A stretch of 64,000 nt of DNA from an uncultured Candidatus Saccharibacteria bacterium. Lineage in GTDB: Bacteria > Patescibacteriota > Minisyncoccia > Phycocordibacterales > JACOZG01. The position numbers and the translations under genes are program-made. The stretch lies in contig CAYWPU010000001.1 in the NCBI GenBank assembly GCA_964460805.1, positions 112,565 to 176,564 of the forward strand. The letters are read 5' to 3'. Under the pieces are notes generated by a model. It worked only from the letters and a program-made list of their open reading frames with translations, had not been told where the DNA came from and ran no database searches. Positions 1-64,000 of the stretch are shown here, one piece after another (within the stretch, counting starts at the first letter, position 1; each line of letters starts with the position of its first letter).

Positions 1-841
1 GCCAATCAATGTGGGTGATAGCACTCAGAACAAGTCCGGCCGCCTGGGTCTGGGTGCGCTCTCTGTCTTTGGCGATCTCTTGATCCCCTCTGGCGCCAAC
101 GCCGGTTATGTGTTGACTTCTGACTCGGCAGGGAAGGCTACTTGGGAGCCTCTGGGTACAATCCCCAGCGGAGGGGGAGGGCCCGGTCCAGCTGGCCCGA
201 GTGGCGATTCCCTCTGGCGCAAGATGACAGCGGCGACGGGCAATTTTCTCACTCCCATCACCCAGAGTGACCACCTTGGCCTCTGGCCGCAGACTAACAT
301 TGGTTCGGGTAAGAACTATGGTTGCTCCGGCTGTAACTCTACCAATAATATCCAGCTCTATAATTCCGGCGGCCATATGAACTTCTCTGTTGGTAGCGCG
401 GCCAATAAATTTATCTTTAGCGGCGGGCCGGTGCAGATCACGGCTGGCAACCCGGGCGCGGGGAAAGTTCTCACTTCCGATGCCAGTGGCAATGCCAGCT
501 GGCAAGCACCAGCCAGCACTGGCGGCAGTGGCCCCAGCACGCCTCCTCCCAGCTCTGGCGATAGCTTCCCCGCGGGCACGGTGGTGATGACGATGAACTC
601 TACCTGTCCCAGTGGCTGGTCTCTCCGGCAAGACTTTGGCCGGCGCTTCCTGATCGGCGCGGACTCGGCTCACCAGCCCGGCACGCTGACTGGTGTGCCA
701 CGCTCAGGACCAAATTATTCCTATACTCAGGAGGCCCAAGGCTTACCTCTCGCCGGACAGATTGGTGGTGCTGGTGGTGTGGGCTTAGCTCATAGCCACG
801 AGGTGCCTTCTATCTCTGTTAACTTCTGCCAAAAGCAATAA
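1..841 (+). CDS. Phage tail-collar-domain (tail-fibre-like) protein, 5'-truncated at the window edge. The real 5' end lies outside the window; the track's first codon is GTG at 11. Two ~20-aa repeats (GYVLTSDSAGKATWEP and GKVLTSDASGNASWQAP) precede the C-terminal collar domain.
   Basis: C-terminal stretch PAGTVVMTMNSTCPSGWSLRQDFGRRFLIGA...GLAHSHEV fits the tail-collar (PF07484-like) pattern P-GW-C-G...RF..G...H-H. The reading frame is open to position 2. Homology judged by eye, no search run. Confidence 0.5.
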   Translation, partial: PINVGDSTQNKSGRLGLGALSVFGDLLIPSGANAGYVLTSDSAGKATWEPLGTIPSGGGGPGPAGPSGDSLWRKMTAATGNFLTPITQSDHLGLWPQTNIGSGKNYGCSGCNSTNNIQLYNSGGHMNFSVGSAANKFIFSGGPVQITAGNPGAGKVLTSDASGNASWQAPASTGGSGPSTPPPSSGDSFPAGTVVMTMNSTCPSGWSLRQDFGRRFLIGADSAHQPGTLTGVPRSGPNYSYTQEAQGLPLAGQIGGAGGVGLAHSHEVPSISVNFCQKQ

Positions 842-865
842 CTTAGCTTAAGTTTTATCCTCTAC

Positions 866-905
866 AAAAAACTCTGTGAGTAAAACACAGAGTTTTTTGT
901 TTTTG
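866..905 (+). terminator. Rho-independent terminator: hairpin ACTCTGTG-agtaaaa-CACAGAGT followed by a T-run
   Basis: Perfect 8-bp stem followed by TTTTTTGTTTTTG, directly after the stop at 841. Confidence 0.7.
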
Positions 906-913
906 TTTGCCAT

Positions 914-982
914 TCCCGTTAGAAGTTTTGCAAGTTATCTTCGCGCGTTGTGATAGACCACTTACTTCTAACGGGATATAAT
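914..982 (+). promoter_or_regulatory. pilB promoter region: 12-bp inverted repeat TCCCGTTAGAAG (914-925) / CTTCTAACGGGA (965-976), spacer 39 nt, abutting a TATAAT -10 at 977-982
   Basis: Arms are exact reverse complements. TATAAT lies 7 nt before the pilB ATG (989), implying a leaderless or near-leaderless mRNA. The same repeat recurs at 52368-52398. Confidence 0.5.
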
Positions 983-988
983 TCAATT

Positions 989-2743
989 ATGTGGATTGAT
1001 CCGGAACAATTACAGAATTTTCTCGTTGATGCTGGTTTGCTCAGCAAGCAGGATCTGCCAGCACTCACCGAGCAGGTCACAGCAAGCGGTAAGAGCTTTG
1101 AGGAAGTAGTGCTCGCTGGCGGCAAGATTAGTGAGGATGATCTCCGCCGTGCCAAAGCTTATATTCTCGGCGTGCCGTTTGTAGACCTCAAGAAAGATAA
1201 GATAGACAGGGAAGTGCTGGGACTAATTCCGGAACCAATCGCGCGCAAGCACAATATTGTGGCCATCAAGCGTCATGGTGATGAGGCGCTGGAGGTGGCG
1301 ATGCTTGATCCGGATGATCTGGAAGCAATTGGTTTTATTAAGAAAGGCTCTGGTCTCAAGATCTGGCCGCGGCTCACCGATGCCGCTTCTATCAAGTCGG
1401 CTCTACTCCAGTATCAGAAGAGTTTAAAAGCGGAATTTGGCGACTTGATTGGCAGTGAGGCGACTAAATTGAAGACGCTGAGCGATGAGGAAGCGGCTGA
1501 GATTGGCGAAGGTGAGCTCAAGAAGATGGCCGAAGACTTGCCGGTGATCCGGATTGTGGACGCGCTTTTGTCTCACGCGGTCACTCAGCAAGCCTCGGAT
1601 ATTCACATTGAGAATTTTGAGAAAGAGGTGATCGTGCGCTATCGGATAGACGGCCTGCTCCACGATGCAATGGTCTTGCCCAAGAACGCGGGCCCGGGCA
1701 TTGTGGCGAGGATCAAAGTGCTCGCTAACTTGAGGCTGGATGAGAAGCGCTTGCCGCAAGATGGCAGATTTAAGATTGAACTGAGCGGCATGGGCATCTC
1801 GTTCCGTGTCTCTATCTTGCCTACTTATTTTGGCGAGAAGATTGTGATGCGCTTGTTGCCAGATACTAGCCGCGGGCTGACGCTAGAGCAAGGCGGCTTC
1901 CATGGCCAAGCTCTGGAGAGGATACAAGAGGCGACTAATCAGACGACTGGCATGATCTTGGTTACCGGTCCCACTGGCTCGGGCAAGAGCACGACGCTCT
2001 ATACGGTGTTAGAAATCTTGAACAAGCCGGACGTGAATATCTCTACTATAGAAGATCCAATTGAGTACCAGATGCCGCGGGTCAACCAGACGCAGGTCAA
2101 GCCGGAGATCGGTCTCACTTTTGGCTCTGGTCTCCGGGCTCTGGTCCGCCAAGATCCGGATATTATCATGGTGGGTGAGATCAGAGATAAGGAGACAGCC
2201 GGCTTGGCAATCAATGCCGCGCTCACTGGTCATCTCGTCTTATCCACCCTCCACACTAATAGTGCCGCTGGCGCGATCCCCAGATTGCTAGACATGGGCG
2301 CAGAGCCGTTCTTGCTTGTTTCTACTATCAATATTATTGTGGCGCAGAGACTGGTGCGGCGACTGGAGACAGGAAAAGAGAAGTATTTGCTCAGCGCGGC
2401 GGAACTCAAGAAGTTGGGTCAGCATGTTGACCTAGACCGCATTCTCAAATTATTGAAAGAGGAAAAGATTGTGGCGCCAGGTGCGGATTGGAAAAATATC
2501 TCGTTCTACAAGCCCAAGCCCAGTGCCGAGAGCGCGGACGGCTACAAGGGCCGCATTGGCATCCACGAGGTGCTCAAGATGAGTCCGGCGATTAAAGAAC
2601 TGGTGATGAAGGGCGCGACAACAGCGCAGATTGAGGAGCAGGCCAAGCAGGAGGGGATGGCCACCATGCTGGAGGACGGCATCTTCCAGGCCGTGCAGGG
2701 GACGACGACGATTGAGGAGGTACTGAGAGTGGTGAGCGAATAG
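989..2743 (+). CDS. pilB: Type IV pilus assembly ATPase PilB (GspE/PulE family). The track ORF starts at a GTG at 950; ATG 989 is preferred because of the -10 box at 977-982.
   Basis: Walker A GPTGSGKST. GspE N-terminal domain and family-typical RIDGLL and RLPQDGRF motifs. Confidence 0.85.
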   Translation: MWIDPEQLQNFLVDAGLLSKQDLPALTEQVTASGKSFEEVVLAGGKISEDDLRRAKAYILGVPFVDLKKDKIDREVLGLIPEPIARKHNIVAIKRHGDEALEVAMLDPDDLEAIGFIKKGSGLKIWPRLTDAASIKSALLQYQKSLKAEFGDLIGSEATKLKTLSDEEAAEIGEGELKKMAEDLPVIRIVDALLSHAVTQQASDIHIENFEKEVIVRYRIDGLLHDAMVLPKNAGPGIVARIKVLANLRLDEKRLPQDGRFKIELSGMGISFRVSILPTYFGEKIVMRLLPDTSRGLTLEQGGFHGQALERIQEATNQTTGMILVTGPTGSGKSTTLYTVLEILNKPDVNISTIEDPIEYQMPRVNQTQVKPEIGLTFGSGLRALVRQDPDIIMVGEIRDKETAGLAINAALTGHLVLSTLHTNSAAGAIPRLLDMGAEPFLLVSTINIIVAQRLVRRLETGKEKYLLSAAELKKLGQHVDLDRILKLLKEEKIVAPGADWKNISFYKPKPSAESADGYKGRIGIHEVLKMSPAIKELVMKGATTAQIEEQAKQEGMATMLEDGIFQAVQGTTTIEEVLRVVSE

Positions 2744-2926
2744 TTGTGTTCTAATTACGGCTAACTAGAGCCGTATTCTGGCGTGTCAAGCTTGACGAGT
2801 GTGTTGTATTGCAGGAAACGCTTGACAAGTATAGCCAGTTTGGTGTACACTGTAGAGAGTAAATAACTGCAGTTGGGATGGTCTCAACTCGCAAAACAGA
2901 ACCTTGATTTGTGAAAGGATGAAGAG

Positions 2927-3313
2927 ATGAGCGCAAATACGGCCCCTATTACTTTTGGCAAGATTACACTCGGTTCTTTGATTGGGTGTTTGCTGGCGGC
3001 CTCCGCGTCTTTCGCCGTTGTTGGGTTTGTGTTGGATCATGTTCGGTCCGCAGATGCCAAGACTGCAGACGCCAAGAGCGCCGAGGTGGCGAGTCCAAGC
3101 ATCTGGACTGTTTCCGGTCCCTTTGAGGCTCGCGGCGAACGAGGTGTGGCAGATTATTTTCTTCTGGAACATCCCACTCTCGGTCGCCGGCAGGTGAGGT
3201 GTGAAGAGATTGTGACTACCCCAGGAGGCGAGGTTCCTCACGCTGTGGAGGTCATAGGAAGCAAAGATTGGTACGAAGCTTCCTATTGGCCAGTGTTGTG
3301 GAAGAAAAAGTAG
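2927..3313 (+). CDS. Hypothetical membrane-anchored protein (single N-terminal TM) between pilB and pilC
   Basis: ORF with N-terminal hydrophobic segment LGSLIGCLLAASASFAVVGFVL and plausible RBS (aaggatgaagag). No recognisable family. Confidence 0.4.
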   Translation: MSANTAPITFGKITLGSLIGCLLAASASFAVVGFVLDHVRSADAKTADAKSAEVASPSIWTVSGPFEARGERGVADYFLLEHPTLGRRQVRCEEIVTTPGGEVPHAVEVIGSKDWYEASYWPVLWKKK

Positions 3314-3425
3314 TCGGTTGTCCAATTCAGTGATCACCGCCCCATGTTGCAAGACATGTGGGCGGTTTCTTTTTGCTCAAAAAATTTTATTTTCTGTTAG
3401 AATTAAGGGAGCATTTTCTAACAAG

Positions 3426-4640
3426 ATGAAATATTCTTATAAAGCGGCACGGGCGGATGGCACAGTGGCAAGCGGCGAGCGCGAGGCGCCGGATCGTTAT
3501 GCGCTGGCGCGGGAACTGCGCGGCGAGGGGCTGACGGTTACGCAGGTCAAACTGCTGGATGAATTGGGGGAGAAGCATCGGCTCCACTTCCAGAACCCGT
3601 TTGGCAAAGTGAGGGTGAAAGATAAAATTGTTTTTGCTTCTTCACTCTCGGCAATGATTGGTGCGGGCCTCTCACTCTCGCGGGCGCTCTCGGTGCTGGA
3701 GCGCCAGGTGGCGAATCAGAAGTTTAAGCAGATCATCGCCGGCTTGAGCCAGAGAGTGAACGGCGGCGAGCCGCTCAGCGCGGCCATGGCTTCTTATCCA
3801 GAGACTTTTCCACCCGTCTTCATTGCCATGGTGGGCGCGGGGGAGGAGAGCGGCAAACTGGCCGACTCGCTGGAGATTGTCCGCGCGCAACTCCAGAAGA
3901 GTTATGAACTGAGGCGCAAGGTGAAAGGCGCGATGATTTATCCGGCGATCATTGTGGTGGTGATTATTGCGATTGGTATCCTGATGATGATCTTCCTCGT
4001 CCCCAATCTCACCTCGCTCTTCCGCGATCTGGAGGTAGAGTTGCCAGTTTCTACGCAGATCGTGATTGCTGTGAGCGACTTCCTCACCAATCACACGCTC
4101 AGCTTTTTGGCTGGCTTAATAATTGCGCTGGGCGGACTCTGGCGCTTGGCGCGCACCACCAGCGGCCGCCTGCTCCTCACCAGGCTCTGGCTGCACCTGC
4201 CCGCGATCAAGAATATTATCAAGAATCTCAATTCTGCGATCACCATGCGCACGCTCTCTTCGCTCGTCTCCTCCGGTGTGAGCATGCTGGAGGCGTTGGC
4301 GATCACCGGCAAAGTGCTCCAGAATCCGTTTTATCAAGAGGTGATGGCCCAGGCAGTTATCTCTGTGGGCAAGGGCGCGCCGCTCTCGGGCTCGTTTAAG
4401 GATCGTGGAGATCTCTACCCGGTGCTGGTGGGCGAGATGACGGAGGTGGGCGAGGAGACCGGCAACTTGCCCGGCATGCTCTTAAAGGGCGCCACTTTTT
4501 TTGAAGATGAGGTGGAACAGGCTACCAAGAATCTCTCCACCATCATTGAGCCGGCACTGATGGTGCTGATCGGCGCGGCTGTGGGCTTCTTTGCCGTCTC
4601 CATGCTTGGGCCGATGTACTCACTAAGCGATGCGATTTAA
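3426..4640 (+). CDS. pilC: Type IV pilus inner-membrane platform protein PilC (GspF family)
   Basis: Two GspF-like repeats with conserved G(E/A)ESG segments and three TM blocks. About 404 aa from ATG 3426 (MKYSYK); the track ORF is extended upstream to 3318. Confidence 0.8.
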   Translation: MKYSYKAARADGTVASGEREAPDRYALARELRGEGLTVTQVKLLDELGEKHRLHFQNPFGKVRVKDKIVFASSLSAMIGAGLSLSRALSVLERQVANQKFKQIIAGLSQRVNGGEPLSAAMASYPETFPPVFIAMVGAGEESGKLADSLEIVRAQLQKSYELRRKVKGAMIYPAIIVVVIIAIGILMMIFLVPNLTSLFRDLEVELPVSTQIVIAVSDFLTNHTLSFLAGLIIALGGLWRLARTTSGRLLLTRLWLHLPAIKNIIKNLNSAITMRTLSSLVSSGVSMLEALAITGKVLQNPFYQEVMAQAVISVGKGAPLSGSFKDRGDLYPVLVGEMTEVGEETGNLPGMLLKGATFFEDEVEQATKNLSTIIEPALMVLIGAAVGFFAVSMLGPMYSLSDAI

Positions 4641-4644
4641 TTTC

Positions 4645-5103
4645 ATGAAGCAATCAGGCTTTAGTCTAATAGAAATAGTTATAGTGTTGGGCATCTTAGT
4701 GCTGATCAGCGCTTTTCTCGTCTCACCATTCGCCAATTTCCGCAATACTCAGATCTTGCAAGTTAGCGTGGAAGACGTGCTCTCAACGCTCAATAAAGCG
4801 CGCACTCAGACGCTGGCCGGCCACGGCGACTCGGCCTATAGCGTGCGTTTAGAGACCAATCGCGTTGTGCTCTTCCCCGGAGAGACTTATAGCGCTAACG
4901 ATCCCAATAATCAGGTTGTTAATCTGCACTCGCTGGTGAATATCAGCAATATCAGTTTATCTGGCGGTGGCAGTAGCGTAGTCTTCCGCCGACTCACAGG
5001 CGCCACCACCAAGACGGGTACAATCACACTGAGCCTAGCCAGTGACTCTAGTGTAAATAAAGTCATCACTATCCCCGCTACTGGCATCGCTTGGTCAAAC
5101 TAA
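4645..5103 (+). CDS. Prepilin-type N-terminal cleavage/methylation domain protein (type IV pilin or pseudopilin)
   Basis: Leader MKQSG followed by FSLIEIVIVLGILVLI, matching the G|FxLIE class III signal. Confidence 0.7.
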   Translation: MKQSGFSLIEIVIVLGILVLISAFLVSPFANFRNTQILQVSVEDVLSTLNKARTQTLAGHGDSAYSVRLETNRVVLFPGETYSANDPNNQVVNLHSLVNISNISLSGGGSSVVFRRLTGATTKTGTITLSLASDSSVNKVITIPATGIAWSN

Positions 5104-5125
5104 TTTTGCTAAAATTATCCTCAAG

Positions 5126-5596
5126 ATGTCACAGCGCGGCTTTGGCCTACTGGAGATAGTGATTGGCACCAGCATTATTTTTGTTTTTTTCTTTGCTCTC
5201 ATGGGTGCGCTAACTTCCGGCATCCGTCTCAACGAGCGTAACTTGCGCGCCACCCGGGCCTCTTTTCTCCTCACCGAGGGAGTAGAAGCGGCTAAGATGC
5301 TCCGTGCCAGCGGCTGGAGTGCCAATATCGCATCGCTCAATAGCAATACCGCTTATTCCCTAGAGTGGACTGGCACGGCTTGGCGTCCAACCACCACCAT
5401 CGCCTTAGTAGATAACCGCTACGAGCGTCGTCTCCACTTCCACTCTGCCTATCGTGACGGCAGTCAGGATCTTGCCAGCTCTGGCACCATAGACCCAGGC
5501 ACGCGGAGACTGGTGGTGAGTGTCTCTTGGCTAGAGAATAATGCGACTACCACAGCCACGACCACTACTTATCTCACTAATTTGTTCAATAACTAG
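5126..5596 (+). CDS. Prepilin-type N-terminal cleavage/methylation domain protein (minor pilin-like)
   Basis: Leader MSQRG followed by FGLLEIVIGTSIIFV. Confidence 0.65.
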   Translation: MSQRGFGLLEIVIGTSIIFVFFFALMGALTSGIRLNERNLRATRASFLLTEGVEAAKMLRASGWSANIASLNSNTAYSLEWTGTAWRPTTTIALVDNRYERRLHFHSAYRDGSQDLASSGTIDPGTRRLVVSVSWLENNATTTATTTTYLTNLFNN

Positions 5597-5598
5597 CC

Positions 5599-6120
5599 AT
5601 GACATCTCGCTCCACACACAAGCGCGCCGGTTACACCCTCATTGAGATGATTATCTATGTGGCCGTCTTGAGCTTGCTGGCTTCTGTATTGTTCGCCAGC
5701 ATCATCATGGTGATCCAGTCTTTTGCCCGTGTCCGTGCCGTGCGCGACCTGGCCGAGAGTGGCCGCGGCGCGCTGGAGCGGGTTACTTACGAGATCCGCC
5801 GCGCTAGCGCTATCAATGATGCTGGTAGCGTGTTTAATAATCCAGCCGGCCAGCTCCAGCTGGCCACCACCAATGATGCTGGCGAGGCAACGACTATTAC
5901 GTTTGGCCTCAGCGCCGGCAATCTCACTTTGCAAGAGGGCGTGAGCGCTCCGGTCAACTTGCTCTCTGGGCACATCTCAGTGAGTAGCTTCACTCTTGCC
6001 AAGTGGGCCACCAGCACCGCTGGCGCGGTAAAAGTGGAATTAGCTCTGAGTGATGACCGCTTGGCCGGTGCTACGCCGGTGATGTTCCGTACTACCGCGG
6101 TCTCGCGCGGCAGTTACTGA
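5599..6120 (+). CDS. Prepilin-type N-terminal cleavage/methylation domain protein (minor pilin-like)
   Basis: Leader MTSRSTHKRAG followed by YTLIEMIIYVAVLSLL. Confidence 0.65.
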   Translation: MTSRSTHKRAGYTLIEMIIYVAVLSLLASVLFASIIMVIQSFARVRAVRDLAESGRGALERVTYEIRRASAINDAGSVFNNPAGQLQLATTNDAGEATTITFGLSAGNLTLQEGVSAPVNLLSGHISVSSFTLAKWATSTAGAVKVELALSDDRLAGATPVMFRTTAVSRGSY

Positions 6121-6130
6121 TTAATATTTT

Positions 6131-8029
6131 ATGACTAAAACTAGAACTCAATCTGGTCAAACACTCTTAATGATAGTGATGCTCTTTATGCTCGCCTCGC
6201 TGGGCGTGGTTACTGGTCTGGTGGGGCCGGTGGTCCGGGCGAGCCAGAATAGCGCGGAGTTGCTCACTGCCAATCGCAACTATTACGCGGTGGAAGCGGG
6301 GACAGAAGATGTGCTCTACCGTTTGCTCTCCGGTAAAACAGTTTCTAATACAGAGAATCTGACAATTGATAATACTACTGTCGTGACAACTATCACAGAT
6401 AGCTTAGGGGGCAAGACAGTGAACACTGTTGGCAGTAATAATAATACCGTCCGCAAGGTAGAGGCGCGGGTGAGCACTGGTGAGGGTGTAGCTTTCACTT
6501 ATGCTATGCAGGCTGGCAATGGCGGCTTTGATATCAGCGGCGGCTCAACGATCAATGGCAATGTCTATGCCAACGGCAATATCACTGGCAATAGCGGCAC
6601 AATTACCGGCCACGCCACTGCGGCTAATAGCGCGCCCTTGGTGGCCGACCAGGCCAATGCTAGCCCTGCCACGCCCAGCAATAATTTAATTTTTGGTAAT
6701 AGCTCCGGCACGCAAGACTTGGCGCAGAGCTTCCAGGTCGCCAACACCGCGCCGCTGAACAAGGTGCGATTCTATCTCCAGCGCACGGCCACTGCTCCGG
6801 GCAATCTCACTATCCGTTTAGTATCTGATAATAACGGCTCGCCAGCTAGCAACACCGTTGATTCTGTCACGCTGGTAGCGAGCTCCGTACCCACAGCCTA
6901 TGGCTGGGTTGAAGTGAGCTTCAGTGGCTATGTCCAGTTGGAAGCGGGGACCACTTATTGGCTGGTGCTAGATGGCGGCAATAACTCCACCCGGTACTAC
7001 ACCATTGGCGCTAATAATACTTACGCTAGCGGCGTGGCCAAGACTGGCCAGTTCAATGGCAGTTGGGGCAACACCTCGCCCTCAGGCTTGGATGCTTATT
7101 TTGAAGTCTATACCGGCGGACTAACTTCTCAGATCTTTGGCACCGGCGGCTCGCAGTGGTATCAGCCGCTGGCGGTCAATGGCGATAGCTGGGCGCACAC
7201 CGTTTCTCAGACTAACACTAGCGGCACTATCTATTGCCAGGTTGGTATCTATAACGCTGGCGGCAAGACTTGCAATACTTCTCGCCCCGATCCCACGCCG
7301 CAAGGCTTCACAATCGGCGATAATCAGATCCAGGGCTGGAAAGATGACGTGACCAGTGCGCTCACTGGCGGCTGGACTTATTACGGCAATCTCACAATTG
7401 GCTGGCAGGGGACCACCACCACGGCCTTGCGCCGAGTGGAGGGCAACTTAACGGTGAACGGCGGCGGCGTAGCCGACTTGGGCGCTCTGGAGGTGACAGG
7501 CAATGTAACAGTCAGCGGCGGCGGCAGGCTCAAGGCCGGGCCGCTCAAGGTGGGTGGCGCGCTTAACGTGGGCTCTAATGGCTTTACTATTGAGGACACC
7601 GTCTGGGTGGTAGGCAATATTGTGGTGAGTAGCGGTGCTTCCATCAGCTTAGATTCCAGCTATGGCTCGGATAGCGGCGTTGTGGTCTCTGACGGACGCC
7701 TAGACTTGACCGGTGGCGGCGTCTTCTCCGGATCTGGTACTACCGGCAGTTATCCAATTGTGGTTACTACTAGCCGTTGCCCGGCGGATGCCTCTTGCTC
7801 AGGCGCTAACGCCATCACCCAGAGCGGCGGCTCGGGTGCGGTTGTGCTAGTGGCTCCTTATGGTACGCTTAGCGCCAGTGGCGGCACCAGCGCCAGGGCG
7901 ATGACAGCCTACAAGGTGATGATCAGCGGCGGTGGTTCGGTCACTTATGATTCCGGCTTGGCTGATATCAGTCTCTCTAGCGGCCCCTCTGGCGGATTTA
8001 ATATTGAAAGTTGGAAAGAAGTAGAATAA
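6131..8029 (+). CDS. Large pilus-operon protein with N-terminal TM/pilin-like anchor (SGQTLLMIVMLFML) and a Gly/Thr/Asn-rich beta-helix-like body. Putative pilus tip, adhesin or giant minor pilin.
   Basis: 632-aa ORF immediately after the three prepilin genes. Repetitive NGN(V/I)xxNGNITGNSG segments. No catalytic motifs. Confidence 0.4.
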   Translation: MTKTRTQSGQTLLMIVMLFMLASLGVVTGLVGPVVRASQNSAELLTANRNYYAVEAGTEDVLYRLLSGKTVSNTENLTIDNTTVVTTITDSLGGKTVNTVGSNNNTVRKVEARVSTGEGVAFTYAMQAGNGGFDISGGSTINGNVYANGNITGNSGTITGHATAANSAPLVADQANASPATPSNNLIFGNSSGTQDLAQSFQVANTAPLNKVRFYLQRTATAPGNLTIRLVSDNNGSPASNTVDSVTLVASSVPTAYGWVEVSFSGYVQLEAGTTYWLVLDGGNNSTRYYTIGANNTYASGVAKTGQFNGSWGNTSPSGLDAYFEVYTGGLTSQIFGTGGSQWYQPLAVNGDSWAHTVSQTNTSGTIYCQVGIYNAGGKTCNTSRPDPTPQGFTIGDNQIQGWKDDVTSALTGGWTYYGNLTIGWQGTTTTALRRVEGNLTVNGGGVADLGALEVTGNVTVSGGGRLKAGPLKVGGALNVGSNGFTIEDTVWVVGNIVVSSGASISLDSSYGSDSGVVVSDGRLDLTGGGVFSGSGTTGSYPIVVTTSRCPADASCSGANAITQSGGSGAVVLVAPYGTLSASGGTSARAMTAYKVMISGGGSVTYDSGLADISLSSGPSGGFNIESWKEVE

Positions 8030-8030
8030 T

Positions 8031-8801
8031 TTGATGAAGAAAATCATTGTCGCCAACTGGAAGCTTAATCCCGATTCGCCTCGCGAGGCGCGGGAGTTAT
8101 TCTTGAAGATTAAACGCACGGTATCTAAGCTGAAGCGCGTAGAGACTATAATTTGCCCGCCGGCTATTTTTCTGCCTGGTCTGGAGAAGGCGCGAGGGGC
8201 GGCCAAGAACTTGGCACTGGGCGGACAGGACGCCTTCCCGGCCCTAGACGGCGCTTGGACGGGGCAAATTAGTCCGGCGATGATCCGGAAGAGCGGTGCG
8301 CGTTACTTGATCTTGGGTCACTCCGAGAAGCGCGCGCTTGGTGAGAGTAACGAAGTGGTTAACCAAAAGCTTAAGCTCGCTCTGGCCCAGGGTCTAAAAG
8401 TAATCTTGTGCGTGGGTGAGCAGACTCGGGACGCGCAGGGGCATTATTTGCAGACGATCAAAACGCAATTATTAACAGCATTAGAGAAGGTGCCACGGAA
8501 GCTCGGCTCGCAGATCATCATTGCCTACGAGCCAGTCTGGGCGATTGGTGATGCGGCAAAATTTGCAGACACTCCAGCGGGTTTCCTAGAACAAGCAATC
8601 TATATCAGGAAAATCTTGAGTATTTGGATTGAACAAAAAGCGGCGATGCAGGTGCCGGTGCTCTACGGCGGCTCGGTGGATGCCAAGAACGCGCTCGGCT
8701 TCCTTGCTGATGGACAAGCGGACGGCTTGCTGGTGGGTCGTTCTTCGCTCCGGGCTGATATCTTTGGCGAGATTTTAAAATTAGCTGATGCGCTGGCTTA
8801 G
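8031..8801 (+). CDS. tpiA: Triose-phosphate isomerase
   Basis: VANWKLN, ILGHSEKRA, CVGEQ, IAYEPVWAIG and YGGSV motifs. Confidence 0.9.
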   Translation: MMKKIIVANWKLNPDSPREARELFLKIKRTVSKLKRVETIICPPAIFLPGLEKARGAAKNLALGGQDAFPALDGAWTGQISPAMIRKSGARYLILGHSEKRALGESNEVVNQKLKLALAQGLKVILCVGEQTRDAQGHYLQTIKTQLLTALEKVPRKLGSQIIIAYEPVWAIGDAAKFADTPAGFLEQAIYIRKILSIWIEQKAAMQVPVLYGGSVDAKNALGFLADGQADGLLVGRSSLRADIFGEILKLADALA

Positions 8802-9888
8802 CAATATCTCGGATAGTGAGCTGGCAGGCAAGCGCGTGCTCTTACGCTTGGACTTGAACGTGCCAGTGATCACCAGTCCGAGCGGTGCGGTGGAGATCAG
8901 GGATGATTTCCGGATCAAAAACAGTCTGCCGACTATCAAAAAATTGCAAGACGCTGGTGCTAAGATTACGGTGCTGGCGCACTTGGGCGAGAAAGGCGCG
9001 AGCATTAAGCCAGTCGCAGAATATCTGAAAAGTTTGGTAACGGGGGAAATAGAAGTGTTAGAAAATCTGAGATTAGATCCGGGTGAAGAGAATAATTCGC
9101 CAGATTTTGCAGAGAAATTAGCCGCGCGCGCGGATTATTATATCAACGAGGCTTTTTCTGCTTCCCACCGAGAGCATGCGAGTATTGTGGGCTTGCCAGC
9201 GCGTTTGCCCAGCGCGGCGGGCTTGGAGTTCCAGCAGGAAGTGGCGCATCTCTCGGCGCTGGTCAATCCCACTCAGCCGCTACTCGTGATAATCGGTGGA
9301 GCAAAGTTTGGCACCAAATTGCCGCTGGTGCGGAAGTTCTTGAATATTGCTGATAAAATCTTCATCGCTGGCGCGCTGGCGCATCCGTTATTTAAATTAA
9401 AAGGCTACGAAATTGGTCAATCTCTTTGCGACGAGAGCGCCGGTGATCTCTCTGATCTCGCTAATCATCCAAAAATTATCTTACCCAGCGAGGTGCTGGT
9501 AGCAGAAAATGGGAAAACTTACGCCACCACTCCAGACAGAGTAACAAAAGAGGGGAAGATTGTTGACGCTGGCCCGCGCGCGCTGGCTGACTTAGGGAAT
9601 TTAGTAAAAAATAGCCGGACGATACTCTGGAATGGGCCGCTGGGCAACTATGAGCAAGGCTACGGCGAGCCAACTCGCGAGCTGGCTAAGCTGGTTGCCT
9701 CAAGCGAGGCCGAGAGCGTAGTCGGCGGCGGCGACACCATTGCGGCCATAGAGAGCTTAAATATTTTTGAGCAATTTACATTTGTTTCCACTGCCGGCGG
9801 TGCGATGCTGGATTATCTCGCTAATGGCACTTTGCCAGGGATTGAGGCGCTGGAAGAGAGTGAGAAGAAGTTTATAGTTCACCCCTAA
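8788..9888 (+). CDS. pgk: Phosphoglycerate kinase
   Basis: N-terminus LAGKRVLLRLDLNVP; GGAKF..KL and GGGDT motifs. Overlaps the tpiA 3' end by 14 nt. Confidence 0.9.
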   Translation: MRWLSNISDSELAGKRVLLRLDLNVPVITSPSGAVEIRDDFRIKNSLPTIKKLQDAGAKITVLAHLGEKGASIKPVAEYLKSLVTGEIEVLENLRLDPGEENNSPDFAEKLAARADYYINEAFSASHREHASIVGLPARLPSAAGLEFQQEVAHLSALVNPTQPLLVIIGGAKFGTKLPLVRKFLNIADKIFIAGALAHPLFKLKGYEIGQSLCDESAGDLSDLANHPKIILPSEVLVAENGKTYATTPDRVTKEGKIVDAGPRALADLGNLVKNSRTILWNGPLGNYEQGYGEPTRELAKLVASSEAESVVGGGDTIAAIESLNIFEQFTFVSTAGGAMLDYLANGTLPGIEALEESEKKFIVHP

Positions 9889-10249
9889 TCTTCTCCGCAT
9901 TCCCCGCAAAGTCCATTTTGTCTCCGCTCTCGGCGCGCGGATCGGGGAAGATCCAGATGTGGGCGTGCGGCACGTCCTCGCCGGTTACCCGACTCCAGAC
10001 GCCTTCTTGCCGGAAAGCTTTCTGTTGCGCGCGGGCTATCTTGCTCACTACTTCAAAATATTCACCCACATTTGGCACGTCCCAGACCCAGCGATGGTGA
10101 ACTTTCGGTATCACCTGCACGTGGCCGGCTGATCGGGGATTGATATCCATAAACGCGAGAAAATCCTCATCTTCATAGACAATCTCAGCTGGAATCTGTT
10201 TATTGACGATTTTGCAAAAGATGCAGTTTGGGTCGGAGGCGCTTAACAT
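9872..10249 (-). CDS. HIT-family (histidine triad) nucleotide hydrolase
   Basis: CIFCKI...AGHVQVIPKVHH histidine-triad region. Convergent with pgk, with a 17-nt overlap. Confidence 0.7.
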   Translation of the reverse strand: MLSASDPNCIFCKIVNKQIPAEIVYEDEDFLAFMDINPRSAGHVQVIPKVHHRWVWDVPNVGEYFEVVSKIARAQQKAFRQEGVWSRVTGEDVPHAHIWIFPDPRAESGDKMDFAGNAEKIRGEL

Positions 10250-10265
10250 GCCATAATGCTAGCTC

Positions 10266-11957
10266 ATGTCGGAAGATTTGTTAAATCAGCTCTTGCTGGC
10301 GCGCGGACTGGAGACGCCGGAACAGCGCGAGCAATTCCTCCAGCCTAGCTACGCCCGCGATATTGCCGATCCGTTTTTATTATCCGGCATGGAGCAAGCG
10401 GTGGCGAGAGTTCTGCAGGCAATTAAAAATACAGAGAAGATAATAATTTTTGCGGATTATGACGCTGACGGCGTGCCAGGCGCGGCTGTGCTCGCTGAAT
10501 TTTTTAGGAAAATAAAATTTAGTAATTTTGAAGTTTATATTCCCAATAGACACACGGAAGATTACGGCCTGATGGAGAAGAGTGTGCGGGAATTTGCGGC
10601 TAATCAGGCTAAGCTGATCATTACTATAGATTGCGGGATTAGTAATTTTGCAGAAGTAAAATTAGCGAATGAGCTTGGTCTAGACGTGATTATCACTGAC
10701 CACCATCTTCCACCACCGGTTTTGCCAGGGGCTCTTGCGATTGTGAATCCTAAAGTGGGGAGTGAGAATTATCCCGACAAGATGCTCTGTGGCGCGGGAG
10801 TGATTTTTAAGCTAGTCCAGGCGCTAATCGCGCGTGGCGATTTTAATTTAGATAAAAATTGGGAGAAAACACTATTAGATCTAGTAGCTATTGCAACTAT
10901 CTCTGATCGTGTGCCACTGCTGGCCGAGAACCGCGCACTGGCTAAATTTGGCTTGCTGATCCTCCAGCGCACGCCGCGGCCCGGTTTGCTCGCGCTCTTG
11001 CAGGCTGGCAAGATCAAGCAGAAGTACATTACAGAAGATGATATCGGCTATATGCTGGCGCCAAGATTGAATGCGGCAAGCAGGATGAGTCACGCTTCAG
11101 AAGCTTATTTTCTCTTAACGACCAAGAATCCGGCCGAGGCGCAAGCAATGGCGGCGCATCTGGAAAATAAAAATAGCGAACGGAAAAAATTAGTGGAGGG
11201 TATTATGCAAACAGCAGAGTCTAAAATACCTGCAGATGATCTACCAGAGCTGATTGTGTTGGGAGATAAAACTTGGTCGCCGGGTGTGCTGGGCTTGGCG
11301 GCAAGTAAATTGGTAGAAAAATTCTCGCGCCCTGTTTTCCTCTGGGGTGGCAATAATGGCGAAGTAAAAGGCTCCTGCCGCTCAGACGGCACTATCAATC
11401 TTGTGGAACTAATGCGCGCGGTGAACAGAGATGATCCGCCAGCTGGCGGATTCTTCAGTAACCTGGGCGGCCATGCCATGGCTGGCGGCTTCTCGCTCGC
11501 GGCGGCAAAAGTGGCAGAATTAGAGCAGAAGTTGCTGGAGGCTCACGCGCAGGCAGAGAAATTGGAACCGGAAGCAGAAAATAAGTTTGACGCGGCTATC
11601 TCTATTGATGAAGTAGACGAGCGCGCCTGGCGGCTGCTAGAGCAACTCGCGCCATTTGGCCCCGGCAATCCCAAACCAATTTTCTATCTGCCGAATATAG
11701 AAATTGCTCAGGCCAGGACCTTTGGCAACGGCGGCATCCACCTGGAGTTGAGCTTTAAGAAAAGCAATCCGCCATCCGCCGGCTGGCGGAGCGGAGAAAA
11801 AGTCTGCGCCGTAGGCTTCTTCACCAGTTCTAGCAAGTTTAAAGATGTGAAGTTAACAGCGGGGAGCAAGATCAATCTCTATGCCACGCTGGAGAAGTCG
11901 TTCTTTAAAGCTAATCCGGAAATCAGGTTGCGGATAGTGGATATTGTGGCTCAGTAG
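10266..11957 (+). CDS. recJ: Single-stranded-DNA-specific exonuclease RecJ
   Basis: DHH family motifs (ADYDADGV, ITDHH), DHHA1 region and C-terminal OB-like domain. Confidence 0.8.
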   Translation: MSEDLLNQLLLARGLETPEQREQFLQPSYARDIADPFLLSGMEQAVARVLQAIKNTEKIIIFADYDADGVPGAAVLAEFFRKIKFSNFEVYIPNRHTEDYGLMEKSVREFAANQAKLIITIDCGISNFAEVKLANELGLDVIITDHHLPPPVLPGALAIVNPKVGSENYPDKMLCGAGVIFKLVQALIARGDFNLDKNWEKTLLDLVAIATISDRVPLLAENRALAKFGLLILQRTPRPGLLALLQAGKIKQKYITEDDIGYMLAPRLNAASRMSHASEAYFLLTTKNPAEAQAMAAHLENKNSERKKLVEGIMQTAESKIPADDLPELIVLGDKTWSPGVLGLAASKLVEKFSRPVFLWGGNNGEVKGSCRSDGTINLVELMRAVNRDDPPAGGFFSNLGGHAMAGGFSLAAAKVAELEQKLLEAHAQAEKLEPEAENKFDAAISIDEVDERAWRLLEQLAPFGPGNPKPIFYLPNIEIAQARTFGNGGIHLELSFKKSNPPSAGWRSGEKVCAVGFFTSSSKFKDVKLTAGSKINLYATLEKSFFKANPEIRLRIVDIVAQ

Positions 11958-11988
11958 AGCCCTGTTTTGCCAGAACAGGGGAAAGCAC

Positions 11989-12017
11989 TTGACTTTTAAA
12001 CTCGTTTGGTATATAAT
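11989..12017 (+). promoter_or_regulatory. Sigma70-type promoter: TTGACT (11989-11994), 17-nt spacer, TATAAT (12012-12017)
   Basis: Near-consensus hexamers. Sits upstream of the conserved leader (12018-12092) and the gene at 12093. Confidence 0.6.
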
Positions 12018-12092
12018 AGGGGCTGCTAGAGCGTTTCTAGCTCTTTGAGAACGAGAACCCGTTTTTTGGCTAAACTGCCAAGAGGTGCAGAA
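12018..12092 (+). promoter_or_regulatory. Conserved structured 5' leader element (copy 1): GGGGCUGCUAGAGCGUUUCUAGCUCUUUGAGAACGAGAACCCGUUUUUUGGCUAAA. Possible attenuator or small RNA.
   Basis: Roughly 90% identical to 16216-16273. Contains the hairpin AGAGC-guuucua-GCUCU, and an outer GGG...CCC pairing followed by a U6 run. Confidence 0.45.
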
Positions 12093-12341
12093 ATGATTTT
12101 TACGGAAAAATATCCACCGATTTCACCTGGGACACGTGTCAAGACGATCCAAGAAGACAAAAGGGTCATCCAGAGTTATGGAGGAAAAAGAGAAAGTGTG
12201 CAATGGGGTGTTGAGGGTGAGGTGCTCTGTCATTCCGATTGTCATGGGCTTTGTTATTATGTCAGGCACGATGACGGAAGGTCTGTCACATACGCTTGGT
12301 ATGAGCCGACAGAACTGAAAGTTATCACTGACGAGAGGTGA
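12093..12341 (+). CDS. Hypothetical small protein (82 aa, Cys/His-containing: LCHSDCHGLCYYVRHDDG)
   Basis: ATG 12093 preceded by RBS agaggtg. No family recognised. Confidence 0.45.
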   Translation: MIFTEKYPPISPGTRVKTIQEDKRVIQSYGGKRESVQWGVEGEVLCHSDCHGLCYYVRHDDGRSVTYAWYEPTELKVITDER

Positions 12342-12442
12342 TCTGCTTTAAGTGTTCACCAACAGCGCCGTCCCAAATCTGGGTACGGCGCTTTTTTCTT
12401 TGCCTCAAAAACTTTTCTCGCTTAGAATGGAGGGACGAAAAA

Positions 12443-12874
12443 ATGACTAAAATTATCTTACACACAGACGGCGGTGCGCGGGGGAATCCGGGACCAGCGG
12501 GGGCTGGGGTTGCTATTTTAGATGAGAAAAGTGCAGTTTTACAGACAGCAAAAAAATTTCTGGGTGAAGAATTGACTAATAATGAGGCAGAATATCAGGC
12601 ACTGCTCTTTGGTTTGCAGACGTTCTGGGAGTTTTTTAAAGAAAAAACCGAGCTTAAAAATTTAAGTTTAGAAGTCAAATTAGATAGCGAGCTGGTGGTC
12701 AAGCAATTGCGCGGCGAATATAAGATTAAAGAAGTCAGATTGCAGGCGCTGGCGGCAGAAGTGAAGGCGGTGATCAATTATCTGGGTTTGGCGAGTCTTA
12801 CCTTCACCCACGTGCGGCGGGAGGAGAATAAACTCGCTGATCAATTAGCTAACGAGGCGATGGACGCGCGATGA
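12443..12874 (+). CDS. rnhA: Ribonuclease HI
   Basis: HTDGGARGNPGPAGAGV matches the RNase H type-1 motif (TDGSxxGNPGPGG). Strong RBS (ggaggg). Confidence 0.7.
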   Translation: MTKIILHTDGGARGNPGPAGAGVAILDEKSAVLQTAKKFLGEELTNNEAEYQALLFGLQTFWEFFKEKTELKNLSLEVKLDSELVVKQLRGEYKIKEVRLQALAAEVKAVINYLGLASLTFTHVRREENKLADQLANEAMDAR

Positions 12875-14358
12875 CGCGGCGGGCCGGGTTCTTCTTATTT
12901 TTCTTTGCTGGCATTGGACTGGGGTCGGGTCTCGGCTGGGGCTGGGCGGGCGTAGTTTATTTTCTGCTCATCAGCGCGGGTTTATTTGCCGTCTCGCGCT
13001 CGCGGCCAGCAGAGCGCCGAGCGCTACTGATTAGCTTTTCTATTTTTAGCCTCGCTCTGGCATTGGGACTAGCGCGGGTTAATTTTGCTAATTTTGGCAC
13101 TGCTAGCGAGAGTGATTTGAGTGAAAAGATTGGCTCGGAGATAGAGCTGACGGGGATGATCTCCGGCGAGCCGGACGAGCGCGAGGAGAGCGTGCGGCTC
13201 ACTTTCTCGCCAGATGATTTAACAGAAAAAGTTCTGATAGTAACCGGCAAGTATCCAGCGCGCGTCTATGGCGAGCGTTTGCGGGTTACTGGCAAGCTGG
13301 AGCGGCCGGAGAACTTTGAAACCGATGCCGGCCGGCAATTTGATTATATTAATTATCTTAGTAAAGATGAGATCTACTACATCATCCGCCAGCCTAGATT
13401 AGAATCGCTTGGCTTGGATAATTCCGTGCTTGTAAAGACACGCCGCGCGCTCTTCACTTTTAAACAAGCTTTCCTCGCCAAGCTCACACGCACCTTGCCC
13501 GAGCCGCATGCGGCGCTCTTGGGTGGCGTGACGATTGGCGCGCGGCGGGGGATGCCGGAGCTGTGGCAGGAGCGCTTCCGCACCGCCGGACTCTCGCACA
13601 TTGTTGTTCTCTCTGGTTATAACATAACGATAGTTGCCGAGATGATGTTAAAAGCTCTGTCCTTCCTACCCGCACTCGCCGCCACGCTGGCTGGTGCCGC
13701 GAGCGTGGTGGTCTTCACGCTTGCTACCGGCGCCAGTTCCACCACCGTGCGCGCGTCTATCATGGCGCTGGTGGCACTGCTGGCGCGGGCCACTGGCCGA
13801 GTGTATCAGTCACTGGATGCGCTCTTGCTGGCCGCCTTCTGCATGATCATTTACCAGCCTAAAGTTTTGCTCTTTGATCTCAGCTTCCAGCTCTCGTTCC
13901 TGGCCACTTGGGGGATCATTGTTGGCCCGCCGCTCATCCGGCCTTATCTTGGCTGGATTACGGAACGCCTCAGCTTCCGTGAGTTAGTAGTCAGCACGCT
14001 CTCTGCGCAAATTGCTGTCTTGCCTTGGATCCTCTATAAAATCGGTCAGCTCTCGTTTGTCGCTCTGCCCACTAACTTGCTAGTGCTCACCTTTGTGCCG
14101 TTCGCCATGTTCTTGGGTTTCTTTGTTGCCCTCGCCGGATTCTTAAATTATTTCCTCTCGTTGCCGTTTGCTTATCTGGCTTATATCTTGCTCGCATACA
14201 TCCTGGCTATAACCAAATTTGCCGCCGCTCTGCCTTATGCGGCGGTTTACTTGCGCTATTTCCCGCTCTGGCTCACGCTTCTGGTTTATTTTTTCTTCAT
14301 CTGGTTCTGGCAAAGACGGGAAAATCAGGCAAAAAAACAGGCACGCGCACACCGGTGA
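12871..14358 (+). CDS. comEC: ComEC/Rec2 DNA-uptake channel protein: N-terminal DUF4131 and competence domain, no MBL domain
   Basis: Polytopic membrane protein with LGGVTIGARRGMPELWQERFRTAGLSHIVVLSGYNI, matching the competence-domain signature (SHLLAISGLH-like). ATGA start/stop overlap with rnhA. Confidence 0.7.
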   Translation: MTRRAGFFLFFFAGIGLGSGLGWGWAGVVYFLLISAGLFAVSRSRPAERRALLISFSIFSLALALGLARVNFANFGTASESDLSEKIGSEIELTGMISGEPDEREESVRLTFSPDDLTEKVLIVTGKYPARVYGERLRVTGKLERPENFETDAGRQFDYINYLSKDEIYYIIRQPRLESLGLDNSVLVKTRRALFTFKQAFLAKLTRTLPEPHAALLGGVTIGARRGMPELWQERFRTAGLSHIVVLSGYNITIVAEMMLKALSFLPALAATLAGAASVVVFTLATGASSTTVRASIMALVALLARATGRVYQSLDALLLAAFCMIIYQPKVLLFDLSFQLSFLATWGIIVGPPLIRPYLGWITERLSFRELVVSTLSAQIAVLPWILYKIGQLSFVALPTNLLVLTFVPFAMFLGFFVALAGFLNYFLSLPFAYLAYILLAYILAITKFAAALPYAAVYLRYFPLWLTLLVYFFFIWFWQRRENQAKKQARAHR

Positions 14359-14481
14359 GGTGATTGCGTGCCCTGGTTCAGCGATCTCCACTCGGGCCGA
14401 GGTGGTGGAGAATTGAAAGGGGGTTCTCCGTAGATCGCCAACCGTTTACCAGCCTATATTAAGTATTATAATCTGTCAAAG

Positions 14482-15357
14482 ATGTCTACACTCTGGCGCA
14501 AAGCAAGATGGTTCCTGCTCGGTTTTATTCTGGTTTCTAGTTTACTCACTTGGCGAGCGGTTTTTAGTTATAATCAGCAGGATTATCTCACTCTGGCAGT
14601 GTTAGATATAGGCCAGGGCGATGCGATTTTTATTGAAGATAGAGCGGGGCATCAGATCCTGATAGACGGCGGGCCGGGGAGTGCTATCCTCTCAGCTTTA
14701 CCAGAGCTGATGGACTTCTCTGATCGCCACATTGATCTATTGATCGTTTCTCATCCGCATGCTGATCACTTGTCTGGCTTGGTGGAGATCTTGAAGCGCT
14801 ATGAAGTTGATGCGGTGTTGGAGGCTGGGGCAATCTACGACAGCGCGCTCTTCCGCGAGTGGCAGCGCTTAATTGCGGAAAAGGAGATAACGCATATCAT
14901 CGCCCAGCGCGGCGAGCGGGTTAAATTAGCTGGTGGCGATGTGTTGGAGATCATCGCGCCGTTCCAGAATTGGGGAGGAGTGGAGGCTAAAGAGATCCAC
15001 GATAGCATGGTGGTGGCACGGCTCTGGGCGGCAGGCTCTAGTGTGGCGATGCTCACTGGTGACGCAGAGGTGAGTGTGGAAGCGGAGTTGATTAAAACAG
15101 GTGAGAATTTAAATTCTAAAATATTAAAAGTCGGCCATCACGGCTCTAAGACTTCTACTTCTGAGAGTTTTCTCACAGCAGTGGCGCCGGAGGTGGCTCT
15201 GATTTCCGTTGGTAATCCAAATAGATATGGCCACCCATATCCGGGAACTCTGGAGAGGTTAGAACAATTTGGCGTGCCAGCCTTGCGCACAGATCAAGAG
15301 GGGACTATTATTTTTAAGATAAACGGGGAAACAGGAGAGATTAGGCAGCAAACTTGA
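14482..15357 (+). CDS. ComEC-type metallo-beta-lactamase-fold domain protein, a separate ORF in the same frame as the upstream comEC
   Basis: LAVLDIGQGDAIFIE...HPHADHLSGL (HxHxDH MBL motif). Has its own N-terminal TM segment and a TATAAT box 12 nt upstream. Confidence 0.7.
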   Translation: MSTLWRKARWFLLGFILVSSLLTWRAVFSYNQQDYLTLAVLDIGQGDAIFIEDRAGHQILIDGGPGSAILSALPELMDFSDRHIDLLIVSHPHADHLSGLVEILKRYEVDAVLEAGAIYDSALFREWQRLIAEKEITHIIAQRGERVKLAGGDVLEIIAPFQNWGGVEAKEIHDSMVVARLWAAGSSVAMLTGDAEVSVEAELIKTGENLNSKILKVGHHGSKTSTSESFLTAVAPEVALISVGNPNRYGHPYPGTLERLEQFGVPALRTDQEGTIIFKINGETGEIRQQT

Positions 15358-15541
15358 GTTGCTTGCCGGCCTTGATGCACTTGGCGCAGAGACGGACGCG
15401 CTTGCCCTCGCCGGTGCGAGTCCACTGGAGATTGGGGTAACGCCGCACCTTGCCGGTGGGGTTGAACTTGGTGGCGCGGATGCGGTTGGAGTAACCGCCG
15501 CCCACGGCCGAACTGCGCTGACAGGTTAAACAAGCTTTCAT
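15341..15541 (-). CDS. rpmB: 50S ribosomal protein L28 (bL28)
   Basis: MKACLTCQRS...GKVRRYPNLQ...RVRLCAKCIKAGK resembles bL28 (C-x2-C, KRRF-PNLQ, C-terminal K-GK). Internal ATG of the longer 15341-15724 track ORF. Confidence 0.55.
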   Translation of the reverse strand: MKACLTCQRSSAVGGGYSNRIRATKFNPTGKVRRYPNLQWTRTGEGKRVRLCAKCIKAGKQLKFAA

Positions 15542-15577
15542 ATGAAGTAGCTGAGATGGTATCATAATATCCAGATT

Positions 15578-16183
15578 ATGCAAGCACTGGATCCAGTTTT
15601 CCTCATCATCATTCTCATCATCTCGGTGGTGCTCCACGAGGTCTCTCATGGCTACGTGGCAGATATGCTTGGCGACCCTACTGCTCGTCGGGCTGGTCGG
15701 CTCACGCTCAATCCCATCTCTCACCTAGACTGGTTTGGCTCGGTCCTTGTACCCTTCCTGCTCTACCTCCTGCCAGGTGGTCTAATGTTCGGCTGGGCCA
15801 AGCCAGTGCCTTATAATCCTTATAATCTCCGCGGCGGCCGCTGGGGTCCGGCCTATGTGGCTCTGGCTGGACCGGCTTCCAACTTGCTTATCGCGCTCAT
15901 CTTTGGCCTCCTGCTCCGTTTTGGCCTCCTACCCGTAACAGCCGTCTCACTGGTTTCCGTCCTAGTGCGCATTAACCTGATGCTGGCTGTCTTCAATCTC
16001 ATCCCCATCGCCCCGCTGGATGGCTCTAAAGTGCTTTTTGCTGTCCTGCCCAATTCGCTGGCTTGGCTGGAAGAGTGGTGGGTGCGTCACCAGCTCTTGA
16101 TCCTGGTCGTCTTGCTCTGGCTGCTGATGAGTACCAGCTTCTTGGAGCGGGCCGTTTTTGGCTTATTTTCCCTAATCACTTAG
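15578..16183 (+). CDS. Site-2 protease-family (M50) membrane metalloprotease
   Basis: HEVSHGY (HExxH) in the first TM region. About 6 TM segments. Confidence 0.55.
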
Positions 16184-16187
16184 CCCC

Positions 16188-16215
16188 TTGACAAGTTCTA
16201 CCCATTTGCTATAAT
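16188..16215 (+). promoter_or_regulatory. Sigma70-type promoter (family copy): TTGACA (16188-16193), 16-nt spacer AGTTCTACCCATTTGC, extended TGcTATAAT (16210-16215)
   Basis: Identical or near-identical to the promoters at 62328-62355 and 62881-62909. Confidence 0.65.
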
Positions 16216-16299
16216 AGGGGTTGCTAGAGTGTTTCTAGCTCTTTGAGAACAAGAACCCGTTTTTTTTGGCTAAAAATATAGCCAGAAGGAGAAGAGGAA
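16216..16299 (+). promoter_or_regulatory. Conserved structured 5' leader element (copy 2)
   Basis: AGGGGTTGCTAGAGTGTTTCTAGCTCTTTGAGAACAAGAACCCGTTTTTTTTGGCTAAAAA, roughly 90% identical to 12018-12075. Followed by RBS GGAGAAGAGG and ATG 16300. Confidence 0.45.
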
Positions 16300-16677
16300 A
16301 TGAGGATCTTGATTGTGATATGGGTCGTGGGTCTGGCATTGCTCACCGGTTGTGATCCGCCTGAAGAAGGGGGCGGTGCGTTGCGGAAAACGAATCAGGC
16401 CCAAGTCATTGATCTTTCTGTCTGTCGGACAGTAGGGAATCACACATATATCCCTATCAAGAAGTGTGGTTTCAGCCCGGATGACATCCACGAAGAGATC
16501 CTCCAGATTCTCCAAGCCTTCGAGCAGAGACACCTAGATTGGGTTGTGATTAGCTGGGCTACAGAGGCCAATCATAATTCTCATTCATACCCGGCGAACA
16601 CTTATGGTCTGTGGGTCAATCACTTGCCAAGAGAGGAGCTGAGACAGCTCCTCTCTACCAGTCAGCCAGCAGGCTAA
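16300..16677 (+). CDS. Hypothetical lipoprotein
   Basis: Signal peptide with lipobox LLTGC. Strong RBS. No family recognised. Confidence 0.5.
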   Translation: MRILIVIWVVGLALLTGCDPPEEGGGALRKTNQAQVIDLSVCRTVGNHTYIPIKKCGFSPDDIHEEILQILQAFEQRHLDWVVISWATEANHNSHSYPANTYGLWVNHLPREELRQLLSTSQPAG

Positions 16678-16757
16678 TCTGGCTCGGCTAGATTCGGCCT
16701 CAATCGCGCTACCTCACAAGTAGCGCGATTTTTATTTATTGTGCTAAGCTAGTTGAT

Positions 16758-17240
16758 ATGAGAAAGCTGTTTATTAGTTTTGCGGTTTTGAGTTTATTCT
16801 TTATTTTTGCAATACCTGCGCGGGCGCAGTCTTCTGTGGATCACACTCAAATCGTTTCTATCTTAGAGCGCTTGGCCAGACTATTGCCGTCTCCTCTACT
16901 ACCGCCTTCGTCGTCTGGGATCCTGGTGATAGTGAGAGACGAGCCGCCGGCGATCAAGAGCGTGAGCGGTCCGGCAGAGCTGGCGGCGGGGGAGAACGGT
17001 AAGTGGTGGATCCGCGTTGCCGATCCCTCAGCCAGTCCGCTAGTCTACAGCGTGCGCTGGGGCGACGATGGCGAGCGCGTCCAGGCTACCAAAGCGCCTT
17101 CTTATATCCCGGATGTGAAGTATCAGACCATTGTTTTCAATCACACTTATCGTGATGCTGGAGTTTATCAGATTATCGTCAGCGCCACTGATCAGTTTGG
17201 GCAGACGGCCAGCAGAGAGCTAAGTGTTAAGGTGATTTGA
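16758..17240 (+). CDS. Secreted PKD-domain protein
   Basis: Signal peptide (FAIPARAQS). PKD-like segment YSVRWGDDGE...HTYRDAGVYQIIVSATDQFGQTAS. Confidence 0.5.
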   Translation: MRKLFISFAVLSLFFIFAIPARAQSSVDHTQIVSILERLARLLPSPLLPPSSSGILVIVRDEPPAIKSVSGPAELAAGENGKWWIRVADPSASPLVYSVRWGDDGERVQATKAPSYIPDVKYQTIVFNHTYRDAGVYQIIVSATDQFGQTASRELSVKVI

Positions 17241-17301
17241 CACTCTTAGCTAATCTGTTAAGATGAAGCACGCTCGCTAAGGCGGGTATTTTTCTCACTC
17301 A

Positions 17302-17712
17302 ATGGCTACTATCAATCAGTTAGTTAAGCGCAAGCGCCAGATCATCCGGCGGAAGAGCAAATCCGTGGCGATGGAGCGCGGCTTCAATACGCTCAAGAAC
17401 GCTCCGGTCTATTACCCGGCGCCCTTTAAGCGCGGCGTCTGCACGCAGGTCAAGACGACTACGCCCAAGAAGCCGAACTCAGCTATCAGAAAGATCGCCA
17501 GGGTTAGACTAACTAACGGCATGGAGGTCACTGCTTATATCCCAGGCATTGGTCACAAACTACAAGAGCACAGCGTGGTGATGATCAGAGGGGGTAGAGT
17601 AAAAGACTTGCCCGGCGTGCGTTACCATATTGTGCGCGGCCGGCTGGATGCTGAGGGCGTGGAGAACCGCAAGAAGGGGCGCTCACTCTATGGCGTCAAG
17701 CGGCCGAAATAA
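17302..17712 (+). CDS. rpsL: 30S ribosomal protein S12
   Basis: [12 protein letters not shown] and [10 protein letters not shown] motifs. Confidence 0.9.
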
Positions 17713-17723
17713 TTTAAAACAAA

Positions 17724-18203
17724 ATGCGTAGGAAGTTAAAGTCTAAGCAAAAGCTCTCGCCTGATTATCGCTATAATTCTACTAAAGTGGCGAAGCTGAT
17801 TAACTATGTGATGGAGAAGGGTCACAAGCAGATTGCGCGGGACATTGTGTACGGCGCGTTTGATGATATTAAGAAAGATACGAAGAAAGAGCCACTAGAA
17901 GTTTTTGACGCCGCTCTGCACAACTCTGGTCCGCTGATGGAGATCAAGACTCGTCGTGTGGGTGGTGCTAACTACCAGATCCCGCACGAGGTCAGCGACG
18001 CGCGCAAGCTCACGCTCTCGCTCAGGTGGATCTTGGAGTTTGCCAGAGCCAAGAAAGGCAAGCCAATGCGGCAGAAGTTGGCCGAGGAGATCGTCCTGGC
18101 GAGCAAGAACGAGGGCGAGACGATCAAGCGCCGTGAGAACGTCCACAAGATGGCCGAGGCTAACCGCGCTTTTGCCCACTTTGCCCGCAAACCTCAGAGC
18201 TAA
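17724..18203 (+). CDS. rpsG: 30S ribosomal protein S7
   Basis: uS7 conserved order, with internal segments AIKN.P..E.K.RRVGG and NYQ.P. Confidence 0.9.
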   Translation: MRRKLKSKQKLSPDYRYNSTKVAKLINYVMEKGHKQIARDIVYGAFDDIKKDTKKEPLEVFDAALHNSGPLMEIKTRRVGGANYQIPHEVSDARKLTLSLRWILEFARAKKGKPMRQKLAEEIVLASKNEGETIKRRENVHKMAEANRAFAHFARKPQS

Positions 18204-18219
18204 TTTAAATTTTATCTAG

Positions 18220-20361
<2,142 letters not shown>

Positions 20362-20387
20362 TACAGCAACTCCCAACTCCAAGATTC

Positions 20388-20440
20388 AAAAAAATAACCC
20401 CGAGCAGACGGATTGTCTGCCCGGGGTTTGCTGGTTTTGC
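20388..20440. terminator. Bidirectional rho-independent terminator: CCCCGAGCAGAC-ggatt-GTCTGCCCGGGG with an A-run 5' and a T-run 3'
   Basis: 12-bp stem with one mismatch, between convergent fusA (+) and the lipoprotein gene (-). Confidence 0.7.
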
Positions 20441-20458
20441 GCCCAGCTTTGCCAAGTA

Positions 20459-21079
20459 TCAGCCAGCTCGGGCCATACTTTGCTTGACCAGCTTAGTCTC
20501 CGGCTCTGCTGGAGACGCGGGGGCTGGTGGCACAATGGGCGCACGCTTGCGTGCTTGGGCGATATCCTTTTTGAGTTTAAGGATAAGGGCGCCGATGACC
20601 GAGTTCTGCCTCGTACTATCGTGCCAGCCTGCCTCAAAGGCCTGATCGTGAAGTGCCGAATCGGCGCCCTCAATCAGCATACTGGCCCGGGTGCGGACCC
20701 GGCTTACCCCTTGGGTGGCGCCAAGGGCGGCACCGGAGCGCGCGTCATAGCCGCTCAGCACATACTTAATCTGGTAGGGGATCCCGATCGTCAATTGTTC
20801 CAGCTCGGCGGGCTCGTAGATATCCAGTATCTGCACCACCAGCTTGGCTCGTCGCGGGTCGGTCTCAGACCAAGCCAGATCGTCCTTGATTGCTCTGCTC
20901 AAATTGCTCTGTATCAGAGTACAGAGCTTGTCGGGGGCATAGGGTAACCCAGAACTAGCCTGGACTCCTGCCACCTCCAGCGATTGGTAACCCGAGAGCG
21001 AGAGGTTGCTCTCTGGCCCGCAACCGCTGACCAGGGCCACATAGGCCACTACCGCCCAAGCGATCCGTGCAATCTTCAT
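20459..21079 (-). CDS. Hypothetical lipoprotein inserted between fusA and tuf
   Basis: Signal peptide with lipobox LVSGC; C-terminal P/A-rich tail. Opposite strand to the str operon. Confidence 0.5.
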   Translation of the reverse strand: MKIARIAWAVVAYVALVSGCGPESNLSLSGYQSLEVAGVQASSGLPYAPDKLCTLIQSNLSRAIKDDLAWSETDPRRAKLVVQILDIYEPAELEQLTIGIPYQIKYVLSGYDARSGAALGATQGVSRVRTRASMLIEGADSALHDQAFEAGWHDSTRQNSVIGALILKLKKDIAQARKRAPIVPPAPASPAEPETKLVKQSMARAG

Positions 21080-21194
21080 GTTTCATCCTCCAGAAAAAGG
21101 GAAAAGAAGTGAAAGGAACTACGAACTAACGCCAATTACATCATAGCCCAGTTTCTTTTTTCTGGCTACCTGTTTGTGTTATAGTTTGGGTATT

Positions 21195-21854
21195 ATGAAA
21201 AATGCAAAATCCGGATTCACTATGCTGTCCCTCACCGTTCTGGTGGTCGTTGTTGCTCTAATTGCTGGCAGTGCCTATCTCTACACCAAGCCAGAAGAAG
21301 AGATAATTCCTGTCTCGCCAATAGATGGCGAAGTGAGCGAGGGAGAGGAAGGAGGGACTCAGATCGCTTGCACCATGGACGCTAGGCAGTGCCCGGACGG
21401 CTCTTATGTCGGACGTGTTGGGCCAAAATGCGAGTTTGCAGATTGTCCAAGTACTCCTTCTGTCAATTTGACCACGCGTGTCTCGGATGAGCAGATGATC
21501 GGTGCGGCAATCAGCCGATGGCCACCCCAGGAGTTCAGAAACAGTGCACAAGTCAAACAGATTTATCGTGGCGACCTAAATCGTGATGGTTTCGCTGATG
21601 CTATTGTTTCGGTTTTTGGTTGCGGCGCCTCTTGTGGCGAGGCGACATTCCTCATCATTGATGATGGTGGCTTACCCAAGCTCTTGCCGCCTGCACCCAT
21701 ACTTATTAAAGGTTATGGCTATGAAGATCCTGGCATAAGGGTGGTATCGATCAAGGACGGGATTATCACGGTCAACAACACAAAGAGTGGACAGTTTACT
21801 GGTGTGGTTAGCAAATATAGACTGGAAGGGGAGACAGTCGCTGAGGTTGAGTGA
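21195..21854 (+). CDS. Hypothetical membrane-anchored Cys-rich protein with a pilin-like N-terminus lacking Glu+5 (KSGFTMLSLTVLVVVVAL)
   Basis: ATG 21195. N-terminal hydrophobic anchor. Six Cys in the first 100 residues. Confidence 0.4.
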   Translation: MKNAKSGFTMLSLTVLVVVVALIAGSAYLYTKPEEEIIPVSPIDGEVSEGEEGGTQIACTMDARQCPDGSYVGRVGPKCEFADCPSTPSVNLTTRVSDEQMIGAAISRWPPQEFRNSAQVKQIYRGDLNRDGFADAIVSVFGCGASCGEATFLIIDDGGLPKLLPPAPILIKGYGYEDPGIRVVSIKDGIITVNNTKSGQFTGVVSKYRLEGETVAEVE

Positions 21855-21972
21855 TATTTGACTCTCTTCCCAGCCTCTGCTAGTATATGCCCACGCGTTT
21901 GCGCGGTAGTTTTTCGCTCTCGCTTTAGAAAAATATTATAAATTATTAGTTATTTAGTAAAAATTTAATTTT

Positions 21973-23175
21973 ATGGCAGAAACATTTGATCGTTCCAAGC
22001 CACACGTCAATGTGGGCACCATCGGCCACGTTGACCACGGCAAGACAACCCTCACGGCGAGCATTCTCCATGTACTTGATCTTAATAAAGATAAAGGCTA
22101 TGGCGCTCGGGTAGAGGGCATTGACGGTATTGATAACGCTCCGGAAGAGAAAGCGCGTGGCATTACCATTGCGCTCCACCACAGCGAGTACTGGACTCCC
22201 AAGCGTCACTACGCGCACATTGATGCTCCTGGTCACGCTGACTATATCAAGAACATGATCACCGGTGCCGCCCAGATGGATGGCGCTGTGATCGTTGTAG
22301 CCGCAACTGATGGCGTGATGCCTCAGACTCGTGAGCACATCCTGCTGGCTCGCCAAGTGGGCGTGCCTAAGATTGTAGTTTTCCTGAACAAGTGCGACAT
22401 GGTGGACGATGCTGAGCTGATTGACTTGGTGGAGGCGGAAGTCCGTGAGCTCTTGAGCAAGAACGGCTTTGACGGCGACAATGCGCCGGTAATCCGCGGT
22501 TCCGGTCTCAAGGCTCTGGAGGCCAAGAGCGCCAGCGACGAATGGGCGATGAAGGTCTTTGCTCTCATTGAGGCTCTGGATACTTATCTCCCTGATCCGG
22601 TCCGCGAGGTTGATAAGCCTTTCCTCATGCCGGTAGAGGATATCTTCTCTATTGAAGGCCGTGGCACGGTAGTGACTGGCCGCATCGAGCGCGGCAAGCT
22701 CAAGGTGGGTGAGGAAATTGAGATCGTTGGTCTCAATCCTACCACCAAGACTACGGTGACTGGCATTGAGATGTTTAACAAGCAACTGGACGAGGGTATG
22801 GCTGGTGATAACGCCGGTATCCTGCTCCGTGGTACTAAGAAAGAGGACGTGACTCGTGGTCAGGTGCTAGCTAAGACTGGCTCAGTTACTCCGCACACCG
22901 ACTTTGAGGCCGAAGTGTATATCTTGAAGAAGGAAGAGGGAGGTCGCCACACGCCGTTTCTCTCTGGCTACAAGCCCCAGTTCTATATCCGCACTACTGA
23001 TGTAACTGGTGAAGTCACTCTTGAGGACGCCAGCAAGATGGTGATGCCGGGCGACACCGTCAAGTTTGTCGTTAAGCTGGTAGCGCCTGTTGCTCTAGAA
23101 CAGAATCAGCGCTTTGCGATCCGCGAGGGTGGCAAGACGGTGGGTGCCGGTGTGGTAACTAAGATCATTGCTTAA
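21973..23175 (+). CDS. tuf: Elongation factor Tu
   Basis: [24 protein letters not shown] and NKCD motifs. Confidence 0.95.
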
Positions 23176-23184
23176 TCTTCAATC

Positions 23185-23544
23185 ATGACTGCCGAGACTG
23201 CTAAAACTAAGAAGAGTGCCAGTGCGGGCTTGGCGGAGATCCAGAAGATCCGCGTTAGGATCTCGGCTTACGAGTCTAAGATTCTAGACGCCTCAGTCAA
23301 GCAGATCATGGACACGGCGATGCGTTACGACGGCACGATAGAGGGACCAATTCCTCTGCCTACCGAGATCAAAAAGTACACGGTTAACCGCGGCGCCTTT
23401 GTCCACAAGAACGCGCGTGAGCAGTTTGAGATGCGCGTGCACAAGCGCCTGATTGATATCTTGAACCCGAGCGCCAAGATCATTGAGAGCATGAGCAATC
23501 TCACGCTCCCATCTGGCGTCAATATTGATCTCAAGATGATGTAG
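23185..23544 (+). CDS. rpsJ: 30S ribosomal protein S10
   Basis: IRVRISAYESKILD...GPIPLPT...REQFEMRVHKRLIDI uS10 pattern. Confidence 0.85.
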   Translation: MTAETAKTKKSASAGLAEIQKIRVRISAYESKILDASVKQIMDTAMRYDGTIEGPIPLPTEIKKYTVNRGAFVHKNAREQFEMRVHKRLIDILNPSAKIIESMSNLTLPSGVNIDLKMM

Positions 23545-23578
23545 CGCTAGATCCGCTTGAGTGAACAGAAATAAAATT

Positions 23579-24157
23579 ATGAAGTTTATTATTGGCCAAA
23601 AAGTGAAGATGACGCAGGTGTTTGATAGCACCGGCAAGACGACGCCAGCTACCTTGGTAGCCAGCGCGCCGTTGAGCGTGCGTCAGATCAAGACTGCTAG
23701 CCGCGATGGTTATGAGGCTGTACAGCTGGGTGGCCAGGTTGGCCGCAAGCGCGAGACACGCCGCGAATATCGCCTCAATGATGGCGAAGCAATGCCTGAG
23801 ATCAAGCCGGGGGATGCGGTGAGTGTAGCCGTCTTTGCGCCTGGTGACACAGTGCGGGTGAGCGGTGTGAGTAAGGGTAAGGGCTTCCAGGGTGTGGTCA
23901 AGCGCCACGGCTTTGGCGGCGGTCGCCGGACTCATGGACAGAAGCACAGCGAGCGCGAGCCAGGCTCTATTGGTGGCGGAGGGCGCGCCGGTGGCCGGGT
24001 GGCCAAGGGTATGCGCATGGCCGGCCGGATGGGTGGCGACAGGATTACAGTCAAGAATCTCAAGATTGTTGCCGTTGATGCTGATAATAATCAGTTGCTA
24101 GTCAGTGGCGCGATCCCCGGCCGCCGCGGGACGCTAATAGAAATCTATGGAAGCTAA
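23579..24157 (+). CDS. rplC: 50S ribosomal protein L3
   Basis: MKFIIGQKVKMTQVFDSTGK and KGFQGVVKRHGF. Confidence 0.85.
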   Translation: MKFIIGQKVKMTQVFDSTGKTTPATLVASAPLSVRQIKTASRDGYEAVQLGGQVGRKRETRREYRLNDGEAMPEIKPGDAVSVAVFAPGDTVRVSGVSKGKGFQGVVKRHGFGGGRRTHGQKHSEREPGSIGGGGRAGGRVAKGMRMAGRMGGDRITVKNLKIVAVDADNNQLLVSGAIPGRRGTLIEIYGS

Positions 24158-24911
24158 AGTCTATAATCAGGAAGGTAAAGAGTCTGGGACAACTACTCTG
24201 CCGGAGAGCATCTTTGGTCTGCCATGGAACGCTGATCTGGTGCATCAGGTGGTGGTAGGGATGCAGTCTAACGCGCGCCAGAACACCGCCCACAGCAAGG
24301 GTCGTGGCGAGGTCCGTGGTGGCGGCAAGAAGCCCTGGCGACAAAAGGGGACTGGCCGCGCTCGCCATGGTTCCAGCCGCTCGCCGATCTGGCGCGGTGG
24401 CGGTGTCACTCATGGTCCCACCAATGAGCGCAACTACACCAAGAAGATCAACAAGAAGATGAAAGTTAAAGCTCTCTATACCGTGCTCTCACAGAAGCAG
24501 AGAGATGGCGAGGTTGTCTTGCTAGATGCGCTTAAGTTGAAGGCGGCAAAGACTAAAGAAGCGCAGATCACGCTCAATAAGCTTGCTGGTGTGAAGGGTC
24601 TGGAGAAATTGAACTATCGCAAGGGTAGCAGGATGCTCTTGGCGCTCCCGGGTGCAGATGCGGCGCTCTACCGGAGCTTCCGTAACTTGCCCGCTGTGGC
24701 AGTGACGGAGATGCGGAACTTGAATCCGGAACTCTTGCTGAATTATCAGTATCTGGTAATCTCCAATCCAGAGCTGAGCCTGCCGGTGCTTGCTGGTCGT
24801 ACCAAGTCTAAGACTAAAACCAAAGAAACCAGTGCTAACGCTAAGCCGGTAGCAAAGGCGACTAAACCTAAAGCGAGCAAGACTACTAGTAGCAAGAAGA
24901 GTGTTAAATAA
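24147..24911 (+). CDS. rplD: 50S ribosomal protein L4 with a Lys-rich C-terminal extension
   Basis: KGRGEVRGGGKKPWRQKGTGRARHGS uL4 signature. Confidence 0.85.
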   Translation: MEAKVYNQEGKESGTTTLPESIFGLPWNADLVHQVVVGMQSNARQNTAHSKGRGEVRGGGKKPWRQKGTGRARHGSSRSPIWRGGGVTHGPTNERNYTKKINKKMKVKALYTVLSQKQRDGEVVLLDALKLKAAKTKEAQITLNKLAGVKGLEKLNYRKGSRMLLALPGADAALYRSFRNLPAVAVTEMRNLNPELLLNYQYLVISNPELSLPVLAGRTKSKTKTKETSANAKPVAKATKPKASKTTSSKKSVK

Positions 24912-24917
24912 ACAGCT

Positions 24918-25238
24918 ATGGCCAAGAAGTTAGCAAAAAAGACAGAAGAGCAGAGCAAAGCGACTAGCCCGTCTAATCCGGTGCTGGTGCGACCATTGAT
25001 GACCGAGAAGGCCAGCCGCGCGGGCGTGCACGTATTTGAGGTTGACCCGAGCGCCAATAAGGCGACTGTGAGCCAAGCAATCCAAGCGGCGTATAAAGTT
25101 GCGCCGCGACAGATCAATATCCAGAACCGCGCTGGCAAGCGCGTGTATGTGCGGGGCAAGCTTGGCCGCCGTACCGGGATGAAGAAGGCGATCGTCTACC
25201 TCAAACCAGGCGAGACTATTACTACCACTGCCGCTTAA
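24918..25238 (+). CDS. rplW: 50S ribosomal protein L23
   Basis: VLVRPLMTEKA...HVFEVD uL23 pattern. Confidence 0.8.
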   Translation: MAKKLAKKTEEQSKATSPSNPVLVRPLMTEKASRAGVHVFEVDPSANKATVSQAIQAAYKVAPRQINIQNRAGKRVYVRGKLGRRTGMKKAIVYLKPGETITTTAA

Positions 25239-25258
25239 GCATTTTATTTAAACTGAAT

Positions 25259-26098
25259 ATGAAGTCCTATCGTCCATATACTCCTAGCCAGCGCCAAGCC
25301 AGCACCGTGCCTTATCGCGGTGTGATCACGGCCAGCGAGCCCAAGAAGAGCCTGACCCGCGGCCGCAAGCGCGCGGTGGGCCGCAATCATGCTGGGCGCA
25401 TTACCACTCGCCACAAGGGTGGCGGCCACAAGCGTCTCTACCGCGAGATTGACTTTAAATACGACAAAATCAATATCACCGCACGGGTGGAGACGGTGGA
25501 GTATGACCCCAACCGCAGTGGCTTTATTGGCCTGGCGCTCTATGCCGATGGCGAGCGGCGCTACACGCTCTTGCCAGCCTCTCTGCGCCCAGGCGATCGC
25601 TTTATCACCAGCGCTGAGGCCGAGCTCAAGACGGGCAATCGTCTGCCACTCAAGAAGATCCCAGTGGGCACCTTTATCTACAATATTGAGGTCCAGCCCA
25701 ATGGCGGTGCCAAGCTGGTGCGCTCGGCTGGCTCTTTTGCCCAGGTACTCTCTAACGATGCTGGTTACACTAGCGTGAAGTTGCCCTCCACCGAGGTGCG
25801 GCGAGTGAGCGAGCTGGCCTGGGCTAGCATTGGCGCTGTCTCTAACGAGGAGCAGAAGCTAGCTAACCTTGGCAAGGCCGGGCGCAGTCGCTGGCTGGGT
25901 ATCCGGCCCACCGTGCGTGGCAGTGCCATGAACCCGGTAGACCACCCCTACGGCGGCGGTGAGGGCCGCCAGGGCCGCGGTACGCGTCGCCCCAAGACTG
26001 CCCACGGCAAGGTTACCGGCGGCCGCAAGACCCGCCGACCCAAGAAGTACTCCAACGTCTTCCGTGTTACCCGGAGGCAGAAGAAGGGGAGAAAGTAA
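25259..26098 (+). CDS. rplB: 50S ribosomal protein L2
   Basis: HKGGGHKR, VEYDPNRS and MNPVDHPYGGGEG uL2 motifs. Confidence 0.9.
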   Translation: MKSYRPYTPSQRQASTVPYRGVITASEPKKSLTRGRKRAVGRNHAGRITTRHKGGGHKRLYREIDFKYDKINITARVETVEYDPNRSGFIGLALYADGERRYTLLPASLRPGDRFITSAEAELKTGNRLPLKKIPVGTFIYNIEVQPNGGAKLVRSAGSFAQVLSNDAGYTSVKLPSTEVRRVSELAWASIGAVSNEEQKLANLGKAGRSRWLGIRPTVRGSAMNPVDHPYGGGEGRQGRGTRRPKTAHGKVTGGRKTRRPKKYSNVFRVTRRQKKGRK

Positions 26099-26110
26099 AA
26101 ACCGCGCTTT

Positions 26111-26467
26111 TTACTTTCTCTTTTGGGCTATTCCATAGCCTCCTAACCCACCACCGAACGCTCCAGTCAGAAAGCTTAATACTTCACTAAACAAGTCAGG
26201 TTTTTTCCACATGACTAGACCTGAAAACAATATTACGAAAATAAGAACAACTAGCAAATAGAACTTACTATCTCTTGATTCTCGTTTTTTGTCCTCGTGA
26301 ATGTAACCAGTTATTTCTCGTTTCTGTGAGAGTAGTTCATCAACCTGTTCTTTGGTAAAATTAGGGGTGTTGTCTGCCCCGAGAACTTTTTGTAACAAAA
26401 TACTCATTTCGTGTGAATTTTCTTCACGAGGTTGGGAAGTCGCGATGCTCTTATCTTCTTCAGGCAT
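26111..26467 (-). CDS. Hypothetical small membrane protein with a C-terminal glycine-zipper (GAFGGGLGGYG)
   Basis: 118-aa ORF in an AT-rich patch. One TM segment. Start overlaps the stop of the upstream ORF. Confidence 0.4.
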   Translation of the reverse strand: MPEEDKSIATSQPREENSHEMSILLQKVLGADNTPNFTKEQVDELLSQKREITGYIHEDKKRESRDSKFYLLVVLIFVILFSGLVMWKKPDLFSEVLSFLTGAFGGGLGGYGIAQKRK

Positions 26468-26726
26468 GTCTAACTTGTTTGGTTTTAAGATGCATAAACA
26501 TTGATCTTGTTTCAGTCTGCTGGTTTGTAAAAGGCGTCAATACTCTTGCCTCATTTTTAAATTCCTTCTTCAAGACCAAATTTAGTAACAATGCCGCCTC
26601 TCTCTCAGTGATTCTTTTCTCTATCCTCGCTTTCGTGATTGAATCTACAGTATCCACAAAATCATTTTCATAGAGGCTTTTTTCTTCTGAAAAATTATAG
26701 TTTTTGTCTAGATTTATTTTTTTCAT
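26460..26726 (-). CDS. Hypothetical small protein (88 aa)
   Basis: ORF translationally coupled to 26111-26467. AT-rich. No family recognised. Confidence 0.3.
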   Translation of the reverse strand: MKKINLDKNYNFSEEKSLYENDFVDTVDSITKARIEKRITEREAALLLNLVLKKEFKNEARVLTPFTNQQTETRSMFMHLKTKQVRHA

Positions 26727-26815
26727 AGTGATATGTCACCAGTATCATCATATACTATCCACAAAGAGATCTCAACCCCTCTCTTTTGCAAGTCGTAGTA
26801 AAATACTAGACAGGG

Positions 26816-26850
26816 CTAAAAACCGCACTAATAAAACAGGGCGGTTTTTG
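26816..26850. terminator. Hairpin AAAACCGC-actaataaaacag-GGCGGTTTTT, a bidirectional terminator candidate
   Basis: 8-bp stem flanked by an A-run and a T-run. A TTGTTATAAT -10 box follows, for the gene at 26866. Confidence 0.5.
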
Positions 26851-26865
26851 TTATAATAGAAATAG

Positions 26866-28560
26866 ATGAAAGACAAGACTTACTTCGCTGAGACTGACTT
26901 CCGTGGTAAGCGGACCAAGTTCGGCATCAAGTTTGAGGATAGAGCCCGGCACGTGTATGTGATCGGTAAGACGGGCATGGGCAAGAGTACGATGCTGGAG
27001 AACATGGCGGTGCAGGATATCCAGGATGGTCATGGCGTCGCCTTCATTGACCCGCACGGCGGCACGGCAGAAAAGTTGCTGGATTATGTGCCGGAGCATC
27101 GGATCAAAGACGTGATTTACTTTGCGCCTTTTGATCTCAATAATCCAATCTCGTTCAATGTGATGGAGGATGTGGGACCAGAGCAAAGACATTTAGTTGT
27201 CTCTGGCTTGATGAGCGCGTTTAAGAAGCTCTTTGGCGAGGAGAGCTTCTCTGACCGCATGCAGTATATTCTCCAGAACACGCTGCTGGCATTGCTAGAG
27301 TATCCGGAATCTACATTGCTTGGCGTGAACCGCATGCTCACTGATAAGGCTTATCGGAATAAAGTGGTGGCGAATGTGACGGATTCTTCGGTTAAAGCTT
27401 ACTGGACGCAGGAATTTGCCAATTACACCGAGCGCTTTGCGGCGGAAGCGACGCCAGCGATCCAGAACAAGATCGGCCAGTTCACTTCCAATCCATTGAT
27501 CAGGAATATTATCGGCCAGCCTAAATCCTCTTTTGACTTCCGCAAAGTGATGGACGAGCAGAAGATCCTGATCATTAACTTATCTAAAGGTCAGATCGGC
27601 GAGGGCAATGCCAACCTGCTTGGCTCCATGATCATTACCAAGATTTATCTCGCCGCCATGAGTCGCGCTAACTTGTCTGCCGCGCAGATCCGGCTCTTGC
27701 CAGCATTTTACTTTTTCGTAGACGAGTTCCAGTCTTTTGCCAACGAGTCTTTTGCCAATATTCTCTCAGAAGCCAGAAAATATAAACTCTCACTCACGAT
27801 TGCGCATCAGTACATAGAGCAGATGAGTGAAGAAGTGCGCGCGGCGGTCTTTGGCAACGTGGGTACTGTCGTGTCGTTTAGAGTTGGCCCTTTTGATGCG
27901 GAAGTATTTGAGAAGATCTTCAGTCCCACTTTTACTAAAGAGGATATGGTGAACTTGGGCTTTGCGCAGATTTATCTGACCATGATGATAGATGGCGTTG
28001 GTTCGCAACCCTTCTCAGCACTAACTCTGCCACCTATTAAAGAAGAAGCACGCTCGTGGAAGCCGGAGATCATTGAGAGCTCGCGACGGCTCTATGCTCG
28101 TCCCAAGGCGGCCGTTGAGGCGGATATCGCCGAGTGGGTGATCCAGAGGCCGCCTGGCGCGGCTGAGGCTCAGCCAGCGCCAGGCGGCAAGCGTCCGGCG
28201 GGGCGGCCCGAGGTGAGACGAGACGCGCCCGCCACGGCGTCAGTTGTGACAGTGAGCAAGCGCCACGTGGAGCCGGAGAAGGTTGCCAAGCCTGCACCTA
28301 GGAGGCCGGAACCAGTAGCGCCGGCGACTGTCTCGCTCAAGTCACTGGCGCAGAAGGCGGAAGGGAAAGAGAAGAGTACCGGCAAGCATAGTGCTGATCT
28401 GAAAGATGTGATCACGGCTGTGCAGAATGAATTGAAGAGTGCTTTGCCAAAGGCGGATGAGGTCAAAGTGGCAGAGACTGGAGATAAAGTATCCTCACCG
28501 TCAGGAGTAGAGAAAAAAGAGATACCGGAGGCAGAGCTGAAGAAGATGCTGGAGGTCTAG
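26866..28560 (+). CDS. Soluble TraD/VirD4-like (type IV coupling protein, DUF87/TraG-D_C-like) AAA+ ATPase with a Pro/Ala/Lys/Glu-rich disordered C-terminus
   Basis: Walker A GKTGMGKST. FIDPHGG. Walker-B-like FFVDEFQSF. RKYKLSLTIAHQYIEQMSEEVRAAVFGNVGTVVSFRVG resembles the T4CP C-terminal domain. No N-terminal TM. Confidence 0.55.
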   Translation: MKDKTYFAETDFRGKRTKFGIKFEDRARHVYVIGKTGMGKSTMLENMAVQDIQDGHGVAFIDPHGGTAEKLLDYVPEHRIKDVIYFAPFDLNNPISFNVMEDVGPEQRHLVVSGLMSAFKKLFGEESFSDRMQYILQNTLLALLEYPESTLLGVNRMLTDKAYRNKVVANVTDSSVKAYWTQEFANYTERFAAEATPAIQNKIGQFTSNPLIRNIIGQPKSSFDFRKVMDEQKILIINLSKGQIGEGNANLLGSMIITKIYLAAMSRANLSAAQIRLLPAFYFFVDEFQSFANESFANILSEARKYKLSLTIAHQYIEQMSEEVRAAVFGNVGTVVSFRVGPFDAEVFEKIFSPTFTKEDMVNLGFAQIYLTMMIDGVGSQPFSALTLPPIKEEARSWKPEIIESSRRLYARPKAAVEADIAEWVIQRPPGAAEAQPAPGGKRPAGRPEVRRDAPATASVVTVSKRHVEPEKVAKPAPRRPEPVAPATVSLKSLAQKAEGKEKSTGKHSADLKDVITAVQNELKSALPKADEVKVAETGDKVSSPSGVEKKEIPEAELKKMLEV

Positions 28561-28564
28561 TGTT

Positions 28565-29641
28565 ATGGATAATAAAATTAGGGTTCTGATTTTTTCTCTA
28601 GCGCCCTTATCGGCCATTGGTGGTGCGGAGGTGGCGGTTAGGGAATTAACTGAGCGGCTGGGCGATCACTTTGATTTTGCCGTAGTCAGCGCTGACATCA
28701 ATAATTTTTGGTCTAAATATTTTTATCCGCTTTGGGCGGTACGCCAGGCTCTGACCTTACACCGAGAGCGCCCATTTACGCTGGTCTGGTCGATTATGGC
28801 CAATCAGGCTGGTATAGCCGGTGCGCGCTTCAAGAGATTACACCCCAATATCCCATTTTTACTTACTCTGCAGGAGGGAGACGATTTGGGTAGCTTGTCT
28901 TATCGTTTGCGTTTGCTTGTACCCAGATTCTTTAGAGTTTTCCAGCTCGCGGATCATGTCCACGCAATTTCTAATTATCTCGCGCGTTGGGCGTGGCGGA
29001 TGGGAGCAACTTGCCCGATTGCTGTTATTCCCAACGGTGTAGATTTCCAGAAATTTGCCAATGGGCGAGAAACTAGCCGTCACAATTTAGAGAATAGAAA
29101 AGAAGAAATAATTATCACCACGTCTAGATTGGCCAGGAAAAATGGCATTGATATCTTGGTGAGAGCGCTTGCTCTATTGCCGGCAGATGTCAGGCTAGAG
29201 ATTATCGGTGATGGTCCGGAGGAGGCTAATCTCAAGCGTTTGGCCACGAGCCTGCAAGTGGCCGCTAGAGTCTCATTTTGCGGTCAGGTGAGGAGTTCTG
29301 AGGTGGGGCAGTGCTTGGCACGGGGGGCGGTTTTTGCCAGACCATCGCGCTCTGAGGGCCTTGGGAACTCTTTTATAGAGGCTATGGCTATTGGTTTACC
29401 AGTGGTGGCCACGGCGGTGGGTGGTATCCCGGACTTTCTCAAGCCCGGCGAGACCGGCTGGTTCTGCACCGTAGATGATCCGGTCAGCCTTGCCGCTCAG
29501 ATCAAGTATATTTTAGACGAGAAAAACCAAACAGACGTGAGTGAAGTGATAGCTAGAGCCAAAAAATTAGTGTCAGAGAGTTACGATTGGGAGGTGGTTG
29601 CCAAGCGCTTCCACAAACTGCTAGAGTCTATAGTGCAATGA
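28565..29641 (+). CDS. Glycosyltransferase family 4
   Basis: EGLGNSFIEAMAIGLPVVATAVGGIPDF (GT4 E-x7-E region). Confidence 0.75.
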   Translation: MDNKIRVLIFSLAPLSAIGGAEVAVRELTERLGDHFDFAVVSADINNFWSKYFYPLWAVRQALTLHRERPFTLVWSIMANQAGIAGARFKRLHPNIPFLLTLQEGDDLGSLSYRLRLLVPRFFRVFQLADHVHAISNYLARWAWRMGATCPIAVIPNGVDFQKFANGRETSRHNLENRKEEIIITTSRLARKNGIDILVRALALLPADVRLEIIGDGPEEANLKRLATSLQVAARVSFCGQVRSSEVGQCLARGAVFARPSRSEGLGNSFIEAMAIGLPVVATAVGGIPDFLKPGETGWFCTVDDPVSLAAQIKYILDEKNQTDVSEVIARAKKLVSESYDWEVVAKRFHKLLESIVQ

Positions 29642-30654
29642 AGATATTGCTAGCCACCGGGATCTACCCGCCGCAAATTGGTGGGCCGGCAACTTATGCC
29701 ACAAATTTACGCGAGCAATTTATTACGCTCGGTCATCGGGTGAGAATCTGCACATTTTCGCTGGAACATCATTTGCCAGCCGGAATTAGGCATATTTATT
29801 TTTTTGTAAAAATATTTTTTGTAATCTTGTTTTTTTCACCGGATTTTGTGCTCGCGCTGGACACTTTTTCGGTTGGTGTACCTAGTGTTTTAGTCGCCAG
29901 GCTTTTGAGAAGAAAGGTTGTAATTAGAACTGGCGGTGACTTTTTGTGGGAGGGTTATGTAGAACGGACGGGCAATCTAATTCTCCTGCGCGATTTTTAT
30001 ATCAAAATTAAATCAGGAGAAGTGAAGCTGAGTCTGAAAGAGAGAATTATTTTTGGATTAACTAGGTGGACAGTGAGAAATTGCAATCTTCTGGTTTTTA
30101 GCACTATCTGGCAACGAGGAATCTGGCGGGAGCCATATCGGTTGTCAGAAAGTAGAACGGCGATTATTGAGAATCACTTTGCTCCAATTGAAACTGAAAC
30201 TGCGGGCATGGTTCGTGGTCAGTTTTTTCTCAGTGGAGGCCGGCAGATTAAACTAAAGAATTGGTCTAAACTCAAACACATTTTTTCCCAACTTAATTTG
30301 CCGTTAGAGATTTTAAGCTTGCCCAGAGAACAATTTCTCGAGAGCCTACGTCAGAGCTATGCGCTGATTCTGATCTCAGTGAGTGAGATTAGTCCCAATC
30401 TTGTTCTTGATGCCATGCGCTACGGCAAGCCGGTTATCCTCACACAAGAAACTGGTTTGCGAGAGCGTCTGGGAGACACTGTGATCTGGGTGGATCCAAA
30501 TAACGAGGAGGATATCAAAAACAAAATACTATGGTTGATGGATGAAAGTAATTACCGAGTAATCTGTGAGCGAATAAAGAATTTTCGTTTCACTCATTCG
30601 TGGGAAGAAATTGTTGATGAGTTTGTTAAACTATTCCAAACGCAATGCATGTGA
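29638..30654 (+). CDS. Glycosyltransferase family 4-like
   Basis: N-terminus MKILLATGIYPPQIGGPATYA typical of GT4. ATGA start/stop overlap with the previous gene. Confidence 0.6.
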   Translation: MKILLATGIYPPQIGGPATYATNLREQFITLGHRVRICTFSLEHHLPAGIRHIYFFVKIFFVILFFSPDFVLALDTFSVGVPSVLVARLLRRKVVIRTGGDFLWEGYVERTGNLILLRDFYIKIKSGEVKLSLKERIIFGLTRWTVRNCNLLVFSTIWQRGIWREPYRLSESRTAIIENHFAPIETETAGMVRGQFFLSGGRQIKLKNWSKLKHIFSQLNLPLEILSLPREQFLESLRQSYALILISVSEISPNLVLDAMRYGKPVILTQETGLRERLGDTVIWVDPNNEEDIKNKILWLMDESNYRVICERIKNFRFTHSWEEIVDEFVKLFQTQCM

Positions 30655-31700
30655 TTAGCATTGGCTCAGATCGTAAGTTGTTTGAGAAGGGAAGCGAGGT
30701 GCGTCAGCGTCTCGCGACTCTCTCGGCGGCAATGGGCGAGCTTCATGTTATTGTCTTCACCACACGCGCTTATCCCAAATTAGTCAGAGTGTCCAATTCT
30801 CTATTTCTCTACCCGACCAATTCGCGCTCGCGCTGGCTCTATATTTTTGATGCTATCAAATTAGGCAAGGGTTTGCCCGGACCGGATGTAATAACAGCGC
30901 AAGACCCTTTTGAGTCTGGCCTGGTAGCCTGGTGGCTCTCGCGGTTTTTTAAGAGTCGTCTGCAACTACAAGTGCATACTGATTTGTTTAATAGAAACTT
31001 TGTCCGGCGAAGCTTGATTAATCGTGGGCGAGTGATCGTGGCGCGGTTTCTTTTGCCGCGAGCTGATTGTGTGCGAGTGGTGAGTGAGAAGATCGCCGCG
31101 AGCTTGAAGCAAGAAGGCGTTAAGTTGCAACGCGAACCAATTGTCTTACCAGTCTATATTGATACTGAGAAGATTAAAAATGCGCCAGTCCAGACCGATT
31201 TGCATCATAAATATCCTCAGTTTAAGCAGATTATTCTGATGGCTTGCCGTCTAGAGCCAGAGAAGCAATTAGATCTAGCGATCCGAGCCATGCCTGCAGT
31301 GCTAGAGAAATTGTCCCAAGCGGGCTTATTGATCGTTGGTTCTGGGTCACAATTGTCGGCTCTGCGTTCGCTGGTGGCCAGCCTAGGTTTATCTGCAAGT
31401 GTGATTTTTGAACCATGGTGTGATGACCTTGTCTCATATTATAAGACAGCCGATCTCTTCCTGCTGACCTCCAGTTACGAGGGCTATGGTAGAACTGTTG
31501 CTGAAGCTATTGCTTGTGGTCTGCCGGTAATTGCTACTGACGTGGGTAGTGCCAGAGAATTAGGGGCAATAATTTTAAAAGATTTGACCGATTTGCCCCA
31601 GATGACGATAGACCAGTTACAGAGAGGTAAAATGAAACCTTTTCTCCGGTTGCCGGACTGGGACACTTATCGCCGGCTTTATCTTAAGCAATGGTCCTAA
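30645..31700 (+). CDS. Glycosyltransferase family 4
   Basis: SSYEGYGRTVAEAIACGLPVIATDVGSAREL. Confidence 0.7.
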   Translation: MHVISIGSDRKLFEKGSEVRQRLATLSAAMGELHVIVFTTRAYPKLVRVSNSLFLYPTNSRSRWLYIFDAIKLGKGLPGPDVITAQDPFESGLVAWWLSRFFKSRLQLQVHTDLFNRNFVRRSLINRGRVIVARFLLPRADCVRVVSEKIAASLKQEGVKLQREPIVLPVYIDTEKIKNAPVQTDLHHKYPQFKQIILMACRLEPEKQLDLAIRAMPAVLEKLSQAGLLIVGSGSQLSALRSLVASLGLSASVIFEPWCDDLVSYYKTADLFLLTSSYEGYGRTVAEAIACGLPVIATDVGSARELGAIILKDLTDLPQMTIDQLQRGKMKPFLRLPDWDTYRRLYLKQWS

Positions 31701-31715
31701 TTTAAGAATGGTATC

Positions 31716-32726
31716 ATGACCAGACTATTGATACTCACGCAGGCAGTGGATCAGAATAATCCAGTTCTTGGATTTTTCCCTAGCTGGGTGGCCAAGTTCG
31801 GTGGGTATTGTGAGCGTGTTACCGTGATTTGTCTAGAGAGAGGAGAATATTCTCTCCCTGCCAATGTAAAAATCTTATCTTTAGGCAAAGAAGAGAAACG
31901 CGGTCGCTTACGGTATATGCTTCGTCTGTGTCGGTATCTCTGGCGGGAGCACGATAATTACGACACAGTCTTTGTCCACATGAACCAGGAGTATGTTTTG
32001 TTGGCAGCTTGGTGGTGGCGTTTGACTGGCAAGAGGATCTGGTTCTGGCGTAATCACCGCTACGGCAGTTGGCTGACGCGGCTAGCGGTCTGGTTCTCGC
32101 ATCGGGTTTATTACACCTCGCCTCAGTCCTTCACCGCGCGCTTCCGGAAGGCGCGACAGATGCCAGTGGGCATAGATACTACTATTTTTTGTTTACAGCC
32201 AGATGTTGTCAGAGTTCCACGCTCTGTCTTGGCATTAGGACGAATCTCCCGGGTCAAGCGCCTGGATGTTTTATTGCGGGCTTTACTCGTACTCCAAGAG
32301 CAGGGCATTAAATTCAGATCTGACATCATCGGTTCGCCCATCACGCCAGAAGATCGGAAGTATGAGGAAGAACTCAAGCAACTGGCTCAGCCTCTTGTCA
32401 GTGCTGGCCTTACGCAATTTCATCGGGCTGTCCCTCATTTGACTACACCGAGGTCGTACAATTCTCACGAGATCTATGTTAATCTAACCTCTGCTGGCGC
32501 GATGGATAAAACCATATTTGAGGCCCTGGCCTGTGGTGCTATACCAGTGCTTAAACCGGAACAGGAGGTGGTGATAACCGGGCTCGCGCTGGAAATCCAA
32601 AAGATTTTAGATCTGAGTATGGCGCAAAAAGAATTGATCCGGCGGGATCTGACCGAGGAAGTGAGGAGCAGGCAGAGTCTGGACATATTGGCAGAACGAT
32701 TGTTCGCAAACCAGATAGACCAATGA
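31716..32726 (+). CDS. Glycosyltransferase (GT4-like)
   Basis: C-terminal SAGAMDKTIFEALACGAIPVL. Confidence 0.55.
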   Translation: MTRLLILTQAVDQNNPVLGFFPSWVAKFGGYCERVTVICLERGEYSLPANVKILSLGKEEKRGRLRYMLRLCRYLWREHDNYDTVFVHMNQEYVLLAAWWWRLTGKRIWFWRNHRYGSWLTRLAVWFSHRVYYTSPQSFTARFRKARQMPVGIDTTIFCLQPDVVRVPRSVLALGRISRVKRLDVLLRALLVLQEQGIKFRSDIIGSPITPEDRKYEEELKQLAQPLVSAGLTQFHRAVPHLTTPRSYNSHEIYVNLTSAGAMDKTIFEALACGAIPVLKPEQEVVITGLALEIQKILDLSMAQKELIRRDLTEEVRSRQSLDILAERLFANQIDQ

Positions 32727-33814
32727 AAAAAATCTTATTTATCACCAGGGAGTCGTTGTCTGATCCTAAGAGAGGGACGCCAATCAGGATTCTCAATCTG
32801 GTTAGAGAGATGCAGAGGGACCACCAAGTCGTGGTTGCATCTCCGCTAGTGGACAAGAATCTGATCCATGATTATTGTCTCTACCCAAGCCGTTGGTGGT
32901 CGCGGTTTCAATACTTTTCTGAGATCATTAGAGCAGAAGGAATTGATATAGTCATGACTTCTACTGATATTGATATTGACCTACCTGTTTGGCTTAAGTG
33001 GCGCACGGGAGTGAAGATTGCCCTAGACCTCCACGGTCTCTACGCGGCAGAGATGTGTTACCAGGGTCACATGGGGCGAGTCAAGAGTTGGGTCCTGCAA
33101 CAGAAAATTAACTCCCTGATTCGGTTTTACGATCTGGTTTTGCCAGTCTCGCCCAAGTTGCTTGACTTCTATGGTTCTCGGATTAAGAAAGGAGTGGTGG
33201 TGTATGGTGGCGTAACCGAGAGCGATTTTTATCGCGGGCCTGTTTCACAACCAGAGGTTTTCACTATAGGCTATACCGGGAACGCAAAGCCTTATCAGGG
33301 GATAGATAATCTGCTGGCCGCCGCGGTTGACATTAAACGACAGAATCTTTTTCCTTTCCGCCTCAATCTAATCATGAGTAGCGGGCAAGGCGAAATTGAA
33401 GAGAAACTTAAGTCGCTGGGATTATTTGATCTAGCTAGTCTCACTTATAAAGTGTCGCACAAGGAGGTACCAAGGCTGATTGCTCGCTCCAGTGTGCTGG
33501 TAATTGCGCGTCCTAGTGTGGATATGACGGAGTATGCGTATCCTTCTAAATTGCCAGAGTATCTTGCAACCGGTATCCCGGTGGTGGCCACCCGGGTGGG
33601 ACCGATCGAGGCGCTCTTCCGTGACCAAGATTTTTTGATCGTCATTGATCCCGCTAATCCGGTAACCGAGTTGGTCCAGGCACTACTTAAACTAAATCGG
33701 TTGTCAGTAGCAGAACGAGCACGTATGGGTGCCCGAGCCATCCAGTTTGTGCGCGATTATCTCACATGGGAGCACATTGGTCGGGTTGCCAACCAAGCTC
33801 TAGGATCTATCTAA
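32723..33814 (+). CDS. Glycosyltransferase family 4
   Basis: YPSKLPEYLATGIPVVATRVGPIEALF. Confidence 0.7.
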   Translation: MKKILFITRESLSDPKRGTPIRILNLVREMQRDHQVVVASPLVDKNLIHDYCLYPSRWWSRFQYFSEIIRAEGIDIVMTSTDIDIDLPVWLKWRTGVKIALDLHGLYAAEMCYQGHMGRVKSWVLQQKINSLIRFYDLVLPVSPKLLDFYGSRIKKGVVVYGGVTESDFYRGPVSQPEVFTIGYTGNAKPYQGIDNLLAAAVDIKRQNLFPFRLNLIMSSGQGEIEEKLKSLGLFDLASLTYKVSHKEVPRLIARSSVLVIARPSVDMTEYAYPSKLPEYLATGIPVVATRVGPIEALFRDQDFLIVIDPANPVTELVQALLKLNRLSVAERARMGARAIQFVRDYLTWEHIGRVANQALGSI

Positions 33815-33819
33815 ACTGT

Positions 33820-34635
33820 ATGAAAACGACGCAACAGGTTTATCGGACTATGTGGGAGGATATTGGTGGGGATGCTGGGCGTGGTTATCTTGAGATCAAG
33901 TTCCGCCCCACTTACCGCATTGGTCTTACCAACCACGTCCGCGAGTGGGCGATATATCGCTTTCTTGATCCTAAGCCTAGCGATAAGGTCTTGGACGTGG
34001 GTTGCGCTTCCGGTCGGCAAATATTCCGAATTATTAATCGTGTTGCCGAGGGGCATGGGGTGGATATTGCTGCGAGCTTCATCGCCGTAGCCAATCGTTA
34101 CCGGTCCGAGCAGGGATTAATACGGACTTCTTTCCAAGTTGCGGCCATTGAGTCATTGCCTTTCACCGATGGCTATTTTGATAAACTAATTTGTGGCGAA
34201 GTGCTTGAGCATGTCTTTGATAGAGACGTGGCTTTAGCCGAATTGCGCCGTGTACTCAAGCCCGGCGGCTTGTTAGTCATCACTGTGCCTAATCTCAATG
34301 CCGACGGTACGTGGTGGGGGAGGCTTCTGAGGTATTTTAAAATCAGATCATTTACGCCCATGACGGAGTTTTCTCAAAAGGAGTTACATCGGCACGGTGA
34401 TTCTCATGTGAGAGAATTTACAGCTGAGACAATGCGTGATTGGCTCGAGGGTCGGCAATGGCAGGTCCTTGATCTTACCACGGCGTCATTTATTGATGGG
34501 CCTTGCATTGATTGGCTACTAAAGGTGCCCCTGCATTTGCCACCTGCTCGTTGGTTAATCATCCGATTGGAGTATTTTTTTACTTGGTCTCGGCTCAGAT
34601 TGGGTCGCCACCTGGTGGTGAAAGCTCGTCGCTAA
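33820..34635 (+). CDS. Class I SAM-dependent methyltransferase
   Basis: VLDVGCASGRQ (motif I) and LKPGGLLVITVPN. Confidence 0.7.
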   Translation: MKTTQQVYRTMWEDIGGDAGRGYLEIKFRPTYRIGLTNHVREWAIYRFLDPKPSDKVLDVGCASGRQIFRIINRVAEGHGVDIAASFIAVANRYRSEQGLIRTSFQVAAIESLPFTDGYFDKLICGEVLEHVFDRDVALAELRRVLKPGGLLVITVPNLNADGTWWGRLLRYFKIRSFTPMTEFSQKELHRHGDSHVREFTAETMRDWLEGRQWQVLDLTTASFIDGPCIDWLLKVPLHLPPARWLIIRLEYFFTWSRLRLGRHLVVKARR

Positions 34636-34652
34636 TCTGGTAAACTCGATAG

Positions 34653-34871
34653 ATGAATAAGTTCCTGCTCTGCGTAGTCAAGATCTTGGGCCACTGCTTC
34701 AAGTCTCTTAAACTGCCGCTTTTTAGCACCGACTTCATGTCTGCCTGGGCTTGGCGAGCATCTAATGGCGAGATCTATACGGCGGTGAAGACGGCCCCAG
34801 CGGTGACTGTGTTACCCTATTGGCAAGAGGGTGAGCGTTACTATGTACTCCTGATCGAGCAGTCGCGCTGA
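34653..34871 (+). pseudogene. Possible NUDIX-hydrolase N-terminal remnant
   Basis: AVTVLPYWQEGERYYVLLIEQSR followed by a stop, resembling the NudF-type start V.VLPY....VLL..Q.R. No Nudix box follows. Confidence 0.25.
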
Positions 34872-35010
34872 AATTGCCAGGACTCAAATCTGGGATTTCC
34901 CTGGTACTTGAGGTACTGAATCAGGCCCCAGGCCGTCATGAATACAGCCTGGGGCTAAATTATTGGAAAAGTAACGTCAAGATGCTAGGATATGAGATGC
35001 TTTCTAGACT

Positions 35011-35967
35011 ATGGCGAAGATTTTAATCACTGGCAGTAAGGGTGTAGTGGGGACTTGGCTCGTACAAATCTTGACCGCGCGAGGCCATGAGGTTTTCGGT
35101 GTTGATCTCATCCACCACCTAGGCTCAGTAGGTTTTGAACAGGAGATGTCGCGGGGCAAATTCCACTATGCCCGTTGCGATGTGGCCAATTTTCGCCAGC
35201 TCGAGCGTGTATTCCAGAAGGCTGGTCCTTTTGCTTTTGTCTATCATTGCGCCGCGGAGTTTGGTCGCTGGAACGGTGAGGACTATTATGAGCAGGTTTG
35301 GCAGACCAACGCGATTGGTACTAAGAACCTGATCCGTCTGCAGGAGAAACTAGGCTTCAAACTCATCCACTTTTCGTCTTCTGAAGTCTACGGTGACTAT
35401 CCAGAGGTGATGGAGGAAGAGGTGATGAACAGGGTAGAAATCAAGCAGATGAACGATTATGCTCTGTCCAAGTGGGTCAACGAACAACAGATCCGTAACT
35501 CAGCCATCAAGCATGGTACGCAGACGGTCATAGTGAGACTCTTTAATACCTATGGTCCCGGCGAATGGTATCACCCCTACCGTAGTGTAAACTGCAAGTT
35601 CTGTTACCACAGTCTCCACGGTATCCCGGTAGTAGTTTATCGCGGACATTCGCGCACCTCCACCTATCTTGAGGATACTTGTCGCACGCTGGCCAATATC
35701 ACTGATAACTTTAAACCCGGTTTAGTCTATAACATCGGCGGCAAGGTACAGCACGATATTGAGACCTTGGCTGGTATTATCTGGAAACACTCTGGCGCTT
35801 CCGAGCACCTTATTAGCTATGCCGACTCGGAGGTGCTGACTACCAAGGTCAAGCTGGTCGATAGTACCCGTGCCGAGCGCGATCTCGGTCACGCTTCCAC
35901 TGTAGATCTAGAGGAAGGTATTCGTCGCACCATTGATTGGATGAAGGAGTACTACCGCTTTGTCTAA
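35011..35967 (+). CDS. NAD-dependent epimerase/dehydratase (SDR family)
   Basis: ILITGSKGVVGTWL (Rossmann) and YALSK (YxxxK). Confidence 0.8.
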   Translation: MAKILITGSKGVVGTWLVQILTARGHEVFGVDLIHHLGSVGFEQEMSRGKFHYARCDVANFRQLERVFQKAGPFAFVYHCAAEFGRWNGEDYYEQVWQTNAIGTKNLIRLQEKLGFKLIHFSSSEVYGDYPEVMEEEVMNRVEIKQMNDYALSKWVNEQQIRNSAIKHGTQTVIVRLFNTYGPGEWYHPYRSVNCKFCYHSLHGIPVVVYRGHSRTSTYLEDTCRTLANITDNFKPGLVYNIGGKVQHDIETLAGIIWKHSGASEHLISYADSEVLTTKVKLVDSTRAERDLGHASTVDLEEGIRRTIDWMKEYYRFV

Positions 35968-36364
35968 CTCTTTGATCTCTCAGTTTCGACGTTATCCGGT
36001 TTTTGTTTTCGTAGGCGTGGTTGGTGTGGTACTTAACTTAGGGCTTACATATGTTTTCACTGACCTTCTAGGTTGGTGGTATTTACCCTCTTTTATATTA
36101 GCCACCTTGGTGACCTGGTCTGTTGGTTTCTGGCTTAATTCTCAGCTAACCTTTTCTGGTCACAACCAGGTCAATTTTTGGAAGTCTTATTTAAAGTTCA
36201 TATCCTTATATTTATTATTGAGTCCACCGGCTTTCTATCTCATTTATGCACTTACTTCCTGGGTTCATCTTCACTATCTTGTGAGCGCGTTATTGGTTAA
36301 TATTTTAAGTTCTGTGCTTACCTTCCTGATTACTCAGAGGCGAATTTTTAATTATTGCCCCTAA
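35960..36364 (+). CDS. GtrA-family membrane protein (polysaccharide synthesis/translocation)
   Basis: 134 aa. Four TM helices. N-terminus YPVFVFVGVVGVVLNLGLTYVFT is typical of GtrA. Confidence 0.65.
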   Translation: MSNSLISQFRRYPVFVFVGVVGVVLNLGLTYVFTDLLGWWYLPSFILATLVTWSVGFWLNSQLTFSGHNQVNFWKSYLKFISLYLLLSPPAFYLIYALTSWVHLHYLVSALLVNILSSVLTFLITQRRIFNYCP

Positions 36365-36372
36365 ATTTTTCT

Positions 36373-38196
36373 ATGTGTGGGATTATTGGCACGGCTGGTG
36401 AACCGATTGACTCTCAACACTTTTCTGAACGCGTGCAGAGTCTACGGCACCGGGGTCCAGATGGTACGGGTTACTTCTCGTCGCAGGACGGATCGCTCCG
36501 CTTGGCGCATCACCGCTTGGCGGTTATTGATCTCAGCGATCGGGCCAAGCAACCCATGACTATAGAGGGCTGTACTCTAGTCTATAACGGCGAGATTTAT
36601 AATTATCTGGAATTGAAGCGGGAAATTGGCGGAGAATTTTCTTCCAGTTCTGATACCGAAGTAATCTTGCGTGGTTACTTGCACTGGGGTGCGGCGGTAT
36701 TTGCCAAGCTAGACGGCATGTTTGCTCTGGCGATCTATGATTCCCGCTCGGGGGAGTTAATCCTGGCCCGCGATCGCATGGGGATCAAACCGCTCTATTA
36801 TATTCAAAAGGGCAATGAACTACAGTTCGCGTCTGAGATCCAAGGCCTAGAGACAGAGAGACAAATCAACCCTGACGCTATCCGTTCCTACCTATTCCAG
36901 AACTATGTTTATGCAGAAGAGGAAATTCTCTGTGGGGTACGGAGTTTCCCCGCCGGTTGTTATGGTCTATTTCGTCTCCAGCAGGGGAACTGGCTAGTGC
37001 AATCTTATCTGGCTGTGCCGGCACTTCCTCAAGCTCTGTCCGGTGTGGAGGGATTAGACATGGGCCGCCAGGTTCTGCGGGATTCTGTTCGGCGCTCACT
37101 GCTTAGTGATGTGCCCTTGGGAGTCTTCTTGTCTTCTGGCGTTGATTCCAGCTTGATAGCCGCACTAGCGCAAGAGGTCGCTGGCGGGGTTAACACCTTT
37201 ACTGTCAGCTTCGATTCCGCCTCTTTCGACGAATCAGCGAGGGCGGGAGAGATTGCTCAGATTCTGGGTACTAATCACCACCGCATCGAACTGGATAAGC
37301 GAGAAGTGTTAGCGCAGATTCCCCAGATTCTTGACCACTTCCATATGCCTTTCGGCGATTCTAGTGCCTTACCCTTTTATTTTCTCAGTCTCTATGCTCG
37401 AGAACGAGTGAAAGTGGCGCTGTCTGGCGATGGTGCGGATGAGCTCTTTGGTGGTTACCCCCTCTACTACTTACCGCCTATTGCGCGACTCTACCGTCTC
37501 TTGCCGGGCAGTTCTCTGGTGGAGTGGTTGGTATCCAAGCTGCCGGCTTCCTTCCAGAAGATGAGCTTTGACGAGAAGGCGCGGCGTTTTACCCTGGCCG
37601 CTAGGCACGATTATCGTGCGGCGCACTTCTGGTACCGCGCGATGCATAATAGTTTGGCGTTACGGCCGGAATATCAGCTGGACCCCCGGCCCTTACTCAG
37701 TCTTTTCGCCAGCTTGTCTGGCCTCAGTGTTCCCGAGCAACTAATGCGCGTAGATCAGCACACAGTGCTAGAGCGTGATTATCTGGTAAAAGCCGATCGC
37801 ATGAGTATGGCTCACGGCCTGGAAGTGCGATTGCCTTTCCTGAATAACCGGGTCGTTGACTTTGCCGCTAGCTTACCTGCAGAGCTTAAAGTGCGCCGCT
37901 TTACCACCAAGGTCTTGCTGAAGAAGATTCTGGAGGACTACCTGCCTAAGCGATTGATCTATACCAAGAAGCAGGGATTCTCCTTCCCGGTGGCCGAGTG
38001 GTTATGCGGAGAGCTTAAAGAGCTAATGTTCGCCACTCTCTCTCGCAAACAGGTGGCGCAAGTGCCGTACTTGGACTATAGTGGAGTGCAAGGAATGATC
38101 CAAGATCATCTAGAGCGCCGGCGCGACTATAGTCGCGAGCTCTGGGGATTGATCAGCTTGGTTCGTTATCTCAGCAGACAAGATGCAGAAGCTTAG
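36373..38196 (+). CDS. asnB: Asparagine synthase (glutamine-hydrolysing) family amidotransferase
   Basis: MCGIIG Ntn start and SGGVDSS PP-loop. Confidence 0.85.
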   Translation: MCGIIGTAGEPIDSQHFSERVQSLRHRGPDGTGYFSSQDGSLRLAHHRLAVIDLSDRAKQPMTIEGCTLVYNGEIYNYLELKREIGGEFSSSSDTEVILRGYLHWGAAVFAKLDGMFALAIYDSRSGELILARDRMGIKPLYYIQKGNELQFASEIQGLETERQINPDAIRSYLFQNYVYAEEEILCGVRSFPAGCYGLFRLQQGNWLVQSYLAVPALPQALSGVEGLDMGRQVLRDSVRRSLLSDVPLGVFLSSGVDSSLIAALAQEVAGGVNTFTVSFDSASFDESARAGEIAQILGTNHHRIELDKREVLAQIPQILDHFHMPFGDSSALPFYFLSLYARERVKVALSGDGADELFGGYPLYYLPPIARLYRLLPGSSLVEWLVSKLPASFQKMSFDEKARRFTLAARHDYRAAHFWYRAMHNSLALRPEYQLDPRPLLSLFASLSGLSVPEQLMRVDQHTVLERDYLVKADRMSMAHGLEVRLPFLNNRVVDFAASLPAELKVRRFTTKVLLKKILEDYLPKRLIYTKKQGFSFPVAEWLCGELKELMFATLSRKQVAQVPYLDYSGVQGMIQDHLERRRDYSRELWGLISLVRYLSRQDAEA

Positions 38197-39064
38197 CATT
38201 ATTATCCCAGCTTATAACGAAGAGGCAGCGCTCCAGGGGGTACTGCGAGAGCTCCTAGATTATCACTTTTCACTACCAATAGAACTGGTGTTGATTAACG
38301 ATGGATCTAGCGACCAGACAAGCGTAATTGCACATTCTTTTGCGGGCGACCAGCGGCTCATCATTATTGACCAACAGCAGAACCGCGGCTACGGTGCCAG
38401 CATTAAACAGGGGATCAAGAGGGCGAGCGGTGATTACATCGTTACTTACGATGCTGATGGGCAGTTTTCCCCCGAGCATATAGAGGGTATGATTAAGGTG
38501 GCGCGCGGACAGCAACTAGATGCGGTCTTTGGCGAGCGTCAAGGACGACTCCAAAATAGCTCGCATTGGCGAGTGCCGGGTAAGTATCTAATCCGCTGGC
38601 TGGTGCGCCAGCTGATAGAAGTGAGAGTGAGAGACTTCAACTGCGGTTTACGGCTTATGCGTCGCGAGGCGATCAGACCCTATTTACATCTATGTTCCAA
38701 CCGCTTCTCCTTTTCCACCACCTCAATGATGGTTCTAGTTAGTCGGGGCTACTCCCATACTTTCTGGCCTGTCCAGATCAAGAGTCGCTTGGCTGGCACC
38801 AGTGCTGTGAGAGTGTCTACTGGCTTCTCCACCATCCTTTTAGTGATCCGCTTGATTATGCTTTTCAATCCACTCAAGATTTTTTTTAGCGCCGGCCTCC
38901 TCTCTTTCTTGGCAGGTCTCATCTATGGACTACGTTTCTTTCTGATTGGTAATGGTTTGAGCGTGGGGAGCCTCTTCTTGCTACTCACGGGAGTGCTATT
39001 TGTCTCCCTTGGCCTGATGGCCGACCAGATCTCCGAGTTGAGGAAGTCGCAATTTGAACAATAA
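38183..39064 (+). CDS. Glycosyltransferase family 2, polyprenyl-phosphate sugar transferase (GtrB/DPM1-like) with C-terminal TM helices
   Basis: LSIIIPAYNEE, DAD motif and two C-terminal TM segments. Confidence 0.75.
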   Translation: MQKLSIIIPAYNEEAALQGVLRELLDYHFSLPIELVLINDGSSDQTSVIAHSFAGDQRLIIIDQQQNRGYGASIKQGIKRASGDYIVTYDADGQFSPEHIEGMIKVARGQQLDAVFGERQGRLQNSSHWRVPGKYLIRWLVRQLIEVRVRDFNCGLRLMRREAIRPYLHLCSNRFSFSTTSMMVLVSRGYSHTFWPVQIKSRLAGTSAVRVSTGFSTILLVIRLIMLFNPLKIFFSAGLLSFLAGLIYGLRFFLIGNGLSVGSLFLLLTGVLFVSLGLMADQISELRKSQFEQ

Positions 39065-39876
39065 TGCCAGTGCCCATTCAATCTGTTGCTAACGAGGGGA
39101 CCATTGGAGATTTCCACACACAGTGGACCAAATTTCAAAGGCAAGACGGAGTCTATGCTAGCGAGAGTCTCTTCTGGGATTACTTCGGGCCACTTCTGTC
39201 ACGGGAGGATTTGACAAACAAGAGAGTGGCAGAGGTTGGATCTGGAAATGGTAGGTTTGTGAAGATCTGCTCTCGTTATGCCGCAGAGGTGGTTGGTTTT
39301 GAGCCTTCTGGTGCAGTAGAGGTGGCGAGGCGCTACTGTTTGGGACTTGGGAACACCACTTTTGTTTCCCAGAGTGTCTATCAAATTGAGGTCAGAGATA
39401 ATTTTGATATTGTGTTGTGTTTGGGAGTGTTGCATCATCTGCCAGATCCAGTACACGCCCTCGCGATTATGAAATCGATGCTTGGCGCGGGGGGTTCTTG
39501 CCTCGTGTGGGTCTATGGTCGAGAGGGGAATGCCTTGTACTTAAAGATTTTTAAACCTCTGATGAGGATTACTTCGCGCCTGCCCCACAGTCTATTGAAT
39601 AGTCTCTCCTTCTTGTTGGCGCTAGCTCTTAGATGCTATAGTGCAGTGGTCCGGTTTTTACCTTTTGTGCCTTGGCCCCTTCGGTCTTATATCACTAACG
39701 TGATTTATCCTCTGGATATTTATCACACCAAGTTGGTGATCTACGACCAACTTAATCCTCGAATTGCTAACTATTACTCTCAAGCGGAGATTGAAGCAAT
39801 AGCTAAACAAGCCGGTTTCCAGAATATCCAGTCTTATCATCGTCACGGCTATAGCTGGACTCTAAGGCTAAGTTGA
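39064..39876 (+). CDS. Class I SAM-dependent methyltransferase
   Basis: VAEVGSGNGRF motif I. Confidence 0.65.
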   Translation: MPVPIQSVANEGTIGDFHTQWTKFQRQDGVYASESLFWDYFGPLLSREDLTNKRVAEVGSGNGRFVKICSRYAAEVVGFEPSGAVEVARRYCLGLGNTTFVSQSVYQIEVRDNFDIVLCLGVLHHLPDPVHALAIMKSMLGAGGSCLVWVYGREGNALYLKIFKPLMRITSRLPHSLLNSLSFLLALALRCYSAVVRFLPFVPWPLRSYITNVIYPLDIYHTKLVIYDQLNPRIANYYSQAEIEAIAKQAGFQNIQSYHRHGYSWTLRLS

Positions 39877-39885
39877 TATGCAAGC

Positions 39886-40641
39886 ATGAAAGTAACCGAA
39901 CAACTTCAGAAGGATCATTACGACAAGTTAGCTTTTGCCTACGAAGCGCACTATGACGACTACTGGAGTCAGGCTTACAGACGTCTTTTTGTCTACTCTA
40001 GGTTATTTCGGGATTCAGACTTGCGCGGCAAGGCGGTTCTGGAGGCAATGTGTGGCAGTGGTCAAGCAACCTCTTTTCTCATTAGCCACGGAGCTACGGT
40101 CACTGCACTAGACATATCCGATAAGTTGATTAAATCTCTCAGGTTAAAGCATCCCGGTGTTAAGGCTGTCTGTGCCTCTATTCTTGGTAGCGGTTTGCCA
40201 TCGGACCACTTCGACGCGGTAGTGGTTATTGGCGGGTTGCACCATCTCCACCCACATGTATCAGAGGCTGTCACTGAGATACATCGCGTTCTAAAAAAGA
40301 ACGGGCTTTTCTATTTTTTTGAACCGCATCAGTCCTCATGGTTTAATTGGTTGAGGTCAAGGTGGTACAGGATTGATCCCATGATGTTTGAGTCTAATGA
40401 AGCGGCAATTGACACTCGGTCTCTCGCAAGCCACTTTCGCGGTCGTTTCCGGCCAGAATGGGAACACTATGCCGGCAGTATTGCTTACCTTTTTGTTTAT
40501 AATTCACTGGTCTGGAGGATCCCATTATTTTTGAAAAAGTTTTATTCAGCGCCTCTGTTTGTCTTAGAGTGGTTGTTTAGTTTATTTGTGGGAGAAAAAA
40601 TGGGAATGTACGTGTTCGGTCGTTGGCGTAAGATCTTATGA
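39886..40641 (+). CDS. Class I SAM-dependent methyltransferase
   Basis: VLEAMCGSGQAT motif I and LKKNGLFYFFEP. Confidence 0.65.
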   Translation: MKVTEQLQKDHYDKLAFAYEAHYDDYWSQAYRRLFVYSRLFRDSDLRGKAVLEAMCGSGQATSFLISHGATVTALDISDKLIKSLRLKHPGVKAVCASILGSGLPSDHFDAVVVIGGLHHLHPHVSEAVTEIHRVLKKNGLFYFFEPHQSSWFNWLRSRWYRIDPMMFESNEAAIDTRSLASHFRGRFRPEWEHYAGSIAYLFVYNSLVWRIPLFLKKFYSAPLFVLEWLFSLFVGEKMGMYVFGRWRKIL

Positions 40642-42299
40642 CTTCAATTCGTAATCTAATTGGCCCCGTTTGGTTTTTTTGCGCAGTTTTGGTTGCTTAT
40701 ATTGGTGTACACCTCTATCTCCACCACGATCTGAATAAGTTCAATCTAAGTAGTGATGTCTGGATGGTGCAGTTTGCTAGCCTGCAGCAGCGTGGGGAGG
40801 TTTGGGACCATGTTCCGCCGTTCTACAATCAGGAGAAATATTATTTGACCTACCCTATTATCTATCACCTCAATCCCGGTCTGGAGAGTGGGATGTTTAC
40901 TTACCAAGCGATGATGCTTTTGTTAATCATTGCAACATACTTGGCTACCGGGTTGGTTTTTTACAAAATATTCGGTAATTGGCATGTAGCAGCATTGGGA
41001 GGTTTGATGTTTCTGATTCCCCACCAGATATTTACTACTCGTTTTGGTCTGCTTGGCTTCGGCAATCTTAGGGGGGTTGGTTTCTCTTTTCCCTTTTACG
41101 CTCCGCTGGGTTACTACTGGATTATGTGTGGTCTGCATCACCAGAAGCAGAATATCGCCCTAGCACTATTGGCGGCTTTTTCTGTATATCTGTACCCACC
41201 CTTCGGCGTGCTTGTTGTCCCCTTGATCGTTCTGACGGCCGCGATTCACACTGGCAGACGCATGCTTCGGCCGCTCATGTGGTTTGTGCTGGTCTATATT
41301 GGTGTTTCCGGATTGTTTTGGTACGGACACTTTTCCAATCCCCATGCTGGCATGTTAGACAATGATCCAGATCTTTCTGTGGATCAACTGGCTGCTCAAC
41401 AAGAGATCATTGATTACCGTATTCCCGATGGCTCACTGAGGGGGATAGATTTTGGCGTAGCCAAGAGGGCAGTGTGGGACGGGTTACCATTGATCGCTCT
41501 GCTTGTAATCTCTCCTTTCGTGTTAAGGAAAAAGCGGGAGGAACTTAGTCAGGATTCCATCGGATTCTATCATCTCAATCTCAAGCTTATGGCGGTGGTG
41601 CTCGCCTTTGTTCTGGGTGTAGAGGTTGTGAATACAATTCTGTATTTGTATTCACGTCCACCTTTTTTTATTGAACACCTGAGACTGCTGCGTTTTTTGG
41701 GGTTTGCACTGGTCGGGCAGAGTGTTTGGGTGATGTCAGTGCTTTTCTGGGGTTCTCGACGTTGGTTTTTGGGTTGCGTAGTGGTGACTTTTCTCCTGTT
41801 TTCCCCTCTATCTTTGTCGGCGCCACTGGTGCGTGACTTCACCAGACGTTTTTTTCCAGAAGAAATCCGCCGCCATTATAACCTTGCTCCCATTGTCCCT
41901 CCTAGCGAGACACGTTCACCAGAAAATCTTTCTCAGGCGGCTCTCTGGGCCAAGAGTCAGTCGGTTCACCCAGGCAATAAGTTCTTTGTTTTTAGCGATG
42001 ACCAAGAAGACTTTAAGTTTAAAGTGATTAGTCAACAAGAAACTAACCTTACCAACAAGGAAGGATCAATTTGGATTACTTCTGGTATAGAAAATAGTCA
42101 AAAGTGGTACCAAGAGCGCTTGCGGTATGATCAGGTAGTTGCGTCTGGAGATTTTGGTGCTATTGTTGACTTGGCGCGAAGTCTGCAGTCCTCGCATATC
42201 GTTTTACCAAGGGGCAAATTTACCGAACTTTATGAAGCGTCGGGAGAGTCGTTACGGTCGGTATATCGGAATGGCGATTACTCAATTTTAGAAATCTAG
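40638..42299 (+). CDS. Polytopic membrane protein, putative GT-C-fold glycosyltransferase (GtrC/ArnT-like), with a C-terminal soluble domain
   Basis: About 11 predicted TM segments over roughly 380 aa. Sits between a GtrB-like GT2 and a GT4. No sequence motif identified. Confidence 0.3.
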   Translation: MTSIRNLIGPVWFFCAVLVAYIGVHLYLHHDLNKFNLSSDVWMVQFASLQQRGEVWDHVPPFYNQEKYYLTYPIIYHLNPGLESGMFTYQAMMLLLIIATYLATGLVFYKIFGNWHVAALGGLMFLIPHQIFTTRFGLLGFGNLRGVGFSFPFYAPLGYYWIMCGLHHQKQNIALALLAAFSVYLYPPFGVLVVPLIVLTAAIHTGRRMLRPLMWFVLVYIGVSGLFWYGHFSNPHAGMLDNDPDLSVDQLAAQQEIIDYRIPDGSLRGIDFGVAKRAVWDGLPLIALLVISPFVLRKKREELSQDSIGFYHLNLKLMAVVLAFVLGVEVVNTILYLYSRPPFFIEHLRLLRFLGFALVGQSVWVMSVLFWGSRRWFLGCVVVTFLLFSPLSLSAPLVRDFTRRFFPEEIRRHYNLAPIVPPSETRSPENLSQAALWAKSQSVHPGNKFFVFSDDQEDFKFKVISQQETNLTNKEGSIWITSGIENSQKWYQERLRYDQVVASGDFGAIVDLARSLQSSHIVLPRGKFTELYEASGESLRSVYRNGDYSILEI

Positions 42300-42302
42300 C
42301 TT

Positions 42303-43406
42303 ATGAAATTTGTTTTTCTCGCTCCACGTTATCATACCAATCTGCACTTCCAGATTAAGACTCTGTGTGATCGCGGCCACCGGGTGTACTTCTTAAGCTT
42401 ATACCAGGGCGGTTCGGAGTATCACGGTGCGCTAGAGCCAGAGCTATTGGGTTACTCACCAGTATTCCTCTGGCTGAACGGGTGGTTAGACAGCTCTGGT
42501 GGCAACTTGACCAAGAATAACTTCGAGCTTAAGTATGGTTTTCCACCCCTGTCCCGTCTCCTTCGACGGTTGTGGCAGATTAAGCCCGATGTGGTGGTCA
42601 TCAAGAATATCGAGAGCGCCTACTCGCTTGTGTCAGCAGTGATAGCAAGATCGTTAGGCTCGCGTATTGTTTTTTTGATCCAGATCCCCAAGTATCGAGA
42701 GAAGCACAAGAGTTGGTCGGTAGCCTTGGTGGGCTGGCTCTTTGGAGCCTTGGCGCTCACTCCCATCCTGGGTGATGAGCGCTGGTCGAATGCCAATCCT
42801 AATTTGCGCTATCTACCGTTCAGTTATCCGGCGGTAGAGATTGCAGATAAGGCTGTTGCTCCGGGCGGTGTAAGACGACTGCTCTGCGTTGGCAAATTCC
42901 AAGAGCGCAAGGGTCAACTCCTGCTCTTGCGAGCAATAACCGCCTTGCGTTCAAATTATAAACTTGCGCTAACTCTGGTTGGCCAGACTGATGAAGATGC
43001 TTATTACAGCCAGCTGAGGGACTATGTCTGTAGTCAGAGTCTAGAAGACATCGTTACTCTCAAGTCTGATTTGCTGTGGGAAGAAGTGCAACAGGAATAT
43101 AAAAAGCATGATGTATTTATTCTTCCCAGTTGGGCTGAATCTGCAGCTTACTCGCCACTGGAGGCGATGGCCCACGGTTTACCGGTTTTGACCTCCGACG
43201 ACAACGGCACCAAGGATTATATTATTAACGGTGAGAATGGTTATCATTTTAGAGCAAAAGATGTCCAAGACTTGGCACACAAATTAGAGTTAATTATTAA
43301 AGACGAGGAAACAATACGTTGTATGGGTGCGCGCGGTCTGGAGGAAGCCAAAACTAAATATAATCCCGAGCTGTTCTACCAAAATTTCCTAGAGATGTTA
43401 GGCTAA
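42303..43406 (+). CDS. Glycosyltransferase family 4
   Basis: YSPLEAMAHGLPVLTSDDNGTKDYI. Confidence 0.7.
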   Translation: MKFVFLAPRYHTNLHFQIKTLCDRGHRVYFLSLYQGGSEYHGALEPELLGYSPVFLWLNGWLDSSGGNLTKNNFELKYGFPPLSRLLRRLWQIKPDVVVIKNIESAYSLVSAVIARSLGSRIVFLIQIPKYREKHKSWSVALVGWLFGALALTPILGDERWSNANPNLRYLPFSYPAVEIADKAVAPGGVRRLLCVGKFQERKGQLLLLRAITALRSNYKLALTLVGQTDEDAYYSQLRDYVCSQSLEDIVTLKSDLLWEEVQQEYKKHDVFILPSWAESAAYSPLEAMAHGLPVLTSDDNGTKDYIINGENGYHFRAKDVQDLAHKLELIIKDEETIRCMGARGLEEAKTKYNPELFYQNFLEMLG

Positions 43407-43411
43407 ACAGG

Positions 43412-45067
43412 ATGGATTACTGTGGTTTTCCCAAGAGCTTGATCCCCAGTCTGTGTTGCCCAGAACATGGATTGCAGCTGAGTCTAGAGCAGGCGGAGGT
43501 GGAGGATGGGCGAGTGGTCTACGAAGGATTGCTCCGTTGCTCCGCTGTCTCTTGTACTCGCGGACATGTAATTAGGGGTGGAATCTTGTATATGCTGGAT
43601 AGAGGACAGCTTAGCGAATTGCAGAAATCCGAGATTGTCTCACGTGATGATCAAGCTCCAGATTATGACCGTCGCCTAGCTAGTCGCCACGAGAAAGAGG
43701 TTCCCACTACTTTGGCAGAGTGTGGAAGGATCGCTGGTCGGAAGGTCATTGAATATGGCTGTGGTACGGGGAGATTTACTCTCCACCTGCTGGACGCTGA
43801 CGAGTTGCTGGCTGTGGACTTCTCCCTGAAGTCTCTGCAAATATTAAGTCGCAAGTTATCAAGGCACAATAGTAATGTTGGCTTGATCTGGGGAGATGTT
43901 GCCCGTTTGCGATTAGCGCCCAATTACTTTGATTTAGCACTCTCTACTCAAGTACTGGAGCATCTTGCTACTCCTCAAGATCGCCAGCGTTTTCTCACTC
44001 AAGTGGAGTCTTCACTTGTGGTTGGTGGTCGCTTGGTCTGCTCGGCCTACCACTATGACATACGACGCTGGTTCAAGTGCCTCCCTCAGGAGGGATTCCA
44101 TAATTCGGGTATTTTTTATCACTATTTTACGTTGAGCGAGATTGTTCAGGAAGTCAGTTCACGATTCCTGGTTTTGGCGGCTAGGCCGATTGATATCACT
44201 TGTCCACTAGAGTCGCGTCTTCGTATTTCTCCAACTTGGAGTGGTAGGTTTTCCCGATTATTGGAACGTTGTCCACCAATCAACCGGCTGGGGCACCTGG
44301 CGCTGGTGGTGGCGGTTAAGTTACCAGCGACCAGCCGTACTTGCGTCATCTATAGTTGGGGATTGTTGTTCCCCTGGTTGCTAGCCAAGCGCTGGTTCTG
44401 GTTCACAGAACCGTTTGATGTTCCGCGCACTGCGTTACTCAACTTCTTTTCTTATCAGGATATAAATGTTTCCGGTTTCCATCGTCGGCCAGGTCTTACC
44501 AGCGTGATAGACTTGAGTCAGAGTATTGAGGCCATTAGGTCTAAGATGCGGCCCAACTTCATACTCAAACAAATTAGTAAGGGGGAGAGGAGGGGTCTAG
44601 TGGCTAGACGCGATAAAGATGCCGGTTCGTTTAGGACACTATATCGGCGTTTCCGCTTGGTTCACCACCTACCAGTTGAGAAAATTAAACCATTACTTAG
44701 TCAGTCGCTGATTTATTCTGTATACAGTGGCAAGCGGGCAATTGCCAGCGGCCTGTTTATTAGTAATGGTGTCTATATGCGAGCTTGGGCGCTGGTGTCT
44801 CTAACCTCTCGCGAGGAACCAGATAGGGAACTGGTGGGTCAGGCTAATCGCCTACTTTTGTGGTACGCTATCCAGGATAGTAAAGCCTCTGGACACCAAC
44901 TATTTGATCTGGGGGGGATTTCTCCTGCTTCTCCGCATAAACATCTACGCACTTTAGCGGAGTTTAAAGAAGCCTTTGGTGGCGAGCGTCGCCAGACTTT
45001 CTATTATTTTAAGGTTTATTCTAGATTATTAAAAACTTGGATGAAAATAAGGGGTTGGGTATTTTAA
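43412..45067 (+). CDS. Fusion protein: N-terminal class I SAM methyltransferase plus C-terminal FemAB/CelD-like GNAT acyl-/aminoacyl-transferase domain
   Basis: VIEYGCGTGRFTLHLL (motif I). C-terminal ...WYAIQDSKASGHQLFDLGGISPAS...LAEFKEAFGG resembles the FemAB/PF13480 terminus. Confidence 0.5.
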   Translation: MDYCGFPKSLIPSLCCPEHGLQLSLEQAEVEDGRVVYEGLLRCSAVSCTRGHVIRGGILYMLDRGQLSELQKSEIVSRDDQAPDYDRRLASRHEKEVPTTLAECGRIAGRKVIEYGCGTGRFTLHLLDADELLAVDFSLKSLQILSRKLSRHNSNVGLIWGDVARLRLAPNYFDLALSTQVLEHLATPQDRQRFLTQVESSLVVGGRLVCSAYHYDIRRWFKCLPQEGFHNSGIFYHYFTLSEIVQEVSSRFLVLAARPIDITCPLESRLRISPTWSGRFSRLLERCPPINRLGHLALVVAVKLPATSRTCVIYSWGLLFPWLLAKRWFWFTEPFDVPRTALLNFFSYQDINVSGFHRRPGLTSVIDLSQSIEAIRSKMRPNFILKQISKGERRGLVARRDKDAGSFRTLYRRFRLVHHLPVEKIKPLLSQSLIYSVYSGKRAIASGLFISNGVYMRAWALVSLTSREEPDRELVGQANRLLLWYAIQDSKASGHQLFDLGGISPASPHKHLRTLAEFKEAFGGERRQTFYYFKVYSRLLKTWMKIRGWVF

Positions 45068-45076
45068 TTTACACAC

Positions 45077-46063
45077 ATGTACTTTATTATCACTGTCGAT
45101 ACCGAGGCCGACAACCAGTGGGCTAGAGAATCAACGATTACTCTCAATAATATCCCTTATCTGCAGCGCTTCCAGGATCTCTGCTGTAAATACGGATTCC
45201 CCGTCACCTACCTGGTGACTTATGAGGTGGCAGAGTCGGATGAGGCCGTTAATCTTCTAAAGCGTTTTGTTGCAGAGTGCGGAGCAGAAGTTGGGGCCCA
45301 TCTTCATCCCTGGACCAATCCGCCCTACGACCACAACGACCTATCCTGGGAGAGGAGTGTCCATCGCTTTCCTCATGAGCTTGAACGTAATCTGCTACGC
45401 TGCAAGCTGGAGTCGTTGACTAGTCTAATCACTAGTCGTTTCGGCGTTAGGCCTACCAGCTATCGGTCTGGTCGCTGGGGTTTCAATGGCGTGGTTGCGG
45501 TCGAGCTCATTAGACTGGGTTATCTGGTTGATTGTTCAGTGACACCCAAGCTTTCTTGGGTTTCTAATCTGGGCGATCCCCAAGGTCGAGGTGGTCCGGA
45601 TTATCGCTCAGCACCGGCTTGTCCGTATCATCTAGACTTGGATGATGTGAATAAGCCGGGTCCCAGTTCCTTGCTGGAAGTACCCCTTACCACCCTTTTC
45701 ACTACCAGATTATTTGCTGGCGGGGACCAGTCTCGCTTGGCTAAGTGGTTTCTGGGATTGCCCGATTCCCAGCTCAAGCGGTTACTTAATCACATGCTTT
45801 TCCGGATGCGGACATTGCGAGTATTCCCCAATTCTCGGGCCCGCATGTTCCGGTCCATACTAAGAGCCGCAGAGGCCGAGTGCTTACCAGTACTGGAGTT
45901 TATGATCCATTCCAGCGAGCTCATGCCGGGAGGTAGTCCGTATGCCCAGTCTGCCACGGAGGTGGAGCGGACTTATGTTTTACTGGAGAGGATGTTACAG
46001 TTGTTCCAGGCGCGTGGCCTGCAGGGTGTCACTCTCAGTGCTTACGCTCAGAAGGTTGATTGA
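45077..46063 (+). CDS. Putative carbohydrate esterase family 4 (polysaccharide deacetylase)-like protein
   Basis: IITVDTEAD (cf. NodB TFDDG) and HLHPWTN (cf. H-x-x-H). Weak. Confidence 0.3.
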   Translation: MYFIITVDTEADNQWARESTITLNNIPYLQRFQDLCCKYGFPVTYLVTYEVAESDEAVNLLKRFVAECGAEVGAHLHPWTNPPYDHNDLSWERSVHRFPHELERNLLRCKLESLTSLITSRFGVRPTSYRSGRWGFNGVVAVELIRLGYLVDCSVTPKLSWVSNLGDPQGRGGPDYRSAPACPYHLDLDDVNKPGPSSLLEVPLTTLFTTRLFAGGDQSRLAKWFLGLPDSQLKRLLNHMLFRMRTLRVFPNSRARMFRSILRAAEAECLPVLEFMIHSSELMPGGSPYAQSATEVERTYVLLERMLQLFQARGLQGVTLSAYAQKVD

Positions 46064-46066
46064 TGT

Positions 46067-46750
46067 ATGTTTAAGAGAATAGCTAAGCTTTTGCTAGAGA
46101 AGAACCAGAAACTGCGCCATTTTGCTGTGAGCAAACTGGTTAGATTACATAATTATAGCCATCACAAGATTGCCGAGCTGGCTAGTCTAGATGAGGGCAA
46201 TATTCACCCCAAGCACCGCTTAACACAGTACCACCGGTTTTTTTTAGACAGAGTGTCGCCAAACGATAGAGTTTTAGACGTGGGTTGTGGGGCGGGTTAC
46301 TTGGCTTACGCGATAGCCTCGGTAGCTAAACAGGTGGTGGGCGTGGATATCTCTGCGGCTAATATTGACTACGCTACAACTCACCACCACCGAGATAATC
46401 TAAAGTTTATTTTAGCCGATGTGACCACTTACCCCTGGGCAGGACATTTCGACAAGATAATCTTGTCGAATGTGCTGGAGCATATCAAGGATCGGATAGC
46501 TTTATTAAAGTCACTGGCTAAGCTTAGCGATACCATTCTCTTTAGGGTGCCAATGGAGACTCGCGATTGGCTGACAATGTACAAAAAAGAAAAAGGTTTT
46601 GAATATCGTTTGGATTCTACCCACTACATTGAGTATAGTCTTGAGACAATCCAGTCGGAGTTAAGTGCGGCTGGTTGGACCGTGGCCGAGTCTCAGATCA
46701 ACTGGGGGGAGTTTTGGGCTGTGCTTAAGAGAACACATGAACCGGCATAG
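46067..46750 (+). CDS. Class I SAM-dependent methyltransferase
   Basis: VLDVGCGAGYLAYAIA motif I. Confidence 0.7.
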   Translation: MFKRIAKLLLEKNQKLRHFAVSKLVRLHNYSHHKIAELASLDEGNIHPKHRLTQYHRFFLDRVSPNDRVLDVGCGAGYLAYAIASVAKQVVGVDISAANIDYATTHHHRDNLKFILADVTTYPWAGHFDKIILSNVLEHIKDRIALLKSLAKLSDTILFRVPMETRDWLTMYKKEKGFEYRLDSTHYIEYSLETIQSELSAAGWTVAESQINWGEFWAVLKRTHEPA

Positions 46751-47825
46751 CATTTTATTCCTCGTTAATAGCCTTGGTGTTGGCGGAGCGGAGCGGGCCA
46801 TGGTGGCCCAGGCTAATTATTTAGCTGATCGGGGCCAGAAGATTGTTTTTGTAACCTTACGACCCACAAATCAGGCTCTTTCTCTGGTGGGCGAATTGGA
46901 TGGTCGCGTGGAGTATTTTTGTTTAGATTGGCGGGCGCTTTTTGACCCTCACTCGTTTAGGAAAATAAATACCCTCGTTCGGTCTTGTTATGCAAGAACA
47001 ATATATGCCACTTTGGATCAGGCTATCATTGTGTCTAAATTGCTTAAGATTGCTCACCCGGGATTGAGATTAGTTATACGCGAGTCGGGCGTGGCCAGTC
47101 GCAAGAGTTGGCGGCTGAAGCTCTTGGATCTCGTTACCAACTGGATGTGCTACTCTATCATTGCTGTGTCTCCCGAGGTGGCAGAGAGTCTATTGGCCTA
47201 TCAGTCCATCTACGAAGGCAAAATCAGAATTGTCTCCAATGGAGTAGATTTACCTGCCCCGGTGATTCGTTCCAATAGAGATGTCCTCATCCTATTGCAT
47301 GTCGGGTCTATGAATAATCCAGGCAAAAGGCAGAGTGAGATCATTAAAATTTTTGGCGAAATTGTGCGTCGGACAAAAGAAAAACTCTCACTCGTCTTAG
47401 TGGGTGATGGTATATGTCGTCCAAGATTGGAGGCTCAAGTGCAATTCGCCGGTTTGGGGCAGAAGGTTATCTTTACCGGCTTACTCTCTCCCGCAGAGCT
47501 CTCTAATCTCTACGATCAGGCAGATATCTTTCTGCTCTATTCGGTAACTGAGGGGTCCCCCAATGTTGTTCTTGAGGCGATGGCTCACGGCTTGCCCATC
47601 CTGTCCACCCGTATTCCTGGAGTGAATGAGTGTGTGCTGGATCAAGCGACTGGATTATTGTCAGATGAGGGTCAACAAGAGCGGTATATTGATAACCTGC
47701 TCCGTATGATCAGCGACCGGGGTCTCAGACTCTCGCTGGGGGAGGCGGGCAGAAAGCGGGTCATGGCCCGCTTTCTCTTGGGACACACAATAGCTAAACT
47801 GGAACCGATTTTACTTTTTGACTAA
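46737..47825 (+). CDS. Glycosyltransferase family 4
   Basis: N-terminus ILFLVNSLGVGGAERAM and C-terminus VTEGSPNVVLEAMAHGLPILSTRIPGVNE. Confidence 0.7.
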   Translation: MNRHSILFLVNSLGVGGAERAMVAQANYLADRGQKIVFVTLRPTNQALSLVGELDGRVEYFCLDWRALFDPHSFRKINTLVRSCYARTIYATLDQAIIVSKLLKIAHPGLRLVIRESGVASRKSWRLKLLDLVTNWMCYSIIAVSPEVAESLLAYQSIYEGKIRIVSNGVDLPAPVIRSNRDVLILLHVGSMNNPGKRQSEIIKIFGEIVRRTKEKLSLVLVGDGICRPRLEAQVQFAGLGQKVIFTGLLSPAELSNLYDQADIFLLYSVTEGSPNVVLEAMAHGLPILSTRIPGVNECVLDQATGLLSDEGQQERYIDNLLRMISDRGLRLSLGEAGRKRVMARFLLGHTIAKLEPILLFD

Positions 47826-48648
47826 AATACGATTAAATCTGAGTCTAAAAATGCAGAAACTTAACTTCTCTCATTTTCGCCAAATTGTCCACGTCACCAA
47901 GCGGCAACGCATGGAAAGCGACTGGCTCTACGCTCTACTGCGCTCTGTTTCTGTCCGCTGTTCCTTTTGGCTCCTGAGTCTTTTTCCAAGTATTAGGCCT
48001 AACCACGTGTCATTAATGATGGTGCTGCTGGTGGGAGGGGTACTGATATCTAATCTCTACCCCTTCTCCGTTCCGGCGTATCTGGTTTTGCTAACCCAGC
48101 TCTTGCTCTTGCAATTAGCTTCCTTGTGTGATCGTGTTGATGGTGAGATAGCACGTTATCAGCAGCACTTCACTCAACGAGGCATATATTACGACCGAGT
48201 TTTTCATTTCCTTTACCCTTTTGCTCTCTATCTTGCTGTGGGTCACTACTTTGCCCAACTTCACAATCTCTCTTGGTGGCTAACGCTTGCTATGTTGCTA
48301 GCCATCCTGTCTGTTTTGGTGGGGATACAGGGCAAGATGCGTCATCATATCAAGTTTAAGATTTTGCTCGAAGGGCATCCCGAACTTATCAGGGATCTGT
48401 ATCCCAGCAGTTCTACCTCTCCGATTTTGGGGAGAGGGTGGCGCTTTTTTCATTATCTCGTTTTCATGACCTATACCTGGGTATCGGGCCTGTATTTATT
48501 CTTGCTGATCTTGAGCCAGTTCTCTCTGTATTGGTCTTCTGGGCTCTACCTCTTACACGCGTTTATTTCTATCGTCTGGTTCTCTTATTACTTGTTAGTA
48601 ACCTACCCCAGTCACGCTTTGTTCTCCAAGCAAGACTTCCAACTCTAA
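47818..48648 (+). CDS. CDP-alcohol phosphatidyltransferase-family membrane protein
   Basis: CDRVDGEIARYQQHFTQRGIYYD fits D-G-x2-A-R-x8-G-x3-D. Multiple TM segments. Confidence 0.45.
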   Translation: MTKIRLNLSLKMQKLNFSHFRQIVHVTKRQRMESDWLYALLRSVSVRCSFWLLSLFPSIRPNHVSLMMVLLVGGVLISNLYPFSVPAYLVLLTQLLLLQLASLCDRVDGEIARYQQHFTQRGIYYDRVFHFLYPFALYLAVGHYFAQLHNLSWWLTLAMLLAILSVLVGIQGKMRHHIKFKILLEGHPELIRDLYPSSSTSPILGRGWRFFHYLVFMTYTWVSGLYLFLLILSQFSLYWSSGLYLLHAFISIVWFSYYLLVTYPSHALFSKQDFQL

Positions 48649-49919
48649 GTCGAAGTTGACGGAAGCGGGAAGGCTTTATGGAAATAGTATTGGTAGACGA
48701 AAGTATTGAGGCCGTTACCGATGATTGAACCACAGACAGCGCCCCAGATACCCCATACTGGCAACATTAGGGCAAAAACACCGATCCGTATGAGCGGCGC
48801 GATAATACGCACAGCGTAGAGCTCTTTCTGCTTCATATGAGCGGTCATAGCGGTAGAGAAGAAGGTGCGTGGGAAGAAGAGTAGCGAGAGGGCGTAGACC
48901 TGAGAGAGCAGTAGTGCGCTTGTGTACTTGGGGAAGAAGAGGGGAAAGAGTAGGGGTGAGACTACCCAATAAGCCGCCACTGCTAACAAGATCAGCACCT
49001 CGAGGCGTAGCATTTTACCAGGTAGTGTCTGGCGGATTGTCTCGGGTGTGTCGCTGGCGCTGAGCTTGGGTAGAGCGAGGACGGACATGTTCTGGAGCAA
49101 GCTCTTGATCTGTCCTGGCGCTGAGGTTGCAATGATGTAGACAGCCAGTTGCGCCGCGCCTAAGTAGTGGAAGATCAACAACTTATCGATTTGTCCGGCT
49201 ACAGTCTTGAGTACTTCCATCAGACTGAGGTGGAAGCCGTAGCGGCCCAAAGAGGTAGTGTTGCTACTGACGGCGAGAGAGCTGGGTCGTAGACGGTAGA
49301 GAAAGAGGCTCTGCAGGATAATCTCTGGCACGAAGTAGACAACGATCAATAAGAGCAAATTGTCACTAAAGAAGAGGAACAATAAGATGCTAAGGGTGTT
49401 GAGTATCCTCACGGCGCTGGCGCTGTAGGCTAGGCGTCGGAAATCTCGCCGACCATTGAGGAGGGCCTCATACATGCCGCTCGCCGACACCAGCGGGATA
49501 CTTACCGCGCAGATCATCACACTGAGTGCGAGTGTGATATTGCCTTGTGCCAGATAATATAACGCTACGCCACCAGAGAGCACAGTGGCGAGTAGGGAAT
49601 AGGAGAGCTTTTTCTGTAATAGCCGCCAGAAGCTGGTCTCGTCACCGGAGGCGACACCCTTGATCGCGGCGGTATTGATACCGGGGAAGGTGGCCACCAT
49701 CAGCACGCTCATAATGGAGAGCACGTAACGGTAGTTGCCGTAAGTTTCAGCTGGGAGGAGATTGGCGAAGGCGATAGCGAGCAGTAATGACGAGATGGAT
49801 GCCACGGCCTGACTAAAGGTGAGCCAGACGCTGCCCTTGGCCAGATAGACCATATCAGTCTTGGTGTAGCGCTCGCTCCAGCGCAGAGTCTGGTGGGCCT
49901 TGTGTCGCCAGGTGCTCAT
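48645..49919 (-). CDS. Wzx-like oligosaccharide flippase (MOP superfamily polysaccharide biosynthesis protein)
   Basis: About 12 TM segments. N-terminal LPAETYGNYRYVLSI is typical of Wzx/PF01943. Confidence 0.6.
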   Translation of the reverse strand: MSTWRHKAHQTLRWSERYTKTDMVYLAKGSVWLTFSQAVASISSLLLAIAFANLLPAETYGNYRYVLSIMSVLMVATFPGINTAAIKGVASGDETSFWRLLQKKLSYSLLATVLSGGVALYYLAQGNITLALSVMICAVSIPLVSASGMYEALLNGRRDFRRLAYSASAVRILNTLSILLFLFFSDNLLLLIVVYFVPEIILQSLFLYRLRPSSLAVSSNTTSLGRYGFHLSLMEVLKTVAGQIDKLLIFHYLGAAQLAVYIIATSAPGQIKSLLQNMSVLALPKLSASDTPETIRQTLPGKMLRLEVLILLAVAAYWVVSPLLFPLFFPKYTSALLLSQVYALSLLFFPRTFFSTAMTAHMKQKELYAVRIIAPLIRIGVFALMLPVWGIWGAVCGSIIGNGLNTFVYQYYFHKAFPLPSTST

Positions 49920-50000
49920 TTTGTCTCCATACTACCATTTCCGCGGAGATGTGCTAAAGTGTTCTGCAATATAGTAAACACTGACAAACTCTGTAATTAC

Positions 50001-52181
50001 ATGAGCTTTCAACGCTATTTAATCTGGGCGATTGCGAGTGGCCTCTTCTTGCTTCTCCTCACCCCCCTGATCATCTCCAGTAGCCTCTTTTTCCCATATA
50101 TTACCGGCAAAGCCTTTTTCTTCCGGGTTATCGTGGAGGTCGTCTTCTGTCTCTGGCTCTTGCTGGCCTGGCGGGAGCCGGTCTATCGCCCGCAACGCTC
50201 GTGGATCATGTGGGGTGTGCTGGCACTTTTTGCCGCAAGCGCGCTGGCTACTGTATTTGGTGCTAACCCATACCGCAGCTTCTGGTCCAACTGGGAGCGC
50301 ATGGGCGGTCTGGTGAGCTATCTACACTTGCTAGCCTACTTTTTAGTAATCAGCGCCGTGTTCCGCAGTGAGCAGATATGGCGTTGGTTTTTCCGTAGTT
50401 CCATTTTTGTGAGCATGTGTGTGGCTGGTTACGGTTTAACGCAGTTCAGCGCCACGCGCGTGGATAGCACCCTTGGCAATGCCACTTACTTGGCTGTGTA
50501 CATGCTCTTCCATATTTTCCTCACAGCTTTCTTGCTGAAGCAAGACTGGAAAATAGTCTGGACAAGATATCTATATGGTCTAGTCGGCTTGCTACAGATC
50601 CTGATCTTGTATAAAACAGCCACGCGCGGTGCCATCCTAGGCTTGCTGGCGGGCGTTGGTGTGACGGCCTTGTGCTTGCTGGCTAAGCGCTGGCGCGAGC
50701 CGCGAGTGCGCAAGCTTGGCCTCGGTTTATTGCTGGTGTTGCTTGTGATTGTAGCGGGCTTCTGGAGCGTGCGGGATAGCAATTTTGTGAAAAACAGCTC
50801 CGTGCTCTCGCGCTTTGCCGATATCTCGCTACAAGAAGGCGGTAGTGCAGAGTCTCGTTTTACCATCTGGCAGATGAGCTTGCGTGGATTTGCCGAGCGG
50901 CCACTGCTCGGCTGGGGACCAGAGAACTTTGAGCTGGTTTTTGCTAAATATTTTGAGCCCAAGCTCTGGCGCCAGGAGCCCTGGTTTGATCGTTCGCACA
51001 ATATCTTCCTAGACTGGCTAATTGACGCCGGCGCGCTGGGCTTGCTCGCGTATCTCTCGCTATTTGCCTCGGCGCTCTGGTATATCTGGCGCTCGCGCGT
51101 GCGCGACTCGCTCACTCAGAGCCTGTTCACCGGCTTGCTCGCGGCTTATCTTGTTAATAATATTTTCGTCTTTGATAACCTGGTGAGCTATATTTTATTC
51201 TTCTCCCTGCTCGCTTATTTGCACGCCCAATCTTTGCCTAATCAACTTGAGCAGAGAGTGAGACACGTAGACGCGCCTGTCACTCCCGCGTTCTGGCTCA
51301 CGGGTGGCGTGCTTCTGGTTGCCCTCTGTGGTGCGGTGTATGTGGTGAACATCAAGCCGATGTTCGCGGCCTCGCGCTTGGTGCAGGTGCTTGGTCCGGT
51401 GAGTCAGGGCGTGGCGCCAGATGTGATCGTGAGCGAGCGCTTGGAGAAGTTCCGGCAGATTGCCTCTGCCCGCACTCTTGGCTCGCGCGAGGCGGCCGAG
51501 CAACTGGCCAACCAGGCCACGCAGATTGCCGCCTCTCCGGCCGTATCTGAGCCGCTCAAGCAAGAGATCAGCGCTCTGGCGATTGCCGAGATGGAGCGCG
51601 AGGCTCTCGCCGCGCCAGCGAGCGCGCGGACTAAATTAATTCTCGGCACCACTTACCTCAAGCTTGGCAAGACGCCGGAAGCTCTAGAGATTCTTGCTCA
51701 AGCTCACGAGCTGGCACCGCGCAAGCAGGCTATCATCTTCGCTCTTGCCTCGGCGCATCTCGCCAGCGGTGACGAGGAGACGGCCCTTGAGCTGGCCCAG
51801 CAAGCTTTCAATCTAGACGAAGCTTATCCAGAAGCGCGCAAGTTCTACGCGCTCGCGCTCATCCAGAGCGGCGATGTAACCACGGCGGGAGAGATCCTTG
51901 CTGGCGACCAGGCACTAGAGCTAGACGACAGATTCTTGAACGCTTATGTGGAGGCCAAGCGCTATGATCTCGTCTTCAAGCTCTGGCAAGATAAAGTGAA
52001 AAAAGAGCCAGGCAATACCCAGTTCCGGTTCTCACTTGCCGCGGCTTACCTGATGACGAACCAGCGCGCTTTGGCAATTCAGGAGTTAGAAACTGCGGCG
52101 GAGATTGACCCGCGCCTGGTGCCGCAAGTCGCGCGCCTAGTGAGCGAGATCCGCGCGGGGCGGAATCCAATTTCCCAATAA
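50001..52181 (+). CDS. O-antigen ligase-like (Wzy_C domain) polytopic membrane protein with C-terminal TPR repeats
   Basis: About 10 TM segments. Wzy_C-like loop region ...LYKTATRGAILGLLAG.... C-terminal roughly 250 aa of TPR-like helices. Confidence 0.55.
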   Translation: MSFQRYLIWAIASGLFLLLLTPLIISSSLFFPYITGKAFFFRVIVEVVFCLWLLLAWREPVYRPQRSWIMWGVLALFAASALATVFGANPYRSFWSNWERMGGLVSYLHLLAYFLVISAVFRSEQIWRWFFRSSIFVSMCVAGYGLTQFSATRVDSTLGNATYLAVYMLFHIFLTAFLLKQDWKIVWTRYLYGLVGLLQILILYKTATRGAILGLLAGVGVTALCLLAKRWREPRVRKLGLGLLLVLLVIVAGFWSVRDSNFVKNSSVLSRFADISLQEGGSAESRFTIWQMSLRGFAERPLLGWGPENFELVFAKYFEPKLWRQEPWFDRSHNIFLDWLIDAGALGLLAYLSLFASALWYIWRSRVRDSLTQSLFTGLLAAYLVNNIFVFDNLVSYILFFSLLAYLHAQSLPNQLEQRVRHVDAPVTPAFWLTGGVLLVALCGAVYVVNIKPMFAASRLVQVLGPVSQGVAPDVIVSERLEKFRQIASARTLGSREAAEQLANQATQIAASPAVSEPLKQEISALAIAEMEREALAAPASARTKLILGTTYLKLGKTPEALEILAQAHELAPRKQAIIFALASAHLASGDEETALELAQQAFNLDEAYPEARKFYALALIQSGDVTTAGEILAGDQALELDDRFLNAYVEAKRYDLVFKLWQDKVKKEPGNTQFRFSLAAAYLMTNQRALAIQELETAAEIDPRLVPQVARLVSEIRAGRNPISQ

Positions 52182-52340
52182 ACCGCCAGAATCTGGCTTA
52201 AATTAGACCCAGCTTTTTTCTTTTTCCAAATTTCTCAAATAGACTTGCTTTATTTTTTTATTTCTGCTAGACTAGTCCCCGTGGGTGCGGTTGCTGGCGC
52301 AAGCTGGCACTGCTCCGCTAAATGTAAATGTCTTGCGTAA

Positions 52341-52364
52341 GGCCCCCTCTCGTAGGGGGTTTTG
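52341..52364 (+). terminator. Hairpin CCCCCT-ctcgt-AGGGGG followed by TTTT
   Basis: 6-bp GC stem plus T-run, 160 nt downstream of the Wzy_C gene and inside the structured intergenic element. Confidence 0.45.
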
Positions 52365-52367
52365 CGT

Positions 52368-52398
52368 GTCCCGTTAGAAGCCTTGCTTCTAACGGGAC
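52368..52398. repeat. Perfect 13-bp inverted repeat GTCCCGTTAGAAG-ccttg-CTTCTAACGGGAC
   Basis: Same arms as 914-925 and 965-976 upstream of pilB. Confidence 0.6.
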
Positions 52399-52695
52399 GT
52401 GCCTGTTAAACTGCTGATAGTTTCTGCCCAGCCGTGGCTGGCGGTCGCACTCACGTAAAGACATTTAGTTTTTGGAGACAGCACCCGCTGGCCACGATTG
52501 CGCAGAAAACTTTTTAGAAAAATAAAAATTGCAGGAAATAAATTTTTACAAAATTTATTTCAAAAAAGTTATCCACATAATTAGTGAAAAATAATTGTTT
52601 CTGTTTTTGTTTTGACGGATAATTAATGCAAGAGCAACGATCACTAGTCGAGATTGTTGCGGAGGACTTTAAAAAATTTTCACGCAAAAAAACAA

Positions 52696-52785
52696 ATGAA
52701 GAAAAAGAAGAAAGCAACCAAGAAGAAGGTTGCAAAGAGAAAGACCACCAAGAAGAAGGCGACCAAGCGCAAGTCTCGCCGATAG
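52696..52785 (+). CDS. Possible 29-aa lysine-rich peptide MKKKKKATKKKVAKRKTTKKKATKRKSRR
   Basis: ATG ... TAG in frame, directly followed by the strong terminator at 52817-52858. Any RBS is weak or distant. The region also supports a 61-aa acidic ORF in another frame. Confidence 0.2.
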   Translation: MKKKKKATKKKVAKRKTTKKKATKRKSRR

Positions 52786-52816
52786 TCGTCTCTGTTCCGG
52801 TCTGTATTTAGCAAAT

Positions 52817-52858
52817 AATCCCGCTGTCTCAACCAAGAGAGGCGGGATTGTTTTTTGT
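52817..52858 (+). terminator. Rho-independent terminator AATCCCGC-(17 nt)-GCGGGATT followed by TTTTTT
   Basis: 8-bp perfect stem plus T6. Confidence 0.6.
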
Positions 52859-52884
52859 TGGTAAAAAGCGCATAATACCGCCAC

Positions 52885-55317
52885 ATGTCGCTTTTAACCA
52901 AGCTATTTGGCGATAATAGCACGCGCTATCTCAAGACGCTCCAGCCGCTAGTAGAGCGGATTAACGAGCTGGAGGCGGGCCTAGCCAGCTTGGAGACAGC
53001 AAGCTTGCCAGCTGAGACGGCAAAACTAAAAGCGCGCTTGGCCGAGGGCGAGAGCTTGGATGATATCTTGCCGGAGGCCTTTGCTCTCGCGCGCGAGGCG
53101 GCGCGGCGCACGCTGGGCCAGCGGCACTACGACGTGCAGTTGCTTGGTGGCATTGCTTTGCACCAGGGCAAAGTGGCGGAGATGAAGACGGGCGAGGGTA
53201 AGACGCTCGTCTCTACCTTGCCCGCTTATCTCAATGCGCTGGCGGGACGAGGCGTGCACTTGGTAACTGTTAACGACTATCTCTCGCGCCGCGATGCGGT
53301 GTGGATGGGTCAGATCTACGCCGCGCTGGGTCTCACCGTGGGTGTGATCAATCACGACGCTTCTTACCTCTACGATCCCGCGCATAGTGAGAAAGCACTG
53401 GACGAGAGCCGCGATGCCTCCGGCTCTTATAAAGTGTTCTACGAGTTCCTCAAGCCGTGCACGCGCCGTGAGGCTTATCTGGCCGATATTACTTACGGCA
53501 CTAATAACGAATTTGGCTTTGATTACCTGCGTGATAACTTGGCTTACGAGACCGCTCGCGTCTCGCAGATCAGCTTGCCAGATCGTCCGCGGCACCATTA
53601 TGCGATTATTGATGAAGTAGATTCTATCCTGATAGACGAAGCTAGAACTCCCTTGATTATCTCTGCCCCAGTTGCTGAAGCTGATAGCTTATATGCCCGC
53701 TTTGCGAAAATTTCTGCCGCACTCGAGCCGGAGGCTGATTATACTGTGGAAGAGAAAACACGGACGATTGCGCTGACAGAAGCAGGGATAAGCAAAGCAG
53801 AGCAGATGCTGGGCGTGAGCGATATTTATACTGAGGGAGGAGTGAAGTACGTCCATCACTTGGAGACGGCTGTGCGGGCGCGAGCATTATATGAGAAGGA
53901 TCGTGACTATGTGGTGCGCGAGGGTGAGGTGGTGATTGTGGACGAGTTCACTGGCCGGATGCAGCCTGGCCGGCGCTGGAGCGAGGGCTTGCACCAGGCG
54001 ATTGAGGCTAAAGAAGGTGTGGCAGTGAAGCAGGAATCGCGCACCATGGCGAGCATCACCTTCCAGAACTACTTTAAGCTCTATGAGAAGGTGGCGGGTA
54101 TGACAGGTACGGCTCTGACGAGCGAGGAGGAGTTCCAGCGCGTTTACGGCTTAGACACTGTTGCCTTGCCTACGCACCGCGAGAACAAGCGCCAGGACTT
54201 GAACGATCTCATCTTCCAGACAGAAAAAGGCAAATTGCAGGCAGTGGTCAAGAAAATCAGAGAATTGCATGAGTCTGGCCAGCCGGTGCTGGTGGGTACA
54301 ATCTCTATTGAGAAGAACGAGAAGTTGTCTGCTTATCTTAAGAAAGAGGGCATACCTCACCAGCTCTTGAATGCAAAGAACAACGAGCAGGAAGGTTTGA
54401 TCATCGCCGAGGCGGGCAAGCGGGGGAGCGTGGTGCTGGCTACCAATATGGCTGGTCGCGGCGTGGATATCAAACTGGGTGGGCCAGATGCAACCGAGCA
54501 AGAGCGTGAGGAGATCAGAGCGCTGGGCGGACTCTGCGTGCTGGGTACCGAGCGGCACGAGGCGCGGCGGATTGATAACCAGCTCCGCGGCCGCGCCGGC
54601 CGCCAGGGCGATCCAGGAGTAACGCAGTTCTATATTTCTCTAGAGGATGATCTATCGCGCATCTTTGAGGCCGAGAGGGTGAAGAACTTGATGGGCCGCT
54701 TTGGTATCCCGGAGGATGAGCCAATAGAGGCCAAGCTCGTCTCCCGGGTGATTGAGAGCGCGCAGACCAAGATAGAGGGCTTCCACTTTGACGCCCGCAA
54801 ACATCTCTTAGATTACGATAATGTGCTCAATCATCAGCGCGCCAGCATCTACGAGCGCCGCCGGGGATTGCTCTTTGGCGACCCGGATGCCTTGCGCGAG
54901 GCACTGGCTGGTCTTGGCGAGGAGGAAAAGCGCGACTTGAGTGAAGCGCAAGAACAAGTCTTGCGCCGGGCGATTTTGCAGATAATTGACCTGAATTGGT
55001 TGGAGCACTTAGAAGCGATGGAGCATATGCGCAGTAGTGTGGGCTTGCGCGCCTATGGTCAGCGCGATCCGCTGGTGGAATATAAGAAAGAAGGTCTAAA
55101 TATGTTCAAGTTGATGGAGGCGAATATTCTAGAAGAAGTTAAGCGTTTCCTCGCCAATTTGCCGGCTAATATTGAAGCAGTGAAGACGGAAGCCGTAGCG
55201 ATTCCCATCACCGCGTCTAGTTCTCCGGAAGCTAGTTCTATCCAACCAGCCGTGGGTCGCAATGATCCCTGCCCCTGCGGCAGTGGTAAGAAGTATAAAA
55301 AGTGCCACGGGAAATAA
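52885..55317 (+). CDS. secA: Preprotein translocase ATPase SecA
   Basis: DEAD motor motifs (MKTGEGKT, DEVDSILIDEART). C-terminal zinc motif CPCGSGKKYKKCHG. Confidence 0.95.
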   Translation: MSLLTKLFGDNSTRYLKTLQPLVERINELEAGLASLETASLPAETAKLKARLAEGESLDDILPEAFALAREAARRTLGQRHYDVQLLGGIALHQGKVAEMKTGEGKTLVSTLPAYLNALAGRGVHLVTVNDYLSRRDAVWMGQIYAALGLTVGVINHDASYLYDPAHSEKALDESRDASGSYKVFYEFLKPCTRREAYLADITYGTNNEFGFDYLRDNLAYETARVSQISLPDRPRHHYAIIDEVDSILIDEARTPLIISAPVAEADSLYARFAKISAALEPEADYTVEEKTRTIALTEAGISKAEQMLGVSDIYTEGGVKYVHHLETAVRARALYEKDRDYVVREGEVVIVDEFTGRMQPGRRWSEGLHQAIEAKEGVAVKQESRTMASITFQNYFKLYEKVAGMTGTALTSEEEFQRVYGLDTVALPTHRENKRQDLNDLIFQTEKGKLQAVVKKIRELHESGQPVLVGTISIEKNEKLSAYLKKEGIPHQLLNAKNNEQEGLIIAEAGKRGSVVLATNMAGRGVDIKLGGPDATEQEREEIRALGGLCVLGTERHEARRIDNQLRGRAGRQGDPGVTQFYISLEDDLSRIFEAERVKNLMGRFGIPEDEPIEAKLVSRVIESAQTKIEGFHFDARKHLLDYDNVLNHQRASIYERRRGLLFGDPDALREALAGLGEEEKRDLSEAQEQVLRRAILQIIDLNWLEHLEAMEHMRSSVGLRAYGQRDPLVEYKKEGLNMFKLMEANILEEVKRFLANLPANIEAVKTEAVAIPITASSSPEASSIQPAVGRNDPCPCGSGKKYKKCHGK

Positions 55318-55550
55318 TTTAACTAAAGGACACTCCCACCTTGTCCTTTAAAAAATGTCCTAAATGAGCCATATTTTGGACATTAGGACATTTTTTGTCT
55401 TGGCGGGATAATCTGGTTAGGCTTAGATTGAGCGGAAAAGTGAGGGTAAACCCTTGCTTTTTTTATTGTCTCGTGATAGTTCTGTTGTCAGTTCTAGCTC
55501 ATTGACTCGCTCTTTTGAGGTTCGTCGGAATTATTTATTTATCAATTCTT

Positions 55551-57083
55551 ATGGCCCAAGAGAGCCGTTTGCTGCACAATTTGGTCTCTTTCTTGATCAT
55601 CCCGGCAGTGCTCGGGTTCTTCTTTGTGCCTGGCCATAAGGCGTTTGCCCAAGAGGTAGTTGCAGAGGCTGAGCCAGCGCCGGTAGTGGAAACTGTAGAA
55701 GTAGAAACTGTGGAAATCGTAGAGACAGAGGCTACAACTACAGAAACTACAGAGCCGGCGGTAGAGGCTATTGGAGACGAGGTGCCGGCTGAGGAGCCGG
55801 TGGCTCCTGCTCCAGAGCCTGAGGACTCAGAGGGAGTTGATGTAGTAGTAAAAGCTGAGTTAGAGGCAGGAGAAGTAGCGAGTGCTGAGGAGGGAGAACC
55901 CGTGATCGCAGAGTTGCCGGAGGTAGAGCAGGAGATTGTGGTTGAGATTGCTGAAGAAGTAGTCTCAACTGATGCTCCCGCTGAGCCAGCACTCTCTAGC
56001 ACAGACTCGCTCGCGATCAGCGCCGAGTTTGGCGGAGTGGCTCTTGTCTCGGTGAGCGAGAGCACCTTCACTACTGCGCCAGTCGCTATCGGCGGCTTGG
56101 CCATCTCGGCGGAGTACTCCTTCAGCACCAGTTCCAACGGCGGCGGTTGCACCAGCAATTGCGGCTCTGGCGGCTTGGCTATCTCTGCTGAGTTCAGCTT
56201 CAGCACTCTGGGCGGCGGCTTGGCGATTTCTGACGAACAATCTTTTACCACCACTTCCGATGACAGCGGTTGCACCAGCAATTGCGGCGGAGGCGGTGGA
56301 GGTGGCGGCGGTGGTCGACGCCCCCCTCGTCCCGAGGAGCCGGAGACACCCATCGTCCCGTGTCCTCTTTACCTCACGGAGTATATCCGTTTGGGTCGGG
56401 CCAATAATCCGCTGGAGGTGCGCAAGTTGCAGGCCTTCCTGAACGTCTTTGAGGGCGAGCGCTTGGCAATTACTGGCGTCTATAGCCAAGCTGACTTTGA
56501 CGCCGTGTCCCGCTTCCAGCGCAAGTACGGCGGCGATGTGCTCGCGCCTTGGGCGATTGACGACTCTACCGGTTACGTCTTCATCACCACGCGCCTGGCG
56601 GTTAATAATATCTATTGCCAGCGCAGCACAGCGCACGATCTGGACCTGAGCCGCTTCTATCCAGAGGTTTACCAGCTCAATTTGCCTGGGGCCGCTGGAG
56701 TGACAGAGGAGGTAAACGAGGCAGAAGCAGAAGCCGTGCCAGAGCTACCAGAGGAGTCAGCAGACTTGTCTCTAGGTGGCCGTCTCCAGCTGGCGGCGCT
56801 GGCGGTGCTTAATATTTTCAAACTTAGTCCGGTGCAGGCGCTCATTGCTCTGATCGGCTTTGCCGTGCTCTTTACGCTCTTGATTATCTGGCGCTTGAAT
56901 CGTTATCCGGACACTGAAGCGCCAACTGATACTGGACTTGAAGAAGACAATTTCTATCCAATTAATACTGATGATCTTGAAGAAATAGCCGAAGATGAGG
57001 TGATTATTGAAGATGATCCGGCTGGCGAGCTTGAGGCTGGCTCGGATGACCCCACCCAGCCGCCGCTTGACAGCATCAAGTAA
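55551..57083 (+). CDS. Secreted acidic repeat protein with a peptidoglycan-binding (PG_binding_1-like) domain and a C-terminal TM anchor
   Basis: Signal peptide ...AFA|QE. E/V/A-rich acidic region. Repeats GGLAISAEFSFST and CTSNCG. Gly10 run. LQAFLNVFEGERLAITGVYSQADFDAVSRFQRKYG. TM at roughly 56790-56900. Confidence 0.55.
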   Translation: MAQESRLLHNLVSFLIIPAVLGFFFVPGHKAFAQEVVAEAEPAPVVETVEVETVEIVETEATTTETTEPAVEAIGDEVPAEEPVAPAPEPEDSEGVDVVVKAELEAGEVASAEEGEPVIAELPEVEQEIVVEIAEEVVSTDAPAEPALSSTDSLAISAEFGGVALVSVSESTFTTAPVAIGGLAISAEYSFSTSSNGGGCTSNCGSGGLAISAEFSFSTLGGGLAISDEQSFTTTSDDSGCTSNCGGGGGGGGGGRRPPRPEEPETPIVPCPLYLTEYIRLGRANNPLEVRKLQAFLNVFEGERLAITGVYSQADFDAVSRFQRKYGGDVLAPWAIDDSTGYVFITTRLAVNNIYCQRSTAHDLDLSRFYPEVYQLNLPGAAGVTEEVNEAEAEAVPELPEESADLSLGGRLQLAALAVLNIFKLSPVQALIALIGFAVLFTLLIIWRLNRYPDTEAPTDTGLEEDNFYPINTDDLEEIAEDEVIIEDDPAGELEAGSDDPTQPPLDSIK

Positions 57084-57183
57084 CTGCGGTAGTAGTATTG
57101 GTTGGAAAGTAGCTCTTTGAGAGTTACCAATAAATCGGGGCAGATTTTGTCAGCCCTCGTGCTGACGGAAGGAGAAGTGTGAA

Positions 57184-58002
57184 GTGAAGAAGTATTTTGG
57201 TCTCTGTCTGTTACTGGGGAGTGCTGTTGCTGTGGCCGGTTGTGACACCGTGTGCCTCACGGCTCCGGTTGGCGCTTTTGGTCTCACGGGTTGCAATGGC
57301 TCAGGTCCGGGGAGTGGGAATGGGGACAGTAACCCTAACGCCCCGGGTCAGCTCGGCCCGCTGGCGATGACCGGAACGCCCACCATCAACGGCGCGATCT
57401 ACGTGGACGGCGTGCCCATCAACATCTACTCTGGTAACGCGCTTTGCATTGACTTGCGGGGAGCGTTCACTGGAGGCCGAGGGCCCTGGCGGATTGAGAT
57501 CCTCCGGAACGCTGACGAGTCGCTGGTGCTGGGTCACCTTGGCCTGGACAACCCGGCCACCTGCTTCCTTTGGGAAGACTTGGAGGGTCGCCTGTCTGGT
57601 GGCTTCTACATCATCATGTTGACGGATGGCGGTGGTCACACGCTAAAGTGGCTCGTCCAGATCGTTGTGAATGTGGTGGGCGGTGGTGGAGGTGGGACGC
57701 CGGGCACTCCGGTGGGAGCCTTGGCACTCAACCTCACTTCGCCAGCCGAGCTCTCCACTTACCACCTCAATAATTTATTGGTGGTTGGTGGTGCAATTAC
57801 GGGCGGTAGCCCGCCTTTCACCGTCAAGATCAATCTCTATGACGGCAATGTGGCGAACCACCACATTGGATCTAATCGCAGTTTTTCCTTCAGTTTCTTG
57901 GTCTCTGTGGATACTGATGGAAATTGGCTGCAGAATCGGGTCTGTGTGTACTCTGGCGATGGTCAGAGTGCCTGTCTGCAACGGCAGATCCGTGTTCCTT
58001 GA
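57184..58002 (+). CDS. Hypothetical lipoprotein (GTG start)
   Basis: RBS GGAGAAG. Lipobox AVAGC. Gly-rich. Confidence 0.45.
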   Translation: MKKYFGLCLLLGSAVAVAGCDTVCLTAPVGAFGLTGCNGSGPGSGNGDSNPNAPGQLGPLAMTGTPTINGAIYVDGVPINIYSGNALCIDLRGAFTGGRGPWRIEILRNADESLVLGHLGLDNPATCFLWEDLEGRLSGGFYIIMLTDGGGHTLKWLVQIVVNVVGGGGGGTPGTPVGALALNLTSPAELSTYHLNNLLVVGGAITGGSPPFTVKINLYDGNVANHHIGSNRSFSFSFLVSVDTDGNWLQNRVCVYSGDGQSACLQRQIRVP

Positions 58003-58127
58003 GAGCTTCTTGGGGGACACATACCGTCTTGGCTCGCTCTGGTATATCCAGGGCAGGTCAAGGCGGTTTTTTTGTTTTAGTCTGTCCGGTCTTGCTTTAT
58101 TATCTTGCTTGTGGTAGTTATAAGGTC

Positions 58128-59006
58128 ATGAACAAGATATTCAGCAACTTTTGCGTTTTAGGCCTAATTTTGGCCGTATTATTGGTTGGTTCAGCTCCTG
58201 CTCTCGCGCAGACTGGTTTGACCGCTGGCATTAACAGCCCGGCTTCTGGCGCGACCCTCACTGTGGGTGTACCTTTCGCTTTCTCCGGTTCGGCCTCTGG
58301 CGGCGACTCTTCTTTCTATGCCTACGTCTGGAGCTTTGGCGATGGCACCTTTGGCGCTGGTCCCAACTATAATAAGACTTACACTGTCTCCGGTCCTAAG
58401 ACTGTAGAGCTAACGGTCACAGACGGCAGTGGTAATCACGCCAGCTTCTCCCGCAATATCAATGTTGTTTCTGCGCCCACCAGCGGCTTGCCGGTGATCA
58501 ATTTCCTCGCCAATGGCAGCGCTGGTTCCATCACTATCGCCACCACCACGGCTGTAACACTTTCTTGGACAACTACCGACGCCACCACCTGCACTGCTAG
58601 CGGTGCCTGGAGCGGCTCCAAGCCCCTGACTGGTTCTGAGGTGGTCACGGTGAGTAGCACCAGCACTTTCACTCTCTCTTGCACCGGCCCTGGTGGCACT
58701 AGTAACGCTAGCGTGACAGTTAATCTCGGCGGTTCCGGCCCGGTTGCTCCGGTGATCTCCAATATCCAGGTCAGCAATATTACGCAGACCACCGCCACTA
58801 TCACTTGGGACACCAATATCCCGGCCGATAGCCGCGTGATCTACGACACCGTCTCGCACCCCACGCTCGGCACGGCGCCTAATTATGGCTATGCCAATTC
58901 TACTGGCATCACCGATACTAGTCCGAAAGTGACCAGTCACTCTGTGCAGCTCACCGGTCTCTCGCCCAGCACGCAGTACTTCTTCCGTGTTCTCTCTCAG
59001 TCTTAA
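58128..59006 (+). CDS. Secreted PKD-domain plus fibronectin-III-like domain protein
   Basis: Signal peptide ...APALA|QT. YVWSFGDGTFGAGPNYNKTYTVSGPKTVELTVTDGSGN (PKD). C-terminal VISNIQVSNITQTTATITWDT (Fn3-like). Confidence 0.55.
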   Translation: MNKIFSNFCVLGLILAVLLVGSAPALAQTGLTAGINSPASGATLTVGVPFAFSGSASGGDSSFYAYVWSFGDGTFGAGPNYNKTYTVSGPKTVELTVTDGSGNHASFSRNINVVSAPTSGLPVINFLANGSAGSITIATTTAVTLSWTTTDATTCTASGAWSGSKPLTGSEVVTVSSTSTFTLSCTGPGGTSNASVTVNLGGSGPVAPVISNIQVSNITQTTATITWDTNIPADSRVIYDTVSHPTLGTAPNYGYANSTGITDTSPKVTSHSVQLTGLSPSTQYFFRVLSQS

Positions 59007-59122
59007 TCCAGACTCAGCGGCTGTGTTATAATCAGTCGCGCTATGTTGGCCTTGCAGACGATATTTGTCTTCATCTCTATCCTGGTTCTCCTTGTGGTCG
59101 TAATTGCTGAGAAAAACCATTT

Positions 59123-60082
59123 TTGACCACCAGCTTGTCTAGCATCAAGATCAAGCAGAATGTCCCGCTTGCGCCACTTACCAGCTTTGGTTTGGGCGGC
59201 CGTGCGCGTTATTACTTGCGAGTCAGCTCGTCTCAAGAGTTTGCTCAGGCGGTGGCCTTGGCTCGGCAACTCAAGATACCTCATCTCATTTTTGCCGGCG
59301 GGAGTAATGTCGTTTTCTCCGATCAAGATTACGAGTGTTTAGTAATCCACTATCTAGACGCGAGCAAGCCGGTGCTTAGGGAAACAGGCTCTGGAGTGGT
59401 GCTGGAGGCCTCCGCAGGCCTCGCCTTGGCGAGTTTGATCAAGAGCAGTATCAACCACAGCTTGGCTGGTTTGGAGGCGCTCTCGGGCATCCCGGGGACT
59501 GTGGGGGGCGCTATTGTGGGCAATGCCGGCGCTTATGGTCAGAGCATCTCAGACAAGATTACTGAAGTAGAAATCTTTGACGGCAAAAGAGTGCGCTGGA
59601 TCAAGAGAGTGGCTTGCAAGTTTGCTTATCGTGATAGCGTCTTTAAAGATAAAAATTCGCCGGCTGGCGAGTGGTTGGTCTTGCGGGTGCGGTTTGCGCT
59701 GGAGAAAGGAGATAAGAAAAAGTTAGCGCAGAAGTCGCGGGAGATCATCAGGATCAGGAACGAGAGATATAAGCCGGGTCTCAAGTGCCCGGGGAGCTAC
59801 TTCAAAAACGTCCTGGTAAAAAATGTTTCTCAGAAAGCGTTAAGCAAAATAGACAAAGTGAAAATTATAGACGGCAAGATCCCGACTGGTTACTTGCTTG
59901 AATCAGTTGGCGCGCGAGGGATGCGTGAAGCTGATATAGAAGTGGCGAGCTTCCACGGCAATTTATTATTTAATAACGGCAAAGGCAAAACCAAAGATGT
60001 CAAAATTCTTGCGGAAAAACTAAAGAAATTAGTCTGGCGGAAATTTGGTATCAAACTTGAGGAGGAAGTGAGATATATTTGA
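59123..60082 (+). CDS. murB: UDP-N-acetylenolpyruvoylglucosamine reductase
   Basis: FAD-binding N-terminus TSFGLGGRARYY...IFAGGSNVVF and MurB C-terminal domain. Confidence 0.75.
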   Translation: MTTSLSSIKIKQNVPLAPLTSFGLGGRARYYLRVSSSQEFAQAVALARQLKIPHLIFAGGSNVVFSDQDYECLVIHYLDASKPVLRETGSGVVLEASAGLALASLIKSSINHSLAGLEALSGIPGTVGGAIVGNAGAYGQSISDKITEVEIFDGKRVRWIKRVACKFAYRDSVFKDKNSPAGEWLVLRVRFALEKGDKKKLAQKSREIIRIRNERYKPGLKCPGSYFKNVLVKNVSQKALSKIDKVKIIDGKIPTGYLLESVGARGMREADIEVASFHGNLLFNNGKGKTKDVKILAEKLKKLVWRKFGIKLEEEVRYI

Positions 60083-60154
60083 CAGATTTAGAACTATTTG
60101 CTAATATAGAGCTCGGTAATCAAGCTGATTTGTTCAGCAGAAAGTGAGGTCTTT

Positions 60155-60520
60155 GTGATTAAAAAAGAGTTTTTCGGATTATTGCGGCGGGCGGTAGGGT
60201 CAGGGTCTTTCCAGGCATTCGTTAATAGCTTTGGTCAGGTCCGCCTACGTCGAGGAAAGAGTTGTCGATGTTTTTGCCCTATCGAGGCCGTTGTCTTCTT
60301 CCTGACCGGGAAATTTGTAAAAGTTGAGACCGAGTTGGAGGCGTACAATTATCTGGGTATCCGAGAAAGTGTGAGCTATAGCATCATTGATGCTGCCGAC
60401 ATGGATTACTACGATAGGGATGCATGGTGTGGTTGCTCGGTCGTTCGCGCACGACAATACCGCCGTCTCCTACTGCACGCCTGCGGCTTGCCGATGCCGA
60501 AGCGGAAGAAAGTGGCATAG
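60155..60520 (+). CDS. Hypothetical protein (GTG start)
   Basis: RBS GTGAGG 8 nt upstream. Followed by the terminator at 60531-60574. Confidence 0.35.
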   Translation: MIKKEFFGLLRRAVGSGSFQAFVNSFGQVRLRRGKSCRCFCPIEAVVFFLTGKFVKVETELEAYNYLGIRESVSYSIIDAADMDYYDRDAWCGCSVVRARQYRRLLLHACGLPMPKRKKVA

Positions 60521-60530
60521 TCTGCAATCA

Positions 60531-60574
60531 AAAGCCCAGCGCGATGACTCGCGCTGGGCTGATTTTTTTTTTGC
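60531..60574. terminator. Bidirectional rho-independent terminator AGCCCAGCGCG-atgact-CGCGCTGGGCT followed by T10
   Basis: 11-bp perfect stem and a long T-run. Confidence 0.75.
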
Positions 60575-60580
60575 GATTGC

Positions 60581-60790
60581 TTAGCTGGCGGCTTGGGCGT
60601 GATCATTTACATCTTTCTTGTGCTTCTCCTTGTGCTCGTCAAAGCGGTCGCTCTGGATCCGGAGGAAGCAATAAGGGCAAGTCTCGCAACAGCTCTCTTT
60701 TGTTCCTGGATCTTTTCGGTGCTCGGGGCAACGATCCGCTTGGACCCACGGTTCCTCTCGCACGCGCAGCACTCTTTCTTGCTCTGGCAT
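60581..60790 (-). CDS. Hypothetical small zinc-ribbon-like protein (69 aa; CPEH...CCETCPYC)
   Basis: Minus-strand ATG preceded by strong RBS AAGGAGA. The 3' end abuts the bidirectional terminator. Confidence 0.4.
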   Translation of the reverse strand: MPEQERVLRVREEPWVQADRCPEHRKDPGTKESCCETCPYCFLRIQSDRFDEHKEKHKKDVNDHAQAAS

Positions 60791-60880
60791 AGTCTGTCTC
60801 CTTACAGAATCTTGGCCTCTTTTGGGAACTATACTGTTTTTGAGACTAACACTAAATTGTGTTACAGTACAAGCGCAAAT

Positions 60881-62308
60881 ATGACTGCTTCTAATACTGA
60901 CTCGGGAACTGATTTACAGCTCACTGTTGGCTTGGAGATCCACGCGGAGCTCAAGACGGAGACTAAGATGTTCTGCCGGAGCAAGAACGATCCGGATGAA
61001 AAGAAGCCAAACGTGAACGTCTGTCCGGTTTGCCTCGCGCATCCGGGGACTCTGCCTACTCTCAACAAAAAGGCGATAGAGCACGTCTTGCGCGTGGGCT
61101 TGGCGCTGGGCGGCAAGCTGGCTGACTATACAGAATTTGACCGGAAAAATTACTTTTATCCAGATATACCGAAAGGTTATCAGATCAGCCAGTACAAGTT
61201 CCCGTTAGTTGCTGGCGGGAAACTGAACGGCGTGGAGTTGACGCGGATTCACTTGGAGGAAGATACGGCGCGGAATCAGCATAGTGACGAGCAAGATGGC
61301 GAGAGTTTGGTGGATCATAACCGCGCTGGTGTGCCGCTGATGGAGCTGGTTACCGAGCCCGTCATTACTAGTGCTAAGCAAGCTGGCGACTTTGCGCGCG
61401 AGTTCCAGCTCTTGCTGAGATACTTAGACGTGAGCGAGGCGAATATGGAGAAGGGCGAATTGCGAGTGGAGGCGAATATTTCCGTAGCGCCGGCCGGAGA
61501 CCCCTCGACGGGACTCGGGGTAAAGGGAACAAAAGTGGAAGTGAAGAATCTCAACTCTTTTAGGTCTGTTGAAAAAGCAATTGAATACGAACTAGCGCGG
61601 CAGAAGCGAGCGCTGGAGAAAGGCGAGAAGATTGTGCAAGAGACACGCGGCTGGGACGACGCCAAAGGCGAGACTTATTCGCAACGCAAAAAAGAATCTT
61701 CTCACGACTACAGATATTTTCCTGATCCAGATTTGCCTAAATTAAAAATTAGCGAAATTGCTGAATTTGCTGAAGCAAATTTAAGTAAAACGATCCCCGA
61801 ATTGCCGTGGCAGAAGCGGGAGCGCTTGCTCGCGCTGGGCTTGCAAGCGCAGGACGTGGAAGCGTATGTGAGCGATCTAGAATTAGGGCATTATTTTGAG
61901 CAGGTGATCGCTGGACTATCTGATTCTGGTCTGGCCAAAACCGCTTCTAATTTTATCTCTAACGATATTGTGGGTCTATTGAAGAAAGATGAGAAGTTAA
62001 AATTGCCGGCTGTTTCTAGTTTGGTAAAAATTATTAAATTATTTAGCGAGAAAAAGTTTAATTCTCGCCAGGCTAAAGATGCGCTTGAGAATCTGGTAAA
62101 ACATGGGACGGAAGCAGTGGAAGGCGCGAGTGTAGATTTAGGCGAAATTATTACTCAAATTATCGCTAGCAACTCTAAAGTGGTAGCAGAATATCAGAGT
62201 GGCAAGACGAGTGTTTTGCAGTTTTTAGTCGGCCAGGGGATGAAGTTGAGCAAGGGGAGCGCTAATCCGGAGGCGTTGAAAGAGATGCTGGAAAAAGCTT
62301 TAAAATAG
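60881..62308 (+). CDS. gatB: Asp-tRNA(Asn)/Glu-tRNA(Gln) amidotransferase subunit B
   Basis: GLEIHAELKTETKMFC...NVCPVCLAHPG (GatB N-terminus) and C-terminal GatB/YqeY domain. The track ORF is extended upstream to 60593. Confidence 0.85.
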   Translation: MTASNTDSGTDLQLTVGLEIHAELKTETKMFCRSKNDPDEKKPNVNVCPVCLAHPGTLPTLNKKAIEHVLRVGLALGGKLADYTEFDRKNYFYPDIPKGYQISQYKFPLVAGGKLNGVELTRIHLEEDTARNQHSDEQDGESLVDHNRAGVPLMELVTEPVITSAKQAGDFAREFQLLLRYLDVSEANMEKGELRVEANISVAPAGDPSTGLGVKGTKVEVKNLNSFRSVEKAIEYELARQKRALEKGEKIVQETRGWDDAKGETYSQRKKESSHDYRYFPDPDLPKLKISEIAEFAEANLSKTIPELPWQKRERLLALGLQAQDVEAYVSDLELGHYFEQVIAGLSDSGLAKTASNFISNDIVGLLKKDEKLKLPAVSSLVKIIKLFSEKKFNSRQAKDALENLVKHGTEAVEGASVDLGEIITQIIASNSKVVAEYQSGKTSVLQFLVGQGMKLSKGSANPEALKEMLEKALK

Positions 62309-62327
62309 GCCTCAAAACGCTGTTGCT

Positions 62328-62355
62328 TGCCAACGACTTGACAATTTCTGCCCAT
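62328..62355 (+). promoter_or_regulatory. Sigma70-type promoter (family copy): TTGACA, spacer ATTTCTGCCCATTTGC, TATACT
   Basis: Shares a 26/28-nt core with the promoters at 16188 and 62881. Sits upstream of the RRM-protein gene with a roughly 130-nt leader. Confidence 0.55.
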
Positions 62356-62485
62356 TTGCTATACTTGACCTTGTAAGTGTTTTCTCGCGATGTATTCTTA
62401 CGCTTTGGCGCTAAGGAGGACCAGGAGAAAAAGCTGGCAATAAGCTGGCAAAGTCGCCTTACACCATTGTTAAACAACTCAATAA

Positions 62486-62788
62486 ATGGCTAAGAAATTG
62501 TATGTCGGTGGCCTGCCTTACGCTACCACTGAGGATTCGCTGAAAAGCGCTTTCGCTCAGGCTGGTAACGTGGAGTCTGCCAACATCATCATGGATCGGA
62601 TGACCGGTCGCTCTAAGGGCTTCGGTTTCGTCCAGATGGTCACTGATGAGGAAGCCGACAAGGCTATTGAAATGTGGAACGGCAAGGAGTTTGAGGGTCG
62701 CAAGTTGACCGTCAACGAGGCCCGCCCACTGGAGGCTCGTCCTCCTCGCCGCAACGGCGGTTTCGATCGCGGTGGCAGCAACTGGTAA
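62486..62788 (+). CDS. RRM-type glycine-rich RNA-binding protein
   Basis: RNP2 KLYVGGLPY and RNP1 KGFGFVQM, with an RGG/Gly-rich tail. Confidence 0.85.
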   Translation: MAKKLYVGGLPYATTEDSLKSAFAQAGNVESANIIMDRMTGRSKGFGFVQMVTDEEADKAIEMWNGKEFEGRKLTVNEARPLEARPPRRNGGFDRGGSNW

Positions 62789-62880
62789 TTCACCAGTCCT
62801 GTGCACAAGAAAAACTCTCCCAGTAAAACGGGGGAGTTTTTCTTTTAGTTCTTGTTGTTTGTCTCAAGTCTTGACAATTT

Positions 62881-62909
62881 CTACCCATTTGCTATAATTG
62901 AGGCAGGAG
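62881..62909 (+). promoter_or_regulatory. Sigma70-type promoter (family copy): TTGACA, spacer ATTTCTACCCATTTGC, TATAAT
   Basis: Matches 16188-16215 except for one spacer base. ATG at 62918. Confidence 0.65.
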
Positions 62910-62917
62910 GTTTTGTT

Positions 62918-63202
62918 ATGAACGTAAAGTTCTTTAAACGGCTGATCAGACCCTTTTGGCGTCCTTGGTGGTTGCGTTGGTGTTGGTGGCTGGAGACTAA
63001 AAACCTGGAGTTGGATTTACATCTGCCAACCCACCATCAACCGATGAGATGGTGTCGTAATCTTAAGGTTCTGGGATTCAGTAATGTGGGAGAGGTTACT
63101 TGTGTGGAATTGAGTGGCACAGAGAATGGGTTTCCTCTCTATTCAGTGTCTCACATTTGCGGCATTACAATCCGCGTTGTAGATCCAGGACACCCAGATT
63201 AG
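62918..63202 (+). CDS. Hypothetical small Trp/Arg-rich protein (MNVKFFKRLIRPFWRPWWLRWCWWLETK...)
   Basis: ATG 9 nt after the consensus promoter. GGAGG lies upstream. Terminator at 63212-63248. Confidence 0.4.
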   Translation: MNVKFFKRLIRPFWRPWWLRWCWWLETKNLELDLHLPTHHQPMRWCRNLKVLGFSNVGEVTCVELSGTENGFPLYSVSHICGITIRVVDPGHPD

Positions 63203-63211
63203 GTCTGACAG

Positions 63212-63248
63212 AAACGCCGCGCTCAAGATTTGGGCCGGCGTTTTCTAT
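63212..63248 (+). terminator. Rho-independent terminator AACGCCG-(16 nt)-CGGCGTTTT
   Basis: 7-bp GC-rich stem plus T-run. Confidence 0.5.
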
Positions 63249-63335
63249 TGCCAAGAACCACTTCGTCTGCTATATTTAGCTCTCGCCGCTCCTGCGGCTA
63301 AAATTTTTCGCTTTTTATTTTTAATTATTAAAGTA

Positions 63336-64000
63336 ATGGAAATCAGGAACGTTGCTATCATCGCGCACGTTGACCACGGCAAGACCACACTGGTGGATGC
63401 GCTTTTGCGTCAGAGCAAAACTAAAATCTCTAAAGAGACTAGCGAGAAGGGGGATTTGATCATGGACTCTAACGACCTAGAGCGGGAGAGAGGTATTACT
63501 ATTTTTGCCAAGAACGCGGCGGTGAAGTGGGGCGAGCTGAAGATAAATATTATTGATACGCCCGGCCACGCGGACTTTGGCGGTGAGGTGGAACGCGTGC
63601 TCAAGATGGCCGATGGCTGTTTGCTCTTGGTTGATGCCAAAGAGGGTCCAATGCCGCAGACTAGATTTGTGTTGAAGAAAGCATTGGCTCTGGGTCTCAA
63701 GATTATTGTGGTGGTAAATAAAATAGATAAGCCAGACGCGCGGGTGGATTACGTGCTAGATAAAACTCTGGAATTATTTCTGGAACTGGGGGCGAGTGAC
63801 GAGCTGGCTAATTTCCCCGTGCTCTATGCGTCCGCTCGTGCTGGTCTGGCCGGCAGGGAAGCTGATTTGAGTAAAATGACAGATATCGCGCCGGTCTTTG
63901 AGATGATTATTAAGGAGATCAAGCCGCCGGCTGGAGATCCAAATCAACCTCTGCAGATCTTGGTGACCACTATTGCTGGTGACGAGTGGAAGGGTCGGAT
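63336..64000 (+). CDS. typA: Translational GTPase TypA/BipA, 3'-truncated at the window edge
   Basis: [32 protein letters not shown] and NKIDKPDAR motifs. The frame stays open to the window end. Confidence 0.8.
   Translation, partial: MEIRNVAIIAHVDHGKTTLVDALLRQSKTKISKETSEKGDLIMDSNDLERERGITIFAKNAAVKWGELKINIIDTPGHADFGGEVERVLKMADGCLLLVDAKEGPMPQTRFVLKKALALGLKIIVVVNKIDKPDARVDYVLDKTLELFLELGASDELANFPVLYASARAGLAGREADLSKMTDIAPVFEMIIKEIKPPAGDPNQPLQILVTTIAGDEWKGR

Follow-up and report, generated by a model that had tools for sequence, protein, structure and literature searches.

Gene content and packing

The window analysed is a 64-kb stretch of DNA from a Parcubacterium, a tiny, uncultivated, single-membrane member of the Candidate Phyla Radiation (CPR). 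Its glycan locus spans bases 28565–52181 (~23.6 kb) and holds 21 glycan genes. Nineteen of these lie on the plus strand from 28565 to 48648 and, with corrected start codons, overlap or are separated by at most 25 nt, the sole exception being a 375-nt gap (34636–35010). The overlaps given in the initial annotation at 29638 (ATGA), 30645, 32723 (ATGA), 35960 and 46737 were each found in the sequence, and this packing makes cotranscription plausible; scans for promoters and terminators returned no signal above chance level. The genes had also been called co-linear, which is true of the 19 plus-strand genes but not of wzx, which lies on the minus strand (48645–49919), divergent from the Wzy_C-TPR gene. 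Domains were assigned by Pfam, NCBIfam, PDB-sequence and fold searches, with 50 ORFs of the window scanned against Pfam, and almost all of the initial domain calls were borne out. The enzyme types are mostly known ones, with a very rare membrane glycosyltransferase (GT-C) among them. Nine related loci, on unannotated Parcubacteria contigs, have the same blocks in mosaic form and are cited by number where needed; all genes below are on the plus strand unless stated otherwise.

GT4 glycosyltransferases number seven (28565, 29638, 30645, 31716, 32723, 42303 and 46737), not eight as first counted, and all exceed the Glycos_transf_1 cutoff of 26.4 bits. GT4 a (28565–29641; 125 bits) opens the variable locus, and its NCBIfam matches to BshA, TuaC and EpsE are all sub-threshold. 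The ATG of GT4 b (29638–30654; 38.9 bits), which is 40% identical to its L012 ortholog, overlaps the stop codon of GT4 a. GT4 c (30645–31700; 100 bits) has orthologs in L012 and L009; the match of GT4 d (31716–32726; 28.2 bits) is marginal, and its L012 ortholog is 50% identical. GT4 e (32723–33814; Glyco_trans_1_4, 50.2 bits) has orthologs in L007 and L012 at 54–56% identity. Orthologs of GT4 f (42303–43406; 101.7 bits) occur in all nine related loci (39–47% identical), always beside or near the GT-C gene. The top NCBIfam match of GT4 g (46737–47825; 106.9 bits) is stp2, at 124 bits and under the cutoff of that model.

The domain searches recovered the four free class I SAM methyltransferases and the one fused to a FemAB-like domain that had been proposed. 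MT1 (33766–34635; Methyltransf_31, _11 and _25, 71–81 bits) probably starts at ATG 33820, and its orthologs in L007 and L012 (57–62% identical) always follow GT4 e. Those of MT2 (39064–39876; Methyltransf_23 and _11, 50–56 bits), likewise 57–62% identical, lie immediately 5′ of the GT-C gene in L007 and L008. MT3 (39886–40641; Methyltransf_11, 67 bits) overlaps the GT-C gene by 4 nt, and its orthologs (44–47% identical) adjoin that gene in L009, L012, L013 and L014. MT5 (46067–46750; Methyltransf_23, 70 bits) has orthologs (53–60% identical) that come after the deacetylase gene in every locus with such a gene. All five methyltransferase domains fall in the 21 island genes and none in the other 29 of the 50 scanned window ORFs (hypergeometric ~0.01). 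Stronger evidence of methyl-richness than this count comes from L006, L012, L013 and L014, the four related loci that were fetched across ~20 kb: each has five methyltransferases, which marks methyl-richness as a feature of the locus type.

The fusion gene (43412–45067) encodes a Zn-ribbon-like N-terminus, a class I methyltransferase at approximately residues 96–246 (Methyltransf_25, 54.8 bits) and a FemAB-like domain at approximately 300–551; residues 8–62 give a weak Trm112-like match. The FemAB-like label is under the Pfam cutoff for the window copy (15.3 versus 24 bits) but is supported by family profiles and fold. A profile of homologs of this part matches an aminoacyl-tRNA-dependent peptide synthase (1.7e-7) and FemX (6e-5), aligning only with the C-terminal half of the latter, and the sequence suggests a resemblance to aminoacyl-tRNA-dependent transferases. 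The C-terminal part has 57 homologs, each of them a free-standing protein of at most 254 aa and most with PF02388, and in L013, L014, L015 and L016 the methyltransferase and FemAB-like halves are adjacent separate genes. The 551-aa gene is also called here on an independent assembly (L001), and the protein is recorded on three contigs. That the two proteins are fused only here provides a Rosetta-stone hint that they share a substrate.

The single GT2 and the GtrA of the initial annotation were both confirmed by Pfam. GtrA (35960–36364; GtrA_DPMS_TM, 56.7 bits versus a cutoff of 26.1) is a small membrane protein and a putative flippase partner for a polyprenyl-phosphate sugar. The GT2 (38183–39064; Glycos_transf_2, 116.9 bits) is of the polyprenyl-phosphate glycosyl synthase type (GtrB, ArnC, DPMS-like): it has near-full-length PDB matches to ArnC (2e-19), GtrB sll0501 (3e-15) and DPMS (3e-13), and C-terminal membrane helices with hydrophobic segments at residues 209–279. 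Its leading NCBIfam matches (AglJ, ArnC, PgfS and PpgS) are all under cutoff. The 553-aa membrane protein at 40638–42299 is without a Pfam match; in agreement with the earlier GT-C-like call, it models as a GT-C glycosyltransferase with moderate confidence (pLDDT 70, loops poorly predicted) and has an invariant Asp in the first outer loop. The best fold matches of the model include mycobacterial AftA, AftD, AftB and PimE. The protein belongs to an orphan family, a status previously overlooked, which has only 16 representatives among 1.84 billion protein clusters. GtrA, GT2 and GT-C, which together make up a Gtr-type module, are encoded within 6.3 kb. In the window the GT-C gene is closely preceded by a GT2 and at least one methyltransferase, and the same holds for seven of the eight related loci whose upstream region was covered; L015 has a methyltransferase only, and no GT2, at that position.

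The extended, nucleotide-sugar-acting SDR (35011–35967; Epimerase, 124.7 bits) is the best-conserved gene of the locus, with relatives 72–77% identical. It had been described as an SDR epimerase; the SDR assignment and the Epimerase match stand, but the nearest protein is Mth373 (PDB 8W3U/9AR1; 329 bits), crystallised with UDP-xylose and described as a UDP-xylose synthase. The Mth373 motifs EYGRW, SAE, YAITK and TTKVK read EFGRW, SSE, YALSK and TTKVK in the SDR, a putative enzyme resembling UDP-xylose synthase (UDP-glucuronate decarboxylase). The AsnB-type glutamine-dependent amidotransferase (36373–38196; Asn_synthase, 315 bits, with GATase_7 and GATase_6) starts at ATG 36373 with MCGIIG, so that the Cys2 nucleophile is in place, and reaches 436.9 bits against a TIGR01536 cutoff of 267, upholding the asnB call. 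The supposed CE4 esterase (45077–46063) is below the Pfam cutoff in the window copy, but family profiles and fold back a CE4 (glycoside hydrolase/deacetylase) fold, that of a deacetylase or deformylase. The CDP-alcohol phosphotransferase (47851–48648, from ATG 47851) passes its Pfam cutoff (CDP-OH_P_transf, 32.5 versus 22 bits), as the earlier call would have it, though it is atypical: its motif reads DxxDGxxARx8GxxxDxxxH, with His in place of the usual final Asp, and this His is invariant across the four orthologs aligned. Its top PDB match is AF2299 (1.8e-5).

Both the Wzx-like flippase and the Wzy_C-TPR protein were confirmed above their cutoffs. Wzx, of the MOP superfamily (Polysacc_synt, 44.8 versus 28.2 bits), has orthologs 43–57% identical. 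The Wzy_C-family membrane protein (50001–52181; Wzy_C, 86.8 versus 31.7 bits; several TPR families) most likely starts at ATG 50001, not GTG 49893, and ends in a TPR domain of ~270 aa. An SHN motif (RSHNIFLDW) follows the large loop, and a crude hydropathy count suggests a core of 12 helices and an additional one, in which case the TPR domain would be extracellular. PglL_A and Wzy_C_2, Pfam models typical of proteobacterial PglL, do not match it. The Wzy_C domain cannot tell ligases, O-oligosaccharyltransferases and polymerases apart; we regard the protein as a putative ligase or O-oligosaccharyltransferase and less likely a polymerase. Every locus has exactly one Wzy_C-family protein, and orthologs of the same architecture end the locus in L006, L014 and L015.

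Cassette replacement at a conserved site

Proteins specific to the locus have their closest homologs in Parcubacteria, Vogelbacteria, Taylorbacteria and Zambryskibacteria. L013, L014, L015 and L016 share a conserved block of methyltransferase, FemAB-like protein, deacetylase, MT5, GT4 g, CDP-alcohol transferase and Wzx. In a related species (L017), with ~78–80% DNA identity across shared genes, homology covers rplB and the VirD4-like ATPase and ends at base 28559, just upstream of GT4 a. Beyond this point L017 has a glycan cluster of other composition (GT2, GT11, GT9 and two methyltransferases), which identifies the site as a replaceable glycan locus. The cassette as a whole is exchanged between related species at a chromosomal position that is itself conserved, a property that had gone unremarked.

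Within the island, the gap at 34636–35010, the only sizeable non-coding one, contains remnants of two genes (34710–34908) detected by tblastn: one is 47% identical over 53 aa to the N-terminus of a 164-aa ORF preceding the SDR in L012, and the other 73% identical over 15 aa to the C-terminal end of a 232-aa ORF preceding the SDR in L006. The gap resembles a scar left between two modules by recombination or deletion.

Nature of the glycan product

The layout is that of a Wzx plus Wzy_C-family pathway joined to a GtrA/GtrB/GT-C side-branch module. The initial annotation considered it no standard O-antigen or capsule layout; it is indeed no described O-antigen or teichoic acid cluster, but it is less exotic than was claimed. 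A make-up much like it is found in S-layer glycosylation clusters of Gram-positive bacteria and in the O-glycosylation cluster of Tannerella forsythia (wzx, five glycosyltransferases, three methyltransferases and asnB) (PMC2943079, PMC6120980). Paenibacillus alvei WsfB, a predicted O-oligosaccharyltransferase, and Neisseria PglL are described as Wzy_C proteins with a C-terminal TPR motif, and the P. alvei cluster has an AsnB homolog (PMC2943079). It appears reasonably probable that the locus makes one large, heavily modified surface oligosaccharide on a polyprenol carrier, moved en bloc to a surface acceptor. The proposal of a heavily O-methylated, amidated glycoconjugate is thereby retained in part: gene content fits a methylated, amidated product but does not distinguish O- from N-linkage. 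Its further specification as a wall polymer or protein glycan was a sensible guess.

It is rather unlikely that the product is instead a repeat-unit polysaccharide (capsule, exopolysaccharide or secondary wall polymer), with Wzy_C-TPR as the Wzy polymerase, its TPR domain handling the chain as it grows, and attachment of the polymer falling to an enzyme from outside the locus, for example an LCP ligase. Wzx and a Wzy_C-family protein do form the core of Wzx/Wzy-dependent synthesis, and related loci share with capsule and EPS loci a WbaP-like Bac_transf initiator. The mix of AsnB-type, FemAB-like, CE4-type and stp2-like GT4 proteins also recalls XrtA/PEP-CTERM exopolysaccharide loci, the direction in which the best NCBIfam matches lie as well, but all of these matches are below cutoff and no exosortase or PEP-CTERM protein was seen. 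Seven GT4 enzymes and the GT-C imply approximately eight or nine sugars, large for one repeat. Neither the Pfam scans of the 50 window ORFs nor the gene lists of the related loci yielded a chain-length regulator, a tyrosine kinase, an LCP ligase or any export component; the absence of the first three, with the single Wzy_C protein per locus, was counted for en bloc transfer.

More doubtful again is a membrane-anchored lipoglycan. Here an anchor in the form of a phospho-alcohol lipid or a glycolipid, comparable to phosphatidylinositol mannosides, would be made by the CDP-alcohol transferase and the adjacent GT4 g, the GT-C would extend it outside with a polyprenyl-phosphate sugar as donor, as in lipomannan and lipoarabinomannan, and Wzy_C-TPR would join the flipped oligosaccharide to this anchor in the manner of WaaL, a Wzy_C protein ligating glycan to lipid. 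The transferase is kept beside GT4 g and Wzx in five loci, its nearest characterised relatives are inositol-phosphate transferases (AF2299, archaetidylinositol-phosphate synthase and DIPP synthase), and the mycobacterial fold matches of the GT-C agree with such a role. Against this, the final catalytic Asp of the transferase is His, an inositol-phosphate synthase and a cytidylyltransferase are both missing from the locus, the GT4 proteins match glycolipid synthases only far under the cutoffs, and TPR domains more usually go with protein partners. One curated Parcubacterium genome is without fatty-acid synthesis genes, so that a dedicated pathway for a lipid anchor would also be unexpected; the same source describes the envelope as unresolved in every CPR studied to date (PMC5220378). 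A standard LPS O-antigen cluster, in which Wzy_C-TPR would serve as WaaL on lipid A-core and for which Wzx, the "O-antigen ligase" Pfam domain and many GT4 genes could be cited, is highly improbable given the CPR affiliation of the nearest homologs, the lack of lipid A genes in that curated genome (PMC5220378), the absence of lipid A, Kdo and outer-membrane genes among the 50 scanned ORFs, and the fact that no NCBIfam O-antigen equivalog was reached.

Proposed pathway and candidate acceptors

For the preferred reading, an oligosaccharide transferred en bloc, we infer the following order of steps, substrates and acceptor. A phosphoglycosyltransferase encoded outside the window would start the chain. 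No such initiating enzyme was found in the locus or the whole 64-kb window, an absence not previously recorded; the WbaP-like Bac_transf gene of related loci is suited to this task. Up to seven cytoplasmic GT4 enzymes would then lengthen the chain. In the cytoplasm AsnB would amidate a carboxyl group. This group probably belongs to a uronic acid, in keeping with the UDP-xylose-synthase-like SDR, as that enzyme type also uses UDP-glucuronate; the choice of substrate for AsnB is a guess, since UDP-glucose dehydrogenase and other uronic-acid genes are absent from the island. The CE4-fold enzyme would take off an N-acyl group, the FemAB-like domain would perhaps add an amino acid to the freed amine, and the fused methyltransferase, MT5 or both might methylate it. 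The ties between one methyltransferase, the FemAB-like domain and the deacetylase point to action on an amino or aminoacyl group by one or more of the methyltransferases; the remaining ones would methylate sugars.

Wzx would flip the lipid-linked oligosaccharide. In parallel, the GT2 would yield a polyprenyl-phosphate monosaccharide, which MT2 or MT3 may methylate while it is cytoplasmic, since SAM is available only there; GtrA would help to flip this product, and on the outer side of the membrane the orphan GT-C would add the sugar to the glycan. This scheme leaves the CDP-alcohol transferase without a clear role, and the non-canonical motif of that enzyme counts against the scheme. In the last step Wzy_C-TPR would pass the completed glycan en bloc to an acceptor at the surface, for which Ser, Thr or Tyr residues of secreted proteins (for example an S-layer protein, pilins or PKD-domain proteins) are the most likely candidates. 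Candidate acceptors are encoded nearby in the window, namely pilins at 4630–6120 and PKD or FN3 proteins at 16758–17240 and 57924–59006.

Gene content and packing of the island

ORF listing and Pfam scans reveal a compact gene run at 28565-52181. Pfam identifies seven GT4 glycosyltransferases (starting at 28565, 29638, 30645, 31716, 32723, 42303, and 46737), one fewer than the eight of the initial annotation, together with four free-standing class I SAM methyltransferases (starting at 33766, 39064, 39886, and 46067) and a fifth methyltransferase domain, which forms the N-terminal part of a 551-residue protein (43412-45067). The other genes encode an extended SDR (start 35011); GtrA (start 35960; GtrA_DPMS_TM, 56.7 bits, cutoff 26.1); an AsnB-type amidotransferase (start 36373; TIGR01536, 436.9 against a cutoff of 267) with the N-terminus MCGIIG; a GT2 (start 38183); a CDP-alcohol phosphotransferase family protein (start 47851); a Wzx-type flippase on the minus strand (48645-49919; Polysacc_synt, 44.8 bits, cutoff 28.2); and a Wzy_C protein with a TPR tail (50001-52181). 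Proteins of 553 residues (40638-42299) and 328 residues (45077-46063) matched no family in Pfam or NCBIfam. Beyond the GT4 count, the inventory in the initial annotation was correct and the gene overlaps that it listed are all present in the sequence.

Nineteen plus-strand genes are tightly packed, either overlapping or separated by 25 nt at most, the sole exception being a gap of 375 nt (34636-35010). Promoter and terminator scans of 33000-52900 gave counts not above those of shuffled sequence and are uninformative on operon structure, and an Rfam scan of the whole window returned no RNA family. Four of the GT4 genes match the GT4-conflict model, which raised the question of an anti-phage "conflict" system; since generic GT4 models score much higher each time, this assignment was rejected.

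The GT2, GtrA, and GT-C module and the modifying enzymes

The GT2 aligns over nearly its full length with the PDB structures of ArnC (2e-19), GtrB sll0501 (3e-15), and DPMS (3e-13), on the basis of which it is predicted to be an enzyme of the polyprenyl-phosphate sugar synthase type. Hydrophobic segments lie at residues 209-279, consistent with the C-terminal membrane helices that follow a soluble GT-A domain in such enzymes. Sequence searches of the 553-residue protein against PDB, Pfam, and NCBIfam were all empty, and only the fold search was informative: the predicted structure possesses a GT-C fold, and an acidic residue is conserved in its first outer loop. HMMER detects no relationship to any described GT-C family. 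All three components of a Gtr-type module, namely GtrA, a GtrB/ArnC-type GT2, and a GT-C protein, are present as judged from sequence and fold matches, with activities that are predicted. Fold matches to STT3, AglB, and PglB raised oligosaccharyltransferase as a candidate function for the GT-C protein; this is disfavored by the lack of a WWD-type motif among the invariant columns and by the position of the gene, which in most loci directly follows that of the polyprenyl-phosphate sugar synthase.

A methyltransferase gene lies directly upstream of the GT-C gene in the window and in seven of the eight related loci for which the upstream region is covered; in L006, one of the related loci, the order is methyltransferase, GT2, GT-C. 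SAM is available in the cytoplasm only, so that a sugar transferred by the GT-C protein could acquire methyl groups at the lipid-linked stage only, which fits the placement of this gene. The closest mechanism for such a side route is that of the Gtr (GtrA, GtrB, GtrC) and ArnC-ArnD-ArnT pathways. The island differs from these in having one or two methyltransferases between the GT2 and GT-C genes, an arrangement that is not known in Gtr or Arn operons, and in that the acceptor would not be LPS.

The C-terminal 250 residues of the fusion protein (43412-45067) are FemAB-like. Their 57 homologs are all free-standing proteins of at most 254 residues, most of which match PF02388, whereas the window protein reaches 15.3 bits with Pfam FemAB, under the cutoff of 24. 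A profile built from 24 members of the family matches the aminoacyl-tRNA-dependent peptide synthase 9wqw (1.7e-7) and FemX (6e-5), covering only the C-terminal half of these proteins (approximately residues 147-305). FemAB and FemX are two-lobed and approximately 335-420 residues in length, in comparison to approximately 250 here, and the C-terminal part alone aligns. The FemAB-like assignment therefore stands at the family level, judged from these profile matches, and the use of aminoacyl-tRNA is putative. The fusion to a methyltransferase is specific to the window organism and recurs in independent assemblies. A role in peptidoglycan bridge formation was also considered; it is possible but less likely, since in five loci the gene is conserved between a methyltransferase and the deacetylase inside the glycan block.

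The 328-residue protein (45077-46063) models as the barrel of CE4/NodB-type deacetylases, including their metal site of Asp, His, and His. Polysacc_deac_1 is matched by 13 of the 26 members of its family (best E-value 3.8e-8), the window protein not being among them. The CDP-alcohol transferase (start 47851) scores 32.5 bits with CDP-OH_P_transf (cutoff 22) and has AF2299 as its best PDB match (1.8e-5). Its signature is incomplete, reading DRVDGEIARx8GIYYDRVFH against DxxDGxxAR...GxxxDxxxD, with the last Asp replaced by His. This His is invariant in all four aligned orthologs, which suggests that these homologs constitute a sub-family with altered chemistry. Lastly, the SDR (start 35011) scores 329 bits to Mth373 of Methanothermobacter, a protein crystallized with UDP-xylose and described as a UDP-xylose synthase, and the substrate-binding motifs agree.

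Proposed pathway and related glycosylation systems

Two well-known routes are combined in this gene set. In the first, the cytoplasmic GT4 enzymes would build an oligosaccharide on a polyprenol carrier, which Wzx would flip and the Wzy_C-family protein would handle outside the cell. In the second, of the Gtr/Arn type, the GT2 would make a polyprenyl-phosphate sugar, GtrA would assist in flipping it, and the GT-C protein would add it outside. The block consisting of the methyltransferase/FemAB-like fusion, the deacetylase, and the methyltransferase at 46067 may act on an amino sugar by de-N-acylation, aminoacylation, and methylation, while AsnB presumably amidates a carboxyl group.

For the last step we favor en bloc transfer of the glycan to protein. 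Each locus contains only one Wzy_C protein; the 50 scanned window ORFs include no chain-length regulator, tyrosine kinase, or LCP ligase; and the seven GT4 enzymes plus the GT-C protein point to a single large unit instead of a short repeat. In addition, Wzy_C combined with TPR is the architecture reported for WsfB, a predicted O-oligosaccharyltransferase, and for PglL (PMC2943079). The Wzy_C-TPR protein (50001-52181, plus strand) matches Wzy_C at 86.8 bits and displays the motif RSHNIFLDW, with its conserved His, after a large outer loop (residues 258-334), as expected of PglL/PilO-type O-oligosaccharyltransferases, which transfer a lipid-linked glycan to Ser or Thr of proteins. A His following this loop is also common to WaaL ligases and is thus non-discriminating. 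Neither of the PglL subfamily Pfam models, PglL_A and Wzy_C_2, matched the protein at E-values up to 0.01. A crude hydropathy count, giving a 12-helix ligase core and one extra helix, suggests that the TPR domain would lie outside the cell. No initiating phosphoglycosyltransferase was found in the 64-kb window, either by tblastn with the Bac_transf proteins of the related loci L013 and L014 or among the 50 ORFs scanned. A Bac_transf gene is located between Wzx and Wzy_C-TPR in L013, L014, and L016 and is absent from L015, as in the window.

A repeat-unit polymer, with the Wzy_C-TPR protein as polymerase, is compatible with the gene content, but the lack of Wzz/PCP, tyrosine kinase, and LCP domains in every scanned ORF and the single Wzy_C-family protein render it unlikely. 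A lipid-anchored lipoglycan would accord with the same genes, and we regard it as distinctly improbable. An LPS O-antigen is very unlikely, there being no lipid A genes in the window nor in a curated Parcubacterium genome (PMC5220378).

The initial annotation described the layout as being unlike that of a standard O-antigen or capsule locus. This is true insofar as classical Wzx/Wzy-dependent clusters are concerned: a Wzx is present, but neither an initiator nor a separate polymerase with chain-length regulator and ligase was found among the 50 scanned ORFs. It is less apt in a wider sense, because the make-up is close to that of known S-layer and Tannerella forsythia clusters. The S-layer O-glycosylation (slg) clusters of Paenibacillus alvei and Geobacillus stearothermophilus are among the closest in make-up, and a single membrane and a glycan built on a polyprenol carrier are further points of likeness. 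Their predicted transferases, WsfB and WsaB, are Wzy_C-domain proteins, WsfB with a C-terminal TPR motif; the P. alvei cluster possesses an AsnB homolog, wsfA; and the Geobacillus glycan is tailored by a methyltransferase domain (PMC2943079). The likeness of Wzy_C-TPR to WsfB and WsaB is one of reported domain architecture, as distinct from sequence comparison. The island differs from the slg clusters in its five methyltransferase domains, FemAB-like and deacetylase module, orphan GT-C family, and atypical CDP-alcohol transferase, and it is without an initiator gene, rml genes, or an ABC transporter; no S-layer gene was identified.

The general protein O-glycosylation cluster of T. forsythia is polycistronic, spans 27 kb, and carries wzx, five glycosyltransferases, three methyltransferases, an AsnB-type amidotransferase, and nucleotide-sugar enzymes; it directs the synthesis of a methylated decasaccharide that is species-specific and carried by surface proteins (PMC6120980). 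In size and make-up the two are very similar, a compositional likeness which does not imply orthology. T. forsythia belongs to another phylum and has a two-membrane envelope, its cluster includes pseudaminic acid genes, and the genes listed for this cluster comprise neither a GtrA/GT2/GT-C module nor a FemAB-like gene.

The unusual combination of an AsnB-type amidotransferase with stp-like GT4 enzymes is likewise found in XrtA/PEP-CTERM exopolysaccharide loci (eps_aminotran_1, stp2, stp3). In the TIGRFAM descriptions, a FemAB-related protein and a CE4-type deacetylase are further members of these loci. AsnB and the GT4 at 46737 find their best NCBIfam matches in XrtA/PEP-CTERM-associated families, all at scores far below cutoff (eps_aminotran_1, 422.9 against 816.9; stp2, 124.4 against 409; stp3, 92.6 against 442). 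No NCBIfam model matched the FemAB-like and deacetylase proteins, and neither an exosortase nor a PEP-CTERM protein was present among the scanned window ORFs.

The literature searched contains no account of loci of this kind in Parcubacteria or Patescibacteria. Their logic is well known; the conserved combination of an orphan GT-C, a FemAB-like, deacetylase, and methyltransferase module, an altered CDP-alcohol transferase, and approximately five methyltransferases is undescribed. The genomes of this group are typically very small, for which 23.6 kb and 21 genes are a large investment. Since the cultivated members described in PMC11623550 live attached to other microbes, the surface is probably the first contact for hosts and phages. 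According to the authors of the curated Parcubacterium genome, how the cell envelope is structured and formed is still unclear in every CPR bacterium examined so far (PMC5220378), and the island provides a solid, testable lead on this envelope; nothing here contradicts current understanding. Targets for enzymology are the GT-C family missing from Pfam and NCBIfam, the methyltransferase-fused FemAB-like enzyme in a glycan pathway, and the CDP-alcohol transferase with its altered catalytic motif.

These features can be joined in one reading, which we consider quite unlikely. This Parcubacteria clade would possess a route of glycan decoration not described for any glycan, in which a CE4-fold enzyme de-N-acylates a lipid-linked amino sugar, a FemAB-type transferase of half the usual size then loads it with an amino acid from aminoacyl-tRNA, and the fused methyltransferase N-methylates it. 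A second sugar would be methylated on polyprenyl phosphate and added outside by a GT-C family nearly confined to these loci, and related species would exchange the cassette, which would determine host attachment or escape from phages.

Related loci, cassette boundaries, and flanking genes

The named homologs of the locus-specific proteins are from Candidatus Parcubacteria, Vogelbacteria, Taylorbacteria, and Zambryskibacteria, and it is from these names that we infer the probable taxon of the window organism. By tblastn, each gene of the island has counterparts (orthologs of 30-77% identity) in one or more of nine related loci (L006-L009 and L012-L016), and the pattern of gene sharing is mosaic. 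The first four GT4 genes (28565 to 31716) are common to L012, and the fifth (32723) and the adjacent methyltransferase (33766) to L007 and L012. A core of SDR, GtrA, AsnB, GT2, methyltransferase, GT-C, and the GT4 at 42303 is common to nearly all of the loci, and the right arm, comprising the methyltransferase/FemAB-like gene, the deacetylase, the methyltransferase at 46067, the GT4 at 46737, the CDP-alcohol transferase, and Wzx, is common to L013-L016. In L006, L014, and L015, the last gene of the locus is that of Wzy_C-TPR.

The richness in methyltransferases singled out in the initial annotation is borne out, in that L006, L012, L013, and L014 contain five such genes each; it is thus a mark of the locus type and not a quirk of one genome. 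The gap at 34636-35010 holds decayed fragments of two genes found upstream of the SDR in related loci, matching the N-terminus of a 164-residue ORF (L012) and the last 15 codons and stop of a 232-residue ORF (L006), and is most simply read as a scar of module shuffling.

L013 also encodes, inside its glycan cluster (1831-3801), a B12-binding radical SAM enzyme, possibly a C-methyltransferase, which would be one more methylating enzyme. Contigs (L001-L005) assembled from five or more independent sequencing runs encode proteins identical to those of the window, among them the GT-C protein and its neighbors (SRR22388160, DRR774217, SRR32675156, SRR31322477, and SRR31322476), indicating that the organism and its cassette have been sampled repeatedly.

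A contig from a related species, L017, shares approximately 78-80% DNA identity with the window over the common genes. It matches from tuf through S10, L3, L4, L23, and L2 and again through a VirD4/TraD-like ATPase, the match ending at 28559. Directly beyond is a different glycan cluster on the opposite strand, encoding GT2, GT11, Methyltransf_21, GT9, Methyltransf_23, and GT2-DUF6492, which defines 28565 as a sharp left boundary. By gene content, the right boundary would lie between 52181 and SecA at 52885. This replacement resembles the exchange of cassettes between conserved flanks seen at O-antigen and capsule loci; that it is so sharp in a related species suggests that the surface glycan is under diversifying selection. 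Nothing marks the island as a self-mobile element: a repeat search of 26000-53000 returned a conserved GT4 motif only, without long direct or inverted repeats at the flanks, neither an integrase nor a transposase was seen, and there is no strong shift in GC content. The latter is 49.2% in the island and 52.7% outside, which is not enough of a difference to suggest that the island was recently acquired from a foreign source.

Elsewhere in the window are type IV pilus genes, ComEC, MurB, SecA, and a ribosomal protein cluster. The latter, of str/S10 type (17302-26098), consists of S12, S7, EF-G, EF-Tu, S10, L3, L4, L23, and L2 and ends after rplB; genes for S19, L22, and S3 were not found in the remaining 38 kb of the window. 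L017 (934-3784) shows the identical break, with non-ribosomal genes after rplB. This gene order is among the most conserved in bacteria, and a split after rplB is unusual. So is the separation of fusA and tuf, normally a tight pair, by approximately 1.6 kb (20361-21973) containing ORFs without a family match, for example one of 226 residues (21174-21854).

Between rplB and the island (26099-28560) are an AT-rich stretch, two small minus-strand ORFs encoding a 118-residue protein with one membrane helix (26111-26467) and an 88-residue product (26460-26726), and the ATPase. The latter is a VirD4/TraD/TrwB-like coupling ATPase of 564 residues with a Pro/Ala/Lys-rich tail and 85% amino acid identity to its counterpart in L017, where a 463-residue discoidin-domain protein takes the place of the two small ORFs. 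The type IV pilus set (950-8029) includes a PilB-like ATPase, a PilC-like platform protein, and a 632-residue choice-of-anchor R domain protein. At least two pilin-like proteins with N-terminal methylation motifs, with a 156-residue ORF between them, are encoded at 4630-6120, and pilins may be among the targets of the glycosylation system.

What the first reader, a model, noticed from the sequence alone, without database searches (positions are those of the whole stretch)
43412..45067. Methyltransferase fused to a FemAB/CelD-like aminoacyl-/acyl-transferase domain inside the glycan island
The N-terminal half carries a class-I SAM motif I (VIEYGCGTGRF). The C-terminal half ends with the FemAB/PF13480-type signature (...LFDLGGISPAS...FKEAFGG). 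FemAB-family enzymes usually use aminoacyl-tRNA or acyl donors. Together with the adjacent asnB, the fusion suggests amino-acid or amide decoration of a sugar. As far as I can recall, this domain fusion is uncommon.
Basis: partly seen in the sequence, partly recalled or inferred. Interest (0 to 1): 0.55.

Follow-up and report, generated by a model that had tools for sequence, protein, structure and literature searches.

The report
Methyltransferase fused to mini-Fem aminoacyl-transferase
A candidate-phyla-radiation (CPR) bacterium's cell-surface sugar gene cluster encodes a real fusion of a methyltransferase to a shortened relative of the Fem enzymes, which take amino acids from charged tRNA; it probably attaches and methylates an amino acid on a de-acetylated amino sugar, a tailoring route I found no report of for surface glycans.

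Summary

It is not a canonical double-GNAT Fem. It keeps only domain 2, the tRNA-binding lobe, and belongs to a large uncharacterised "mini-Fem" family in glycan clusters of CPR bacteria, Chloroflexota and Archaea. The fusion is a Rosetta stone: most relatives encode MT and mini-Fem as adjacent genes, nearly always with a CE4-like deacetylase (window 45077-46063). GT4-Fem and GT4-MT-Fem fusions also occur.

Best reading: a cytoplasmic deacetylate, aminoacylate (from aa-tRNA), methylate tailoring module. The donor, acceptor and methylation site are inferred. asnB is not adjacent and not part of the module. This is a new variant of a known kind.

The parts
43412..45067 (+). Whole fusion ORF, 551 aa: Trm112-like ribbon + class-I SAM MTase + linker + mini-Fem domain. 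Predicted soluble and cytoplasmic.
   Evidence: No TM segment (max KD19 = 1.43).
43412..43597 (+). N-terminal Trm112-like zinc-ribbon (residues ~1-62; C15/C16, C43/C48)
   Evidence: NCBIfam Trm112_arch E=2.4e-4, below its cut-off. Homologue P0015 passes Pfam Trm112p (24.2 bits vs 22). Beta-strands 22-60 in the model. The MT fold matches the Trm112-activated MTase Hvo_0019, 6f5z.
43697..44149 (+). Class-I SAM-dependent methyltransferase core (residues 96-246). Motif I VIEYGCGTGRF at nt 43745-43777.
   Evidence: Pfam Methyltransf_25/11/12/31/23 all above cut-off. Invariant E114, G116, G118, G120, D136. Nearest PDB sequence matches are phosphoethanolamine N-MTs.
44321..44386 (+). Inter-domain linker (residues ~304-325). 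This is the fusion junction: stand-alone MTases end here and stand-alone mini-Fem proteins start here.
   Evidence: pLDDT 46-67 with residues 314-321 below 50. Alignment A1. ORF boundaries in the split loci.
44387..45064 (+). Mini-Fem domain (residues ~326-551): one complete GNAT lobe equivalent to FemX domain 2, plus a small beta-sheet remnant of domain 1. Strongly basic (pI 10.5).
44966..44968 (+). Codon of K519, in EF-K-EAFGG. It aligns to the catalytic Lys305 of Weissella FemX, and F518 aligns to F304.
   Evidence: HMM alignment. K is 99% and F 86% conserved in 106 family members. Role of Lys305 from PMC12945691. Coordinates.
45077..46063 (+). Co-occurring partner gene: 328-aa divergent CE4-like (NodB-type) probable deacetylase with no signal peptide. 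Invariant E10, H75, D152, H278; near-invariant D8, D12, H77.
   Evidence: Next to, or within a gene or two of, the mini-Fem gene in every close locus that extends far enough. Profile A5 vs PDB gives H. pylori PgdA 3qbu at E=1.1e-4, and only CE4 proteins hit. 28/54 members hit PF01522. Some homologues are annotated PgdA/CDA1. A homologue sits near the mini-Fem gene in Methanospirillum.
42303..43406 (+). GT4 glycosyltransferase immediately upstream. The same position is fused to mini-Fem, or to MT plus mini-Fem, in other genomes.
   Evidence: Pfam. Synteny. Fusions P0016, P0017, P0028, P0039 and L011.
28565..52181 (.). Enclosing glycan island: about 8 GT4s, GT2, 5 MTases, an NDP-sugar epimerase/dehydratase, AsnB, a 553-aa unknown membrane protein, a CDP-alcohol phosphatidyltransferase-like protein, a Wzx-type flippase (minus strand) and a Wzy_C/TPR protein.
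   Evidence: The block from memb553 to Wzy is conserved in CPR loci L005, L010, L014, L016, L017.

Best explanation
The gene encodes a soluble, cytoplasmic, bifunctional glycan-tailoring enzyme. It works as part of a conserved module: GT4, methyltransferase, mini-Fem, CE4-like deacetylase. Proposed sequence of events: (1) The CE4-like enzyme (45077-46063) removes the N-acetyl group from an amino sugar on a nucleotide- or lipid-linked glycan precursor, exposing a free amine. (2) The C-terminal mini-Fem domain transfers an amino acid from an aminoacyl-tRNA onto that amine, using K519 as FemX uses Lys305. This is the reaction Orf11 (the solved Sbb17, by my equation of the two) performs on streptothrisamine. 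(3) The N-terminal SAM methyltransferase methylates the same moiety, most plausibly the new alpha-amino group. (4) The decorated unit is then flipped and polymerised or ligated by the cluster's Wzx- and Wzy-like proteins. Shown here: the domain composition, FemAB-superfamily membership, conservation of the catalytic Lys, the fusion/fission pattern, the deacetylase partnership and the glycan context. Inferred: the aa-tRNA donor, the amine acceptor, the order of steps, the methylation site and the identity of the amino acid.
For: Fem homology:
- Family profile A3 hits only aa-tRNA-dependent Fem enzymes in the PDB: Sbb17 E=2e-19, S. aureus FemX 2e-12, Weissella FemX 5.5e-10, FemA 1.4e-8.
- 88/106 family members hit Pfam FemAB.
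- K519 aligns to FemX Lys305 and is 99% conserved.

Amino-sugar precedent: Orf11 glycylates streptothrisamine from Gly-tRNA.

Functional coupling:
- MT and mini-Fem are adjacent genes in 13 of the 17 split close loci and one ORF in 5 (window, L003, L005, L017, L023). The fused forms are interleaved with split forms in the tree.
- GT4-Fem and GT4-MT-Fem fusions exist.

Deacetylase partner:
- It sits next to or close to mini-Fem in all close loci that extend far enough.
- It is CE4-like.
- The pairing recurs in Methanospirillum, and with a canonical PF01522 gene in Chloroflexota.

Not peptidoglycan: the family lies in glycan clusters and occurs in Archaea.

Cytoplasmic location: no TM segment or signal peptide, and the Fem half is very basic.

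MT: the nearest characterised relatives are amine N-methyltransferases.

The logic of re-acylating amines exposed by a deacetylase was proposed for Caulobacter HfsK/HfsH.
Against: No biochemical data exist for any member of the mini-Fem family. The window protein itself fails the curated Pfam cut-offs. Most of GNAT domain 1, which helps bind the acceptor in FemX, is missing, so acceptor binding and even the choice of donor could differ. The only fusion to a tRNA-binding domain (P0069, GatB/YqeY) is a singleton and probably an assembly chimera. MT similarity to N-methyltransferases is only at the generic class-I level, and the island has four other MTases, so O-methylation of a sugar is equally possible. 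CE4 assignment of the neighbour rests on E=1e-4 profile hits; the window's own copy has no Pfam hit, and a direct comparison with a canonical CE4 was inconclusive. No amino-sugar biosynthesis gene such as an aminotransferase was identified in the island. The basic pI is not specific to tRNA binding.
Confidence: 0.5

Rival explanations
1. The mini-Fem domain is an N-acyltransferase that uses a non-tRNA donor (acyl-CoA, acyl-ACP or similar). It re-acylates the amine exposed by the CE4-like enzyme with a non-amino-acid acyl group, as loosely proposed for Caulobacter HfsK. The MT then methylates elsewhere on the sugar.
For: It has a GNAT fold. 59/106 members hit Acetyltransf_6/PF13480, a family whose members are mostly uncharacterised. 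The HfsK paper stresses donor diversity among GNATs. Loss of domain 1 shows that the family has diverged from canonical Fem enzymes.
Confidence: 0.25
2. The mini-Fem domain is aa-tRNA dependent but O-aminoacylates a hydroxyl, as MprF and aa-PG synthases do. The target would be a polyol-phosphate or lipid component of a teichoic-acid-like polymer made with the cluster's CDP-alcohol phosphatidyltransferase-like protein.
Against: Sequence profiles match Sbb17 and FemX, which form amides, and do not match MprF. The gene that co-occurs most consistently is a deacetylase-like enzyme, which makes amines rather than hydroxyls. The CDP-OH gene is absent from many module loci, for example L007, L008, L022, L023.
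Confidence: 0.1
3. It is a canonical peptidoglycan branching enzyme (FemX/MurM-like) that adds a cross-bridge residue to lipid II or UDP-MurNAc-pentapeptide, as some database annotations of homologues state ('lipid II:glycine glycyltransferase').
For: Homology to FemX and FemA. JGI names for several homologues.
Against: It lacks most of domain 1, which binds UDP-MurNAc-pentapeptide in FemX. It is never next to mur/pbp genes in the loci examined. Instead it sits between, or is fused to, GT4s, MTases, flippase and Wzy-like genes. The family occurs in Archaea without murein.
Confidence: 0.05
4. The fusion is an artefact: two adjacent genes joined by a sequencing or assembly frameshift, or a degenerate, non-functional C-terminal domain.
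For: Most relatives have two separate genes at this position.
Against: The identical 551-aa ORF appears in independent assemblies. Fused ORFs at 41-47% identity occur in four other lineages and nine 50%-identity cluster representatives. The C-terminal domain shows strong purifying conservation, with mean column identity 65%, and its catalytic Lys is intact. The model is confident for both domains.
Confidence: 0.01

Closest known systems
Sbb17 / Sba18 (PDB 9wqw, 9wqx, 9wqy), aa-tRNA-dependent peptide synthases. I equate them, without direct confirmation, with Orf11 of the BD-12 (streptothricin-type) pathway.
   Different: Sbb17 is ~311 aa with a full N-terminal GNAT domain of about 146 residues, whereas the window domain has about 50. 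Sbb17 is a stand-alone enzyme of actinomycete antibiotic biosynthesis, not fused to an MTase, and acts on a small molecule rather than a surface-glycan precursor. Identity is only ~19-20%.
FemX (Weissella viridescens; S. aureus FmhB), FemA/B and MurM: peptidoglycan cross-bridge aminoacyl-tRNA transferases (Pfam PF02388)
   Different: They are double-GNAT proteins of 335-430 aa, and FemA/B carry a coiled-coil insert. Their acceptor is a peptidoglycan precursor bound largely by domain 1, which is vestigial here. The window protein scores below the PF02388 cut-off. The genomic context here is glycan synthesis, not murein.
Caulobacter HfsK (Fem-like GNAT, putative N-acyltransferase) with HfsH (cytosolic CE4 deacetylase) in holdfast polysaccharide modification
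   Same: The proposed logic is the same: a cytosolic CE4 deacetylase exposes amines on a lipid-linked polysaccharide precursor, and a Fem-like GNAT re-acylates them. HfsK homologues are reported to be genetically coupled to EPS systems.
   Different: The HfsK donor and product are unknown. HfsK is regulated by c-di-GMP, is not fused to an MTase, and is not reported as a half-size Fem. I did not test sequence relatedness to the window domain because no HfsK sequence was available.
MprF / aa-PG synthases (DUF2156) and L/F-transferase / ATE1
   Different: There is no sequence-profile similarity. Their acceptors are lipid hydroxyls or protein N-termini, and MprF is membrane-embedded.
Trm112-activated class-I methyltransferases (e.g. 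Haloferax Hvo_0019-Trm112, 6f5z) and amine N-methyltransferases (phosphoethanolamine/PE N-MTs; daptide MTase)
   Same: The MT half has the same fold (Foldseek E~1e-12, TMt 0.70-0.73). A Trm112-like ribbon is present, fused in cis here. The best sequence hits are amine N-MTs.
   Different: All equivalog scores are far below cut-off (daptide MTase 56.8 vs 175). Substrate specificity cannot be read from this level of similarity.

Membership tests
FemAB family (Pfam PF02388) / FemABX aa-tRNA transferases | The protein itself scores above the curated Pfam gathering threshold | tested here: not met
   PF02388 scores 15.3 bits (whole protein) and 17.1 bits (C-terminal half alone) against a cut-off of 24. 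PF13480 scores 17.6 against 22.
FemAB family (Pfam PF02388) / FemABX aa-tRNA transferases | Family-level (profile) homology to characterised Fem enzymes | tested here: met
   88/106 relatives hit PF02388 at E<=1e-3, best 8.5e-13. Profile A3 against the PDB gives Sbb17 2e-19, FemX(Sa) 2e-12, FemX(Wv) 5.5e-10, FemA 1.4e-8, and nothing else.
FemAB family (Pfam PF02388) / FemABX aa-tRNA transferases | Fem-type GNAT fold closer to aa-tRNA transferases than to acyl-CoA GNATs | tested here: met
FemAB family (Pfam PF02388) / FemABX aa-tRNA transferases | Two complete GNAT domains forming the acceptor cleft (~330-430 aa) | tested here: not met
   The domain is ~245 aa. It aligns only to FemX residues 145-308 and Sbb17 residues 147-308. 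About 50 residues, forming four short strands, replace the ~145-residue domain 1.
FemAB family (Pfam PF02388) / FemABX aa-tRNA transferases | Catalytic Lys (FemX_Wv Lys305) preceded by an aromatic residue (Phe304) | tested here: met
   F518-K519 align to F304-K305. K is 99% and F 86% conserved among 106 members. The role of Lys305 is taken from PMC12945691.
FemAB family (Pfam PF02388) / FemABX aa-tRNA transferases | Aminoacyl-tRNA is the donor substrate | not testable with these tools
   This is inferred from the fact that all characterised relatives use aa-tRNA. The only tRNA-binding-domain fusion (P0069) is an unreplicated singleton, 62% identical to a genuine GatB in that part.
FemAB family (Pfam PF02388) / FemABX aa-tRNA transferases | Acceptor is a peptidoglycan precursor | not testable with these tools
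   Context argues against it: the gene lies in glycan clusters, GT4 fusions exist, and there are archaeal members.
Class-I SAM-dependent methyltransferase | Pfam MTase domain above cut-off, with intact motif I (GxGxG) and the acidic residue at the end of beta-2 | tested here: met
   Methyltransf_25 scores 54.8 bits against 27, and Methyltransf_11 scores 51.6 against 21.2. E114, G116, G118, G120 and D136 are invariant in 12 homologues. The fold is confirmed.
Trm112-like zinc-ribbon domain (PF03966) | Scores above the curated cut-off; zinc-ribbon fold | tested here: inconclusive
   For the window protein, NCBIfam Trm112_arch gives 21.2 bits against 77 and the N-terminal 94 aa have no Pfam hit. 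Homologue P0015 passes PF03966 with 24.2 bits against 22. The model shows a beta-ribbon at residues 22-60.
CE4 / NodB polysaccharide deacetylase (PF01522), for the neighbour at 45077-46063 | Sequence membership, and an Asp + His-His metal/catalytic motif | tested here: inconclusive
   The window copy has no Pfam hit. The family profile hits only CE4 structures, with HpPgdA at E=1.1e-4. 28/54 members hit PF01522, best 3.8e-8. E10, H75, D152 and H278 are invariant and D8, D12, H77 near-invariant, but motif 2 reads H-x-H rather than H-x-x-x-H.
HfsK-type Fem-like GNATs of EPS pathways | Sequence relatedness to Caulobacter HfsK (CC3689) | not tested
Only the published description was compared.

The most novel reading that the evidence does not exclude
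The ~245-aa mini-Fem proteins, with 686 cluster representatives at E<1e-10 across CPR bacteria, Chloroflexota and several archaeal phyla, would be a previously unrecognised class of half-size aminoacyl-tRNA transferases. They would divert charged tRNA to decorate cell-surface glycans with amino acids, acting on amines freed by a dedicated cytoplasmic CE4-like deacetylase. In this window the enzyme is additionally fused to the methyltransferase that caps the added amino acid. This would be a third cell-envelope use of aa-tRNA, after peptidoglycan bridges and lipid aminoacylation, and it would be the dominant one in organisms with minimal genomes.
Probability: 0.4. Interest if true: 0.8.

Novelty: new variant of a known kind. 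Interest (0 to 1): 0.6.

Why it matters
Outside translation, aminoacyl-tRNA is known to feed peptidoglycan cross-bridges, membrane-lipid aminoacylation, N-terminal protein tagging and a handful of antibiotics. I found no report of tRNA-dependent aminoacylation of surface polysaccharides or glycoconjugates. Many bacterial and archaeal glycans carry amide-linked amino acids whose transferases, as far as I know, are mostly unidentified (this rests on my own knowledge; I did not check it in the literature here).

This module offers a concrete and testable candidate enzyme set. The Rosetta-stone fusions (MT-Fem, GT4-Fem, GT4-MT-Fem) indicate which activities act together. CPR bacteria are episymbionts with tiny genomes, yet this one devotes about 24 kb to the island, so the decorated glycan is probably central to their surface biology. 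The truncated Fem architecture also raises a structural question: how is the acceptor bound without GNAT domain 1?

Tried and rejected
1. GatB/YqeY fusion (P0069). I first took this as independent evidence for tRNA binding. A dedicated search showed it is a singleton whose YqeY part is 62% identical to a genuine GatB, so it is probably a chimera. I dropped it as evidence.
2. P0037, a Fem plus CE4-like 'fusion'. The Fem domain is truncated at ~residue 181 and the CE4-like part lacks its first ~70 residues. It is probably a deletion or a misassembly, and I use it only as an adjacency hint.
3. asnB as a functional partner. It is not adjacent and is syntenic in only 1-2 of 22 loci. Rejected.
4. 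Direct hhalign of the neighbour-family profile against one canonical CE4 (L035). Probability was 4%, so the result is uninformative. I replaced it with a broader profile against the PDB and Pfam.
5. The search for related loci with the 106-sequence alignment failed because no conserved stretch was found. I reran it with the 6-sequence alignment.
I therefore could not analyse the MT/Fem interface or the geometry of the active sites.
7. Literature searches for the fusion, for Fem-like enzymes in Patescibacteria, and for tRNA-dependent glycan aminoacylation found nothing specific. Maruyama 2016 (PMC4959175) is not held.
8. There are no tRNA genes in the window, so there is no hint of a dedicated tRNA.
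Full report
**Observation**

The window has an uninterrupted ORF at 43412-45067 (+) of 551 aa. Its ATG lies 5 nt after the stop of an upstream GT4 gene.
- VIEYGCGTGRF at residues 112-122 (nt 43745-43777)
- FDLGGI at residues 498-503
- EFKEAFGG at residues 517-524 (nt 44960-44983)

Pfam gives a strong class-I SAM methyltransferase at residues 96-246 (Methyltransf_25, 54.8 bits against a cut-off of 27). NCBIfam adds a weak Trm112-like zinc ribbon at residues 8-62. The C-terminal half only grazes FemAB (15-17 bits vs 24) and Acetyltransf_6 (17.6 vs 22).

**Not an artefact**

- The identical 551-aa protein was read on 4 contigs; the two shown come from different sequencing runs.
- Five full-length homologues exist at 41-47% identity.
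- The fused ORF is continuous in four further distinct loci, L003, L005, L017 and L023.
- The C-terminal ~245 residues are more conserved than the rest, with mean column identity 65%.
- AlphaFold2 gives two confident domains joined by a low-confidence linker at residues ~304-325 (pLDDT 85 overall).

**What the C-terminal domain is**

An exhaustive profile search found a large family: 3,960 cluster representatives at E<1e-3 and 686 at E<1e-10. Most are stand-alone proteins of ~240-260 aa. Of 106 diverse members, 88 hit Pfam FemAB and 59 hit Acetyltransf_6 on their own.

The 106-sequence profile hits only aminoacyl-tRNA-dependent Fem enzymes among 177,635 PDB sequences:

| PDB entry | Enzyme | E-value |
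|---|---|---|
| 9wqw | Sbb17 | 2e-19 |
| 6snr | S. aureus FemX | 2e-12 |
| 1ne9 and related | Weissella FemX | 5.5e-10 |
| 1lrz | FemA | 1.4e-8 |

The HMM alignment places F518-K519 on FemX_Wv F304-K305. Lys305 is the catalytic residue of FemX, and the equivalent Lys329 and Phe328 are required in DhpH-C (PMC12945691). K519 is the most conserved position in the family, at 99% of 106 members.

The domain is nevertheless not a canonical Fem enzyme. All alignments begin at FemX residue ~145 or Sbb17 residue ~147. The domain therefore keeps GNAT domain 2, which is the lobe that binds the tRNA acceptor arm according to the review read. About 50 residues forming four short strands replace the ~145-residue domain 1. 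I call this family 'mini-Fem'.

**Context and fusion pattern**

The gene lies in a ~24-kb glycan island, about 28.5-52.2 kb. The island holds:
- about eight GT4s and a GT2
- five methyltransferases
- an NDP-sugar epimerase/dehydratase
- AsnB
- a 553-aa unknown membrane protein
- a CDP-alcohol phosphatidyltransferase-like protein
- a Wzx-type flippase
- a Wzy_C/TPR protein

Close relatives come almost only from CPR/Patescibacteria MAGs, and they share the block from the 553-aa membrane protein through to Wzy and SecA. The window is therefore probably from a Parcubacteria-type CPR genome. That is an inference; the window's own genome was not in the species-representative set.

The 23 distinct close loci, counting the window, have these architectures:

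| Architecture | Loci |
|---|---|
| MT and mini-Fem in one ORF | 5 (window, L003, L005, L017, L023) |
| GT4 and mini-Fem in one ORF | 1 (L011) |
| Mini-Fem a separate gene, with the ~305-aa Trm112-MT gene directly upstream | 13 |
| Mini-Fem a separate gene, with no Trm112-MT gene directly upstream | 4 |

In a neighbour-joining tree of the Fem domains, which has no support values, the MT-fused forms fall in at least three separate places among split forms. Among the 150 best family representatives, 137 are stand-alone, 9 are MT-Fem, 3 are GT4-Fem and 1 is GT4-MT-Fem. This is a classic Rosetta-stone pattern: the GT4, the MT and the mini-Fem act together. The MT-Fem fusion is indeed uncommon.

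**The overlooked partner**

The gene that tracks mini-Fem most consistently is not asnB. asnB is five genes upstream and syntenic in only 1-2 loci. The consistent partner is the gene immediately downstream, 45077-46063, which encodes a 328-aa protein with no Pfam hit. A homologue lies next to, or within a gene or two of, the mini-Fem gene in every close locus that extends far enough.

Its family is large, with more than 3,700 hits, mostly from CPR. A few members are annotated as PgdA/CDA1 deacetylases or carry PF01522. A 54-sequence profile hits only CE4/NodB structures, led by the H. pylori peptidoglycan deacetylase 3qbu at E=1.1e-4. 28 of 54 members hit PF01522, best E=3.8e-8. Residues E10, H75, D152 and H278 are invariant, and D8, D12 and H77 nearly so. 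The protein has no signal peptide.

I treat it as a probable cytoplasmic CE4-like deacetylase with moderate confidence.

The pairing extends far beyond CPR:
- In Methanospirillum, a homologue of the 328-aa protein (hhalign probability 96.7%) lies two genes from the mini-Fem gene.
- In a Chloroflexota MAG, a canonical PF01522 gene abuts the mini-Fem gene.
- A Nitrososphaeria cluster also holds both.

All three of these loci are glycan clusters with GTs, flippases and NDP-sugar enzymes. Archaea have no murein. Together with the GT4 fusions, this argues against a peptidoglycan-bridge role, even though several homologues are annotated 'lipid II:glycine glycyltransferase'.

**Mechanism proposed**

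aa-tRNA and SAM are cytoplasmic, and the protein has no TM segment. The module must therefore act before the glycan is flipped across the membrane. The proposed steps are:
1. The CE4-like enzyme de-N-acetylates an amino sugar on a nucleotide- or lipid-linked precursor.
2. Mini-Fem transfers an amino acid from aa-tRNA to the freed amine.
3. The fused MT methylates the same moiety, plausibly the new alpha-amine.

Support for the direction of each step:
- In the BD-12 pathway the Fem-like enzyme Orf11 glycylates the amino sugar of streptothrisamine at the expense of Gly-tRNA (PMC12945691; PMC10156733). The closest solved relative here, Sbb17, was crystallised with streptothrisamine. I take Sbb17 and Orf11 to be the same enzyme, but no source I read states this.
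- Caulobacter HfsK (a Fem-like GNAT) and HfsH (a cytosolic CE4) were proposed to act in just this deacetylate-then-re-acylate order on holdfast precursors, with the donor unknown (PMC5362036).
- The MT's nearest characterised relatives are amine N-methyltransferases, but only at the generic fold level.
- The Fem half is very basic: pI 10.5 and net charge +21, with a family median pI of 9.3. This fits a polyanionic substrate but is not specific.

Shown here: the architecture, the homology, the catalytic Lys, the fusion/fission pattern, the partnership with the deacetylase-like gene, and the context. Inferred: the donor, the acceptor, the order of steps, the methylation site, and which amino acid is added.

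**Caveats**

- The single fusion of a mini-Fem to a tRNA-binding GatB/YqeY domain (P0069) turned out to be an unreplicated singleton. Its YqeY part is 62% identical to a genuine GatB. I do not count it as evidence.
- Loss of domain 1 means acceptor binding, and conceivably donor choice, could differ from canonical Fem enzymes.
- No member of the mini-Fem family has been characterised, and I found no paper describing the family or the fusion.

**Verdict**

The finding is a new variant of a known kind: a truncated Fem-type transferase recruited to glycan tailoring, fused to its methyltransferase partner. Interest is 0.6. The broader reading, that mini-Fem proteins are a widespread unrecognised class of tRNA-dependent glycan aminoacyl-transferases, has a probability of about 0.4 and would be of high interest if shown.

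Noticed in passing
window 40638-42299 (+): A 553-aa polytopic membrane protein with no Pfam or NCBIfam hit. It is conserved at 39-45% identity directly upstream of the GT4-MT-Fem-CE4-like block in CPR loci L005, L010, L014, L016 and L017. It could be an unrecognised GT-C-type glycosyltransferase or polymerase.
   Followed up: partly
window 45077-46063 (+): A 328-aa protein with no Pfam hit belongs to a very large family (more than 3,700 proteins, mostly CPR) of divergent CE4-like enzymes. Its motif 2 reads H-L-H-P-W. It co-occurs with mini-Fem genes from CPR to Methanospirillum.
   Followed up: yes
window 26866-28560 (+): A type-IV-secretion coupling-protein-like ATPase (TrwB/TraG/VirD4 domains) sits between ribosomal protein L2 (25259-26098) and the start of the glycan island.
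   Followed up: no
window 33766-34635, 39064-39876, 39886-40641, 46067-46750 (+): Four further stand-alone class-I methyltransferases lie in the same island, making five with the fused one. This predicts an unusually heavily methylated glycan. MTc (46067-46750) is syntenic with the module in many CPR loci.
   Followed up: partly
window 36355-38196 (+): An AsnB-type glutamine amidotransferase/asparagine synthase with a TTG start. It lies five genes upstream of the fusion, not adjacent. An asnB homologue lies between the CE4-like gene and the mini-Fem gene only in locus L026.
   Followed up: partly
L032 3431-4777 (protein P0069): A mini-Fem domain joined to a GatB/YqeY tRNA-binding domain, directly after a GT4 gene. 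It is a singleton whose YqeY part is 62% identical to a real GatB, so it may be an assembly chimera. If real, it would be direct evidence for a tRNA substrate.
   Followed up: yes
protein P0037 (437 aa): A truncated mini-Fem (to about residue 181) joined in frame to the CE4-like protein lacking its first ~70 residues. It is either a deletion-derived pseudogene fusion or a misassembly.
   Followed up: partly
L007 (GCA_964590345.1) and L008/L009: In some split-form loci the module is embedded with sulfotransferases and a B12-binding radical-SAM enzyme instead of the window's gene set. This suggests the same tailoring trio is plugged into chemically different glycans.
   Followed up: no
window 46665-47825 vs 46067-46750: The listed GT4b ORF, with a GTG start at 46665, overlaps the preceding MT gene by 86 nt. 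The true start is probably further downstream.
   Followed up: no

Follow-up and report, generated by a model that had tools for sequence, protein, structure and literature searches.

The gene at 50001..52181 of the window (the whole stretch of DNA that was analysed, 64,000 nucleotides) encodes a membrane protein with the fold and catalytic residues of the WaaL ligases joined to a C-terminal TPR superhelix. The gene belongs to the conserved core of the ultra-small Patescibacteria of the Paceibacteria type and lies between a variable glycan-synthesis island and secA. The protein probably attaches the sugars made by this island to surface proteins or to another acceptor that is not LPS. The explanation that we prefer, with the balance of probability about even, is an en bloc glycan ligase of the WaaL fold (GT-C_B, GT121-like) that likely serves as a general O-oligosaccharyltransferase for conserved secreted or surface proteins.

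A WaaL-type membrane domain with a C-terminal TPR superhelix

The gene and the parts of its product are located as follows.

50001..52181, + strand: Wzy_C-TPR gene, ATG start, 726 aa
50001..51356, + strand: membrane domain (aa 1-452), 13 transmembrane (TM) helices, WaaL (GT-C_B / GT121-like) fold
50772..51005, + strand: extracytoplasmic catalytic loop (aa 258-335), with invariant columns
51417..52154, + strand: C-terminal TPR superhelix (aa 473-718), about 15 helices, from Pfam and the AF2 model

The enclosing open reading frame extends over 49893..52181 (+), and the ATG at 50001 is the preferred start; the 726-aa product then agrees with its homologues in length and at the N-terminus (P0002, at 73% identity, likewise has 726 aa). 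Gene callers elsewhere chose a GTG at 49959, which would give 740 aa. A protein in public assemblies (P0001) is 100% identical to it. Pfam returned the Wzy_C match on which a preliminary description of this DNA had staked its reading of an O-antigen-ligase-like Wzy_C protein with TPRs: Wzy_C (PF04932) covers aa 196-352 with 86.9 bits (cut-off 31.7; E 1.5e-24), and several TPR families cover aa ~500-726, TPR_19 with 48.1 bits (cut-off 25), so that both parts of that reading rest on matches far above chance. The same description had proposed scoring against PglL-type models, and in the Pfam scan neither PglL_A (PF15864) nor Wzy_C_2 (PF11846) matched the ligase at E<=0.01; by the rule taken from PMC12645811, these two domains alongside Wzy_C define the PglL/PglS class. 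A tblastn search of the ligase against plasmids gave 0 matches, and our literature search for this Wzy_C-TPR family in Patescibacteria/Parcubacteria found no relevant paper. One homologue bears the JGI name of an IctB-type 'bicarbonate transporter', presumably a legacy label for Wzy_C proteins, and this assignment was rejected because both the fold and the catalytic triad indicate a glycan ligase.

Since the PDB profile search and Foldseek were swamped by TPR proteins when run with the full-length protein, they were rerun with the 480-aa membrane domain; a single-sequence phmmer search of the membrane domain against the PDB returned nothing meaningful. The AF2 model (pLDDT 88.7, pTM 0.85) contains 13 TM helices, three more than the core of roughly 10 suggested in the preliminary description. 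Compared with WaaL of Cupriavidus metallidurans (PDB 7TPG/7TPJ, GT121), to which it is 16% identical, the window protein adds a TM helix, the 13th, and beyond it ~270 C-terminal residues (aa 453-726) with the TPRs, and it carries two outer-loop motifs, WSNxERM (aa 95-101) and FVFDN (aa 389-393), which are invariant in its family and specific to it. The charge distribution follows the positive-inside rule, with 18 Lys and Arg residues in the proposed cytoplasmic loops versus 5 in the short outer ones; its sign is identical in 38/38 aligned sequences. The TPR superhelix follows TM13 in the model, and this topology places it outside the cell. The array itself had been correctly anticipated, as a periplasmic one; 'extracytoplasmic' is the appropriate term, because the host belongs to the CPR, a clade that has been described as monoderm (bioRxiv 10.1101/2021.05.31.446380).

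Conservation is highest in the catalytic loop, with a mean identity to the query of 66% versus 39% in the TPR region, and the invariant positions of this loop are R271, R286, W290, E299, G304, G306, E326 and the motif WFD(R)xHN (aa 328-334). Three catalytic residues show no variation in 38 sequences: R209 at the outer end of TM8 (codon at nt 50625-50627), R286 and H333. In the alignment they correspond to R191, R265 and H313 of the C. metallidurans enzyme, residues that act in Und-PP binding or acceptor activation (PMC10920833); the same conserved His is needed in Wzy_C-domain O-oligosaccharyltransferases (PMC9829042). A Wzy_C match, the GT-C_B fold and two Arg plus one His on the outer face mark the protein as a member of the Wzy_C / O-antigen-ligase family (PF04932; GT121-like).

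The glycan island, the Wzx-like flippase and a fixed gene order

The features on either side of the ligase gene are the following.

28565..48648, + strand: glycan-synthesis island of low GC, the presumed donor pathway (Pfam and NCBIfam matches)
48645..49919, - strand: Wzx-like flippase, Polysacc_synt (PF01943) with 44.8 bits, about 10 hydrophobic segments
49920..50000, no strand: divergent intergenic region between the Wzx and ligase genes (coordinates and sequence)
52885..55317, + strand: SecA, downstream neighbour, NCBIfam equivalog with 1018.8 bits (cut-off 814)

The earlier statement that the ligase gene closes a large glycan cluster was borne out by the genes found: the cluster, rich in glycosyltransferase and methyltransferase genes, spans 28.5-49.9 kb when the Wzx-like gene is included. 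The island encodes seven GT4 enzymes, a PgfS/ArnC-like GT2, GtrA, an epimerase, an AsnB-like amidotransferase (an asparagine-synthase homologue, at 36355-38196), six methyltransferases, a CDP-alcohol phosphotransferase two genes upstream of the ligase, and a 9-TM protein without a family. This last protein (40638-42299) was considered as a Wzy/ligase paralogue and, with an hhalign probability of 0.4% and 0 Pfam/NCBIfam matches, is left unassigned. No initiating phosphoglycosyltransferase is recognisable within the island, and the pair of GtrA and a polyprenyl-phosphate-type GT2 hints at a second, monophosphate-linked route. The GC content of the island is 0.45-0.51 versus 0.558 for the ligase gene, which resembles the flanks in this respect.

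The neighbour of the ligase gene had been described as a convergent Wzx-like flippase gene; its identity and adjacency stand, and its orientation does not, as the gene is on the minus strand and therefore divergent from the ligase gene, being convergent solely with the upstream CDP-OH_P_transf gene. The two divergently transcribed genes are separated by 39-81 bp, and the only promoter-like sequence in the intergenic region is one weak match to the consensus, on the minus strand. Of 77 related loci, 15 have this divergent arrangement of Wzx and ligase genes (phmmer E 1e-52 to 1e-82).

Relatives of the ligase are numerous and, wherever an organism name is attached to a protein-search match, belong to Patescibacteria. 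The protein search gave 3,288 matches among the scored candidates, the best 120 of which are all 694-824 aa long, all carry Wzy_C and nearly all carry TPRs; at E<=1e-30 the relatives form 4,602 clusters (50% identity). Within the GTDB collection of species-representative genomes, a relative is encoded by at least 596 stretches, and the best 80 of these are Patescibacteria MAGs without exception (80/80).

Across the related loci the order is conserved, with the island followed by the ligase and then by SecA, which lies on the same strand within 6.5 kb downstream of the ligase in 46/51 loci; MurB is often encoded directly downstream of the ligase. The gene content upstream varies between genomes: NeuB/CMP-sugar genes occupy this position in four loci (L004, L006, L007, L008), and GT4 and methyltransferase genes do so in the window, while the ligase keeps an identity of 41-58% beside glycan clusters of unrelated content. 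When rplB was considered as a possible flank of the island in other genomes as well, ribosomal protein genes of any kind were found within 10 kb upstream in 0 of the related loci. A pattern of 'different donors, same acceptor' has been described by the CAZy authors for donor-promiscuous ligases and oligosaccharyltransferases (PMC10920833), and the fixed ligase beside a variable island fits such an enzyme and not a Wzy polymerase.

In the region between the ligase and SecA genes, we also observed an RNA candidate of ~230 nt (52281-52510) that is conserved, covarying and pseudoknotted. Rfam scans of the window and of at least six orthologous loci, run with gathering as well as permissive thresholds, assigned no consistent family to it.

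Proposed mechanism of transfer and the probable nature of the acceptor

According to the mechanism that we propose, the variable neighbouring island would assemble a glycan on undecaprenyl diphosphate, and the adjacent divergent Wzx would flip it across the single membrane. On the outer side, R209 and R286 of the ligase would hold the diphosphate, and H333 in the 78-residue outer loop would activate an acceptor hydroxyl, upon which the whole glycan would be transferred. The acceptor would be recruited by the extracytoplasmic TPR superhelix, tethered via the extra 13th TM helix. A design analogy is provided by TMTC1-4, polytopic GT-C proteins that use a lipid-linked donor and a non-cytoplasmic TPR array for protein O-glycosylation; they belong to another GT-C subclass, use dolichyl-phosphate mannose as the donor and have no known sequence relationship to the ligase. 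We infer that the acceptor is most likely one or more conserved secreted or surface proteins, because neither an outer membrane nor a lipid A-core is expected in the host clade and because the ligase stays constant while the glycan genes change. The TPR region in itself is no proof of a protein acceptor, since TPR domains serve as scaffolds in the export of polysaccharides too, as indicated by the title of a paper in the reference list of PMC2943079. The preliminary description had envisaged transfer to pilins or other surface proteins and not to lipid A-core; given relatives confined to Patescibacteria among the named matches and a monoderm host clade, a lipid A-core acceptor is indeed not expected, in contrast to WaaL, and it is the pilin-specific part, which lacks genetic linkage, that fell away.

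Among the known systems, WsfB of Paenibacillus alvei and WsaB of Geobacillus stearothermophilus are O-oligosaccharyltransferases for S-layers of monoderm bacteria and are encoded with glycan clusters (PMC2943079). WsfB, compared here by description only, likewise combines Wzy_C with a C-terminal TPR region and has an AsnB homologue in its cluster (PMC2943079), and the window gene shows the same architecture of Wzy_C, C-terminal TPR and adjoining glycan cluster, although the hosts of WsfB and WsaB are Firmicutes and the window host is a member of Patescibacteria. The general O-oligosaccharyltransferases PglL/PglS of Neisseria, Acinetobacter and Burkholderia share the Wzy_C core and the essential His with the window protein (PMC9829042); they have many targets, to which they lack genetic linkage, and O-oligosaccharyltransferases can use diverse glycans (PMC12645811, PMC9829042), whereas they differ from it in the PglL_A and Wzy_C_2 domains that mark them and in their diderm hosts with a periplasm. 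A role of the ligase as a general protein O-glycosyltransferase, of the kind of WsfB, is plausible.

The pilin-like genes of the window lie near its start.

4630..6120, + strand: three pilin-like genes after PilB and PilC, with N_methyl in two and a weak match in the third

The three prepilin genes reported earlier at 4.6-6.1 kb were recovered, in that two pass the Pfam N_methyl threshold and the third has a G-F-G-L-L-E motif with a weak N_methyl match (E 0.051), in keeping with the N-terminal G-F-x-L-x-E motifs of the pilin-like proteins; they look like a minor-pilin set. Nevertheless, the preliminary proposal of a candidate pilin O-oligosaccharyltransferase, that is, a TfpO/PilO/TfpM-like enzyme dedicated to the type IV pilins of this genome, is very unlikely in our assessment, and a pilin-specific role is unsupported. 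The genome does encode PilB, PilC and pilin-like proteins, one of them with a Thr-rich C-terminal stretch, but the acceptor site of TfpO/PilO is the C-terminal Ser of the pilin, and the three proteins end in ...WSN, ...FNN and ...GSY, with a C-terminal Ser in 0/3. We know of no TPR domain in TfpO/PilO or TfpM, unlike the window ligase. Wzy_C is found in all known classes of O-oligosaccharyltransferase, TfpO/PilO and TfpM resemble the ligase in having it without PglL_A or Wzy_C_2 (PMC12645811), and some Saccharibacteria pilins have been bioinformatically predicted to be O-glycosylated (PMC12206443). However, pilin-dedicated enzymes (TfpO/PilO, TfpM, PglS) usually adjoin the gene of their target pilin (PMC12645811), whereas the ligase is 44 kb from the pilin-like genes, with glycolysis, recJ, comEC and EF-G/EF-Tu/S10-operon (ribosomal) genes in between, and the pilus locus of the window contains no oligosaccharyltransferase gene. 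The related loci agree with this separation: within 10 kb of the ligase, homologues of PilB, PilC or the pilins were detected in 0/85 loci (1.35 Mb), and prepilin-motif ORFs in 1/85 (L070 only).

A ligase for a non-protein acceptor, such as a glycolipid, a lipoteichoic-acid-like anchor or peptidoglycan/lipid II, would yield an anchored surface polysaccharide, with the TPR region acting as a scaffold to wall-synthesis or export partners, and we regard it as rather unlikely. It would agree with a fold and catalytic triad that are those of WaaL, a lipid-acceptor enzyme, with the nearby CDP-alcohol phosphotransferase gene, with the frequent MurB neighbour and, going by the paper title cited above, with TPRs as export scaffolds; GT121 enzymes moreover occur in Gram-positives, for which the CAZy authors speculate on ligation to peptidoglycan (PMC10920833). 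That idea is a hypothesis only in the same source, however, the literature consulted contained no Wzy_C-family enzyme of a monoderm that uses such an acceptor, and the precedents found for Wzy_C with TPR are the protein O-oligosaccharyltransferases WsfB and PglL (PMC2943079). In addition, two residues invariant within the TPR region, P573 and K575, suggest one conserved macromolecular partner, which speaks against this alternative. The protein might also be a polymerase of the Wzy type, linking repeat units of the island glycan on undecaprenyl diphosphate, its TPR region resembling a co-polymerase or export scaffold: Pfam Wzy_C covers some polymerases, the PDB entry of WaaL is titled 'polymerase/ligase', Wzx adjoins the gene, and no other Wzy is recognisable within the island, where the 9-TM protein has no family match. 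Wzy polymerases are specific to their own repeat unit, yet the ligase retains its sequence beside unrelated glycan clusters and matches the core genome rather than the island in GC content. Moreover, polymerases of the same CAZy clan have Asp/Glu at the position of the ligase His (PMC10920833), whereas His333 is invariant here, so that neither the Asp/Glu of clan GT-C1 nor a repeat-unit-dependent sequence is found in the ligase, and we give the polymerase explanation a low probability.

Implications for the cell surface of Patescibacteria

A large share of bacterial diversity belongs to Patescibacteria, which live attached to other cells and whose surface chemistry is almost uncharted. The ligase is conserved and fixed beside a variable glycan locus and can therefore serve as an anchor for finding surface-glycan loci in thousands of MAGs. 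The database label 'O-antigen ligase' is misleading for organisms without LPS.

Extending the preferred protein-acceptor reading, we tentatively suggest as a possibility that Paceibacteria possess a universal, fixed system of general O-glycosylation, in which the secA-adjacent ligase would load the island glycan onto pili, S-layer and exported proteins, and the resulting strain-specific sugar coat of these episymbionts would govern host recognition and phage or immune evasion; it is conceivable, with similar reserve, that the glycan includes nonulosonic acids in some genomes. With a lipid or a wall polymer as the acceptor, the ligase would represent a new way of anchoring surface polysaccharides in a monoderm. 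Should the acceptor be a protein, this family would constitute a large unstudied clade of bacterial O-oligosaccharyltransferases, which could supply donor-promiscuous enzymes for glycoengineering.

Architecture and catalytic site of the ligase

The ligase gene occupies the following frame:
49893-52181 (+), open reading frame; translation from the ATG at 50001 gives 726 aa.

The N-terminus (MSFQRYL...) and the length of this product agree with those of homologues, including one (P0002) that is 73% identical and likewise 726 aa long; other gene callers chose an alternative GTG start at 49959 (740 aa). Pfam placed Wzy_C (PF04932) at aa 196-352 with 86.9 bits (E 1.5e-24; gathering score 31.7) and matched several TPR families at aa ~500-726, while NCBIfam added only TPR-type partial matches. 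These scores are far beyond what chance would give and confirm the composite Wzy_C-TPR architecture of the preliminary description. Its estimate of about 10 transmembrane helices has to be replaced by 13, as counted in the AlphaFold model (pLDDT 88.7, pTM 0.85), which also displayed a TPR superhelix of ~15 helices at aa 473-718. Lys and Arg numbered 18 in the proposed cytoplasmic loops vs 5 in the short outer loops, a bias of identical sign in 38/38 aligned sequences. In the predicted topology, the chain continues after the WaaL-like TM12 through a cytoplasmic loop into helix 13, which places the TPR superhelix outside the cell.

The family-invariant residues R209, R286 and H333 aligned with R191, R265 and H313 of Cupriavidus metallidurans WaaL (CmWaaL, PDB 7TPG/7TPJ). 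The equivalent conserved His is needed in Wzy_C-type O-oligosaccharyltransferases (PMC9829042), and polymerases of the same clan carry Asp or Glu at this position (PMC10920833). The most conserved segment was the outer loop at aa 258-335, bearing R286 and H333, with a mean identity to the query of 66% compared to 39% in the TPR. Within the TPR, P573 and K575 were invariant across the family, which suggests that the TPR binds a single conserved partner, not a variable one. Collectively, the ligase is a WaaL-fold enzyme whose Und-PP-binding and acceptor-activating site is intact on the outer face, with the TPR arm pointing outward.

A core gene at the edge of a variable glycan island

The GC content of the ligase gene (0.558) is like that of flanking core genes, and that of the upstream 26-50 kb stretch, the glycan island, is 0.45-0.51. 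The island encodes seven GT4 enzymes, one GT2 (nearest to the polyprenyl-phosphate glycosyltransferases AglJ, ArnC, PgfS and PpgS), GtrA, an epimerase, an AsnB-like amidotransferase, six methyltransferases, a 9-TM protein without a family, a CDP-alcohol phosphotransferase and a Wzx-like flippase:
48645-49919 (-), Wzx-like gene, divergent from the ligase gene across a 39-81 bp gap.

The flippase gene does directly precede the ligase, as first described; the two are not convergent, since the flippase gene lies on the minus strand and converges solely on its upstream neighbour, the CDP-alcohol phosphotransferase gene. No gene in the island was recognisable as an initiating phosphoglycosyltransferase of the WecA/WbaP/PglC type. 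The epimerase, GtrA, AsnB-like, GT2 and 9-TM (553 aa, no family match) genes at 35011-42299 could form a second glycosylation route with a polyprenyl-monophosphate donor. A 551-aa protein (43412-45067, +) joins a class I SAM methyltransferase domain to a Trm112-like zinc-ribbon N-terminus and a FemAB-like C-terminal region (both weak matches), a fusion that is unusual in a glycan cluster. Ahead of the island, within 23185-28560, the S10 operon (S10, L3, L4, L23, L2) ends after rplB at 26098, with no S19 gene found after it in the window, and is followed by a 118-aa single-TM ORF (-) and a VirD4/TraD-like coupling-protein ATPase gene (26866-28560). The same ATPase-like gene heads a run of GT4 genes upstream of the ligase in two related loci (L042 and L070), and none of the related loci has ribosomal genes in the 10 kb ahead of the ligase.

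All six homologues on long contigs (42-53% identical) kept the order glycan genes, ligase, SecA, with glycan genes that differ from those of the window. NeuB and CMP-sugar synthetase genes in four related loci (L004, L006, L007 and L008) indicate nonulosonic acids there. Counts were extended to 85 non-redundant related loci (1.35 Mb).

Neighbourhood of the ligase in related loci
SecA on the ligase strand, ≤6.5 kb downstream: 46/51 loci (those long enough to tell)
Same divergent Wzx directly upstream: 15/77 loci
One or more of the window's glycan genes with an upstream homologue: 41/59 loci
PilB, PilC or pilin homologue ≤10 kb away: 0/85 loci
Prepilin-motif ORFs ≤10 kb away: 1/85 loci (L070)

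These data establish the ligase as a core gene associated with Wzx and variable glycan genes. Where glycan genes vary and the transferase at their constant border does not, a donor-promiscuous ligase or oligosaccharyltransferase is to be expected; a Wzy polymerase specific to its repeat unit should show the reverse.

A structured RNA candidate between the ligase gene and secA

A strongly structured stretch lies in the 700 bp that separate the ligase gene from secA:
52281-52510 (+), structured-RNA candidate, ~230 nt, 207 consensus positions
52265-52273 (+), its promoter-like box

Its minimum free energy was -117.8 kcal/mol vs -83.0 ± 4.5 kcal/mol for shuffled sequences (z = -7.7). The candidate is kept at the nucleotide level in 37/85 related loci (among them L004:12947-13180, L006:12133-12368 and L048:12214-12426) and in 36 of these lies downstream of the ligase gene on the same strand, usually 25-200 nt past the stop codon; other positions were immediately upstream of murB or at some distance upstream of secA. 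An alignment of 15 sequences revealed two hairpins and two pseudoknot helices that place their 3' strands within the loop of the long 3' hairpin; in it, an invariant GUGAGUGC is closely preceded by an extended -10-like box (TGCTAnnAT). Across the 49 proposed pairs, 95.8% of cells were paired and 30 pairs showed compensatory changes, values reached by 0/500 shuffles; slid controls gave 35-51% pairing and at most 10 compensatory pairs. No Rfam 15 family matched the candidate in the window or the orthologous loci, and the window yielded neither a tRNA nor a tmRNA. The candidate may be an undescribed ncRNA, or else serve as the leader of murB or secA. A tiny ORF (52696-52785, +), some 100 nt ahead of secA, encodes a 29-aa peptide composed almost exclusively of Lys, Thr, Ala and Arg (MKKKKKATKKKVAKRKTTKKKATKRKSRR); a terminator-like hairpin comes next, at 52824-52845. 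Gene callers mark a different, 61-aa frame at this ORF.

The acceptor and the place of the family

The island would assemble a glycan on polyprenyl diphosphate, the flippase would flip this lipid-linked glycan, and the ligase would transfer it en bloc onto a hydroxyl of the acceptor that its TPR recruits. The general idea already proposed, that lipid A is not the acceptor, is well supported. Lipid A-core is not expected in the host, and the enzyme, with residues of its TPR, is conserved while donors change, which favours one or more conserved exported proteins, a reading we hold with middling confidence. We speculate that candidates include pilins and the conserved proteins encoded downstream of the ligase at 55515-59006 (among them the products of 55515-57083 and 57924-59006), which look like surface proteins. 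A non-protein acceptor (glycolipid, LTA-like anchor or peptidoglycan) appears rather unlikely, even with several points in its favour: WaaL itself takes a lipid acceptor, a CDP-alcohol phosphotransferase is encoded close by (and MurB in other genomes), the CAZy authors speculate that Gram-positive GT121 members ligate glycans to peptidoglycan (PMC10920833), and, by a paper title in the reference list of PMC2943079, TPRs scaffold polysaccharide export as well. An enzyme dedicated to pilins, the role first suggested, is highly improbable. The three genes placed at 4.6-6.1 kb do exist, as pilin-like genes:
4630-6120 (+), three pilin-like genes, 44 kb from the ligase gene.

Housekeeping genes lie in between (triosephosphate isomerase, PGK, RecJ, ComEC, EF-G, EF-Tu and the S10 operon start), and with no PilB, PilC or pilin homologue within 10 kb of the ligase in any of the 85 loci, a pilin-specific role is unsupported. 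The sequences of the three minor-pilin-like proteins lend it no support either, and pilin linkage, the context criterion for TfpO/PilO, TfpM and PglS (PMC12645811), is lacking for the window ligase.

The pilus locus (950-8029) comprises PilB, a 188-aa ORF (-), PilC, the three short pilin-like genes and one for a pilin-like protein of 632 aa without the conserved Glu5 in its N-terminal segment; this arrangement resembles a minor-pilin/tip-adhesin set more than a major pilin gene, and the locus contains no Wzy_C gene. The 522-aa product of 55515-57083 has a TM helix at each terminus, a long acidic Glu/Val/Ala region between them, Ser/Thr/Ala-rich 'LAISAEFSFST' repeats, a Gly run and a weak PG_binding_1 match, that of 57924-59006 has PKD and fn3 domains, and a third downstream neighbour is a 272-aa lipoprotein-like protein. 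In L004 and L006 too, homologues of the proteins of 55515-59006 are encoded downstream of the ligase.

By domain, fold and catalytic residues alike, the ligase belongs to the Wzy_C/GT121-like ligase superfamily. The suggested match to PglL-type enzymes held for Wzy_C itself and failed for the markers PglL_A and Wzy_C_2, whose absence (Pfam) rules out a PglL/PglS-type identity. Eukaryotic TMTC enzymes are GT-C glycosyltransferases with lumenal TPRs, a design that the ligase recalls as an analogy only. A precedent from monoderms, matching in architecture by its description, is WsfB of Paenibacillus alvei, a predicted S-layer O-oligosaccharyltransferase in which Wzy_C carries a C-terminal TPR (PMC2943079); its glycan cluster includes an asparagine-synthase homologue, as the window island includes an AsnB-like gene.

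The best 120 of 3,288 protein matches were all 694-824 aa long and all contained Wzy_C, nearly all with TPR matches, and those among them named by organism came from Patescibacteria, Parcubacteria or the candidate phyla Nomura-, Vogel-, Taylor-, Niyogi- and Lloydbacteria. Scanning one genome per GTDB species with the family-invariant motifs WSN[FY]ERM[EG] and WFDR[SAT]HN[IV] revealed at least 596 genome stretches encoding a relative, the best 80 being Patescibacteria MAGs without exception. When the HMM was limited to the membrane domain, an exhaustive search yielded 4,602 clusters at 50% identity (E ≤ 1e-30). By these relatives, the window belongs to a CPR genome of Paceibacteria type. Many TPA assemblies with this Paceibacteria-type gene and its synteny (L014, L015, L018 and others) bear the title 'uncultured Candidatus Saccharibacteria bacterium'. 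Such labels may be generic or erroneous, and by themselves they are no basis for placing the family in Saccharibacteria. To our knowledge, CPR lack LPS. They have also been placed in a monoderm clade (bioRxiv 10.1101/2021.05.31.446380), and the database name 'O-antigen ligase' is therefore functionally empty for this family. With 13 TM helices, the TPR fusion and its own invariant outer-loop motifs (WSNxERM and FVFDN), the family is best classed as a CPR clade of its own, and a very large one, within the known ligase/O-oligosaccharyltransferase kind. Our literature search found no publication on the clade, which is annotated yet uncharacterised. The ligase provides an anchor for finding the variable surface-glycan loci of Patescibacteria and is a candidate general O-glycosylation enzyme.
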